The notes under the pieces: generated by a model | Database searches by the model: none | What the model saw: the letters and a program-made list of their open reading frames with translations, nothing else | What the model was told of the DNA's origin: nothing | Source of the DNA: Glycera tridactyla | Taxonomy: Eukaryota | Assembly: GCA_965644265.1 (NCBI GenBank) | Contig: OZ286467.1 | Span: 63,240,001-63,304,000, forward strand | Length of the DNA: 64,000 nucleotides | Direction: 5' to 3' | Shown here: piece by piece, positions 1-64,000 of the stretch | How the letters are laid out: each line of letters opens with the position of its first letter | How positions within the stretch are numbered: the first letter of the stretch is position 1 | Program-made: the position numbers and the translations under genes

Positions 1-254
1 GCGACTGCCAATTGTCATTCAACATTGTCAGTTGTACAAACTACACCAAAGTTGTCAAAATATGCATATATCTTTTTTCTGGACATGTGGATAAATTGGA
101 CACCTCCTCATTCTGATCATATCTTATTCATGTATACTTCCGAGACCTACCTATTATCCATCCTATCAAGCTGTATATTGCATTGATTGTGATGATAATG
201 CAGAAAAAATTGAGAGGGATGCTTTATCTGAATATTCATCCTACTTACTTACAG

Positions 255-1499
255 AAGCACCAGCCGTAGCGACCACAGGTATGTGAATGCCAGTTATTAT
301 CTATTGTTGTTAATTGTACCAACCACAACAAATTTATTCAAATGATGCATACATTCGATTTCTCCATCAGTCATTTGTCCATGCATATCCCAATTCATTT
401 CTAGGCAAGAAGTCATGGAAACGAAGATGGAGAGTTCTAAATTTGTTAAGATTTTTAATATTTCCCTCTGCTCATCTGGATATACAACTGATATAAGTGC
501 TATATTTTTTCACGATATTTGGACCGTATTTTCACGTATTTATGATACAGTAGATCAGATTGATAGTCAACAACATGCTGGTAACTCGTCATGAAGCTGT
601 GGTATTGATGCAGAAACATTTGAGAGGAATACCTCGAATAAATGTTCGTCCTACTTGCTTTCAGAAGCACCAGCAGCAGGAGCGACCACAGGTATGTGAA
701 TGCCAGTTGTTTTTTATTGTCATAGATTGTAACAATCACTCCAAATGTATCCGAATGATGCATACAATCGATTTCTTCATCGGTCATTTGTCCATGCATA
801 TCACAATTCATTTCAAGGAAAAGAGGCATGGAAGCGAAGAAAAAAAGTTCTAAATTTGATAAGATTTCTTTTTCCTCTGCACATCTGAATGTGATTCGTC
901 ATTTTTGAACCCAAAGTATGAGGTTCATTTGTGGTAACTAGTCAAACTCGAATGACAGCAGTCAGATCCTCGGTCGAAATGATACAAGCACAAGCAAAAG
1001 TTGGCATTGTACATTCGAAAATGTCAATGTGCTGCATGCTATCATTTCGAACTATTCTCCATCATTGTTGGTAAGCACCTGAGTCTTCTAATCGAATCTG
1101 AGGAAGTTAAGGCATGTTCATTTTTTGTCTTTGCACACATCTTAGATCTGACTGTATATCCCATCAATTTATGATGACAATGATGCAGTGAGTAGAAAGG
1201 ACTACTTTCACTGAATGTCTATCCTCTTTTCTTTCAGGAGCACCAGTAGCACCTACCACAGGTATGTAACCACCACTTGTTATTCCTTTGAGTAAGTTGT
1301 AACAATCTCATCATGGTTGATCGATATGATGCATATTTTTGACGATATCATTGTTCCTCCATTCATGCATATATCAATTCAATTCGAGGTAAAGAGCCAA
1401 GAGAGTGAAAATATTGAGTTGTTATTCATTATATTTCTTCTGTTCAAATCATCATTACAATGATTGATCTCACTGACTTGATCTCTCTGCAGACTCATC

Positions 1500-1561
<62 letters not shown>

Positions 1562-4500
1562 GCATGCAAGAAGTGATGTATACTGCTGCAGTTCAGAATG
1601 ACATATACCATATACTTTTCTGATAAACTGTCTGAAACTTATCATGTCTCATGTGTCATCAATATTATCAGACTATCAAAGAGTGACATGAATGTGAGAC
1701 TATCTTATCTGTTTCCAGGACCAGCACCAACAACAGCAGGTATGAATAAACATACACAGAGTGTAACAATAAGAGTCATCCAATCTGAGTTATTCCTCTT
1801 CTAGTCATGATGAGCCATATCATCTGTTGATGATAATTTCGAAGGAATTATAAACAACCGAGAACTGGAAGGGCCAGACGTTCTATAGGATGGGATTTGA
1901 AATCAATCAGGATGATGATTAATCGAACAACAGGAAATCTATGTTATTTTATTGTTTGTAGGCAACTTTCACTGTTTCCCCCAAGTAGACTATTTTCATT
2001 CTTGCCGCACCTAACTCCACCTATGCATTTCAAAATCATCAAGTATGTAAAACCATATCATCATTTTCAACGATATCAGTCTATTCCGAAGTGAATCCGA
2101 AGTGATCCCATGTATAGCAAGGTGCAAATCAAGTTTTGGATTTTTAACCAGGCAATCTCCTAAAGATAAGGTGCTTCAAAAAAGAATCATGGACTGGCTG
2201 TGCTACGCTCATTTTGTCATACTTGCGATAGTCACATAGCCCAGCACCACATAGATAGAAATCATGGTTCGATTGACTTGGGATAGGGATCATGGAGTTC
2301 ATTACTATGATAATTGTTGTCAAGTCGTTCCTATGTGTCAACTGAAGTGCTCATTGTATTATTTATTCCATGTAGGACTGACACCATTTGCAGGAGGCGA
2401 GGAACTGACAACAACAGAACCTGAAGAGGAGGAAGAATTCACAACTGGTAAGTTTGATTTCAAAAGAGTGCTTGTTATTGGATATCCTGCATTTATCATT
2501 TGAATCTTCATCATGAATGCAGTCCTTCCAAGAAATTAATATATCTGAAGTGGGATTGCATATAATTGAATATATCGAAATCTGATTGTTTGTGATACCT
2601 TCACTTCAGATTCAATTTTTATGTTTCGATGTGATTCCTCATTTCTGCAGAGCATTGGCTGCCACTAGGCGCATTCTGAATAGAGCATCTACAGTCGATG
2701 AGGTGATGCAGGTGGCATTCCGAAGGTTTTGGCAAACTTTTGACAATCCTTACTTGAGAGATTTGTGTGATATTGTCGAGGATATCCAATTCTGAAGGCC
2801 AATTGTTGCTGGCCAATCGCTTATATGTCCACCTGAGTCTGGTTCGTTGTTCTCTGATTCCCGCTTTCTAAATAAGAAACATAACATAACATCTCTTAAT
2901 TCAAACTCAAAATGAGGAGGTCAAAGGAATGACATGTGTTCCTCAATCAGAGTACATATAAGATGGAAGATTTGTTGATAGAATAATAGAGTCAGTAAGA
3001 GATGATGAAAAAGTATAATAAGAGGAGGTTTACATGTACAGGAATGATAATGAAAATACTGGTATTTATGGCCTGGATAATAAAATAGAATTTGCTGAAG
3101 CTGATTCATAATGATGAATTCAATACTGTACGAGAATAGAATTAGATAAACATAGAAGTTTGCAAGAAACTAGAAATCCATCGTAATAATAATGATACTA
3201 ATGATACTAATGATAATAATAATATTAGTGATAATGAAATTATGGCAATGGGAACAGCAATATTATTTTTCTTGCAATAGTGACGGTACATTCATCAGGC
3301 AGGCAATGAGCATGTTCTAACATCAAAAAGAACTTTTACCGTGTTACCCTGATGTCAACCTTCTGAGGCCAGGTCAATATTGCAAAGCCTGCTTTTTTAT
3401 CGGCTGGGCTCTTTTGGCATCTGCTGTCGTCTATATGACCATGGAAATAGATGATCTTAAAGCCTCACTCAGATAGTCAAAATCTGGATTATTACAACAA
3501 CATGTAAATGGAATGTTTGTAATCCATGGCAATCTATTTTGCTATTAGGCTGAAGGCATTCTTCTGATATTCCTATTTTTCTGTTTAGCTGAGCATGGTT
3601 ATATACTCTTCATCATTATAATGATAACAACATTCTGATGAGTAGGCCCCATCAATATTTGATGCAGATGCAAATTTGGAAGAGAGCCAGACAAGGAAGG
3701 TATTGAAAAGGCCATGGTTTTTTAACCTTGATGTGAATACCCAAGTGTCTCCCCATCAAAGAATGGACCCAACCATCGAGCCCCACCTATTTTGTTGACA
3801 CAGTGAAATTCATGATATACACGGTGGATGGCATTCATCGTGGCCGGTTTGTGCATGCCTATAAACACATTCTCCACAAATTGTGAACTTCGAGTATAGG
3901 TAGTTTGACATTGGAAATGAAAAAAAACTGAGGAAGAGACATTTAGGTGGTGTCATCCAGAATAGATTGGTAACCTTGGGTGGTCGGAAAAGTGGTGATT
4001 TTTTTTATGGATGGCCACTGAATTGCGTGCTTTCAACAACTCATCCCGCCTCCCCTGTAGTCAGCAAGTCACTTTACAGTAATCCTGTCCACAGTGAAAT
4101 CCTGTCTACAGTGAAAAGAAACATCTGGCCCGAACGTTTTTTCCACTTTAATTGACCTGTATTTAGTGAAATCCTGTCTACAGTGAAAAGAAAAAGTCTG
4201 GCCCGTGACTTCTCACTGTAGACAGGTTTTACTGTATATTGGTACAGAGTGGAAGGAGCAATGGGCCTGAGACATTCATTGTTGAGTAACGCATTGGAGA
4301 ATGCCCACACAGCAGATATACCGTTTGTCATTCTTTCCTATCTGACATAATCTCAAACGGATATATTGACTTCTTTAACAGAAGTATTTTCACCCTTGTA
4401 TTATTGTTGGTTTGCATGGAAGAGACATGTACTCACACGATGCATTGTGTCAACCCAAGTCTGTCCAAGTTGCATTTAGAATTGACACCTAGATTTGGTG

Positions 4501-6782
4501 AGCTCACCTAATTGTGATCGATATTCATGCCTTTTGTTCATACCTCTTGGTGCACCGTATGTCGTGGATTCGTTTATTTACGAATGTTGTGAAATTATGC
4601 AAAATTGTAGGATGATTCATTCACAATGAAGATAAGTGGAGAAAATCAGACATGGTTGAGCATTATAAGCATCTCTCTTGCTGTTGATATCAGTGTTTCA
4701 CTCCAGTGACTATATGTAGTGATTCGCTGGCCTCAGGATCGGCAGCAACACATGATTGCTCCTACTGACTTTGTATCCTACTGACACGCTGGCCGCAGGA
4801 TTGGCAGCAACACATGATTGCTCCTACTGACTTTCTATCCTACTGACACGCTGGCTGCAGGATTGGCAGCAACACATGATTGCTCCTACTGACTTTGTAT
4901 CCTAGTGACACGCTGGCTGCAGGATTGGCAGCAACACATGATTGATCCTACTGACTTTGTATCCTAGTGACACGCTGGCTGCAGGATTGGCAGCAACACA
5001 TGATTGATCCTACTGACTTTGTATCCTAGTGACACGCTGGCTGCAGGATTGGCAGCAACACATGATTGATCCTACTGACTTTGTATCCTACTGACACGCT
5101 GGCTGCAGGATTGGCAGCAACACTTGATTGATCCTACTGACTTTGTATCCTACTGACACGCTGGCTGCAGGATTGGCAGCAACACATGATTGATCCTACT
5201 GACTTTGTATCCTAGTGACACGCTGGCTGCTGGATTGGCAGCAACACATGATTGATCCTACTGACTTTGTATCCTAGTGACATGCTGGCCGCAGGATTGG
5301 CAGCAACACATGATTGATCCTACTGCCTTTGTATCCTACTGACACGCTGGCCGCACGATTGGCAGCAACACATGATTGATCCTACTGACTTTGTATCCTA
5401 GTGACACGCTGGCCGCACGATTGGCAGCAACACATGATTGATCCTACTGACTTTGTATCCTAGTGACCCGCTGGCCGCAGGATTGGCAGCAACACATGAT
5501 TGATCCTACTGACTTTGTATCCTACTGACACGCTGGCTGCAGGATTGGCAGCAACACTTGATTGATCCTACTGACTTTGTATCCTAGTGACACGCTGGCT
5601 GCAGGATTGGCAGCAACACATGATTGATCCTACTGACTTTGTATCCTAGTGACACGCTGGCTGCAGGATTGGCAGCAACACATGATTGATCCTACTGACT
5701 TTGTATCCTACTGACACGCTGACCGCAGGATTGGCAGCAACACATGATTGCTCCTACTGACATTGTATCCTAGTGACACGCTGGCCGCAGGATTGGCAGC
5801 AACACTTGATTGATCCTACTGACTTTGTATCCTACTGACACGCTGGCCGCAGGATTGGCAGCAACACTTGATTGATCCTACTGACTTTGTATCCTAGTGA
5901 CACGCTGGCCGCAGGATTGGCAGCAACACTTGATTGATCCTACTGACTTTGTATCCTACTGACACGCTGGCTGCAGGATTGGCAGCAACACATGATTGAT
6001 CCTACTGACTTTGTATCCTAGTGACACGCTGGCTGCAGGATTGGCAGCAACACATGATTGATCCTACTGACTTTGTATCCTAGTGACACGCTGGCTGCAG
6101 GATTGGCAGCAACACATGATTGCTCCTACTGACATTGTATCCTAGTGACACGCTGGCCGCAGGATTGGCAGCAACATATGATTGATCCTACTGACTTTGT
6201 ATCCTACTGACACGCTGGCCGCAGGATTGGCAGCAACACATGATTGATCCTACTGACTTTGTATCCTACTGACACGCTGGCCGCAGGATTGGCAGCAACA
6301 CTTGATTGATCCTACTGACTTTGTATCCTACTGACACGCTGGCCGCAGGATTGGCAGCAACACTTGATTGATCCTACTGACTTTGTATCCCACTGACAAG
6401 AGGACACCAATGAGGAGTACATGACGCAATTTGATATTCAATTTTTACTATATTAGCCAAATGAATGCCCAATTTTGATATCATTATTGTTGGTGTGAAC
6501 CTTGTTGCCCCAATCGAATCTGTGGTTCACGGGCATGGATGCTGAGGTAATGGGTTCCATTGCTGAAATTCTTTCCGAAGTGATAGTGTTCATTTGGATA
6601 TGTGAATGCATTGCACACCTTTTCCATTCTCATCTCATATGATTCATGTACACATCCAAGAATTATTTTTTCATTCTTCTCCCCTACCCGTATATCCGAT
6701 CGATTTTAATGTTGAGGCAGAAATACTTTGACTGACTATTCATCTGATTTGCTTTCAGAAGCGCCAGCACCAGCTACCACAG
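255..6782 (+). CDS. First (diverged) microexon block: 255-278 EAPAVATT, 665-691 EAPAAGATT, 1238-1261 GAPVAPTT, 1719-1739 GPAPTTA, 2376-2447 GLTPFAGGEELTTTEPEEEEEFTT, 6759-6782 EAPAPATT
   Basis: Each has an AG acceptor and GT donor (e.g. tttcag|aagcgccagcaccagctaccacag|gtaagc). Lengths are 24, 27, 24, 21, 72 and 24 nt, all phase 1-1 and homologous to the downstream array exons. Confidence 0.85.
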
Positions 6783-9700
6783 GTAAGCAAACACAAGTTG
6801 TTATTTAGTGCCATCAGTCATTCCAATCCTACCAAATGGATCAAGATGATGATAATCTTCACTGCGTCGTCGTTCATTTGGCCATACATATCCCATTTCG
6901 TGGGGGCATGGAGGCAAGAGAGCGGAAAAAAATTATTGACAAATTCGATGGAGAAAAGTCTTTTCATTGTCCTGACCTGGATATGCTACTCACCTGAGCT
7001 CTCTCATTCTCGACCGTACTTTAGTCCCCCATCCTTACAAGGCAGTCAAAAAGTCATTGGCTCTCAAGCATGAACCTGTACATCTCCAAACATTTCTGCT
7101 GACCAGTCCAGTTCAGTCTTATTATACAGATCACCACTAACATCGATCATACTATTATTCTAATGACCTGAGTTTGTCGATTTCCCCTCTCATTCTCATT
7201 CATACCATCAGACCAATTAGGATGCTGGCCTATAGTTTGGTTTGAAATATGATCAATACCTTTCCAAATTACGGAGTTAATCAGGCAAACATAATTGATG
7301 ATCTTAGTCTATTTCTCGATCCTCATCAAAACCATTCTTTACTGAATAATTGTAGCATCAGATGAAGGGAATTTTCATGGATGACAATTTGTCCATTATC
7401 TGTAAATGTTGCTCATTTGCTCAGCGAATCGGTCGCGCATTATTCCCTACTCTATTCGAGCTATGTGTCTTCATGCAACCACACGTATATTGATACAATT
7501 TAGTATTCGAAAGTGATAATATATGGCCAATGAATGGGTCGAGTTGGGAATCACTTCGAAGAAAGTGGGTTCAAGTCTCCGATGATTGTGGAGTTGGTTT
7601 GAAGTTGATAGGTAATAATTGGATACAATGCTTGAGGATCCTTCGAACCTTTTGATTCTTCATGTTCTTAGAGATGTGTATTTCTGATAGGGGAGAATAG
7701 CTATCTGGTTCGAGAGTCAGTCACCAGCCATATACATAGTCAAATATGCCGTCAATAGTTCCTATATTTACAACCTTTCTGATCAATCAACATCTTATGT
7801 TCAGAAATCGTGATAGTGATGCCTGCAGGAAAGTTACCATGTATTTTTATTGAACAGAAACACATGGCCTGCATACTTTTGCGGGGTGATACATGCCTAT
7901 AAACCTTAACCAAAGCCAAACATTTAGTCAATGATCACATCATCATCTGGCATTGAATGAAAGCGAGAGCATATACATGGTCTTCTGGATAAAAAAACAA
8001 ACTAGCAAGTGGTAGCAAAGATCTATCTGTTAGTGATTCCGCCAAGGAGAGGCTAGTTCACTTCAGTGTACAAACTTTCATTGTACATCACGTGTCTGGT
8101 CTTAACGGGACCTAGTTTGGACTTCATCACGACACAAAGCTTTCCTCATCCTCGGGGACAGCGTAATTATATACTGAAAAAATGTGAAAGTAGTGCCCGC
8201 TTATGGCTTGCCTGTAGAATTCGTAGATATATAAACAACATCTTCAACGAAGCAGTGTATCTCGGGCCATGGGAATCTCACCTACAGCATGCATGTTTTG
8301 ATTCATCTCACAAGAATTGAACAGCGTAATGTTGGGGTGACATACCCCATCAGCGCTAAACCTACATGAATTCCAATATTCAGTTCTCCATCGTCTTAGT
8401 GAAGCAGAGTGCGTACCTCCTCAACTGGAGAATCTGACATCACATTGTACTGGCACACTAGAAATACAGAATTTTTCGAGGTGTTCTGTCACCGCTGCTG
8501 CATCCAAACATAATACGTTAGTTGTGCCATAGGGGAACCAATTCCAGCTGAAGTGATAATTTTCAAAGCTTCCTTCGTATAATTATTCAAACACCCCTCC
8601 AACCGCATGGAGTATTGCCGGCATGTATGTGAGATTGTACTCCGCGGATCCCGTGATGTGAGAGAGGCAACGTCACGCTCGAGTGAACTCCTCTCTCAGC
8701 CGGCGTTCTCGTTCTCGTTTTGTGACGTCAGGATTCACTTGTGAGGAGGATAGCATGGAGGAGCAGTACTTCGCTGACCGCTTACCAGATGGCGTGACAG
8801 TCAAATATGGCGAACGATCGGACGTCCCTGAGGATGTTCTTATAAACGAAGATGCTGACAACAATGACAACAGGCGATTAGATGTCACCTGCGATACGAC
8901 CTTGCTCATTGCAGATACCAGGTTAGTCCATACGGCTAAATGAGGTTTTATCGACTGTTGCGTACCCATCTGGTATGTCTGACACGTCTCCTCTGATAGC
9001 CCTTTACGCTGTGGTCACCAAAGTGGTCCATCTGCCCCATTGCAATATGTATACCTATGTAATTTGCTTATATGCATATACATGAATGCATATGTATGTG
9101 TTCATCACATGTATGTATGAGCATATGTGCATACAACGCTTATGTCCCGCACTCAATTTCCACGTCATTCTCCTGCAACCTGTTCATATTTGTTCGCTTC
9201 TTTCGTACAAATGTTCTTCACTCGAATGGGGACGACATAGTATTCTAGACCTTCCCGAGGCAGAATAAAGCATTTTCATATCAAATCGAAGCTAATCAAA
9301 ACAGATATATACATTCAAGACAAAATTGAATCCACTCAGTGACGTTGGAATCATTCAATGACATAGGAAACAATCAATGACATCAGAACTCTCATTTTGT
9401 TAGATAAATCCCAAAATGACGAGAAATATCCACTGACCCACCTATATCTATTTTCTACTGGAAGAATATCTCTGTCAAGTCTTGACTGTCATCTGCCAGC
9501 TATGCATTGATGACAGCTGTGATGGTGGGTAGCTCATGCTTCTTTCAGTGGTTTGAACTCAAAAATTGATGAGTGCAGTTACACGGAACAGTGTAATTAG
9601 GCCACTTTATACATCTGTTGAGGACTAGTAAACTAGTCTTGTGATCCGCTGTACTGAATCAGTGATCTACTGTGCTGATTTAGTAAGCTACTAGAATCAT

Positions 9701-12696
9701 CGAGCATACTGGGATGCCATACTGATTGTTCAAATTTGATTGTATACAATAGATACTGTATATTGGGATAGCCCAAGCATACTGCACATGCTCATTTTTG
9801 CTGCCAACAGGATTGGAGTAACAACATTGAAGCGACTGGAAGTGGTGGTCTGGGGCATGACTTCACTCAGTTTCCGCCTCACTGACTCCGCTGGAGAACA
9901 GATGCTGGAACAGGTGAGTTAGTACTGTGAACATCAATATGTGTTTCCTTTCCTCGACTATACTCTGTCCAACGAGTGAAGACCTCAAGGGGCGGTCTCA
10001 TATTCTTCTAGATAGATAGATAGACGGATATACCTTTATTTTATAACGAAAAAAGTACACTTACTGCCAGGAGCAGCCATCTCCAGTACTTCGTTGGTGA
10101 CAGATCGTAATGGGTTAGTAGCAGCACAACATAAAAAAAATGAATAAAAATAAAATAGGCATGTATCAAAGTAAGGGTTATGAGATCACTTCCTATATCG
10201 AGATATATATTCAGGCAGGTAATGTGGTTATAAGATCTTTTTCTAATTCAGCTAAATAATATAAGGAAATAATGAATATTTGAAGTCAGGAGTTTCGAAA
10301 ACTACTACACGTATCTCTATAATCAATTAAATGGAGCATTATAACATTGTATATCTATCTAAAAAACTACAAGCTACAACTGCAACAAGACAACACAATC
10401 ACGTTTCTATCAGGTAAACATAAATACTTCACCGTTATACCATGTGGTATACCTTCTGGGCCACGTGACAGATCAGCTGTCAAACTTTAGTCAGTCAGAG
10501 GGGGAACCACCTGCCGGTCAATGTTACCAATACTGTATACAAACCGAACCACATGTTATACTATGATGTAAAACCATAAGGACATTTTGCACTTACAACA
10601 TGTAGAATCAGGCAACCTGAAAAATGAATTGAATGTATGACTTCCTATGTCTTTTTGAGAAATATACTGACTTATAAGTTGAAAATATGTGTGGAAAAGT
10701 GCTGTGAATCTTTGTCATCACAAGCAACAATGTGTTCTTCAACATATGTTCCCACTTATCTGTGCCTGGCATAATGGTATTTGACCATTGGCCCTTGGGA
10801 AGGGTATCAGGACTGGTCTGGCATTGGTCTAATAGGTAATAAATCTCCCTTGCATCACCCCAGCTTAGAAATATCGAGAACGCCCAGCCAGATCTTCACT
10901 CGTTGAATAGAGTACAGTATCCACTGTTGTTCTGGTAACAGATATTTCCATCAGAAGGCGGCGTTTCACTGGCACTTGCCTACTCAAAGACTTGGATAAT
11001 GTCCATCCAGCTTTTGAGCGGGGTAATGCTGCTGCGACCCTATCTCTGGGCTTAAAAAAGGCTTTCGGCATTGTAGAACATGTGCCTCTCATCACAAAAC
11101 TATGACCTGTGCATCTCCTGAACAGACGTTGTTGAACCGAAGTTGACTATTCAATGTCAACTAAGATATCTATTACATGTCGTGTCCCTCAGGGATCAAT
11201 CTCAGGACTGTCATTGTTCAATTTGCATATCAATCTTTCACCCGAATACCTGACAGGCGAATCCCTAGCCTCACAGAGGATTCTACCTTCGACCAGGTTA
11301 TATCATGACACGGCAATTAGCATCACCAGCCCGAATCCTGCGAGCCAGTCCAAATCATTTGTTGCCTTGTCTCGTAGAATGTAAAGACTCTCTTTGAATT
11401 GAAGTAAAACTGGATGTAATGATCTTCGGTTTGCCAACTAAAATCACCGAGTTCTCGAATATCACCTCAAGGTCAAATGACCCATCAATCGAAAACGCAG
11501 ACCGAATCAAGTACCCAGAAGTCTCACCGGTTTACGTCATTCATACATCATGCTATATATGTCAAATCCAAGACTATGGGCATGACTTAGAGGCTGATTC
11601 GAGTCAGGCCTGTCCTGGGCAAGGACAGGACCGAGATGCTGTAGAGGACCTGATTTCATGCAGACGTCTTCTACAATTGTTGCCACAGTGGAATGCATAC
11701 ACATTGCAGACATTTCAAAATGAAGTTTATCGAATCGAATCGAACCATCACCACAATGCTTCGAAAGCGAACCAAAAGCATCAGCATTGACACCAGGTCA
11801 AGCATATCAACTAATACGACCATCAATGCAGAATCACCACCTCTCTCATCAGCACCATTACTACTAATACTACCATTACTACGACTACCATCACCATCAC
11901 AACTATCACCACTCCTGAAGTTACTCATAACTCATATGATATCCTGTCTAATTCTCTTCATCTTTCCCCAATACTCATTGTCTACCTTAATACGGCATAT
12001 ATTGTATATATCTATATATTGTAAATATCTGAAACGTTACCCACGTTCCAGGTCATGAGTTTTTTTCATATGTTATGCCGACTAGAAAATGAAAAAAATT
12101 AAAATAATTATTCATTTTTCAACACAATATTTATTTTCACACGTTACGTCCTGAATACAATAGAACACTTCCGATATGTCCGATATGACCAATTCGGTGT
12201 TGAAAGGACGTTCAACAAAAATCAATCAATCAATCAATTTTATCATATTTCCATCACTGTCATCATTGTATGATCCTCAAGTGGGGAAGAAATAGTCGAT
12301 TGTGACGACGCCATGAAAGTGGAAATCAAGTTCAATTCAATTCAATACTCATCACTACCATCAATCCTACTGCTACTGGACTCGATCTTTCAGGTTGGCC
12401 TCCCCGTCGGCAGTACAGATCCAATCTCTGTGACGGCCTCCCATTCCGGGGAGCTATTCGAGAGGATCGCAATAGAGTTCCATGGGTGTTCTGCAGACCG
12501 TCCCGCCTTCATCAAACAAGCCGTCGTTCAAGTGTGTCATACACCCATGTGTGAGTTCCCTAATAAAAATGGCCTTCATCGTTTCATCCCCAGTATGATC
12601 ATTGAAAAAGGGGGCATCTCAGTTTCAATTTCATTTGCATGCTTCAAGTCATCCACCTCAGTTTTTTGCACGATTTATTCAATCATCATCATGATC

Positions 12697-12734
<38 letters not shown>

Positions 12735-15700
12735 TTTGTTAATACTATAATTATTATTATCATTATCATTCTCATTGATATTATCATTGATATCATCATT
12801 ATTATTATCATCATCAATACTATTATCGTTACTATCATTGATATTATCATTGATATCATTATCATTATTATTATTATTGTGTAGAGGAAGAAGACCCAAC
12901 GAATCACATACTCCAAAGATGTCAGTTTATTCCTCTGGTGTGGACAGCAGGAAGACAGATGATCATGCAGAGAACAAGCAACGACGGGCTACTCAGTACA
13001 TGGCACATCACGACTCATGCTGAAGAAACGTCTTGAAAAGAGATGGGAGCTCAGACTCTGTGGAAGGTCAGGGAGAGTCCATGAAGCTTTTCAGACTGCA
13101 TCTTCATCAGGTGGTTTTTGATCTGCCCTGACGCGTGAGCCCGAACACCAGAGAAATGGAGCTAGAGTTTCAGTGGTGACGGGTGTACTGAGGTACCCTG
13201 CTGGGGAATGAGTACCCCTTACCCAGGGAATACGTAACCCCCTGCGAGGGATCAATTTGATCCTATGATCGGTGAATAGGGAAACCAATGACATGGTCTG
13301 TAGTAACCAATGGGATATGGAGCCAGGGTAAAGAAATGTATGATAGGTGAAATGAAGGGTTATGTAATTGGGCTGACGGAAAAATGGAGGAGAAAAACGG
13401 GAGTCATCATTATTATTATTATTGTTATTATTATTATTATTATTAATACTATTGTTATCATCATCATCTTTTTGACATCACATCATCAGTACTATTATAC
13501 TCATCGATTGTCCTGGTGGCCTCATCAACCCCGCAAACCTACCGGATGTGGGACCGCAAGACGTCAGGAAATGGTATTGATACAGGGTAGTGAGTTCGGG
13601 ATAATAATGACGGCCCAGGCTGTTAAATTGTGTTACATATTGCCCTCGTTCATTGAAATTTTCCTAAAGCTTGATGAGAGTCTATCGATATCTCAAATAA
13701 AAATATATCATGACGACATGGGTTGGGTACTTTCTCTCGACAGCAATTCTTTGTTTTCATGATGGAGGGCTTAGATCATCTTTCATCGCTCAGAGAATCA
13801 TGCAGGTGAAAATGCACGATTCCCAAAATAAACTTTCCAAGTATGGAAAGGTCTTCATGTGTTGACTTTTTGTTTGGTGTTGTATCTGATTCAAGAATCC
13901 TTCACATGCATTTATAATTTTATGTTTGTCTTTTTTCCATAATTCGACACCAGCATACGAGTGTGGAGAAGGAAGTTTGGAGGAGGAGTTCTCTCACGAT
14001 GAGCTGCCATACGGGGTGGAGGTCAGCTATCAAGGTCAAACTGATGTGTCCTACTACAGCCTCAGATATGAGGATGACGTCACAGATAATGACCGCCAGT
14101 TGAACGTCACCTGTGACACCAGCCTGATCATTTCAGACCAGAGGTAAACTTTCATTCTCATATGGATTTGTTTGAATTTTATTCTTTATTGGTTGATCAG
14201 ATTTGAACAGAATAAACATGTTCATCGTCAGGTCGACGATACATCGNNNNNNNNNNNNNNNNNNNNNNNNNNNNNNNNNNNNNNNNNNNNNNNNNNNNNN
14301 NNNNNNNNNNNNNNNNNNNNNNNNNNNNNNNNNNNNNNNNNNNNNNNNNNNNNNNNNNNNNNNNNNNNNNNNNNNNNNNNNNNNNNNNNNNNNNNNNNNN
14401 NNNNNNNNNNNNNNNNNNNNNNNNNNNNNNNNNNNNNNNNNNNNNNNNNNNNNNNNNNNNNNNNNNNNNNNNNNNNNNNNNNNNNNNNNNNNNNNNNNNN
14501 NNNNNNNNNNNNNNNNNNNNNNNNNNNNNNNNNNNNNNNNNNNNNNNNNNNNNNNNNNNNNNNNNNNNNNNNNNNNNNNNNNNNNNNNNNNNNNNNNNNN
14601 NNNNNNNNNNNNNNNNNNNNNNNNNNNNNNNNNNNNNNNNNNNNNNNNNNNNNNNNNNNNNNNNNNNNNNNNACGGATAGATGGATAGACGAACTAATAT
14701 ACAGCCAGATAGACAGCCAGCCAGCCATGCAACCAGACAGACAGACAGACCGGCCATAATCATTCATCGGGGCTGAAATATGACCGTATCCTTGATGTTG
14801 ACAGACCTGGAACGACCACCCTGAAGCGCCTGAAAGTAGAGATTAAAGGTGTGACTTCACTCAACTTCCGCCTGAGCGATGCTGATGGGGGCCAGATGCT
14901 GGAACAAGTGAGTATTCCATTATCTAGAAATGCACAAATGTGAACAACCTATCTCAGGCCGCTCAACCTATGGACGAATTGTGTGCGACCTGCGTTTGGT
15001 TTTTAAGTGTTTTTTTTTATCAAAAAGGAAAATGAAAATTATGGGTCTCGTGATTATATCATCACTGGTTTATATCTATGTAGTGGACATCGAAGGCCAT
15101 AAGACAACCGAGTGTTCACCTACAGTAGTGATGGATTATATGCGTGAATCAATTCGATCCACCACGCTGTATTCACTACAAAATCTTGAATCACAACCTA
15201 AAAATTATTCTGCCCTTCTTCTTTCACATCAGATCGTGGTGGTTTTATATGGTGGATGATCATGATCATTTTCACATTAATCATTGATGAATCAATATAT
15301 TCATCCATCTATCCACCCGGGCAGCAATCCATCCATCCATCCATCCATCCATCCATTCATCTATCCGTTTATCCATTCATTCCTCCATTCACACATCAAT
15401 CTGTTCATCTACCAAATCATCCGTCCAGCCCACTGTCTGTCCGCCTGTGAATTCGTTTTTCTAGCCATCCATTTATTGATCAATTTATCTACTTCTTCCA
15501 TTTGTGTGTCCATACATTCATATGCCCATCTATTCATTCATCCATCCGTGTATCATCATGACTGTCTTTCTGCGTGGCATCTACCCACCCACCCAACCAC
15601 CCACTTACCCACCTATCTATTAATTTATGTATCCAACCAACCAACTGACCAACCATCCAAATGTCCTTCCATACTCCATTTATCCATCTATATATCGATT

Positions 15701-18700
15701 TGACCGTCTGTCTGCCTGCCTGTATGTCATCTTTGTATGTTTCATCCATCCATCCACCCATCAAACAACTCACCGGATCATCCATCCATCCATCCATCCA
15801 TCCATCCATCCATCCATCCATCTATCAACAAACCCACCCATCTATCAATTCATTCATCCAAACAACCAAACAACCAACTAACCATCCAACTTCCCTTCAT
15901 CCATCTATCCATCTAATAATCGGTTTGGCTGTCTGTCTCCGCGCCTCTGTCATCCTACTCGTTCATTTGTATAGTTTATCCAGTCATCAGCCCATCCAAC
16001 AATTCACCCAACCACCCATTCATCAATCTACCCACCCGCCTATCTATCCATTCTTTCATCGAAGCATCCTCGGATGTGCAACCTTTCAAGAATTTCATGA
16101 AGGAACTACGGTTTCTCGATTAACTGTATATTTAACACTAGTACTTATGTATCTAGTCCATTATGATCTTTTTGGTACTTTCCAAATGTTAGAAAATATG
16201 CAAAGCCACCATAACGGTTATCTATGTGATGGCTAGTATTTAAATTCAGTGAACCATATTATCTATATGTACATGGGTCACTTTATATCATATTCACATC
16301 ATTCATCATCATCCACCATCTTCATCAATCATATCATCCTTCATCATCACCACATGTTTTTTTTAGTTAAATATATGTGTATTAGATGTAAGAAAATATG
16401 CAAAGCCACCATAACGGTTATCTATGTAATGGCTAGTATTCAAATTCAGTAAATCATATTATCTATATGTACATGGGTCACTTTATATCATATTCACACC
16501 ATTCATCATCATCCACCATCTTCATTATTCATATCATCCTTCATCATCACCACATGTTTTTTTTAGTTAAATATATGTGTATTAGTTTCGTCACCCTGAA
16601 GATGTACGCGTTGTTTATAGTGTATTATTGCATCGACGAAGATTAATAAAGTGTTAAAATAAAAACATTAACTATCCTCCTATCCTTCCACCCATTCATT
16701 TATTCTTCCATCCACTCATCCATCCATCCAGGCACTAATCCATCGAGTGATCAATCAACCAACAATCAACTAATCAATCAATCAATCCATCGGTCAAATA
16801 TCATCATCTGCATTGCTCTCTGTCCAAGCCAGCTCCTCATGCAACCATCTCTCCATTCCCAAGGTTGACGTTCCCCAAGCCTCTTCAGAAACCACTACTG
16901 TCATATCATCAAACTCTGGAGAAAACTTCGAATCAATTACCGTGGAGTTCCTCACATGCAATACAGACGGGCCAGTTTTCATCAGACAAGTCGTCGTACA
17001 AGTGTGCTACACTCCAAGTCGTAAGTTCGCCCAGCCTCTGGGTCTCCCTGACTTGCAGGCATTAACTAGAAGCTTACTATTCCCTACACTGATTTTCAAA
17101 AATTATCTAGAAGCATATCATATTTGACCGGGATTTGCTAATTTTATCCAGGAGTATATCATATTCGATCTTGATTGCCAATGTTATCGAGGATTTTATC
17201 ATATTCGATCCGATTTTCTAATGTTATCTTGAAGTATATCAATCACGACCGTGATCCTCAAATGTTATTTAGAAGCAAATCATATTCGACCCCTTCTCAA
17301 AAATGTTATTCGGAAGCATATCATATTCGACCTTTTTTTTTCAAATACTATCCAGAAGCATATCATATTCGACCTCTTTTCGAAAATGTTATTCGGAAGC
17401 GTATCATATTCGACCTCTTTTTTTCGAATACTATCCAGAAGCATATCATATTCGACCTCTTTTCAGAAATGTTATTCTGAAGCATATCATATTCGACCTC
17501 TTTTTTTCAAATGCTATCTAGAAGCATATCATGTTCGACGCTGTTTTTTTCAAATATTATCTATAAGCATATCATATTCGACCTCGATTCTCAAATGTTA
17601 TCTAGGAGCATTTCCTATCTGATCCTGATTTTCGAGTGTTATCTAGAAGCATATCATATTTGATCCTGATTTTTAGATGTTTTGTAGGAGTGTAGCATAC
17701 TCCTAATCGTGTGAGCTACCTTAACAAGTCCCGGTCATGGTCATTAGGTTCCCACCTTACTAGTGGAGTGGAAGGTAGGAAGGTAGGCGGAAAACACCCG
17801 AGAGCCATATTTTTCAGGAATCAGTTCGATGACATAAGTATCAACCAAGTAATGGTATAATATGGACATCCAAGGGCTCCTACTCAATCAAGCATGGGCT
17901 CCTCTTCGCAAGAGAAGCTGAAAAGAGCAACAATATAGGCCCTTCAAGAATATGGGACTGTATTTATCCTAAGGAAATGGTGAGAAATGGGCGAGAAATT
18001 CCCTCATAGAAACTTTCATGATGTTGATCCACAGACATAATAGAAAACGCCCGAACATCTGAGAGTTGGCGAGATATTTGGTCTGCAAACTGTGTCATCG
18101 GGTCGCCATTGATTAACCTATTCGAGAGAAAACCCGTCCAGAATGTGGAACTCAATAATGACGCATGAATCGTAGAAAAACACCCACGGACTGTATCTCG
18201 GGAGAGCGACTTATATGATAAATAGGTGATTGACCACAAATCGGCAACAGAGAATGCCCCCTTCCAGACAATATAATACAATGCAATTATGAGGAAATGA
18301 AATTCACAGTATGTGAAGTGATATACCAGTTGACCAAAAATTTCTGAATCATCAGCACAAGGGACTCTAATGGTGATACAGTACCGTTAAAAGTCTGTCA
18401 TCTGAAATCGTCGACCTGTCAGTAGTGATTTGCCCTTTTTAAGGGTGCCTGCCTTGCGGGCATCCTTCGTCTCACCACTCCCACTTGGGACTGCAGTTTA
18501 GATGACAAAAATGCACAAACTTTAAGTTTTTTTGGCATGCCAGTAGATGGTGATAAACTGCTCTGATTCCCATGTAACTTGCCATAGGTGTTGTGAAGGC
18601 ATGTCTGCTTTGCATGGATCACTTGGAAAGCTCTTCATAAGTCTACTTGTCATGAAAATGGCTCCTGCTTCCAGGAAATCCCTGCCAGTTCATGATCGAT

Positions 18701-21700
18701 GTTGACTCTCTATCAGGTTTGATGCTGCTAATGATATGAATACTCTCTACCTTTTATCTTATTCTATTTTATTTCATTTTGAACTGATGTTTAATTGAGC
18801 ATTATGGGTATACATCGAAGCATTTCAATCTTGGGAGGCATTAAATCATTTGATTGCATGATTTAGTGATTCATAAGTGAAATTCACATGTTTAATGACC
18901 GGGTTTTGAGAATAAGATATCCCTATCCTGGCCATTTCGACACAGTGAGCAGCAGGTGGACTGGATGAATGTGGCGCCCACTTGAATGGCAGGAAATTCG
19001 AATTAATTTCTCTCACAATCACCAGCAGAGGAATGTGTTTTACCAGGCATCCTTTTTTCGGCATACATGCCTGGATCCGATATAATTGCAATGCAATTCA
19101 AGCGACTATGTTTCGATTCGGGAACGAAATATGTTTTGGAAACACTTTGCAAATCGATTGCCTGAGTAAAGCTTCACGTTTTCTCCAGGCAGGAAAGATG
19201 AAATACTACAATCATGTCGGGAATTATTCAGTACATCATGTGGAATTGCAGACAAGATATTCTGAATACATGCAGCATAGGCCCTTGAAACACATCTGTG
19301 GGGAACAATTAGCCATCACTGTCAAACGAGTCCATGATTGATACCTTCAGGAGAGAGCCAGATCCTCTCATACCATCCAAAGACCTGTTAGTGACAATTT
19401 AGAGACATTTCCTCACCTTTCCAAGTGAATTTATATTTGGGCCTTTCAAACAGTGATTCCGTACAAACATGCAATTTTTCATTAGGAATCAGCTGACACT
19501 GACATGGGATACGTTGAAATGCATTGAAGGTCTCGTGTTTTCTTGAAGGAATAGGTGTTTGGTATAGGTGTGTCCTGATACATGATGGGGGTAATCGTCC
19601 AATGACCACTCAGAGGCAAAGTGATTACTGGGGAGCTTTGTTCCAGCACATACAATGGCAGCAACACCATTTCGAGAAAACATGGGGTTGATTCCTCACA
19701 CGCAGGTATCGGTATTTCTTGAGCAAATTTTTAGTTTTTTTGTTTTTGAATGTCATCGCACTTGTGATATGGAAGAATCGTAATAAAATCGGATAATTAC
19801 ATGTGTTCGAGTTTTCATTTCCCCGGGTAAATGAATATTTGAGAGGCTACATCGGTCCAGGGTCGAGAGAATGCGTATGTGCGAAGTTACTTTTTTGCTT
19901 CCGCTATCTGTTCACTCGTCTCTCCACTTGTTCCTTTAACATTCCTCTTTTTTCTCTCTCACTTATTCTGTTTTACCCCCAGGACATCAGATAGGGGATG
20001 GGGACCCCATATTGCCACGCAGCCGGCTCCATGAAGCCGATGACAATTTCCCCTGAGGGCAGCTAAAGTTTGGAACTCCCACCAAACGAACTACGACGTG
20101 CGCCGAGCATTCATAGCTTCAAAAAAAGGCCTCCTGAGATACCTGAAGTACTATACTTATATCATTCCTAGCAACATGGATCCATGTTGAAGATCCGTCC
20201 TTTAGTATACCCTGAACATGCATTGAAATATTTGGTTCATTGAGTTATTCCTGATGTCATGACGTCATTACTGCTTATTATATATGTATTCAATTAGGGG
20301 GGGGGGGGGGATTTTTCTTCATGCCATCCCCGTGACGAGTTCAAATCAAGATTTTCAAATCAAAATTCAAACATATCTGACCACCAGAAGACATTTGTTT
20401 CAAATTCTCTTTATATGCAGGCGGATCTATACCAACGAACCGTAGATGTACAGAAGTACCAAACCACTATCATTCCTACCAGCATTGCAAATTCAGTTTT
20501 TTATATTATCAACATCCTTTGTCATATCAACTTCTCCCTCATAAATACTATAATCATTTATTTGTCTATAACAGGCCAATGTTATTGTATTGAAGATAAA
20601 AGTTGATTAGAATCAGCAGCTTTGACAATCATCAGCAACTTTGACAATCATTGCAAGGAATGCACTGTGGGGTGTTGTTCCCTGATCTGTTCCTTTTTGG
20701 TTCCAGCTCAAGCAACTACTGAAGCAGGTATGTACAGATTCCCCACTTNNNNNNNNNNNNNNNNNNNNNNNNNNNNNNNNNNNNNNNNNNNNNNNNNNNN
20801 NNNNNNNNNNNNNNNNNNNNNNNNNNNNNNNNNNNNNNNNNNNNNNNNNNNNNNNNNNNNNNNNNNNNNNNNNNNNNNNNNNCATCTTCATCTTTATCTT
20901 CCAGGTCATCATCATCTTAATCCCAGTTGCCATCATCGCCATCAACATCCTTCTCCCCCCCCTTCTCCTCCTCCTTCTTTTCCTCCTGCTCCTTCCATCC
21001 ATTCTCCCCCTCCTGCTGCTCCTCCTCCTCATCATCATCCCCATGCTCATCATTCATCAGTCTATGTATAATAGTGCACTGAACGCCATCCTTGTCACCC
21101 ACATCGGCAATTTAGTATTGCCTGTCATCAACGTCATCATTTCTCATCGATATCACCTATCTCATCATCATTACTATAATGATGGGCATACCCATAACAT
21201 GCAAACGTAGAGATGATGATGACAGTCGATGAAAATCACAAGTGGATGTATTATGAATAGTTTACTGACCATTTCATTTTTGGTTTCAGCTAGAGCCACC
21301 ACTGAAGCAGGTATGTATCCATTCCAATTTTCGTTGTCCTCGGAGGCATTTCAGTCTTGATTAAGTGTCATCATTCTCGTTTGATTATATATATGTATAT
21401 GATAGAATTGTTGCAAGACAAAGTCCACAAAGAGTGAAAGGAAGTCGCAAAGGAAAAACCGAAACTTCGTACATACAAAGTGGTCAAAGACTTCGAAAGG
21501 CCAACAAACTTGGTTATGAACAACCTATCAAGGAACCAACGAAGTGTCACGGCGAAATTCCTTTGCGGAATCCTTCCCCTTGAAATAGAAGTAGGTCGAT
21601 ATGAAGAAAAAGGCCCGAAGAAAGGCTCTGTAACATATGTAAAAATGGAGAAGTCGAAGATGAAGCTCACATTGTGTTTGAATGTAATGAATATGGACAG

Positions 21701-22477
21701 ACCAGACCGAATGTAAGCAACCTGATGAGCCTATCCAATGACTTTCAGGACATGACAAAGCAAGTGAAGTTAAGACGCATGTGTTCAGTGAACAATATCA
21801 AGTATTTCAGTCGTCTCCTAGAAAGCCTATATATGCCACGACGCAAGATCTTCTTTCCATGAATCCCCACATTTCCGTGAATCCCCACAGTCGGGAAATA
21901 TCACTTCTTATATTCTATGATACAAGTATATGTATATCTATTGTGATGTAATTTGTGTATATGACACGAGAGAATTTTCTACCCATGTATGAATTATTTT
22001 ATGTAACTGCCCGTAATAATGCAACTTAAACCGGTTAGTGTATGTAGTATTAGGTAAAAGGATGGAACACAACACACTTATGTCTCAGTGGTAATTGAGG
22101 AGTTACATCGAGTCGGATAGGCCCGTCAGGGGCCGGGAGCTTGATTATCTACGTATTTTAATTATATTGAAATGAATCTGAATTCTGAATTGCATGTGAT
22201 AATATGAGCCTAAATGTACGATTTTTTGAATTTATTGAATTTGAATGTATACGTATTTATTATAAATATTGAATTTTGAATTTGAATATTGAATCGCATA
22301 TGATGTCATAAACCTATATGTATGAATTTCTGAATCCATTAAATTTGAATTTGAATTTTTCGAATGTATACGCAAAATGCATGTGAAATGAAATATGACG
22401 TTTGGAACACCTTCATTAAGTATATAATGCTGACGACTCGTTAATAAAGAATTGTTAATTGTTATATATATTTGTGC

Positions 22478-22522
<45 letters not shown>

Positions 22523-23034
22523 TGCGTGCGTATATGCATGCATATAACAATATGAAAAAACAACTACTCCTTGACTGGCGAATATTCTCTTTTCACCTAT
22601 GATCTTTTGTGGATTACAGCTGGTTGTCCGTTCGATACAACGCTGGCGGACGCAACCTCGTCTAACACCAGCCCGAATACGGACACGGCAGACATGTCCT
22701 GGGTCGGAAGTGGCACTTTCTGGCAGTGCGATCCCGCTATGGATGCGGCACAGACGGCTGCGATCACTATTAGCGTCAACGCTGGTCCTCGATCGTTCAC
22801 TAGTATTCAGTTTGAATGCAAATGCGTCTCTGTGTACACCATCCAAGTCTTCGAAAACATGTTCTCCATGAACCACGAAATAGCACGGGTATGGCATCTG
22901 GCATTTAGCAAACATGTATATATTTATATTTGATGGCCTAGATGACAAACAGATGGACAGATAGACAGGTAGACAGATAGGCAGACTGATGAGCCATGAA
23001 ATAACACGGGTATGGCATTTCTTATTCAGCGAAC

Positions 23035-23100
<66 letters not shown>

Positions 23101-26100
23101 TTCTTTTCAAGAATGATGTGAGTAGACATTTTAATCAACATGATCACAGAGGCAAAGACTGATGGATGGAACCAATAATAACTACTATTCTGGGAACACT
23201 TTCTCAATTACTTGTTCAGAAATCAGCAAAAAACATCTGTGAGACACACCCACAAACACNNNNNNNNNNNNNNNNNNNNNNNNNNNNNNNNNNNNNNNNN
23301 NNNNNNNNNNNNNNNNNNNNNNNNNNNNNNNNNNNNNNNNNNNNNNNNNNNNNNNNNNNNNNNNNNNNNNNNNNNNNNNNNNNNNNNNNNNNNNNNNNNN
23401 NNNNNNNNNNNNNNNNNNNNNNNNNNNNNNNNNNACAGAGCGTGTGCGCCCGTCGACGGCAAAACTCGAAATGGCGTCAAGGGTTCACAACAGTCGGGTG
23501 TTCAGTTAACAATAGCTAACAATCGCTAACGTTCTGTAACGGAAACAGGGTCCCCATCCTTGGTTGAGACACTTAAGATATAGAATAATTGATTTGTTAG
23601 CTCAACTGAACAGCCTGCTGGTGTGATGTCCTCAGCGCGTCGCTAAAGGCACCAGGTGACACTTTCTATGGTCAGTGACATCTGGTGTCACTCCTTGTGA
23701 CTTTTATGAAGCCGAGTTTCGGCCCTGTTTTGTCCTCTTCAGTCGCCTTGAGGTTTCACATCAGACTAATTGTTTATTGCTCATCCTATGTGAACTGGCT
23801 GATGCTTCCTTATTTCTCACATGTCCATGAATTGCAAGTGCCATGCATCAAATAGGTGACCTGATAATACTGGGGTTATAATTCAGATGATTTATTGCTA
23901 CATTATCTGAATGTACACTGCTACTGTCTCAAAATATGGCAATCAAGTAGATGAGGCAACAAGTATATAGTATTTAATATATACTACCTCCGGAGAGAGA
24001 GGGAGAATTGATGATCTCTCCTCTTCCATTAGGTCCGAAGGGGGGGGGGGTTGAGTTGACTGATATTGTGCCTGTTGGCCTGCCTATAGTGTCGTAAATT
24101 GGGAGCCGAAGGACCATTGTGAAGTCCCTTTTGGTGGAAAAAGTCCGGTACATGAAGGTTCATATTTCTCACTGCCCTATGACACATGAGTAAAAAGATG
24201 TCTGCTGATGTCATTCCCCATGTTTTTCCGCCCTATTGATACTGCATGAGCTTCAAACCTCATATGTAGGCTATTACTTGTTTGGCCCACACATTATTTC
24301 TTGTATTTCTTGCAGGTGATGCAGTGAATGATATCACTGCTCTGACAGCTTACATTTTTTTTGCTCTCATATTCTCGACCTGTCACTGAGCTTTTGATTC
24401 TCTCTGTATGATTCAGCAGGTGGCAAAACTGACATCTTCTGTTTCGAGAGCTATTCGCATATTTACCCAATGATGTTCACCAGTACGAACTTGTGTGCTG
24501 AGGATGGGAAGGCCTTCGCCAGTAGATCTCGTAGGTCAGGGGGGCGTATGTACCCAAAAGTTATTTCAGTCTCAGCTGAGATCTTGATTGCTTGTGATTT
24601 TTCCAGTAAATCCAAACATTCATTTATCATTTCTGTCGGTACTGTGAGTCCGGGACTATAGGTAGTGATGGAAAATAGACCTCGGTCCCAATCCAATTTC
24701 AGTTTCCTAATTTCCATTTTATCCCCTGTTCTTCCAGGAGCTCATGTCCGCTTTGCCTATTTGTTCGTTAGAGGCTGTCCATATTTTTTCAAAAGATACC
24801 CTCTTCTGAGTAAACTGCAGATCGGAGTTTCAGTGCTATCAACAAAATCTGATTTTTTACTGAAAATTCTTTTCAATATCAAGAATTTGCTGTTTGCAGT
24901 TGGCCGGATGTGTCGACCTGTAATACAGAAATGAGTGGCTATCTGTTGGTTTACTTTATAGGTCAGTCCACATTTGACCATCCTCTGATGGGTTGAGGTA
25001 TCTGAAAAGACTATTCAGTTGAGTGTTCCATGGTTAATTCGTTTCTTTCATGGCAACTCTTTAGGTGGTTTAGGAATTTCAGCAATTCAGGTTCACCATG
25101 CGTCCAGCCTAGGACAATATCTTCTAGAATTATTTTGTAGAAGAGTGGCTGATTGTCATATATGGAGACATTGTTTGACTCAAAAATTCAGACAGACAGG
25201 AGGGTGTTTGCCAGGTTAGGAGCTACTCTTGACCTCGTAGTCATTCAACCACCTTGAAGATAATGTTCCTCATTGAACTGGGAGTTATAGCAGTTTAGAG
25301 TATCATCCAGAAACTCTGTGATAGATGAGTTTCGGGGTCTAGATGATGTATCATGATAGTTACCCAGAACGCTCCCCACACTTGCTAAACCTTCATTTGT
25401 TGGTATATTCGCCTGAAGACTGGTAACATCCATGATGACCAAGATGCTGTTTTTCGGAACTGGCGTAGTTGTCAATTCCAAGGATAAAATGCATAGTATC
25501 ACTGAGGTTTGATTTCAACTCTCGAATAAATGGTTCAAAAAATGGTTTGCCAACTGAGATTTTTCTGTTGGGCATTCATTGGCTGAAACTATGTGTCGAC
25601 CAGGGAGACTTTTGCAGGATTTTCTTGAATTTTCGGGAACAGGTAAAACTAGGCAGTTCTTGGAATTTTTGATATCAGATATTTCTTTGTTTCTCCATTT
25701 ATTTCTCCCTCCAGACACAATCATCCTACCAGCTCTGTGCCTTTTTATTAGTGATGTCACTCAGATTGGTATCTGTTTTCCGATAGTGTCAGATAAGTGT
25801 CTCACACCTTCAGCAATGTTGTCATCCCTGATCATGACCACCATGCTGGACCCTTTGTCTGCCTTCCTGATGACAATCTTTGGGTTTGATTTTGGTTGAG
25901 GCTAAAACGTTTACTGCAACCAGAGTGATCACCATCACCAGTGATTTATCCAGTGGCCAGTTCGATTTTGGGCTGAAATCCTGGTGTTCAAAATAATCAA
26001 ACTGACACCCACAGGTCCAGATGTTTGTGATGTTGTGTGGGTTGGTGGTTGTGAGTCCTTCTGTGTGTTCTAAGAGGTATCACTTTAGACCTTCTGAGAT

Positions 26101-28711
26101 GCTGTGTACATCCTGTGGTTCTATCTGTTCCCTTTCCGAAATGTGATTTTAATTTTACCTCCCAATGAAAGGTATCAGGTATCATGTATGAGGTCAGTCA
26201 TGTGTGTGGTTCACGTATTTATCACATGAGATGATGGCTAAAAGGGTGATATTGGCAGAAAAGTGGCTTTATCACGGCTATGTGATGAAGAATTCCGTAT
26301 CACAGGCTCAGGTGATACGGATTCAGATTCCATCCTAGCTATCTGCGCATGCGTCGTCGTCATCAAAACAACAATGTGAACAACACCAGCAGGCGTAGAT
26401 TGAGATGTTTTCAAACTTCAACATTGCTGAATTTCACTGTTTAAATGCTTTCAATGTTTAAATGACGATATGATGTGATAAGAACAGAACGAAATGCGTA
26501 TGTGACACTCGAGCTGGGATCGGGGAGCGGGCGACGTAGCACCTCTCGAGCGCAACGCGCTCTCGCGGTTCGCGGTGCTACTGCAGCCCACTCGCCGATC
26601 CCAGCTCTCGTATCACAAACACATGTCGTTCTGTCTATTTCATTGGTTTCGATGATTTTGAAGTGGTTTTCCTCTCTCTCATCACGATATCCCTGTTGCC
26701 GTTATTTACAGTAACCTGGTTTCCATCTGAGAATAATTCTGTTTCGTCCAAGTCGACAGATCCTTGGCCCCATGAATATCCTTTCGTTTTACTGAATCAT
26801 TGGTTGCTGCAAATGTGGAGAATCAGTCTGTCTTCTCGATTTTCTCGCTCTTTCGCCACAGTGCTGTTCTTTTGGCGTTTGTTTGGTGCTGGCCCATGAT
26901 TTTCCAGATGGCTTTCTCATGCTTTTGCATGACTAATTCAAGATTCAGGATTCAAGATTCAAAACTGTTTATTGCATATGTTTACAACGTATTGACACAA
27001 GATCAAGTGGTCGTATTATGCGCAAATGCATACAATTCATCAATCAATAATCAGATAAAGATCCATCATTTACATAGTATTTGCAAGATCATGGCAATTT
27101 ATACACACACACATGCTCACCAACACGCACGCACACACACAGACAGTATAATGCTAACTGATATAAGATGGGTAAAGACAATCATATAAGCCACGACAGC
27201 AACTGTTGAAGAAATGATGATAAGATATATCGAAGAAAAGTTTTGAGGAGTGAAACCGCCCTCCCGGCGGATCCGGTCGTAACTAATTGATGGTTCTTGT
27301 GTCTCTGTCATCTTGTAGGTCATTGGTAGTGGGTCATCACCTCCTACATTCACCTCTTGCTAGCTGATTATGGCAGACCTAACCTCGGGCTTGGTCTTCT
27401 GGCGGGAGTTATGGCGTAATTTCTCCCGGTCCGTGATGAGCTTGTGCTTGAATATTTTGCACTTTGCAACCTATTGTGTAATCATCAGTTTACACTCTTG
27501 GGAGGCTGCGCTGTCACGTTTTTGAATAATGTCGGACGGTTTTTAAAGAGGCTTGGGATCATCTTTGTCATCCTTGGCCTCTTTGTAGAGCCTTTCAGTG
27601 ATAGCTTCCATGGTATCCTTTGCTCGGTCGGCCCAGAGATTGGCATCTTAAGCAGAAGTTATCCCTATCTGGGATTCAGCTCGGCCACTGTTCGAAGTCT
27701 CGAGCGTATGCCAGAACCATATCTTCAGATCTCATTCTTCGCAGATGTGCTGTATATAGTGGAGCTTGCTTGCTCAGGGTCATTCCTCAGCGGGTTGTCC
27801 GCACAGTGCACACCGCCCTTTTCGAGATGGTGATTTCGCATTCAGGTGGTGCCTGCAACTTACAATCAACAGTCCGAACTTTCTTGACGGTTGCTTACAA
27901 AAGTTGTGGTGGAGTTTGGTAGGGCACCGCGTTGGACAAAGGTTTTTATGCCCGCTTTGTTTTTTTCCACCATGGAGCTACAGTCTTCGAATTTAGCACT
28001 CTCCCAAATCCCAGGGAGAGTGAATTTGATTTCGGGAGAGTGAAACTTCCAACTCACTGTCCCGAAGGGAGAGTGGAAATTTTTCAGTTGATGTGAGAGT
28101 GATGGATTTTCTATGAAGACAGAACACCACAATTTTGAGTACACGAACAATAATCCCTAGTCCCTGAGAGAGTGAATTCATTCTCGGGAGAGTGATTTTC
28201 TTAATCAGTTCCCCCGATGGGAGAGTGGCTGAAAAAGTTTTTCGTGAAGACTGGAGCTACCAGGTACCCTTTAGGTGTTTGTTTTTGGCGGGTACAGACA
28301 AGCCCGAGCTTATTCATATTCAGAGGTTGAGCGGCTTCTGTATAGCTCATGAGACATGGGAAGCGTGATGCGTTGGCCTCAGATCTTTCCCGTGCATCAC
28401 AGATATTCGAAAATCGCAAGTTCGAGCATGGCTGATCAAAACCGATGAACCTTGTACTCTGAGCTAGGTTGATCAGCGGGTCGCCATAGACACCAAGTGA
28501 CAACAAATATATATATTTTTTGCAGGGCGAGCCAACTGACCTGTCATCGTTCGAGTCCACAGGAATTATCCCAATCGATCCAAGTAACATGTGGCAAATC
28601 ATCCACATTATATTGGTCCCTGGTGGAGGATGTCTCCCAGCTGTCGAAAATCTTCGTCTGAATATACCATGTCCAGAAACAAGTAAGTTTGCCCAACTAT
28701 GATTGTCAACA

Positions 28712-28759
<48 letters not shown>

Positions 28760-29187
28760 TTCACCGCTACTGCTACTACTTTTACTACTATTTAGCTACT
28801 AATACTACAACTACTATCAACATTACCACTACTGGTGCTATCACTACTACCACTATAAACGATCAAATTTCGGGGATGAACTTATCAATGAGCTTGTTGA
28901 TTTGGCTGTCGATTCGACCTTGGTAATGACGTATATGGTTATGACAAAGCATCGGAAGATTTCTGTTAGACATTAGACCAGGTATACCAAATTGGAAGTA
29001 GGAAATATCGATCAGATTTATGATGACTCTATTGAGGTTTGTTACACCCAGGCACAGAGAAAATATCATGGAGTGGCCTTAATAAAGAGGTCATTTACTG
29101 TTGAAAGTACTATCACGGTCGCAGTTCAGGGTGATTTTTATAGGGAGGTGGTCTTTATAGAGAGGTCGTCTTCAGAGAAGGTTCGAC

Positions 29188-29235
<48 letters not shown>

Positions 29236-32200
29236 CCAGATGTCTCCATATGGAAATTTGTGAAAAACGTATGCATTGACCTTTCGCGACGAAGGCAGAA
29301 GATGTGCATGCATAGCGGAGTCAGTTGACCCTTCATTGGCGTGCAGGGATCACATGACCAGGGCGATCCATCTGAGAAATTCTACCTCGAGACATTCACC
29401 TTCAGAATATCTCTGAAAAACATTTGTTACAAAGGATGTGGAATTGACGAAAGGATTATGCTCTCCATACAAATGATAAGTGATTGGGATATGACTACGG
29501 ATAAGCATCAGTATTCTTCTGAGTTTTCAGATTCCAATAGAAAGTTTATCAATGATCTCCCTGTGCAGACAGCTTTGGAAAAAAACAGAGGTCTCAGACA
29601 TTAGAAGAGAGAGCACGTTCCTTGTAAGGAACAATGCACCGGAGTCAGAGGCATAGAAATCTCCATAATGTCATGATAGAAGCAAAGGTCAATAATGTTC
29701 CGGCCATGATTGGTCTTATTGCAAAAGTTGTGATTGGAACAATACATATGCTCTGGCTTTCCTCCCACTGCTCGTAGGAGCAAAGACTCGAAGTGTGATC
29801 TGGGAAAGATAAATCCAACATCGAAACCACCTTCCCTCAATTCCATGGGAACCTAAGATGACTAAGATGTATACAGCTGCTATTTCTATCTTTATCTCGA
29901 ATTTCTTCGAAAGGAAGAGCGCTTTCAGCTTTTCTTGTCTCGATCACATGCCACCAAAGAAGGGATCGTTCAATGAGAAGGACCAGTCATCCAAAGCCAT
30001 TTCTTATCCAGTTGATGATCCACTATCATCAATGTATCCATAGCTGCGAATGAAAACATTAGTTACTGATTCAAATTGTACAAAGAGAACAATCCTTACT
30101 CTTTATCACCATATTGCGATGGCTGAGTTGAATCTTACTGAGAGTAGCTTCATCTTTTTTCAGCAGCAAAAGCGGCAGTCACAACAGGTATGTAATCACA
30201 ATTGAAGATTTTATGATAAAATCCCACCAATCGATCAAAAGTTCTGCATATTCCTCTAACATCATCACTTAGGCCGACATAACCAGATAATGTTCTCTGT
30301 ATCACTTAGTTATACATTCAACGATTCCAAAAGTTCAAAAGTTCATGTTTCATCGTCCTTGAAATTTAAAAGCATTGCACACTCCTCCTCCTTATCATAG
30401 TTGATCATTGTCTGCATCTGTGAGATTGTCCCTTGATTATTATATGAAATTCAAGCCCGAATATTTTCAAACGATCGTAATTCTCATAAATAACTTCTCA
30501 AATAAAAAGTTTGTCTGCTCCAACAAAGATTTCAAAGGTTGAACTCATACATACTTCACTTCATTGATTTTCAGAAGCACAGAGTAAGTGAATGTGATCC
30601 ATGGATCAACTGTTGTTTACTCACTATTGACAGTCGATGGTTCTGTTATGATGCATTATATCTGTACTAGTCACTGAAAACATTCTTCAGGTACTATGAA
30701 TGAATTGAAACGCGATTCTTCTCAAATATTGGTGCTTCTCATGAACGACATCACCGAGTACAAAATCACATATCATATCTTGAGCGAACGTTATCATCAT
30801 ACAAATTCATATTCATAAGATATATGATATCATCATCCTTCATTTTCCAATGTGTATTCCGATTCCTTCTGGTCAGGTGTATCTCGAAAAATATATGTTG
30901 ACTATTTCATTCGAATGCAATGGATCATCACTGACTTGCGTATATGAGCATCATCACATTTGACATTCATATGTCATTTGATCAAGTCAAAAATGGGAAA
31001 ATTATTTATGGATGGCCATTCTATCAAAAATTCTGTCAATCCAAAATATCATTACAATAATTTATCTAACTTACCTTGTTATCTGTGTCTACTCACAGCA
31101 GCCCCAGGAGCACCTACAACAGGTACGTGAACACCAACAAAATGAGCAAGTGATTACCCATTTTCGATTTCATCATTGTTGGACTGTACCCGTATGTCTC
31201 AATCACATCTGTGGTCCATAGGCATAGACAGCAAGGTATTGAGTGTCATCGATGGAATTGGTCTAATAGAGATGGTGCCCATATGTATATATATGGATGA
31301 ATTGAGCACACTCCTACTTTTGATCCTATTTTATATTTGTATACTTCTAAGAATCACTCTTCACTCATTCTACCTTCCTCTGTATCTCAACTGCTTCATA
31401 AATAATGCCAAAATACTTTTTGAAGACCAATATTACTGAATGTTCATCCTCTTTGCTTTCAGAAGCCCCAGCAGTAGCTACCACAGGTATGTTTACACCA
31501 GTTGTTATTTATTGCCATCAGTGGTACCAACCACTCAGTATTGATCAAACTAATCCATATATAGAATTTCATTATCGTTCATTTTTCCATGCATATCCTG
31601 ATTAATTTCCTGGCCGAGAGGCATGACAGAAAATAAAGAGAGTTCTGAATTTGATACCATCTTTCCAATTTCACTGTGCTCATATGGATATGCAACTCAA
31701 TATTGCACTCTATCTTCTGACCATATCGTGTTCATGTGCCATCTAAAGTATGTGCAAAAGATATTTGCTCTTGGTATTGAAGGTGTGCATCTGAAAAAAA
31801 TAATGTTGACTAAGCCATTCAAATAAAAGGAATTATTGATGGATGGCCGCTTAACTGATAATCTGTGGTTTATAGGACATGAAGGTGTCGAGTGTCACTG
31901 TATGATCATCATGTAAAGGGTGTCTTCAATGCTATCAGGATATCAGAGAATTACATGAATGAAATTCATTTCTTTTTGTTTGCAGGACCAGCAGCAACAA
32001 CAGCAGGTACGAAAAGTGAAAAGGACGTAGACCAGGAATACGATTACTTTCAACCCACTACTCCTCTCATTTGCCAAGATGAGGCATATTACAATTTCTT
32101 TGCTGATGACAATACCTATGGAATGTAAACAAGTGATAATTGGAGAGTCAAGATATTCTGTCATCGACTTGAAGTCAATGCCGATGGTGGTTAAACAAAT

Positions 32201-35200
32201 AGTCCCACCTGAAGGAAAATATGTTACTTTTCATCTGGTCATTGTTCCACTGTTTCCCTTGATTTGCCTTTTTTTCATCCCTGGTGCACCTCATCCACCT
32301 TTTTCATCTCTGAATCTTCAAGCAAGTGGACACATCATCATGTTCAATTATATGAGTCTAACTATTAAGTGAATGTCATATATGATACCGTGCATGGCAA
32401 GGCACAAATCTGGATTCAAGCACTTGGCAAGTTAATATTTCAGAAGCTAGATCTTCAAAAAGAATGGAAGGGCTGATCATATTGTCATAGATGCAATAGG
32501 CACTTCGCCTAATGCATCATCGAGATATATCACGACAGTTTGCTTGACACAGAAATATGAAATCTGAATTTGATTACTCAGAAACTTCTCGACATGTCCT
32601 GTATCTATGTCAGCTGAAGAACATGTTGAATCTCTCTTTTGCCCATGTAGGACTGACACCATTTGCTGGAGGCGAAGAACTGACAACGACAGCAGCTGAA
32701 GAGGAGGAAAAAGTCTTCACAACTGGTAGGTTTGATGTCGAAAGCATGCTCTTGATGTATATTCTACATTTGTCATATGAATCTTCATATCAAAAACTTC
32801 CACTTGAAGTATTCAATATCCAATTGAATTTTCCAAAATGTTGTATATTTTTGCACACCTTCACAACAGATTTTACTTCTCTTCTATTCTCAACCCTTGT
32901 ATGTTACCACAAGCCACATCTGAGTTACTGGAGTGAAAATTCCTAGTCTTTACGAAATATGTTTGACAATATTAGTGGAATGAGTTTCAATACTGATAGT
33001 CTTTCATGAGTTGACACTTTTCATTCAAAAATGTCAGTGCACTCTCATTTTCGAATATGCCTGATGGTAGATCTCATGCTTCATTGAAGTCAATATCCCA
33101 GCTGCTGTGAAATCATTGAGAGACAACATTGAGAGAAAATTTCCAGTGAGAGTTTGAAACAAATGGGATTCTCGATGCTCAATCAATCACTTTTTACAAC
33201 CGTGGTGACTAGCACAAAGGATTGTTGGCCAACAGTTGATACCTCTTCAGAACTTTGATTCATCCTACTCACCTACATACCCATCGATTTAAAAATTGAT
33301 GCATGTGTCCTATTTGAAAATATCGGAGGAAGGATGACCTTCACTGAATATTCATCTTCATTGCTTTCAGGAGCACCAGCAGCTGCAACCACAGGTATGT
33401 TGACACCAGTTGTTATTCATGGTCGTCAGTTGTACCAACCTCACCAAATTGATCAAAATGAAGCATATATTTGCTTCCATCATCGTTCCAAACGGATTGG
33501 GCTCCCTTCTTATTCTGATCATGTTTTATTTGTGTATACTTTTGAGACCTATCCATCATTCATTACACCTACTTGTATATCTCATTCGTTCCAATAAAAA
33601 TGCAAAATATTTTGGAAGGACTAATTTTACTGAATGATCATCTTCTTTGCTTTCAGAAGCACCAGAAGTACCCACCACAGGTATGTATACACAAGTTGTT
33701 ATCAATTGCTGTCAGTTGTGCAGACCCCACCAAATTTATCACAAATGGACCTATATATATATATGATTTCATCACAGTTCATTTGTCCATGCAAATCCCG
33801 ATTCATTCACAGGCCAAGACCCATGAGAGCAGATATATGGTTGTGAATAAAACATTTTTAATATTTCAATGTGCATATCTGGAAATGCAACTCGATTGAG
33901 CACTCTATCTTCCGACCTTCTCTCCATCTGCTCTCTCAAGTCTGTCTGAAAGACATTGGCTCTAAAGATTGAGAGTTGTATTTGAATAAATATATTGAGC
34001 AGTCAATTCAAATGAAATGGATCACCAATAACATTGAGTATATGAGACTCATCCATGTGATTATCCATATGTCAACATATGGAGTCGAAAATGTGGAAAT
34101 TATTGATGTATGGCCTCTCGACTGAAAATTCCGTCCCTTTGAAATATCATCACAATGGTTGACCTATCTGACTCTGTATCTTTGTCTACTTCCAGCAGCC
34201 CCGGGAGCACCAACAACAGGTACGTGAATACCAATTAGAATAGGTATTCGATTCTACTAAATAAGCAAAATGAATACTCATTCCTGATTTCATCATTGTC
34301 GGACTGTTCTTGAATGTACAAATCAAATCTGTGAACATGGAAGGATTGAGGTTCACTGTTGGAATTCGTCCCAGGGAGATAGTGCTTTCATGGATGTGTG
34401 GATGGAATGAGCACCCTCCTCATGCTGATCATATTTTCATTTCTTATACTGCTGAGAACCATGCTTCATCCATTTCACCCATATCTATAGCAGTAGCTAC
34501 CACAGGTATGTCAAACCAGTTGTTATTTATCGCCATCAGTTGTACCAACCTCTCCATATTGATCAAACTAATCAATATATACAATTTCATCATCGTTTAT
34601 TTGTCCATACGTATCCTGATTCATTTCCTAGTCGAGAGGCATGAGAGCAAATATATAGACTTCATCCATTTCACCCACATCTATATCTCAGCCATTCAAA
34701 TGATAGTGCAGAATTACTTTGGTAGAACTAATTCTACTTTATGTTCATCCTCTTCGCTTTCAGAAGCCCCAGCAGCAGCTACCACAGGTATGTTCACACA
34801 AGTTGTTATCTTTTGCGGTCAGTTGTACCAACCTCTCTGTAGTGATCAAACTGATCGATATATAGAATTTCATCATCGTTTATTTGTCCATACATATCCT
34901 GAATCATTTCCTAGGCGAGAGGCATGACAGGGAATATACAGACTTCATCCACTTCACCCACATCTATATCTCATCCATTCAAATGATAATGCAGAATTAC
35001 TTTGGGAGAACGAATTTTACTTAATGTTCATCCTCTTTGCTTTCAGAAGCACCAGCAGTAGGTACCACAGGTATGTAAACACCAGATTCTATTTTTAGCC
35101 GTCAGTAGTACCAACCTCGCCAAATTGATCAAATTCCCATGTGTATTCCTATTCATTCCAGGGCAAAGAAGCTTGAGAGCAACAATAATTAGTTCTGGAT

Positions 35201-38200
35201 TCTATAGTTGATCATCTATTCTCCCAAGTCTGTCCTAAAGATATTGGTACTCCAGATTGATCAGGTGCATCTCGAAAAATATATGTTGACTATCTCATTC
35301 AAATGCAATGGATCATCACTGACTTCGCGTATATGAGCCTCATCACATTCGACATTCATATGTCATTCGATCATGTCGAAAATGAGGGAAACTATTCATG
35401 GATGGCCATTTTATCAAAAATTCTGTCACTCCAAGATATTATTATAATAATTCATCTTACTCACTTTGTTATCTGTGTCTACTCTCTGTAGTGATCAAAC
35501 TGATCGATATATACAATTTCATCATCGTTTATTTGTCCATACATATCCTGAATCATTTCCTAGGCGAGAGGCATGACAGGGAATATATAGACTTCATCCA
35601 CTTCACCAACATCTATATCTCATCCATCCAAATGATAATGCAGAATTACTTTGGGAGAACGAATTTCACTTAATGTTCATCCTCTTTGCTTTCAGAAGCA
35701 CCAGCAGTAGGTACCACAGGTATGTAAACACCAGATTTTTTTTTTTGCCGTCAGCAGTACCAACCTCGACAGATTGATCAAATTGACCAACATATGATAT
35801 CGTCATCCATCATTTTCCCATGTGTATTCCGATTCATTCCAGGGCAGAGAAGCATGAGAGCAACAATAATTAGTTCCGGATTCCATAGTTGATCATCTTT
35901 TCTCCCAAGTCTGTCCTAAAGATATTGGTACTCCAGATTGATCAGGTGCATCTCGAAAAATATATGTTGACTATTTCATTCAAATGCAATGGATCATCAC
36001 TGACTTTGCGTATGTGAGCCTCATCACATTCGACATTCATATGTCATTCGATCAAGTCGAAAATGAGGGAAACTATTCATGGATGGCCATTTTATCAAAA
36101 ATTCTGTCACTCCAAGATATTAGTATAATATTTTATCTTACTCACTTTGTTATCTGTGTCTACTTACAGCAGCCCCAGGAGCACCTACAACAGGTACGTG
36201 AACACCAACAAAATGAGCAAGTGATTACCCATTCTCGATTTCATCATTGTTGGACTGTACATGTATGTCCCAATCACATCTGTGGTCCATGGGCATAGAC
36301 AGCAAGGTATTGAGTGTCATCGATGGAATTGGTCTAATAGAGATGGTGCCCATATGGATATATGGATGAATTGAGCACCCTCCTACTTTTGATCCTATTT
36401 TATATTTGTATACTTCTAAGAATCACTCTTCACTCATTCTACCTTCCTCTGTATCTCAACTGCTTCATAAATAATGCCAAAATACTTTTTGAAGACCAAT
36501 ATTACTGAATGTTCATCCTTTTTGCTTTCAGAAGCCCACGCAGTAGCTACCACTGGTATGTTTACACCAGTTGTTATTAATTGCCATCAGTGGTACCAAC
36601 CGCTCAGTATTGATCAAACTAATCCATATATAGAATTTCATTATCGTTCAGTTTTCCATGCATATCCTGATTCATTTCCTGGCCGAGAGGCATGACAGAA
36701 AATAAAGAAAGTTCTGAATTTGATACCATCTTTCAAATTTCACTGTGTTCATATGGATATGCAACTCAATATTGCACTCTATCTTCTGACCATATCGTGT
36801 TCATGTGCCCTCTAAAGTATGTGCAAAAGATATCGGCTCTTGGTATTGAAGGTGTGCATCTGAAAAAATATATGTTGACTAAGCCATTCAAATGAAAGGA
36901 ATTATTGATGGATGGCCACCTAACTTATAATCTGTGGTTTATAGGACATGAAGGTGTCGAGTGTCACTGTATGATCATCATGTAAAGGCTGTCTTCAATG
37001 TAATCAGGATATCAGAGAATGACATGAATGACATTCTTTTTTTTGTTTTTTGCAGGACCAGCAGCAACAACAGCAGGTACGAAAAGTGAAAAGGACGTAG
37101 ACCGGAAATACAAATACTTTCAACCCACTACTCCTCTCATATGCCAAGATGAGGCATATTACAATTTCTTAGCTGATGACAATACCGATGGAATGTAAAC
37201 AAATGATAATTGGAGAGTCAAGGTATTCTGTCATTGACTTGAAGTCAATGCCGATGGTGGTTAAACAAATAGTCCCACCTGAAGGAAAATATGTTACTTT
37301 TCATCTTGTCAATGTTCCACTGTTTCCCTTGATTTGTCTTTTTTTATCCCTGGTGCACCTCATCCACCTCAGTCATCACTGAATCTTCAAGCAAGGGGAC
37401 ACATCATCATGTTCAATTATATGAGTCCATCTATCAAGTGAATGTCGTATATGATACCATGCATGGCAAGGCACAAATCTGGATTCAAGCACTTGGCAAG
37501 GTAATATTTCAGAAGCTAGATCTTCAAAAAGAATAATAGGGCTGTGCTAGGATCATATTGTCATAGATGCAATAGGCACTTTGCCTAATGCATCATCGAA
37601 GAATATCACGACAGTTTGCTCGACACAGGGATATGAAATCTAAATTTTATCACTCAGATACTTCTCGACATGTCCTGTATTTATGTCAGCTAAAGAACAT
37701 GTTGAATCTCTCTTTTGCCCATGTAGGACTGACACCATTTGCTGGAGGCGAAGAACTGACAACGACAGCAGCTGAAGAGGAGGAAGAAGTCTTCACAACT
37801 GGTAGGTTTGATGTGGAAAGCATGCTCTTGATGTATATTCCACATTCGTCATATGAATCTTCATATCAAAAACTTCCACTTGAAGTATTCAATATCCAAT
37901 TGAATTTTCCAAAATGTTGTATATTTTTGCACACCTTCACGACAGATTTTACTTCTCTTCTATTTTCAACCCTAGTATGTTATCACAAGCCACATCTGAG
38001 TTACTGGAGTGAAATTCCTAGTCTATACGGAATATGTTTAACAATATTAGTAGAATGAGTTTCAATACAGATAGTCTTTCATGAGTTGACACTTTTCATT
38101 CAAAAATGTCAGTGCACTCTCATTTTCGAATATGCCCGATGGTAGATCTCATGCCTCATGAAGTCAATATCCCAGCTGCTGTGAAATCATTGAGAGACAA

Positions 38201-41200
38201 CATTGAGAGAAAATTTCGAGAGAGAGTTTGAAACGAATGGGATTCTCGGTGCTCAATCAATCACTTTTTACAACCGTGGTGACTAGCACAAGGGATTGTT
38301 GGCCAACAGTTGATACCTCTTCAGAACTTTGATTCATCCTACTTACCCACATACCCATCGATCTCATAATTGATGCATGTGTCCTGTTTGAGAATATCGG
38401 AGAAAGGATGACCTTCACTGAATATTCATCTTCATTGCTTTCAGGAGCACCAGCAGCTGCAACCACAGGTATGTTGACACCAGTTGTTATACATGGTCGT
38501 CCGTTGTACCAACCTCACCAAATTGATCAAAATGACGCATATATTTGCATCCATCATCGGATGGGGCTCCCTTCTTATTCTGATCACGTTTCATTTGTGC
38601 CTACTTTTGAGACCTATCCATCATTCATTACACCTACTTATATATCTCATTCGTTCCAATAAAAATGCAAGATACTTTGGAAGGACTAATTTTACTGAAT
38701 GATCATCTTCTTTGCTTTCAGAAGCACCAGAAGTACCCACCACAGGTATGTATACACAAGTTGTTATCAATTGCTGTCAGTTGTGCAGACCCCACCAAAT
38801 TTATCACAAATTGACCTATATATATATGATTTCATCACAGTTCATTTGTCCATGCAAATCCCGTTTCAATAAAACATCTTTAATATTTCAATGTGCATAT
38901 CTGGAAATGCAACTCAATTGAGCACTCTATCTTCCGACCTTTTCTCCATCTGCCCTCTCAAGTCTGTCTGAAAGACATTGGCTCTAGAGATCGAAGGGTT
39001 GTATTTGAAAAAATATATTGAGCAGTCAATTCAAATGAAATGGATCACCAATAACATTGAGTATATGAGACTCATCCATGTGATTATCCATTTGTCAATA
39101 TATGGAGTCGAAAATGTGGAAATTATTGACGTATGGCCTCTCGACTAAAAATTCCGTCCCTTTGAAATATCATTACAATGGTTGACCTATCTGACTCTGT
39201 ATCTTTGTCTACTTCCAGCAGCCCCGGGAGCACCAACAACAGGTACGTGAACACCAATTAGAATCGGTATTCGATTCTACTAAAAAAGCAAAATGAATAC
39301 TCATTCCCGATTTCATCATTGTCGGACTGTACTTGAATGTACAAATCAAATCTGTGAACATGGAAGGATTGAGGTTCACTGTTGGAATTCGTCCTGGAGA
39401 GATAGTGCTTTCATGGATGTGTGGATGGAATGAGCACCCTCCTCATGCTGATCATATTTTCATTTCTTATACTGCTGAGAACCATACTTCATCCATTTCA
39501 CCCATATCTATAGCAGTAGCTACCACAGGTATGTTACACCAGTTGTTATTTATTGCCATCAGTTGTACCAACCTCTCCATATTGATCAAACTAATCAATA
39601 TATACAATTTCATCATCGTTTATTTGTCCATACGTATCCTGATTCATTTCCTAGTCGAGAGACATGACAGCAAATATATGGACTTCATCGATCCCACCCA
39701 CATCTATATCTCAGCCATTCAAATGATAGTGCAGAATTACTTTGGTAGAACTAATTCTACTTAATGTTCATCCTCTTTGCTTTCAGAAGCCCCAGCAGCA
39801 GCTACCACAGGTATGTTCACACAAGTTGTCATCTTTTGCGGTCAGTTGTACAAACCTCTCTGTAGTGATCAAACTAATCGATATATAGAATTTCATCATC
39901 GTTTATTTGTCCATACATATCCTGAATCATTTCCTAGGCGAGAGGCATGACAGGGAATACATAGACTTCATCCACTTCACCCACATCTATATCTCATCCA
40001 TTCAAATGATAATGCAGAATTACTTTGGGAGAACGAATTTTACTTAATGTTCATCCTCTTTGCTTTCAGAAGCACCAGCAGTAGGTACCACAGGTATGTA
40101 AACACCAGATTCTATTTTTAGCCGTCAGTAGTACCAACCTCGCCAAATTGATCAAATTCCCATGTGTATTCCTATTCATTCCAGGGCAAAGAAGCCTGAG
40201 AGCAACAATAATTAGTTCTGGATTCTATAGTTGATCATCTATTCTCCCAAGTCTGTCCTAAAGATATTGGTACTCCAGATTGATCAGGTGCATCTCGAAA
40301 AATATATGTTGACTATTTCATTCAAATGCAATGGATTATCACTGACTTCACGTATGTGAGCCTCATCACATTCGACATTCATATGTCATTCGATCATGTC
40401 GAAAATGAGGAAAACTATTCATGGATGGCCATTTTATCAAAAATTCTGTCACTCCAAGATATTATTATAATAATTTATCTTACTCACTTTGTTATCTGTG
40501 TCTACTCTCTGTAGTGATCAAACTGATCGATATGTACAATTTCATCATCGTTTATTTGTCCATACATATCCTGAATCATTTCCTAGGCGAGAGGCATGAC
40601 AGGGAATATATAGACTTCATCCACTTCACCCACATCTATATCTCATCCATCCAAATGATAATGCAGAATTACTTTGGGAAAACGAATTTCACTTAATGTT
40701 CATCCTCTTTGCTTTCAGAAGCACCAGCAGTAGGTACCACAGGTATGTGAACACCAGATTCTATTTTTTGCCGTCAGTAGTACCAACCTCGCCAAATTGA
40801 TCAAATTGACCAATATATGATATCGTCATCCATCATTTTCCCATGTGTATTCCGATTCATTCCAGGGCAGAGAAGCATGAGAGCAACAATAATTAGTTCT
40901 GGATTCCATAGTTGATCATCTATTCTCCCAAGTCTGTCCTAAAGATATTGGTACTCCAGATTGATCAGGTGCATCTCGAAAAATATATGTTGACTATTTC
41001 ATTCAAATGCAATGGATCATCACTGACTTGGCGTATGTGAGCCTCATCACATTCGACATTCATATGTCATTCGATCAAGTCGAAAATGAGGGAAACTATT
41101 CATGGATGGCCATTTTATCAAAAATTCTGTCACTCCAAGATATTATTATAATATTTTATCTTACTCACTTTGCTATCTGTGTCTACTTACAGCAGCCCCA

Positions 41201-44200
41201 GGAGCACCTACAACAGGTACGTAAACACCAACAAAATTAGCAAGTGATTACCCATTCTCGATTTCATCATTGTTGGACTGTACATGTATGTCCCAATCAC
41301 ATCTGTGGTCCATGGGCATAGACAGCAAGGTATTGAGTGTCATCGATGGAATTGGTCTAATAGAGATGATGCCCATATGGATATATGGATGAATTGAGCA
41401 CCCTCCTACTTTTGATCCTATTTTATATTTGTATACTTCTGAGAATCACTCTTCACTCATTCTACCTTCCTCTGTATCTCAACTGCTTCATAAATAATGC
41501 CAAAATACTTTTTGAAGACCAATATTACTGAATGTTCATCCTTTTTGCTTTCAGAAGCCCCAGCAGTAGCTACCACTGGTATGTTTACACCAGTTGTTAT
41601 TAATTGCCATCAGTGGTACCAACCGCTCAGTATTGATCAAACTAATCCATATATAGAATTTCATTATCGTTCATTTTTCCATGCATATCCTGATTCATTT
41701 CCTGGCCGAGAGGCATGACAGAAAATAAAGAAAGTTCTGAATCTGATACCATCTTTCAAATTTCACTGTGTTCATATGGATATGCAACTCAATATTGCAC
41801 TCTATCTTCTGACCATATCGTGTTCATGTGCCCTCTAAAGTATGTGCAAAAGATATCGGCTCTTGGTATTGAAGGTGTGCATCTGAAAAAATATATGTTG
41901 ACTAAGCCATTCAAATGAAAGGAATTATTGATGGATGGCCACCTAACTTATAATCTGTGGTTTATAGGACATGAAGGTGTCGAGTGTCACTGTATGATCA
42001 TCATGTAAAGGCTGTCTTCAAAGTAATCAGGATATCAGAGAATGACATGAATGACATTCTTTTTTTTGTTTTTTGCAGGACCAGCAGCAACAACAGCAGG
42101 TACGAAAAGTGAAAAGGACGTAGACCGGAAATACAAATACTTTCAACCCACTACTCCTCTCATATGCCAAGATGAGGCATATTACAATTTCTTAGCTGAT
42201 GACAATACCGATGGAATGTGAACAAATGATAATTGGAGAGTGAAGGTATTCTGTCATTGACTTGAAGTCAATGCCGATGGTGGTTAAACAAATAGTCCCA
42301 CCTGAAGGAAAATATGTTACTTTTCATCTGGTCAATGTTCCACTGTTTCCCTTGATTTGTCTTTTTTATCCCTGGTGCACCTCATCCACCTCAGTCATCA
42401 CTGAATCTTCAAGAAAGGGGACACATCATCATGTTCAATTATATGAGTCCATCTATCAAGTGAATGTCGTATATGATACCATGCATGGCAAGGCACAAAT
42501 CTGGATTCAAGCACTTGGCAAGGTAATATTTCAGAAGCTAGATCTTCAAAAAGAATGGAAGGGCTGTGCTAAGATCATATTGTCATAGATGCAATAGGCA
42601 CTTTGCCTAATGCATCATCGAAGAATATCACGACAGTTTGCTCGACACAGGGATATGAAATCTAAATTTTATCACTCAGATACTTCTCGACATGTCCTGT
42701 ATTTATGTCAGCTAAAGAACATGTTGAATCTCTCTTTTGCCCATGTAGGACTGACACCATTTGCTGGAGGCGAAGAACTGACAACGACAGCAGCTGAAGA
42801 GGAGGAAGAAGTCTTCACAACTGGTAGGTTTGATGTGGAAAGCATGCTCTTGATGTATATTCCACATTCGTCATATGAATCTTCATATCAAAAACTTCCA
42901 CTTGAAGTATTCAATATCCAATTGAATTTTCCAAGATGTTGTATATTTTTGCACACCTTCACGACAGATTTTACTACTCTTCTATTTTCAACCCTAGTAT
43001 GTTATCACAAGCCACATCTGAGTTACTGGAGTGAAATTCCTAGTCTATACGGAATACGTTCAACAATATTAGTAGAATGAGTTTCAATACAGATAGTCTT
43101 TCATGAGTTGACACTTTTCATTCAAAAATGTCAGTGCACTCTCATTCTCGAATATGCCCGATGGTAGATCTCATGCTTCATTGAAGTCAATATCCCAGCT
43201 GCTGTGAAATCATTGAGAGACAACATTGAGAGAAAATTTCCAGTGAGAGTTTGAAACAAATGGGATTCTCGGTGCTCAATCAATCACTTTTTACAACCGT
43301 GGTGACTAGCACAAAGGATTGTTGGCCAGCAGTTGATACCTCTTCAGAACTTTGATTCATCCTACTCACCTACATACCCATCGATTTCAAAATTGATGCA
43401 TGTGTCCTGTTTGAGAATATCGGAAAAAGGATGACCTTCACTGAATATTCATCTTCATTGCTTTCAGGAGCACCAGCAGCTGCAACCACAGGTATGTTGA
43501 CACCACTTGTTATTCATGGTCGTCAGTTGTACCAACCTCACCAAATTGATCAAAATGACGCATATATTTGCTTCCATCATCGTTCCAAATGGATTGGGCT
43601 CCCTTCTTATTCTGATCATGTTTTATTTGTGTATACTTTTGAGACCTATCCATCATTCATTACACCTACTTGTATATCTCATTCATTCCAATAATAATGC
43701 AAAATACTTTGGAAGGACTAATTTTCCTGAATGATCATCTTCTTTGCTTTCAGAAGCACCAGAAGTACCCACCACAGGTATGTATACACAAGTTGTTATC
43801 AATTGCTGTCAGTTGTGCACACCCCACCAAATTTATCACAAAAGGACCTATGTATATATGATTTCATCACAGTTCATTTGTCCATGCAAATCCCGATTCA
43901 TTCACAGGCCAAGACCCATGAGAGCACATATATGGTTGTGAATAAAACATCTTTAATATTTCAATGTGCATATTTGGAAAGGTATCTTGATTGAGCACTC
44001 TATCCTCTGACCTTTTCTCTATCTGCTTTCTCAAGTCTGTCTTGAAGACATTGGCTCTAAAGATTGAAGGGTTGTATCTAAAAATATATATTGAGCAGTC
44101 AATTCAAATGAAATTGATCACCAATAACATTGAGTATATGAGACTCATCCATGTGATTATCCATATGTCAATTTATGGAGTCAAAAATGTGGACTTTATT

Positions 44201-47200
44201 GATGTATGGCCTCTTGACTGAAAATTCCGTCCCTTTGAAATATCATCACAATGGTTGACCTATCTGACTTTGTATCTTTGTCTACTTCCAGCAGCCCCGG
44301 GAGCACCAACAACAGGTACGTGAACACCAATTAGAATCGATATTCGATTCTACTAAATGAGCAAAATGAATACTCATTCCCGATTTCATCATTGTTGGAC
44401 TGTACTTGAATGTACAAATCAAATCTGTGAACATGGAAGGATTGAGGTCCACTGTTGAAATTCGTCCTGGAGAGATAGTGCTTTCATGGATGTGTGGATG
44501 GAATGAGCAACCTCCTCATGCTGATCATATTTTAATTTCTTATACTGCTGAGAACCATGCCTCATCCATTTCACCCATATCTATAGCAGTAGCTACCACA
44601 GGTATGTTACACCAGTTGTTATTCATTGCCATCAGTTGTACCAACCTCTCCATATTGATCAAACTAATCAATATATACAATTTCATCATCGTTTATTTGT
44701 CCATACGTATCCTGATTCTTTTTTTAGGCGAGAGGCATGAGAGCAAATATATAGACTTCATCCACTTCACCCACATCTATATCTCATCCATTCAAATGAT
44801 AATGCAGAATTTCTTTGGTAGAACTAATTTTACTTAATGTTCATCCTCTTTGCTTTCAGAAGCACCAGCAGTAGTTACCACAGGTATGTGAACACCAGAT
44901 TCTATTTTTTGCCATCAGTAGTACCAACCTCGCAAAATTGATCAAATGGACCAATATATGATATCATCATCCATCATCTTCCCATGTGTATTCCGATTCG
45001 TTCCGGGGCAAAGAAGCATGAGAGCAACAATAATTAGTTCTGGATTCTATAGTTGATCATCTATTCTCCCAAGTCTGTCCTAAAGATATTGGTACTCCAG
45101 ATTGATCAGGTGCATCTCGAAAAATATATGTTGACTATTTCATTCAAATGCAATGGATCATCACTGACTTCGCGTATGTGAGCCTCATCACATTCGACAT
45201 TCATATGTCATTCGATCAAGTCGAAAATGTGGAAACCTATTCATGGATGGCCATTTCATCAAAAATTCTGTCACTCCAAGATATTATTATAATAATTTAT
45301 CTTACTCACTTTGTTATTTGTGTCTACTTACAGCAGCCCCAGGAGCACCTACAACAGGTACGTGAACACCAACAAAATGAGCAAGTGATTACCCATTTTC
45401 GATTTCATCATTGTTGGACCGTACCTGTATGTCCCAATCACATCTGTGGTCCATGGGCATAGACAGCAAGGTATTGAGTGTCATCGATGGAATTGGTCTA
45501 ATAGAGATGGTGCCCATATGGATATATGGATGAATTGAGCACCCTCCTTCTTTTGATCCTATTTTATATTTGTATACTTCTAAGAATCACTCTTCACTCA
45601 TTCTACCTTTCTCTGTATCTCAACTGCTTCATAAATAATGCCAAAATACTTTTTGAAGACCAATATTACTGAATGTTCATCCTTTTTGCTTTCAGAAGCC
45701 CAAGCAGTAGCTACCACAGGTATGTTCACACCAGTTGTCATTAATTGCCATCAGTGGTACCAACCGCTCAGTATTGATCAAACTAATCCATATATAGAAT
45801 TTCATTATCGTTCATTTTTCCATGCATATCCTGATTAATTTTCTGGCCAAGCGGCATGACAAAAAATAAAGAAAGTTCTGAATTTGATACCATCTTTCAA
45901 ATTTCACTGTGCTCATATGGATATGCAACTCAATATTGCACTCTATCTTCTGACCATATCGTGTTCATGTGCCCTCTAAAGTATGTGCAAAAGATATCGG
46001 CTCTTGGTATTGAAGGTGTGCATCTGAAAAAATATATGTTGACTAAGCCATTCAAATGAAAGGAATTATTGATTGATGGCCACTTAACTGATAATCTGTG
46101 GTTCATAGGACATGAAGGTGTCGAGTGTCACTGTATGATCATCATGTAAAGGCTGTCTTCAATGTTATCAGGATATCAGAGAATGATATGAATGACATTC
46201 TTTTTTTTGTTTTTTGCAGGACCAGCAGCAACAACAGCAGGTACGAAAAGTGAAAAGGAAGTAGACCAGGAATACAAATACTTTCAACCCACTACTCCTC
46301 TCATTTGCCAAGATGAGGCATATTACAATTCTTTGCTGACGATAATACCGATGGAATGTAAACAAATGATAATTGAAGAGCCAAGGTATTCTGTCATTGA
46401 CTTGAAGTCAATGCCGATGGTGGTTAAACAAATAGTCCCACCTGAAGGAAAATATGTTACTTTTCATCTGGTCATTGTTCCACTGTTTCCCTTGATTTGT
46501 CTTTTATTATCCCTGGTGCACCTCATCCACCTCAGTCATCCCTGAATCTTCAAGCAAGGGGACACATCATCATGTTCAATTATATGAGTCTATCTATCAA
46601 GTGAATGTCGTATATGATACCATGCATGGCAAGGCACAAATCTGGATTCAAGCACTTGGCAAGGTAATATTTCAGAAGCTAGATCTTCAAAAAGAATGGA
46701 AGGGCTGTGCTAAGATCATATTGTCATAGATGCAATAGGCACTTTGCCTAATGCATCATCGAAGAATATCACGACAGTTTGCTCGACACAGGGATATGGA
46801 ATCTAAATTTTATTACTCAGATACTTCTCGACATGTCCTGTATTTATGTCAGCTAAAGAACATGTTGAATCTCTCTTTTGCCCATGTAGGACTGACACCA
46901 TTTGCTGGAGGCGAAGAACTGACAACGACAGCAGCTGAAGAGGAGGAAGAAGTCTTCACAACTGGTAGGTTTGATGTGGAAAGCATGCTCTTGATGTATA
47001 TTCTGCATTCGTCATATGAATCTTCATATCAAAAACTTCCACTTGAAGTATTCAATATCCAATTGAATTTTCCAAAATGTTGTATATTTTTGCACACCTT
47101 CACGACAGATTTTACTTCTCTTCTATTTTGAACCCTAGTATGTTATCACAAGCCACATCTGAGTTACTGGAGTGAAATTCCTAGTCTATACGGAATATGT

Positions 47201-50200
47201 TTAACAATATTAGTAGAATGAGTTTCAATACTGATAGTCTTTCATGAGTTGACACTTTTCATTCAAAAATGTCAGTGCACTCTCATTTTCGAATATGCCT
47301 GATGGTTGATCTCATGCTTCATGAAGTCAATATCCCAGCTGCTGTGAAATCATCGAGAGACAACATTGAGAGAAAATTCCGAGAGAGAGTTTGAAACGAA
47401 TGGGATTCTCGGTGCTCAATCAATCACTTTTTACAACCGTGGTGACCAGCACAAGGGATTGTTGGCCAACAGTTGATACCTCTTCAGAACTTTGATTCAT
47501 CCTACTTACCCACATACCCATCGATTTCATAATTGATGCATGTGTCCTGTTTGAGAATATCGGAGGAAGGATGACCTTCACTGAATATTCATCTTCATTG
47601 CTTTCAGGAGCACCAGCAGCTGCAACCACAGGTATGTTGACACCAGTTGTTATTCATGGTCGTCTGTTGTATCAACCTCACCAAATTGATAAAAATGAAG
47701 CATATATTTGCTTCCATCATCGTTCCAAATGGATTGGGCTCCCTTCTTATTCTGATCATGTTTCATTTGTGCATACTTTTGAGACCTATCCATCATTCAT
47801 TACACCTACTTGTATATCTCATTCGTTCCAATAAAAATGCAAAATATTTTGGAAGGACTAATTTTACTGAATGATCATCTTCTTTGCTTTCAGAAGCACC
47901 AGAAGTACCCACCACAGGTATGTATACACAAGTTGTTATCAATTGCTGTCAGTTGTGCAGACCCCACCAAATTTATCACAAATGGACCTATATATATATA
48001 TATGATTTCATCACAGTTCATTTGTCCAGGCAAATCCCGATCCATTCACAGGCCAAGACCCATGAGAGCAGATATATGGTTGTGAATAAAACATTTTCAA
48101 TATTTCAATGTGCATATCTGGAAATGCAACTCGATTGAGCACTCTATCTTCCGACCTTCTCTCCATCTGCTCTCTCAAGTCTGTCTGAAAGACATTGGCT
48201 CTAAAGATTGAGAGTTGTATTTGAAAAAATATATTGAGCAGTCAATTCAAATGAAATGGATCACCAATAACATTGAGTATATGAGACTCATCCATGTGAT
48301 TATCCATATGTCAACATATGGAGTCGAAAATGTGGAAATTATTGATGTATGGCCTCTCGACTGAAAATTCTGTCCCTTTGAAATATCATTACAATGGTTG
48401 ACCTATCTGACTCTGTATCTTTGTCTACTTCCAGCAGCCCCGGGAGCACCAACAACAGGTACGTGAACACCAATTAGAATCGGTATTCGATTCTACTAAA
48501 TAAGCAAAATGAATACTCATTCCCGATTTCATCATTGTCGGACTGTACTTGAATGTACAAATCAAATCTGTGAACATGGAAGGATTGAGGTTCACTGTTG
48601 GAATTCGTCCCAGGGAGATAGTGCTTTCATGGATGTGTGGATGGAATGAGCACCCTCCTCATGCTGATCATATTTTCATTTCTTATTCTGCTGAGAACCA
48701 TGCTTCATCCATTTCACCAATATCTATAGCAGTAGCTACCACAGGTATGTTACACCAGTTGTTATTCATTGCCATCAGTTGTACCAACCTCTCCATATTG
48801 ATCAAACTAAACAATATATACAATTTCATCATCGTTTATTTGTCCATACGTATCCTGATTCATTTCCTTGTCGAGAGACATGACAGCAAATATATGGACT
48901 TCATCCATTTCACCCACATCTATATCTCAGCCATTCAAATGATAGTGCAGAATTACTTTGGTAGAACTAATTCTACTTAATGTTCATCCTCTTCGCTTTC
49001 AGAAGCCCCAGCAGCAGCTACCACAGGTATGTTCACACAAGTTGTTATCTTTTGCGGTCAGTTGTACCAACCTCTCTGTAGTGATCAAACTAATCGATAT
49101 ATAGAATTTCATCATCGTTTATTTGTCCATACATATCCTGAATCATTTCCTAGGCGAGAGGCATGACAGGGAATATACAGACTTCATCCACTTCACCCAC
49201 ATCTATATCTCATCCATTCAAATGATAATGCAGAATTACTTTGGGAGAACGAATTTTACTTAATGTTCATCCTCTTTGCTTTCAGAAGCACCAGCAGTAG
49301 GTACCACAGATATGTAAACACCAGATTCTATTTTTAGCCGTCAGTAGTACCAACCTCGCCAAATTGATCAAATTCCCATGTGTATTCCTATTCATTCCAG
49401 GGCAAAGAAGCTTGAGAGCAACAATAATTAGTTCTGGATTCTATAGTTGATCATCTATTCTCCCAAGTCTGTCCTAAAGATATTGGTACTCCAGATTGAT
49501 CAGGTGCATCTCGAAAAATATATGTTGACTATCTCATTCAAATGCAATGGATCATTACTGACTTCGCGTATGTGGGCCTCATCACATTCGACATTCATAT
49601 GTCATTCGATCATGTCGAAAATGAGGGAAACTATTCATGGATGGCCATTTTATCAAAAATTCTGTCACTCCAAGATATTATTATAATAATTTATCTTACT
49701 CACTTTGTTATCTGTGTCTACTCTCCGTAGTGATCAAACTGATCGATATATAGAATTTCATCATCGTTTATTTGTCCATACATATCCTGAATCATTTCCT
49801 AGGCGAGAGGCATGACAGGGAATATATAGACTTCATCCACTTCACCAACATCTATATCTCATCCATCCAAATGATAATGCAGAATTACTTTGGGAGAACG
49901 AATTTCACTTAATGTTCATCCTCTTTGCTTTCAGAAGCACCAGCAGTAGGTACCACAGGTATGTAAACACCAGATTCTATTTTTTGCCGTCAGTAGTACC
50001 AACCTCGCCAAATTGATCAAATTGACCAATATATGATATCGTCATCCATCATTTTCCCATGTGTATTCCGATTCATTCCAGGGCAGAGAAGCATGAGAGC
50101 AACAATAATTAGTTCTGGATTCCATAGTTGATCATCTATTCTCCCAAGTCTGTCCTAAAGATATTGGTACTCCAGATTGATCAGGTGCATCTCGAAAAAT

Positions 50201-53200
50201 ATATGTTGACTATTTCATTCAAATGCAATGGATCATCACTGACTTTGCGTATGTGAGCCTCATCACATTCGACATTCATATGTCATTCGATCAAGTCGAA
50301 AATGAGGAAAACTATTCATGGATGGCCATTTTATCAAAAATTCTGTCACTCCAAGATATTAGTATAATATTTTATCTTACTCACTTCGTTATCTGTGTCT
50401 ACTTACAGCAGCCCCAGGAGCACCTACAACAGGTACATGAACACCAACAAAATGAGCAAGTGATTACCCATTTTCGATTTCATCATTTTTGGACTGTACA
50501 TGTATGTCCCAATCACATCTGTGGTCCATGGGCATAGACAGCAGGGTATTGAGTGTCATCGATGGAATTGGTCTAATAGAGATGGTGCCCATATGGATAT
50601 ATGGATGAATTGAGCACCCTCCTACTTTTGATCCTATTTTATATTTGTATACTTCTAAGAATCACTCTTCACTCATTCTACCTTCCTCTGTATCTCAACT
50701 GCTTCATAAATAATGCCAAAATACTTTTTGAAGACCAATATTACTGAATGTTCATCCTTTTTGCTTTCAGAAGCCCCAGCAGTAGCTACCACTGGTATGT
50801 TTACACCAGTTGTTATTGATTGCCATCAGTGGTACCAACCGCTCAGTATTGATCAAACTAATCCATATATAGAATTTCATTATCGTTCATTTTTCCATGC
50901 ATATCCTGATTAATTTCCTGGCCGAGAGGCATGACAGAAAATAAAGAAAGTTCTGAATTTGATACCATCTTTCAAATTTCACTGTGTTCATATGGATATG
51001 CAACTCAATATTGAACTCTATCTTCTGACCATATCGTGTTCATGTGCCCTCTAAAGTATGTGCAAAAGATATCGGCTCTTGGTATTGAAGGTGTGCATCT
51101 GAAAAAATATATGTTGACTAAGCCATTCAAATGAAAGGAATTATTGATGGATGGCCACCTAACTTATAATCTGTGGTTTATAGGACATGAAGGTGTCGAG
51201 TGTCTCTGTATGATCATCATGTAAAGGCTGTCTTCAATGTAATCAGGATATCAGAGAATGACATGAATGACATTCTTTTTTTTGTTTTTTGCAGGACCAG
51301 CAGCAACAACAGCAGGTACGAAAAGTAAAAAGGACGTAGACCGGAAATACAAATACTTTCAACCCACTACTCCTCTCATTTGCCAAGATGAGGCATATTA
51401 CAATTTCTTAGCTGATGACAATACCGATGGAATGTAAACAAATGATAATTGGAGAGTCAAGGTATTCTGTCATTGACTTGAAGTCAATGCCGATGGTGGT
51501 TAAACAAATAGTCCCACCTGAAGGAAAATATGTTACTTTTCATCTTGTCAATGTTCCACTGTTTCCCTTGATTTGTCTTTTTTTATCCCTGGTGCACCTC
51601 ATCCACCTCAGTCATCCCTGAATCTTCAAGCAAGGGGACACATCATCATGTTCAATTATATGAGTCCATCTATCAAGTGAATGTCGTATATGATACCATG
51701 CATGGCAAGGCACAAATCTGGATTCAAGCACTTGGCAAGGTAATATTTCAGAAGCTAGATCTTCAAAAAGAATAATAGGGCTGTGCTAGGATCATATTGT
51801 CATAGATGCAATAGGCACTTTGCCTAATGCATCATCGAAGAATATCACGACAGTTTGCTCGACACAGGGATATGAAATCTAAATGTTATTACTCAGATAC
51901 TTCTCGACATGTCCTGTATTTATGTCAGCTAAAGAACATGTTGAATCTCTCTTTTGCCCATGTAGGACTGACACCATTTGCTGGAGGCGAAGAACTGACA
52001 ACGACAGCAGCTGAAGAGGAGGAAGAAGTCTTCACAACTGGTAGGTTTGATGTGGAAAGCATGCTCTTGACGTATATTCAGCATTCGTCATATGAATCTT
52101 CATATCAAAAACTTCCACTTGAAGTATTCAATATCCAATTGAATTTTCCAAAATGTTGTATATTTTTGCACACCTTCACGACATATTTTACTTCTCTTCT
52201 ATTTTCAACCCTAGTATGTTATCACAAGCCACATCTGAGTTACCGGAGTGAAATTCCTAGTCTATACGGAATACGTTTAACAATATTAGTAGAATGAGTT
52301 TCAATACAGATAGTCTTTCATGAGTTGACACTTTTCATTCAAAAATGTCAGTGCACTCTCATTTTTGAATATGCCTGATGGTAGATCTCATGCCTCATGA
52401 AGTCAATATCCCAGCTGCTGTGAAATCATTGAGAGACAACATTGAGAGAAAATTTCGAGAGAGAGTTTGAAACGAATGGGATTCTCGGTGCTCAATCAAT
52501 CACTTTTTACAACCGTGGTGACTAGCACAAGGGATTGTTGGCCAACAGTTGATACCTCTTCAGAACTTTGATTCATCCTACTTACCCACATACCCATCGA
52601 TTTCATAATTGATGCATGTGTCCTGTTTGAGAATATCGGAGAAAGGATGACCTTCACTGAATATTCATCTTCATTGCTTTCAGGAGCACCAGCAGCTGCA
52701 ACCACAGGTATGTTGACACCAGTTGTTATACATGGTCGTCCGTTGTACCAACCTCACCAAATTGATCAAAATGACGCATATATTTGCTTCCATCATCGTT
52801 CCAAATGGATTGGGCTCCCTTCTTATTCTGATCATGTTTCATTTGTGCATACTTTTGAGACCTATCCATCATTCATTACACCTACTTGTATATCTCATTC
52901 GTTCCAATAAAAATGCAAAATACTTTGGAAGGACTAATTTTACTGAATGATCATCTTCTTTGCTTTCAGAAGCACCAGAAGTACCCACCACAGGTATGTA
53001 TACACAAGTTGTTATCAATTGCTGTTAGTTGTGCAGACCCCACCAAATTTATCACAAATTGACCTATATATATATGATTTCATCACAGTTCATTTGTCCA
53101 TGCAAATCCCGATTCAATAAAACATCTTTAATATTTCAATGTGCATATCTGGAAATGCAACTCGATTGAGCACTCTATCTTCCGACCTTTTCTCCATCTG

Positions 53201-56200
53201 CTCTCTCAAGTTTGTCTGAAAGACATTGGCTCTAAAGATTGAAGGGTTGTATTTGAAAAAATATATTGAGCAGTCAATTCAAATGAAATGGATCACCAAT
53301 AACATTGAGTATATGAGACTCATCCATGTGATTATCCATTTGTCAATATATGGAGTCGAAAATGTGGAAATAATTGATGTATGGCCTCTCGACTGAAAAT
53401 TCCGTCCCCTTGAAATATCATTACAATGGTTGACCTATCTGACTCTGTATCTTTGTCTACTTCCAGCAGCCCCGGGAGCACCAACAACAGGTACGTGAAC
53501 ACCAATTAGTATCGGTATTCGATTCTACTAAATAAGCAAAATGAATACTCATTCCCGATTTCATCATTGTCGGACTGTACTTGAATGTACAAATCAAATC
53601 TGTGAACATGGGAGGATTGAGGTTCACTGTTGGAATTCGTCCCAGGGAGATAGTGCTTTCATGGATGTGTGGATGGAATGAGCACCCTCCTCATGCTGAT
53701 CATATTTTTATTTCTTATACTGCTGAGAACCATGCTTCATCCATATCACCCATATCTATAGCAGTAGCTACCACAGGTATGTTACACCAGTTGTTATTTA
53801 TTGCCATCAGTTGTACCAACCTCTCCATATTGATCAAACTAATCAATATATACAATTTCATCATCGTTTATTTGTCCATACGTATCCTGATTCATTTCCT
53901 AGTTGAGAGACATGACAGCAAATATATAGACTTCATCCATTTCACCCACATCTATATCTCAGCCATTCAAATGATAGTGCAGAATTACTTTGGTAGAACT
54001 AATTCTACTTAATGTTCATCCTCTTTGCTTTCTTAAGCCCCAGCAGCAGCTACCACAGGTATGTTCATACAAGTTGTTATCTTTTGCGGTCAGTTGAACC
54101 AACCTCTCTGTAGTGATCAAACTAATTGATATATAGAATTTCATCATCGTTTATTTGTCCATACATATCCTGAATCATTTCCTGGGCGAGAGGCATGACA
54201 GGGAATATATGGACTTCATCCACTTCGGCCACATCTATATCTCATCCATTCAAATGATAATGCAGAATTACTTTGGGAGAACGAATTTCACTTAATGTTC
54301 ATCCTCTTTGCTTTCAGAAGCACCAGCAGTAGGTACCACAGGTATGTAAACACCAGATTCTATTTTTTGCCGTCAGTAGTACCAACCTCGCCAAATTGAT
54401 CAAATTCCCATGTGTATTCCTATCCATTCAAGGGCAAAGAAGCATGAGAGCAACAATAATTAGTTCTGGATTCTTTAGTTGATCATCTATTCTCCCAAGT
54501 CTGTCCTAAAGATATTGGTACTCCAGATTGATCAGGTGCATCTCGAAAAATATATGTTGACTATTTCATTCAAATGCAATGGATCATCACTGACTTCGCG
54601 TATGTGAGCCTCATCACATTCGACATTCATATGTCATTCGATCATGTCGAAAATGAGGGAAACTATTCATGGATGGCCATTTTATCAAAAATTCTGTCAC
54701 TCCAAGATATTATTATAATAATTTATCTTACTCACTTTGTTATCTGTGTCTACTCTCTGTAGTGATCAAACTAATCGATATATAGAATTTCATCATCGTT
54801 TATTTGTCCATACATATCCTGAATCATTTCCTAGGCGAGAGGCATGACAGGGAATATATAGACTTCATCCACTTCACCCACATCTATATCTCATCCATTC
54901 AAATGATAATGCAGTATTACTTTGGGAGAACCCCCCCAGGTTTATTTATTTAACCTGGGGATCTATACTTACCATTTCTCCCTCAAATTTAGCATTCCCC
55001 GGGCCGATAGGCCTACGTGCGAACATTAAAACAATAAATATCCTATTTAGGGGTGTCCCTCCCGGCCGCCGGTAGTTCCTCCAGATGGCAGGTGGGACTG
55101 TTGTTGTTGTCCCTAGCAACTACCGAGTACTCTGTGTATTTTCAACGAGCGTTAAACTCTACAGCGGGGACGGACGGGAGGGACCATCCATTTGAGGGAG
55201 AAATGGTAAGTATAGATCCCCAGGTTAAATAAATAAACCTGGGGGGGATCTATCTGTACCATTTCTCCCTCAAATTTAGCATTGAATATGACATGGATGG
55301 AGGGTGTAGAGTAACACTCTCCCTGTCTCTCGGTGAATTATAAAATTCCTTAAAACCGAGTATTCATAAATTATACTATTTTCCGAGTAGGATTTTCTCT
55401 CCTTGTCTCTCAGGAAAGATTCTCTATATTAGAATCTAAACCCGAGTATTAATCTATATACACTATTATAGACTAGGAGATCCTCTCCTTGTCTCTCAGG
55501 AAAGATTCTCTATATTAGAATCTAAACCCGAGTATTAATCTATATACACTATTATAGACTCGGAGATCCGCTCCTTGTCTCTCAGGAAAGATTCTCTATA
55601 TCAGAATTTAAACCCGAGTATTAATCTATATTTACATTATTATAGACTAGGAGACCCATCTCCTTGTCTCTCAGGAAAAATTCTCTATTTCAGAATTTAA
55701 ACCCGAGTATTAATATATATATATACACTATTGTAGACTAGGAGACCCATCTCCTTGTCTCTCGGGAAAACTTCTCTATCTCAGAATTTAAACCCGAGTA
55801 TTGATCAATATATTACACTATTATAGCTCATCTTACTCTTCTCCATCATTATAGACCAGGATAATCATCCGTGTCTCTCAGGTTCTAATACCTGCAAACA
55901 GGTAAAATAAAAGTATGTAATCCCGAGTATTCAAAATTAATCCTTATTGCTATAAACAGTGAGTATTTAAAATCATCTACTCAGTCTCTCCTCTTGGATC
56001 AATTACTGACTGAGCAACTACAATGGGACCGAGAGAATATATATCCAAAGCCTGATTGCACATATCTCGGAGATAAAAATTTCCGAATGTGTTGCCAGAC
56101 TTCCAGTAAGCTGCTCTCATTAACTCGTCTATTGGGCAAGTCTGATTCAAAGATCTCCATGAGGCAGCAATGGCTCTAACCTCATGAGCAGAAATGTTGG

Positions 56201-59200
56201 TTGGTAACTCTCGGTCTCCCTCAGCGTTCTCATATGCTTGTCTCACTATCTGTTGTATCCAGGTTGAGACCCTGTCTACTCTTATCTCGCTTGATGTACC
56301 TCTATTTGGTGGAATTAGCAATCTAATTCTATTTGCTCTAAATTCCGCCACTCTCTCCAGATATGTATTGAGGATTCTTACTGGACATAAAGCAAGATCG
56401 AAGTCTGTTCTATTTCCTGAGTTCAAAGCTGGTATAATAATCTCTGGACCTCTAGATGAAGGCTTCTGGTTCTTTGCTAAGAACCCTGGAACCGAGAATA
56501 TTCGAACTCTAGAACGGTCTGCAGCAAATCTTACTGCCGAAGAGAACGCATGAATCTCACTTCTGCGCCTGCCCGAGGCCAGTGCCAACAGAAAAACAGT
56601 TTTCCTAGTCAAGTTGACTAAGCTACAAGATTCAAGGGGTTCAAAAGTACCTCCTTTAAGGAATCTCAAAACAATTGCAATATCCCAAAGAGGGACTGTT
56701 TTCTGCTGCACCGGTCTCTCAAGCTCAAGATTATTCTGCAAGGCTTTCAGGTCTTTTCCATTTAAAACTTGACAGTCTGTATGAATGAAAACTGACTGGA
56801 GGGCGTTACGGTAACCCCAAATCGTAGCTGGTTTCAGGCCCGATTCAAATAGCTCTATGAAAAAATCTGCTACTTCTGGAGTAGAGGGGTTCTTACAATC
56901 CACCCCATGGCTCCTGCTCCAGAAAAACCACTTTTTCCATCTACTGTTGTAGATGGATGCGGAAGATCCTCGGATGGACCTAGCGATCCGCTCTGTCGCC
57001 TTTGCAGAATAACCTTTGCTTGAGAGGGCTCCCCGGACAGACACCAAGCGGTCAGCCCCATCAACTGAGGACGAAAATGATGGACTCTCTTCCTCCCTAC
57101 TATTTGTGTCATCATCTGATTGCAAAGAGGCAATTCCAGGGGCTGATCTATTGATAGTTCTAAGAGATCCGGGAACCACGACTGATTCGGCCACCATGGT
57201 GCTATGCAAATCAGTGTGATTCCCAGACCCCTCAGCTTCCCTATGACATCTTTGATCATTCCTGTTGGCGGGTATATATAGGCTAGCCCTAGGTTGTTCC
57301 AGTCTGTTGACATTGCATCTACCGCTAAAGCTTCCTGATCTGGAATTGGGCTTATGAAAATGGGTAGTTTGGTATTTTGGGCCGTTGCCATTAGGTCTAT
57401 ATTCGGGAATAGGTTGAATCTCACTAAAATCTGATTGAATATCTGTTGGTCTAGTTCCCATTCCGTCTGAATGGGTTTCGCTCGGGAGAGAGCATCTGCA
57501 ATGACATTCCTCTTCCCCGGAATATGTCTGACCTGAATAAATAGTTGTAGAATCTCCGCCAACATGAATATTTGCCACGCCAGGCCGCATAGAAGTGATG
57601 AGTGGGTGCCCCCCTGCTTGGCTAGGTAAGACACTGTTGTTGTGTTGTCTGAGAGCACCAGCACTACCTGAGATTGAAGATGCATAGAGAACTCTTTCAT
57701 TGCTAAAAGTACTGCTTCTAGCTCTAATGCATTTATAGATCTCCCCCTGTGTGTTGCTGGCCACTCTCCTGCACACTGGAGTCGATGATCCTCCACTGTG
57801 AGGTATGCACCCCATCCTTGCAGGGAAGCATCCGTCATCAAGGTTACTGTAACCTGACGTGGTCTCAGAGGAACTCCTCCGTATACATTTTCCTTCTGTT
57901 GCCACCATTTCAATGTCTCTAGAATAGGACTGGGGACAGTTAGAAGAATTTCTAGAGAGTCCATGAATGGGCGCCATTCCGATAACAGAAACATCTGTAG
58001 AGGACGCATATGTAGGCGTCCCATGTGTACGAAATCCGACATGCTGGACATGTGTCTGAGCAGTCTCAGAATGGCTCTGGCTGGCTGCCGAGGTCTCCTC
58101 AGGAACAGTAGAATGCAAAGATTGATCTTTACCACTCTCCTCCATGCAGGCTTTACTAGACACTCTTGAGTATTGAAATCTATCCCGAGATAAGTAAATT
58201 GTTGACTTGGAATTAGGTCTGACTTTTCTTTGTTGACTATCAGTCCCAAGTTCCCTGATAGGTCTAGGACGTATTTCAACTGCTCCTGAAGAATGGATGG
58301 GTCCTGGTGCCTCAGCAGCCAGTCGTCCAGGTAAAAATGTATTCTTATTCCTCTCTGATGGAGGTGTTGCGCCACTTCCCTCAGCACCATGGTAAAGACC
58401 CTGGGTGCTGAGGAAAGGCCGAAGGGGAGGGCTCGAAACTGATAAGCCTCCTCCTTCGACACAGCAAAACGCAGATACTTTTGAAAACTCTGATGGATCG
58501 GCACATGAAAATATGCATCTTTCAAGTCTATGGAGACCGTCCAATCTAGTGGTGCTATTGACTTCACCACAGATAGGGCGGTCTCCATCTTGAACTTCTG
58601 ATTGTGAATCAGGGTATTCAATGGTCTTAAATTGATAATTGGCCGAAATCCCCCTGTTGCCTTGGAGACCAGGAACAGATTGCAATAAAACCCTGGTTCC
58701 TCGTCCGGATTGATTCTGATTATTGCCTGTTTCTGAATCATGTTCCTGATCTCCAAGAATAAGGCTTCTTTCTTCTCCTTGTTCTTCGGTAGAGAGAAAG
58801 GGAGGGCAACTGGAGAAAGTGGAGGAAGTTCCTTGAAAGATAGGGTGAGACCCTCCTTGATTATTCCTAAGACAAATCTGTTGGTGGTTAGGCTGTGCCA
58901 TTGAATCTGAAATTCCATCAAACGAGCTCCTACAATCTGCGTCCCCGAGGGAGTGACGCTCGTCTCCCTAGGGCCGACGTTTCTTTCCGCGTCCCCTCCC
59001 TCTAGGAAATCTACCTCTCAACTCTTGATTGGACTTTTGAAACTGCTGTTGGTTATTGTAGTCATTACTATTGTCATTCCTATTGTTATTCTGTGCTCCT
59101 CTACCTCTACCTCTGCCTTTTGATCTCTGCCCTCCTCTTCCTCTAAAGGTACCTCTACCTCTAAACTGGGAAGATCCTCTTGGTGTTCCTGCTGTCTGAG

Positions 59201-62200
59201 AGCGTAAATATCCGGGAGTTCTATAATCAAAAGCTAACTCTCTGGATACTCTCCCTGCTTCGAATGATTGCTTGGATGCCTCTAACAATTTTCCTCCAAA
59301 CAATTCCTCTTGGCCTAGAGGTAAGGCTCTAAGCTGGGACTTGGTCTCCTCATCAAAATCTAGAGTTCTAAGAGCTTGTGTTCTCCTCCCCAACTCCATG
59401 TTCCCTGCAACCTTTAATATTAGTTGGGCAGTGTGACCGATGGCCTTTAAACCTACCCTGGTTGCGTTCTTGGCTTTCTTCTTGATGTCCTTGACCTCTG
59501 CCTCGGGAACATCAGCAGCACATAAACTAGAAGCAAGGGCAAAGTCCGCGTAACTAAGTGTTTTGACTGCTTCTCTCAGAGTTATTTCATCGTTTGAGGG
59601 CTTTAGATCAACTTTGGAAGGTTTACTATATTTGACAAAATCCGAGTCTATTAGAGGAGCCTCTACCAGATAACGTTTTGACCTTTCACCAGTTCTCCTG
59701 ATTTTATAGGATCGAGAATTGCAGCCATATACTCTAGGTATAGCAACTCTGAAATATTTAGCTGAGGATCCCACCATTCCTCCTCTGTCTAATTTGAAGT
59801 CTTCAAAGGAAGTCGATATTGGTATGAGCTTCTGACCCTTGTCGCGGCCTTGAAGAGCTCTATCCAGAATTTCTTGGCTGTTAATGAGTAGATAAGACAA
59901 TGGTAAAGATGTCTCAGCCAAATTCTCGACTTCTCTGCCTTCATCATCATCATCTTCTGACATTTCTATACCATGAGTCTGAGCTACGCCTTCTCCTTCC
60001 TTGTCAAATGGATCAGGAACTGAAATAACGGATGGGAGCATTTCTGCTGCAAATCTACGGAAGGCTCTCATTCTTCTACGTACTGCTGGTCTCTCCTTTT
60101 CCCCTTCAGAATCCTGACCTGAGTCCTCCTTCTTGTTCTCCTCATTTTTCTTCTCTAACTTACTAGCTAAAGAATCTATCTTCTGCTGCATGGCTTGAAA
60201 CCTAGCTTCAGAATGCAAGTCATCTCTTCTTCTATTTCCCAATTCCTCTACTGCTTCCTTATCAGATCTACTATCACCCATGACAGCAACCTTATTTGGT
60301 GCGGCTGCAGTACATGGAATAATTCTCATGGCCTTTGGCAATCTGATTGGCAAGTCCTGTTCTACTGAACTCTGGTTCTTCCTTCTAGTAGAAAGTGATT
60401 TTATTGGGCTAGGGTTCATCCTAGATCTAGCCTCTTCCATAAACATGTCTAATTCTCTGAGCTTATCTTCCATTTCCTTTTTCTTTTGAGATAGCTCGAT
60501 AAACTGACTTCTCACTGAGGAGCGAACGGAGGATGGAGAGCCAAACACAGTTGGTTGTAGGGTATTGTCTTCTTCATCATCTAAATTATCTCTATGCACT
60601 ATAGCCTGGACTGTCCTACTGTGTTGCTGTGAGATAATATGATGGTCTTGGCCAATAAACTCATGAACTGGTGAGGATTCTATATCCACTATATTCCTCA
60701 ATTGGTTCTCATCATTGGCCTGAGTAGGAGAAATCTCATTATCGGATACTTGTGAGGAAGCGGCATGAGACACTACTTTCAATCGGTCATTGACTATGGC
60801 CCCTTCTGATACTGAGGCAGAGTGTCTACTTTGCCCTCCGCAATGAGAATCAACCCTTCGGTTGCTAGTTTTCTCATCCAGACCCTGGTTATCTACTGCC
60901 GGGACATCAGCGGCTATGTTTTTCCCCCTGTCCGTTGGTGTATTCCTCTTTGTCTGTTCTATCTGGGAAGAGTTCTCAGTGACCCTTTGACTGAGCTCCT
61001 CCCTAACTGACCTATTAGTCCCGATACCAACTGGACGAGGAATACTACTTCTTCTAGAAACAGATCTGGATCCTATTGATGATCTATCCAACTCAATATT
61101 ATGTTGGGCTAAACTCTTGTTCAGCGAGTTAGAATCTATACCATGATCCGACCTGTTTTCCTCTTGGGTACGATGTCTACCCTCCAAAGGTGAGGGTCCA
61201 GAGACATCAGGAGGTTCTGTATTCCCAGAGTCTAATGGTTCAGCTTCATTCATTTTCTCTCTCTCTCTCTTTCTAGCTAGCTCCTTCCTTTTCTTGATGG
61301 ACTCAACTGATTGAGGTCTCAGTTCCAACTCGTCAGCTAAACTACTGCTAGCTTCAGAGATGTTGGTCCTAGCAGGGAGCTTAGCCAAAACTATCTTCGC
61401 AGATTTGAGCTTTTTGGTAGCTAGTTCCTTATACGTGATTGGTTCAGAACTAACTGAGACTCTGGGGATACTATCACAAGAAACTGTTCTTCTTCTGAGA
61501 GAGAGGGTACGTCTAGTATAATGTGCTTCCCACCTATCTTTGGGCCATTCAGCACAGATTTCACACATCTTCTGGTTGCCGGAATTGAAATCCCTATCTC
61601 CGCACTGTCTGCATAAGGGACAAGTTTGATGATTATCCCAAGTTGGCATAACGTGCCCACAGGAGCCATTTTTCAAACCAGAAGACATGTTGAAGTATGT
61701 TAAGTCTGGGTGACCTTTTCTCTTCAGTTGGGTGTACAATTGCAGTGATCTATATTATGACCGGGAGTGAGTCAGCATTCACTGGTGATGACTGTAAAGG
61801 ACAAGAGCAAGATATGAAAATCACAGACGTCAGTACGCCATTTCACAACTCTATAGTGACTACACCGACCTAAGTCATTTCTGCCAAAAGACAACAAAGA
61901 ACACTTGTTTGTTGGATATATTATTTGTACATCATAAAGCTCAACATTCAATAAATAATGCCATGTCTGAGTGAAGTGTTATGTCAGAATGCTCAGCGGG
62001 AGTAACTGCTCACTGGAGATGAGTGTGATATTTCCAGGATGCTCAGCAAGAGTAACTGCTCCCAGGAGACGAGTGTGATTTAGATAAACAGAGCCGCGAT
62101 CAAGTAGCGTCCGTAGCAACCGAGACAACGAAGTGTGACGGAGAATAAACGTAATTCCACCACTGACAATGTCACCAAATCGATTCGAATTCTCTCTAAT

Positions 62201-63691
62201 GCATTGCGAGAGCGTAAACAAACTATCGCAATCAGGAATCTACTCGCGCAATACGTACGGGAGTCGAACACACGATTATATCATCCAGCCGGGACTGCCG
62301 GCAGCGTAGACGACGTTTAGCCGGGATTGCGTGCCAGTCTACCGGCAGCGCTTCCGACCGTCTGGCCAAAGAGACCATCCAACGCGCGATCCTGATTCGA
62401 ATTCTCTCTAATGCATTGCGAACCCGTAAACAAACCTATCTGTCGCGCAATGAAAAATTGACGAACCGCCGACTGGATAATCAGACTGCGAACCGTACCC
62501 AACCGGCCACCGAAACTATCGTTGACACCACTCACATTTATCTCCAATGCATTGCGAGACGTGAACAAACATTTCCGCGTTCCGCCGATCAACACGATCG
62601 GAGCTGTCAACTCATACTGATATGAAATTCACAGACACACTACATTGACCACTACATGTAGGCGTCATTTCAACACTTCAAATCACATCAAATCACATCA
62701 AATCACAATAATCACACTCTATGCCTCCACCCCCGGTCACGGCGATCACCGCACACGCGCGAGCGTGCGTACCCAACGCAACTGTCACTTTCTTACTATT
62801 TGTTCGCAAAACTATCCAATAGAACAATCCGAGATCATGTTAGATCCTAGTCTGTAAACAAACAATTATGATCCAATGCTCGAAATCGCAATCGCGGATA
62901 GCCGTAGGCCTCGTAATATCGACGAATTACGGAGCCCAGGTATTCCTCAACCTTCTCGTACAACGCGAAGTTGAAAAATACACAGAGTACTCGGTAGTTG
63001 CTAGGGACAACAACAACAGTCCCACCTGCCATCTGGAGGAACTACCGGCGGCCGGGAGGGACACCCCTAAATAGGATATTTATTGTTTTAATGTTCGCAC
63101 GTAGGCCTATCGGCCCGGGGAATGCTAAATTTGAGGGAGAAATGGTACAGATAGATCTAATTTTACTTAATGTTCATCCTCTTTGCTTTCAGAAGCACCA
63201 GCAGTAGGTACCACAGGTATGTAAACACCAGATTCTATTTTTTGCCGTCAGTAGTACCAACCTCGCCAAATTGATCAAATTGACCAATATATGATATCAT
63301 CATCCATCATTTTCCTATGTGTATTCCGATTCATTCCAGGGCAAAGAAGCATGAGAGCAACAATAATTAGTTCCGGATTCTATAGTTGATCATCTATTCT
63401 CCCAAGTCTGTCCTAAAGATATTGGTACTCCAGATTGATCAGGTGCATCTCGAAAAATATATGTTGGCTATTTCATTCAAATGCAATGGATCATCACTGA
63501 CTTTGCATATGTGAGCCTCATCACAATCGACATTCATATGTCATTCGATCAAGTCGAAAATGCGAAAAAACTATTCATGGATGGCCATTTCATCAAAAAT
63601 TCTGTCACTCCAAAATATTATTATAATAATTTATCTTACTCACTTTGTTATCTGTGTCTACTTACAGCAGCCCCAGGAGCACCTACAACAG
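255..63691 (+). CDS. Partial multi-exon gene (about 72 exons, about 1,028 aa in window) for a mucin-like Thr/Ala/Pro-rich protein with three paralogous Cys-bounded domains; start and stop lie outside the window
   Basis: Exons read manually from pyrimidine-tract+AG acceptors and GT(A/G)(T/A/C)GT-type donors. Splice phases chain without frameshift or stop: phase-1 microexons, domain 1 (1-2,2-0,0-1), domain 2 (same), two microexons, domain 3 (1-0,0-1), then microexon array. No transcript evidence is available. Confidence 0.85.
1501..1561. repeat. (CAT)n microsatellite
   Basis: Direct reading. Confidence 0.98.
4077..4234. mobile_element. 158-bp MITE (Tc1/mariner-pogo type ends)
   Basis: TIRs cagtaatcctgtccacagtga / tcactgtagacaggttttactg flanked by TA on both sides (4075-76, 4235-36); internal direct duplication. 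Confidence 0.75.
4726..6398 (+). repeat. 62-bp minisatellite, about 27 copies
   Basis: Unit ggcagcaacacatgattg(a/c)tcctactgactttgtatccta(c/g)tgacacgctggc(c/t)gcaggatt; ggcagc at 4741, 4803, 4865, 4927 and onward. Confidence 0.97.
8732..8921 (+). CDS. Domain 1 exon a (190 nt): GFTCEEDSMEEQYFADRLPDGVTVKYG...RRLDVTCDTTLLIADTR
   Basis: gtcag|ga acceptor, accag|gttagt donor. Paralogous to 13954-14143 with identical length and phase. Confidence 0.85.
9811..9913 (+). CDS. Domain 1 exon b (103 nt): (R)IGVTTLKRLEVVVWGMTSLSFRLTDSAGEQMLEQ
   Basis: caacag|g acceptor, cag|gtgagt donor. Paralogous to 14805-14907, also 103 nt. Confidence 0.88.
10944..11240 (+). pseudogene. Decayed non-LTR retrotransposon RT fragment (CR1/L2-like)
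   Basis: TCLLKDLDNV...LGLKKAFGIVEHVPLITKL and CRVPQGSISGLSLFNLHIN resemble RT motifs LDL.KAFD.V.H and GVPQGS.LGP.LF; stops and frameshifts. Confidence 0.7.
12394..12550 (+). CDS. Domain 1 exon c (157 nt): VGLPVGSTDPISVTASHSGELFERIAIEFHGCSADRPAFIKQAVVQVCHTPM
   Basis: ctttcag|gtt acceptor, atgt|gtgagt donor. Paralogous to 16864-17020, also 157 nt. Confidence 0.85.
12681..12880. repeat. (ATT/ATC)n low-complexity tract
   Basis: Direct reading. Confidence 0.95.
13079..13114 (-). ncRNA. Minimal type I hammerhead-ribozyme-like motif
   Basis: Minus strand CCAC-CUGAUGA-AGA(ugcag)UCU-GAAA-AGCU-UC-AUGG: complete core, 3-bp stem II, palindromic AAGCUU stem III, stem I with one mismatch at 1.1. Confidence 0.6.
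13954..14143 (+). CDS. Domain 2 exon a (190 nt): SYECGEGSLEEEFSHDELPYGVEVSY...RQLNVTCDTSLIISDQR
   Basis: accag|ca acceptor, cagag|gtaaac donor. Same size and phase as 8732-8921. Confidence 0.85.
14247..14672. other. Assembly gap (426 N)
   Basis: Run of n. Confidence 1.
14805..14907 (+). CDS. Domain 2 exon b (103 nt): (R)PGTTTLKRLKVEIKGVTSLNFRLSDADGGQMLEQ
   Basis: ttgacag|a acceptor, caa|gtgagt donor. Clear paralog of 9811-9913. Confidence 0.88.
15295..16060. repeat. (ATCC)n-rich degenerate tetranucleotide tract
   Basis: Direct reading. Confidence 0.92.
16186..16585. repeat. 200-bp direct tandem duplication
   Basis: caaagccacc at 16201 and 16401; atatatgtgtattag at 16371 and 16571. Confidence 0.9.
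16864..17020 (+). CDS. Domain 2 exon c (157 nt): VDVPQASSETTTVISSNSGENFESITVEFLTCNTDGPVFIRQVVVQVCYTPS
   Basis: cccaag|gtt acceptor, agtc|gtaagt donor. Paralog of 12394-12550. Confidence 0.85.
17095..17690. repeat. ~40-43 bp minisatellite (about 14 degenerate copies)
   Basis: Core gaagcatatcatattcgacc recurs at about 17271, 17313, 17355, 17396, 17438, 17479 and 17521. Confidence 0.88.
20707..20727 (+). CDS. 21-nt linker microexon (P)QATTEA
   Basis: tttttggttccag|...gaagcag|gtatgt; phase 1-1. Confidence 0.78.
20749..20882. other. Assembly gap (134 N); could hide a microexon
   Basis: Run of n. Confidence 1.
21290..21310 (+). CDS. 21-nt linker microexon ARATTEA
   Basis: tttttggtttcag|...gaagcag|gtatgt; paralog of 20707-20727. 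Confidence 0.78.
21400..22190 (+). pseudogene. 5'-truncated LINE 3' end (C-terminal Zn-finger region and 3' UTR)
   Basis: Frame-shifted KPKLRTY, RSVTAKFLCGILPLEIEVGRY and LCNICKNGEVEDEAHIVFECNEY motifs typical of L2/Crack-type ORF2 C-termini; tgaa-rich tail near 22170-22190. The 3' boundary is approximate. Confidence 0.75.
22481..22518. repeat. (TG)n microsatellite
   Basis: Direct reading. Confidence 0.97.
22620..22888 (+). CDS. Domain 3 exon a (269 nt): AGCPFDTTLADATSS...TFWQCDPAMDAAQTAAITISVNAGPRSFTSIQFECKCVSVYTIQVFENMFSMNHEIAR
   Basis: ttacag|ct acceptor (phase 1), cacgg|gtatgg donor (phase 0); open frame. WQCD aligns with VTCD of domains 1 and 2. Confidence 0.72.
23043..23091. repeat. 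(TA)n microsatellite
   Basis: Direct reading. Confidence 0.97.
23260..23434. other. Assembly gap (175 N)
   Basis: Run of n. Confidence 1.
24029..26185 (-). mobile_element. Decayed Penelope-like element (RT plus GIY-YIG endonuclease)
   Basis: Broken frames carry KLKSHF, IVIRKADKGS, PGRHIVSANECPTEK, MDVTSLQANIP, RRGY and RPPDLRDLL. At about 24190-24458 the frame reads CQFC...SCQSSDIIHCITCKKYKK*CVGQTSNSLHMRFEAH (GIY-YIG-like). Confidence 0.85.
26501..26617. repeat. GC-rich imperfect palindrome (MITE-like)
   Basis: Arms tgtgacactcgagctgggatcggggagcgggcgacgtagcacc / ggtgctactgcagcccactcgccgatcccagctctcgtatcaca, with inner hairpin gagcgc-aac-gcgctc. Confidence 0.75.
26935..27000 (-). mobile_element. 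Short LINE-like 3' tail remnant
   Basis: Minus strand reads caataaacagttttgaatcttgaatcctgaatcttgaat: AATAAA followed by a short tandem tail. Confidence 0.4.
28526..28682 (+). CDS. Domain 3 exon b (157 nt): GEPTDLSSFESTGIIPIDPSNMWQIIHIILVPGGGCLPAVENLRLNIPCPET
   Basis: tttttgcag|ggc acceptor (phase 0), acaa|gtaagt donor (phase 1). Same 157-nt length and phases as the last exons of domains 1 and 2. Confidence 0.75.
28713..28756. repeat. (CTG)n microsatellite in the intron after domain 3
   Basis: Direct reading. Confidence 0.97.
29068..29189. mobile_element. Probable half MITE with pogo/Tigger-like TIR
   Basis: Ends in agagaggtcgtcttcagagaaggttcgactg (reverse complement cagtcgaaccttctct...) with repeated gagg motifs; partner TIR not found. 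Confidence 0.35.
29195..29232. repeat. (AT)n microsatellite
   Basis: Direct reading. Confidence 0.97.
30164..30187 (+). CDS. 24-nt microexon (T)AKAAVTT
   Basis: tttttcag|cagcaaaagcggcagtcacaacag|gtatgt; NAGNAG acceptor. Confidence 0.75.
30575..30583 (+). CDS. Candidate 9-nt microexon EAQ
   Basis: cttcattgattttcag|aagcacaga|gtaagt; in frame, at the position expected for an EAP-type exon. Confidence 0.45.
31099..35719 (+). CDS. Array unit 1 exons: 31099-31122, 31463-31486, 31986-32006, 32651-32725, 33371-33394, 33657-33680, 34196-34219, 34491-34505, 34764-34787, 35047-35070, 35696-35719
   Basis: Encodes AAPGAPTT EAPAVATT GPAATTA GLTPFAGGEELTTTAAEEEEKVFTT GAPAAATT EAPEVPTT AAPGAPTT AVATT EAPAAATT EAPAVGTT EAPAVGTT (303 nt, 101 aa). 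All boundaries AG/GT, phase 1-1. Confidence 0.87.
36170..40742 (+). CDS. Array unit 2 exons: 36170-36193, 36532-36555, 37056-37076, 37727-37801, 38445-38468, 38722-38745, 39219-39242, 39514-39528, 39787-39810, 40070-40093, 40719-40742
   Basis: Same 11-exon order; second exon reads EAHAVATT; splice sites intact. Confidence 0.87.
41193..44883 (+). CDS. Array unit 3 (short, 9 exons): 41193-41216, 41555-41578, 42079-42099, 42749-42823, 43468-43491, 43754-43777, 44292-44315, 44587-44601, 44860-44883
   Basis: Lacks EAPAAATT and one EAPAVGTT module; last exon reads EAPAVVTT. Confidence 0.87.
45334..49958 (+). CDS. Array unit 4 exons: 45334-45357, 45696-45719, 46220-46240, 46890-46964, 47608-47631, 47894-47917, 48435-48458, 48730-48744, 49003-49026, 49286-49309 (donor mutated), 49935-49958
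   Basis: Second exon reads EAQAVATT; exon 49286-49309 is followed by atatgt instead of gtatgt. Confidence 0.85.
50409..63216 (+). CDS. Array unit 5 exons: 50409-50432, 50771-50794, 51295-51315, 51966-52040, 52684-52707, 52970-52993, 53467-53490, 53762-53776, 54035-54058 (acceptor mutated), 54318-54341, 63193-63216
   Basis: Last intron carries the DIRS insertion; acceptor of 54035 reads tttctt instead of tttcag. Confidence 0.85.
54932..55146 (-). repeat. DIRS right (3') ITR (54960-55146) plus 28-bp extension (54932-54959)
   Basis: Matches 62970-63157 in inverted orientation; the extension has no counterpart at the other end. Confidence 0.92.
55190..55283. other. DIRS internal complementary region (ICR)
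   Basis: 55190-55246 is the reverse complement of 54932-54988, and 55247-55283 is the reverse complement of 63121-63157, i.e. the circle-junction sequence. Confidence 0.95.
55395..55880. repeat. 86-91 bp tandem repeat in the DIRS 3' untranslated region (about 5 full copies plus decayed ones)
   Basis: ccttgtctctc recurs at 55401, 55487, 55573, 55662 and 55753. Confidence 0.9.
55977..58901 (-). CDS. DIRS ORF3: tyrosine recombinase in the C-terminal ~320 aa, with a long N-terminal part overlapping pol
   Basis: Catalytic set present: GRRRSE (R), LAKNQ (K), AHEVR (HxxR), AYW (W), NFYLRD (Y). Confidence 0.95.
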   Translation of the reverse strand: MAQPNHQQICLRNNQGGSHPIFQGTSSTFSSCPPFLSTEEQGEERSLILGDQEHDSETGNNQNQSGRGTRVLLQSVPGLQGNRGISANYQFKTIEYPDSQSEVQDGDRPICGEVNSTTRLDGLHRLERCIFSCADPSEFSKVSAFCCVEGGGLSVSSPPLRPFLSTQGLYHGAEGSGATPPSERNKNTFLPGRLAAEAPGPIHSSGAVEIRPRPIRELGTDSQQRKVRPNSKSTIYLSRDRFQYSRVSSKACMEESGKDQSLHSTVPEETSAASQSHSETAQTHVQHVGFRTHGTPTYASSTDVSVIGMAPIHGLSRNSSNCPQSYSRDIEMVATEGKCIRRSSSETTSGYSNLDDGCFPARMGCIPHSGGSSTPVCRRVASNTQGEIYKCIRARSSTFSNERVLYASSISGSAGALRQHNNSVLPSQAGGHPLITSMRPGVANIHVGGDSTTIYSGQTYSGEEECHCRCSLPSETHSDGMGTRPTDIQSDFSEIQPIPEYRPNGNGPKYQTTHFHKPNSRSGSFSGRCNVNRLEQPRASLYIPANRNDQRCHREAEGSGNHTDLHSTMVAESVVVPGSLRTINRSAPGIASLQSDDDTNSREEESPSFSSSVDGADRLVSVRGALSSKGYSAKATERIARSIRGSSASIYNSRWKKWFFWSRSHGVDCKNPSTPEVADFFIELFESGLKPATIWGYRNALQSVFIHTDCQVLNGKDLKALQNNLELERPVQQKTVPLWDIAIVLRFLKGGTFEPLESCSLVNLTRKTVFLLALASGRRRSEIHAFSSAVRFAADRSRVRIFSVPGFLAKNQKPSSRGPEIIIPALNSGNRTDFDLALCPVRILNTYLERVAEFRANRIRLLIPPNRGTSSEIRVDRVSTWIQQIVRQAYENAEGDRELPTNISAHEVRAIAASWRSLNQTCPIDELMRAAYWKSGNTFGNFYLRDMCNQALDIYSLGPIVVAQSVIDPRGETE
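56870..58921 (-). CDS. pol: DIRS ORF2: reverse transcriptase, RNase H and methyltransferase-like domain
   Basis: VGARL start motif just upstream (frame open from 59017). RT motifs IDLKDAYFHVP, LPFGL, FYLDD; RNase H motifs TDAS..GWGA, INALELEAV, SDNTT, ADALSR; DIRS MT-like DLMA...DAMSTDW...YIYPP. Confidence 0.96.
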   Translation of the reverse strand: MMEFQIQWHSLTTNRFVLGIIKEGLTLSFKELPPLSPVALPFSLPKNKEKKEALFLEIRNMIQKQAIIRINPDEEPGFYCNLFLVSKATGGFRPIINLRPLNTLIHNQKFKMETALSVVKSIAPLDWTVSIDLKDAYFHVPIHQSFQKYLRFAVSKEEAYQFRALPFGLSSAPRVFTMVLREVAQHLHQRGIRIHFYLDDWLLRHQDPSILQEQLKYVLDLSGNLGLIVNKEKSDLIPSQQFTYLGIDFNTQECLVKPAWRRVVKINLCILLFLRRPRQPARAILRLLRHMSSMSDFVHMGRLHMRPLQMFLLSEWRPFMDSLEILLTVPSPILETLKWWQQKENVYGGVPLRPRQVTVTLMTDASLQGWGAYLTVEDHRLQCAGEWPATHRGRSINALELEAVLLAMKEFSMHLQSQVVLVLSDNTTTVSYLAKQGGTHSSLLCGLAWQIFMLAEILQLFIQVRHIPGKRNVIADALSRAKPIQTEWELDQQIFNQILVRFNLFPNIDLMATAQNTKLPIFISPIPDQEALAVDAMSTDWNNLGLAYIYPPTGMIKDVIGKLRGLGITLICIAPWWPNQSWFPDLLELSIDQPLELPLCNQMMTQIVGRKRVHHFRPQLMGLTAWCLSGEPSQAKVILQRRQSGSLGPSEDLPHPSTTVDGKSGFSGAGAMGWIVRTPLLQK
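58968..61739 (-). CDS. gag: DIRS ORF1, gag-like (first ATG at 61688, 906 aa)
   Basis: N-terminal Cys/His cluster (CGHVMPTWDNHQTCPLCRQC...CEIC), acidic/coiled middle and RG-rich C-terminus. Lies first in the element; function is inferred from position. Confidence 0.8.
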   Translation of the reverse strand: MYTQLKRKGHPDLTYFNMSSGLKNGSCGHVMPTWDNHQTCPLCRQCGDRDFNSGNQKMCEICAEWPKDRWEAHYTRRTLSLRRRTVSCDSIPRVSVSSEPITYKELATKKLKSAKIVLAKLPARTNISEASSSLADELELRPQSVESIKKRKELARKREREKMNEAEPLDSGNTEPPDVSGPSPLEGRHRTQEENRSDHGIDSNSLNKSLAQHNIELDRSSIGSRSVSRRSSIPRPVGIGTNRSVREELSQRVTENSSQIEQTKRNTPTDRGKNIAADVPAVDNQGLDEKTSNRRVDSHCGGQSRHSASVSEGAIVNDRLKVVSHAASSQVSDNEISPTQANDENQLRNIVDIESSPVHEFIGQDHHIISQQHSRTVQAIVHRDNLDDEEDNTLQPTVFGSPSSVRSSVRSQFIELSQKKKEMEDKLRELDMFMEEARSRMNPSPIKSLSTRRKNQSSVEQDLPIRLPKAMRIIPCTAAAPNKVAVMGDSRSDKEAVEELGNRRRDDLHSEARFQAMQQKIDSLASKLEKKNEENKKEDSGQDSEGEKERPAVRRRMRAFRRFAAEMLPSVISVPDPFDKEGEGVAQTHGIEMSEDDDDEGREVENLAETSLPLSYLLINSQEILDRALQGRDKGQKLIPISTSFEDFKLDRGGMVGSSAKYFRVAIPRVYGCNSRSYKIRRTGERSKRYLVEAPLIDSDFVKYSKPSKVDLKPSNDEITLREAVKTLSYADFALASSLCAADVPEAEVKDIKKKAKNATRVGLKAIGHTAQLILKVAGNMELGRRTQALRTLDFDEETKSQLRALPLGQEELFGGKLLEASKQSFEAGRVSRELAFDYRTPGYLRSQTAGTPRGSSQFRGRGTFRGRGGQRSKGRGRGRGAQNNNRNDNSNDYNNQQQFQKSNQELRGRFPRGRGRGKKRRP
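62970..63157 (-). repeat. DIRS left (5') inverted terminal repeat, 188 bp
   Basis: Reverse complement of 54960-55146 except a 3-nt mismatch near the tip and a 1-nt indel. Confidence 0.93.
63668..63691 (+). CDS. First exon of array unit 6 (AAPGAPTT); array runs off the window
   Basis: cttacag|cagccccaggagcacctacaacag|gtacgt. Confidence 0.87.
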
Positions 63692-64000
63692 GTACGTGAA
63701 CACCAACAAAATGCGCAAGTGATTTCCCGTTTTCGATTTCATCATTGTTGGACTGTACCTGTATGTCCCAATCACATCTGTGGTCCATGGGCATAGACAG
63801 CAAGGTATTGAGTGTCATCGATGGAATTGGTCTAATAGAGATGGTGCCCATATGGATATATGGATGTATTGAGCACCCTCCTACTTTTGATCCTATTTTA
63901 TATTTGTATACTTCTAAGAATCACTCTTCACTCATTCCACCTTCCTCTGTATCTCAACTGCTTCATATATAATGACAAAATACTTTTTGAAGACCAATAT

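Follow-up and report, generated by a model that had tools for sequence, protein, structure and literature searches.

A hierarchical array of 24-nt exons that probably encodes a Thr/Ala/Pro-rich, mucin-like spacer at one octapeptide per microexon

The window, by which we mean the whole 64,000-nt stretch of DNA analysed here, is AT-rich eukaryotic sequence (GC 0.34-0.46) interrupted by three N gaps. Its plus strand carries a long succession of very small exon-like units, two Cys-bounded domains and several larger exons, and a DIRS-like retroelement lies on the minus strand (Table 1). Each of the small units has the form YAG/N(3k)/GTAYG with a polypyrimidine tract before it, as in ttacag/AAGCACCAGCCGTAGCGACCACAG/gtatgt within the first 6 kb. 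A loose scan of both strands for AG/N(3k)/GT units with a Thr/Ala/Pro content of 60% or more when translated in phase 1 recovered on the plus strand every place given in an earlier note on this DNA, and on the minus strand only unrelated microsatellite matches. A strict scan, demanding a YAG acceptor, at least 14 pyrimidines among the 20 upstream nucleotides and a GTAYG donor, yielded 51 distinct units on the plus strand versus none on the minus strand; 50 block shuffles gave 0-1. Across the whole window we count 62 canonical exon-like units plus two whose splice site is damaged, and the length of each is a multiple of three nucleotides. The figure of about 64 exons put forward earlier (58 of 9-27 nt and six of 72-75 nt) is therefore reproduced, two of them being copies with damaged splice sites.

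The array proper, at 30164-63691, comprises 54 canonical units: 38 of 24 nt, five each of 21, 75 and 15 nt, and one of 9 nt. The last nucleotide is G in 53 of these 54 exons. When they are joined, phase 1 contains no stop, as against 28 and 5 stops in the remaining frames. Donors read CAG/GTATGT or CAG/GTACGT, acceptors are preceded by long polypyrimidine tracts, and a TACTGAA- or TACTTAA-like branch motif is found ~22-28 nt upstream of the acceptor; the 15-nt exon has a tatag acceptor. Array introns measure 253-650 nt, apart from single introns of 908 nt and 8851 nt, the longest being the one that holds the DIRS insertion.

Table 1. Features of the 64,000-nt window; positions count from its first nucleotide, and phases are those at exon start and end.
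Feature	Position	Strand	Basis or remark
Stalk 1, exon EAPAVATT	255-278	+	splice sites, phase 1-1
Stalk 1, exon EAPAAGATT, 27 nt	665-691	+	splice sites, phase 1-1
Stalk 1, exon GAPVAPTT	1238-1261	+	splice sites, phase 1-1
Stalk 1, exon GPAPTTA, 21 nt	1719-1739	+	splice sites, phase 1-1
Stalk 1, 72-nt exon GLTPFAGGEELTTTEPEEEEEFTT	2376-2447	+	splice sites, phase 1-1
Stalk 1, exon EAPAPATT	6759-6782	+	splice sites, phase 1-1
Domain A exons	8732-8921 (190 nt, 1->2), 9811-9913 (103 nt, 2->0), 12394-12550 (157 nt, 0->1)	+	
Domain B exons	13954-14143, 14805-14907, 16864-17020	+	lengths and phases as domain A
N gap	14247-14672		first intron of domain B (exons a/b)
Microexon xQATTEA, 21 nt	20707-20727	+	phase 1-1, paralogue of 21290-21310
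N gap	20749-20882		intron between the 20707 and 21290 microexons; starts 21 nt past the 20707-20727 donor
Microexon ARATTEA, 21 nt	21290-21310	+	phase 1-1, paralogue of 20707-20727
N gap	23260-23434		TE-rich sequence, no exon identified close by; intron upstream of hypothetical exon 24417-24643
Hypothetical link exon, 227 nt, phase 1->0	24417-24643	+	polypyrimidine tract, gtgagt donor, phases
Exon GEPTD...NIPCPET, 157 nt, phase 0->1, into array	28526-28682	+	ttttgcag acceptor, gtaagt donor
Lead-in microexon, AKAAVTT type, 24 nt	30164-30187	+	
Lead-in microexon, 9 nt	30575-30583	+	sole exon with terminal A
U1, 11 exons	31099-31122, 31463-31486, 31986-32006, 32651-32725 (75 nt), 33371-33394, 33657-33680, 34196-34219, 34491-34505 (15 nt), 34764-34787, 35047-35070, 35696-35719	+	
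U2, 11 exons	36170-36193, 36532-36555, 37056-37076, 37727-37801, 38445-38468, 38722-38745, 39219-39242, 39514-39528, 39787-39810, 40070-40093, 40719-40742	+	
U3, 9 exons	41193-41216, 41555-41578, 42079-42099, 42749-42823, 43468-43491, 43754-43777, 44292-44315, 44587-44601, 44860-44883	+	
U4, 10 canonical exons	45334-45357, 45696-45719, 46220-46240, 46890-46964, 47608-47631, 47894-47917, 48435-48458, 48730-48744, 49003-49026, 49935-49958	+	
U4, copy of exon 10	49286-49309	+	donor gt->at
U5, 10 canonical exons	50409-50432, 50771-50794, 51295-51315, 51966-52040, 52684-52707, 52970-52993, 53467-53490, 53762-53776, 54318-54341, 63193-63216	+	
U5, copy of exon 9	54035-54058	+	acceptor cag->ctt
DIRS-like retroelement	54932-63158	-	last intron of U5
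U6, first exon AAPGAPTT	63668-63691	+	array continues beyond window

The array is built hierarchically. Tandem Repeats Finder detects units of 283 bp spaced at ~5 kb intervals, and alignment resolves a superunit of 11 exons and ~5 kb that starts at 31099, 36170, 41193, 45334 and 50409, with a sixth from 63668. Exons 1-5 of the superunit are AAPGAPTT, EAPAVATT, GPAATTA, the 75-nt exon GLTPFAGGEELTTTAAEEEEEVFTT and GAPAAATT, and exons 6-11 are EAPEVPTT, AAPGAPTT, AVATT, EAPAAATT, EAPAVGTT and EAPAVGTT. The five aligned superunits are 95.5-98.2% identical in pairs (96.4% for U2 and U1). U3 is 4141 bp long, a ~0.9 kb deletion having removed two of its exons with the frame kept, and for the damaged U5 copy of exon 9 a 21-nt exon would result from use of the in-frame AAG acceptor that lies 3 nt downstream. 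Given that the 24-nt exons comprise only 15 distinct sequences, the 64 exons reduce to ~20 independent types that were recently amplified, the rest being young copies of the 5 kb superunit. Part of the superunit has an older paralogue in stalk 1 (255-2447), where the introns are homologous too. From this nested repeat structure we infer that a ~0.28 kb module of exon plus intron was duplicated again and again, that such duplication would have given rise to the ~5 kb superunit with its ten microexons and one 75-nt acidic exon, and that unequal crossing-over may then have multiplied the superunit at least 5.5 times.

Measured on a reference intron of 625 nt, the insertion point of the DIRS-like element in the final U5 intron falls between positions 590 and 592. 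The element lies 34-35 nt upstream of exon 63193, just 5' of the branch-point-like motif TTACTTAAT. Its open ORFs are 974, 683 and 923 aa long; the protein evidence consists of an RVT_1 match (1.4e-25) and weak RNase H and Dam-like matches. The best database matches of its RT are 57-61% identical, and matches from bivalves or bivalve-host contaminants 42-44%. They carry no flatworm signal; a non-schistosome origin, as suggested earlier, is likely, and the source may be a lophotrochozoan invertebrate.

An apparently intact 8.2 kb DIRS element lying 35 nt from an exon, very young superunits (2-4.5% divergence), splice sites damaged in two copies and N gaps in the scaffold are all what one might expect of a largely non-functional expansion, be it an array of which few exons are used, a decaying pseudogene, a young satellite-like amplification or in part an assembly artefact. 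We regard this explanation as very improbable. Substitutions private to single copies, a deletion and the inserted DIRS element tell the copies apart, which marks them as distinct loci and not assembly duplicates. No exon contains a stop or a frameshift, and the pattern of variation, both among the young copies and between the old paralogues, argues against loss of function.

Four independent signals indicate that the units are coding exons under purifying selection, as judged from their pattern of substitution. In the young superunits, compared at 95.5-98% identity, variable columns number 5 of 279 in exons versus 311 of 4248 in introns (Fisher p=8.5e-5), a variation ~4-fold lower in the exons even among copies of such recent origin. 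Constraint over the long term is seen in the old paralogues: between stalk 1 and the array, exon identity is 79%, 95% and 92% with a sole exon indel of 3 nt, whereas identity in the three intron segments beside them is 66-71%, with 64-78 gap columns in each. Likewise, alignment of ten diverged modules gives a conservation of 0.84-0.91 at the polypyrimidine tract and AG, the exon and the GTATGT donor, and of ~0.6 in the introns; the addition of 3 nt is the only change in exon length. The EAPAVATT exons at 255 and 31463 differ at three sites and the two AAPGAPTT exon types at two, and every one of these differences is synonymous, an outcome (5/5) whose chance by simple arithmetic is ~0.004 if one third of sites are assumed to be synonymous. 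Diversity by codon position is 0.08 at position 1 versus 0.26 and 0.28 at positions 2 and 3, so that a clean third-position excess is absent, positions 2 and 3 being alike despite clear 3-periodicity. Threonine codons are conserved and the positions adjacent to them vary. The earlier proposal that each exon carries one repeat, all in phase 1-1, thus agrees with our results: in constraint, splice sites and frame the units behave like real coding microexons.

Self-comparison of translated fragments revealed two paralogous modules of 150 aa, A and B, between stalk 1 and the array. Both are split into exons of 190, 103 and 157 nt with canonical splice sites and phases of 1 to 2, 2 to 0 and 0 to 1. 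Exon by exon they share 44-62% amino acid identity, both spliced ORFs are open, and Cys residues bound each module. Since each is phase 1-1 overall, both fit straight into the microexon chain. At the N gap of domain B the phases agree on both sides (2 and 2), and the corresponding intron of paralogue A is free of exons. Pfam, with the six domain exons each scanned singly, reports no family, and the ESM Atlas look-alikes of exon a reach a best score of 0.37, which is noise. A profile of exon a run against 1.84 billion representative proteins retrieved no protein of the present gene and, among the 59 matches listed, one full-length relative, P0013 (E=8e-8). This relative (P0013/L001) comes from a 560-bp metagenome scaffold of another organism, in which the homologous exon is exactly 190 nt long and follows the same gtgacgtcag acceptor. 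Exon and acceptor being shared, the domain is a real, conserved and lineage-restricted coding unit whose intron position is conserved as well. The other 58 listed matches are partial and were rejected as motif-level resemblance; the two that were inspected, P0001 and P0003, are long bacterial repeat proteins with many LPxGVTVSY copies, matched at about residues 11-37 of the query.

Between domain B and the array the chain is less continuous. Exon 28526-28682, which leads into the array, is open through its donor in one frame only. The phase is 1 at the end of exon 21290-21310 and 0 at the start of exon 28526-28682, which calls for an intervening exon that changes phase; the segment 24417-24643 is the only candidate to combine fitting phases with a gtgagt donor and a strong polypyrimidine tract. 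Joining position 21310 to 28526 through this exon is hypothetical. If it is accepted, 70 exons can be chained across the window into 998 aa with no stop; 56 of the 70 modelled exons are at most 27 nt long and multiples of three, and the stalk exons are all phase 1-1. The single reading frame claimed earlier is open throughout the array, where phase 1 has no stops, and over the whole window it hinges on the hypothetical exon. All three N gaps fall inside introns of the 70-exon model and may hide exons. We also considered whether 24417-24643 and 28526-28682 together form a third paralogous domain, a candidate that was rejected as its score against an HMM of A and B was no better than those of 2000 shuffles, and that survives only as a hypothesis compatible with the phases. 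At 23%, the resemblance of exon 28526-28682 to exon c of A and B is not significant, and exon-level HMMs found no match within 17-28.7 kb.

What kind of protein would such a gene make? The array product, 492 aa in all, consists of 29.3% A, 26.0% T, 12.4% E, 12.4% P, 8.7% G and 6.1% V, with 0% S. The gene, described before as giant, deserves the word for its genomic span and not for its product, as these 492 residues are all that the array encodes. The 75-nt exon contributes one acidic, partly hydrophobic insert per ~101 residues. PTS repeats have been defined by a minimum of 20-25% S+T, a minimum of 5% P and no fewer than four repeats (PMC2515642). The array product, with T at 26.0%, S at 0%, P at 12.4% and more than 50 octapeptide-type repeats across 5.5 superunits, falls within these limits, and the mucin label given to it earlier is upheld in terms of composition only. 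The absence of Ser and the dominance of Ala are unusual for classical mucins. Nearly all exons start with x-A-P and finish with T-T, so that TT-x-A-P is rebuilt at the junctions whichever exons join. GalNAc-transferases are favoured by Pro at +3, and we infer that TT-x-A-P would be a favourable context for mucin-type O-GalNAc addition.

On the one hand, the threonines might be incidental, and the repeats an unglycosylated, disordered spacer or entropic spring of the titin PEVK or elastin kind and not a mucin: Ala (29%), Glu (12%) and Val (6%) are high, Ser is missing, the repeats are located between globular domains, and elastin and titin PEVK are also assembled from numerous short symmetric exons. 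On the other hand, a Thr-Thr doublet closes nearly every exon, Pro always follows at +3/+4 across the junction, and Thr codons are conserved amid varying neighbours, as expected for threonines under selection. We therefore find the spring interpretation unlikely. The window shows neither a signal peptide nor a transmembrane segment, and Pfam, applied to the six domain exons singly, recognised no VWD or SEA domain; the 5' end of the gene lies outside the window, the unit at 255 being internal. A 56-aa junction-spanning peptide queried against protein collections found no match, which is uninformative because the present species is apparently absent from them: the best DIRS RT match is only 61% identical. 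Exact-pattern and domain scans of JGI metagenome contigs found no match either. Taken together, we put at roughly 70% the probability that the window shows the interior of a large gene for a modular, probably extracellular protein, in which T/A/P-rich acidic spacers are encoded at one octapeptide per 24-nt exon. Its product would be an extended, glycosylated and negatively charged stalk that spaces the novel 150-aa Cys-bounded domains.

Might the array also act as a combinatorial cassette system, with stochastic or regulated skipping that generates a repertoire of lengths and glycosites within an individual, as has been suggested for schistosome MEGs and SmPoMuc? Every stalk exon is symmetric and the terminal nucleotide is G in 53 of 54, which would let any subset splice in frame with junction residues intact; exons of 9-27 nt are intrinsically difficult to define; weaker copies are present, namely the 15-nt exon with its tatag acceptor and the two copies with damaged sites; and alternative splicing has already been proposed for MEGs and Muc13 (PMC4350168, PMC1552070). 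Yet the splice sites are strong, conserved and near-consensus, and introns of 250-650 nt favour constitutive splicing by intron definition. A search of the introns for inverted repeats, RNA pairing or docking-type elements returned four short, weak pairs only, and none of the structures that a regulated array might use. Strong conserved sites combined with short introns suggest efficient recognition and not weak, regulated cassettes. Moreover, if one ancestral exon with a CAG/GT donor was duplicated, symmetry and terminal G follow automatically, which permits skipping and does not argue for it. Because the peptides are nearly identical, skipping would alter little except length. We thus consider combinatorial splicing doubtful. 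Equally tentative, and in our judgement unlikely, is the broader view of the locus as a MEG/SmPoMuc-like system outside flatworms, in which at least 60 junction-invariant cassettes would be skipped variably to give many stalk lengths and O-glycosite patterns of a lineage-restricted surface or matrix protein, with array copy number evolving fast through unequal crossing-over.

The same features make the reading frame robust. With all stalk exons in phase 1-1 and a terminal G in 53 of the 54 array exons, the frame survives gain or loss of copies, a dead splice site or skipping, and none of these events alters the neighbouring residues. Length variation would arise mainly through recombination within the array, some exon skipping being possible, and nothing indicates that skipping is the purpose of the design.

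If expressed as modelled, the product would be among the most extreme of the repeat proteins encoded one repeat per microexon, since every eight residues cost ~450 nt of intron and the coding density is ~5%. The organism is probably not a platyhelminth, the group in which designs of this type were believed to cluster. The locus offers a natural test bed for the serial definition of 24-nt exons and illustrates the hierarchical expansion of exon-intron modules. It also allows a test of which process, recombination or splicing, determines how long a PTS domain is, an issue that was brought up for chicken Muc13 in 2006. Genes of this class are likely to be missed by ab initio gene finders and standard RNA-seq aligners, and hardly any relatives can be detected for the 150-aa Cys-bounded domain.

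The design, though rare, has precedents: in its mode of operation the locus is comparable, as far as architecture allows the likeness to be drawn, to SmPoMuc, to Muc13 and to the schistosome MEGs. In SmPoMuc a 27-bp exon 2 sits within a genomic repeat of ~1 kb that is present in up to ~20 tandem copies, with introns more than 94% conserved (PMC2576457). Here too a mucin-like repeat unit occupies each tiny exon, of 24 nt in modules of 0.28-0.65 kb, and the repeat exon belongs to a tandem repeat with conserved introns, the 5 kb superunits being 95.5-98% identical. Unlike SmPoMuc, the present array is hierarchical (an 11-exon superunit of 5 kb), has at least 60 exons of ~20 types, and is accompanied by a 75-nt acidic exon and by novel 150-aa Cys-bounded domains. 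Transcripts, recombination and aberrant splicing are documented for SmPoMuc, a small multigene family, whereas the present locus is known from genomic sequence alone. The content of the window gives no hint of homology to SmPoMuc.

The earlier statement that most mucins encode their PTS region in one huge exon overlooks Muc13 of chicken and zebrafish, in which the PTS domain is spread over multiple exons of one repeat each and control of length by splicing, the very idea raised for the present array, was proposed with EST support (PMC1552070). The two loci share the allocation of one PTS repeat unit to each exon. Muc13, however, is a mucin with SEA, EGF and transmembrane domains, of which none is detected in the present window by Pfam with exons scanned singly, and our exons are much smaller, far more numerous and from a different lineage.

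Schistosome MEGs have a coding region made up mostly of very small symmetrical exons that can be skipped in frame, and have been described as apparently restricted to platyhelminths (PMC4350168). The coding sequence modelled here is likewise composed mostly of very small symmetrical exons (56 of 70 are at most 27 nt). MEGs encode small secreted proteins, and their micro-exons are mostly non-repetitive, whereas the microexons of the present locus are tandem paralogues that make up one repeat domain of a large protein with several domains. Titin PEVK, elastin and the fibrillar collagens also possess low-complexity segments made of many short symmetric exons that arose by duplication of exon-intron modules, and in titin PEVK and elastin cassette-exon splicing tunes length. 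Their exons are typically 27-190 nt long and serve a spring, an elastomer and a triple helix, respectively; in contrast, the exons described here are of 24 nt, composition and function differ, and there is no homology. What sets the present locus apart from SmPoMuc, Muc13 and the MEGs is its scale of at least 60 exons, its hierarchy founded on an 11-exon superunit, the smaller size of its exons and the novel domains that flank them.

Just one relative could be detected for the 150-aa Cys-bounded domain, which the window carries as the paralogous copies A and B; it lies on a short metagenome scaffold, L001. There the homologue of exon a, the 190-nt exon of the domain, occupies positions 170-359 and is exactly 190 nt long, as it is in the window; its acceptor, gtgacgtcag, is identical to that of the window, and a gt donor follows directly. 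By eye, L001 appears richer in GC than the window, so its probable source is a different species. Positions 111-131, just 38 nt upstream of the exon-a homologue, hold a possible 21-nt phase 1-1 unit that is probably due to chance.

A short motif shared by domains A and B yields dozens of partial matches to long bacterial repeat proteins with LPxGVTVSY...AGxY repeats. These proteins were rejected as relatives, since the overlap covers 20-25 residues only, and we regard the likeness as convergence at the level of the motif.

Several introns carry repeats or mobile elements. Much of the 4.3 kb intron that separates microexon 6759 from the 72-nt exon (2376-2447) consists of the 62-bp satellite, the 41/83-bp repeats directly follow the last exon of domain B, and the CTG run begins 31 nt past the donor of exon 28526-28682, which leads into the main array. 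The Cys/His-rich motif of an open-frame fragment, LCNICKNGEVEDEAHIVFEC, resembles the C-terminal end of ORF2 in non-LTR retrotransposons; the fragment is probably a piece of a transposable element inside the long intron. Further downstream, a DIRS-like retroelement encodes RT/RNase H in one ORF, which also weakly matches a Dam-like methyltransferase, and has two other ORFs, one of 923 aa and one of 974 aa that is tyrosine-recombinase-like in its C-terminal half. Close to its two ends (54993-55016 and 63101-63124) the element carries the same 24 nt in inverted orientation, and positions 55397-55826 hold an 86-bp tandem repeat. The insertion lies 5' of microexon 63193, at a distance of 34-35 nt and immediately before a branch-point-like motif; it may impair inclusion of the microexon.

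Features of the window and of the related scaffold
Feature	Position	Strand	Description
62-bp satellite	4717-6398		27 copies, 96% identity
41/83-bp tandem repeats	17089-17681		about 14 copies, 74-88% identity
(TCA)22	1495-1561		intronic microsatellite, stalk-1 intron
(CTG)15	28713-28757		perfect, intronic microsatellite
Open-frame fragment	21445-21801	+	Cys/His-rich motif
LPDGVTVKY / LPYGVEVSY	8772-8805 / 13994-14027		short motif
DIRS-like retroelement	54932-63158	-	8.2 kb, apparently intact
Scaffold L001	1-560		ENA ERZ23486739, metagenome; sole detectable relative of the 150-aa domain

In many modules a TGC triplet stands 7-9 nt upstream of the acceptor AG (cttTGCtttcag). Most EAP/GAP-type exons have such acceptors, for example at 31452-31462, and GPAATTA exons carry TGC at -5 of the acceptor (ttTGCag). 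Microexons that depend on SRRM3/4 are characterised by a UGC close to the 3' splice site; the triplets near these acceptors may simply have been inherited from the ancestral module.
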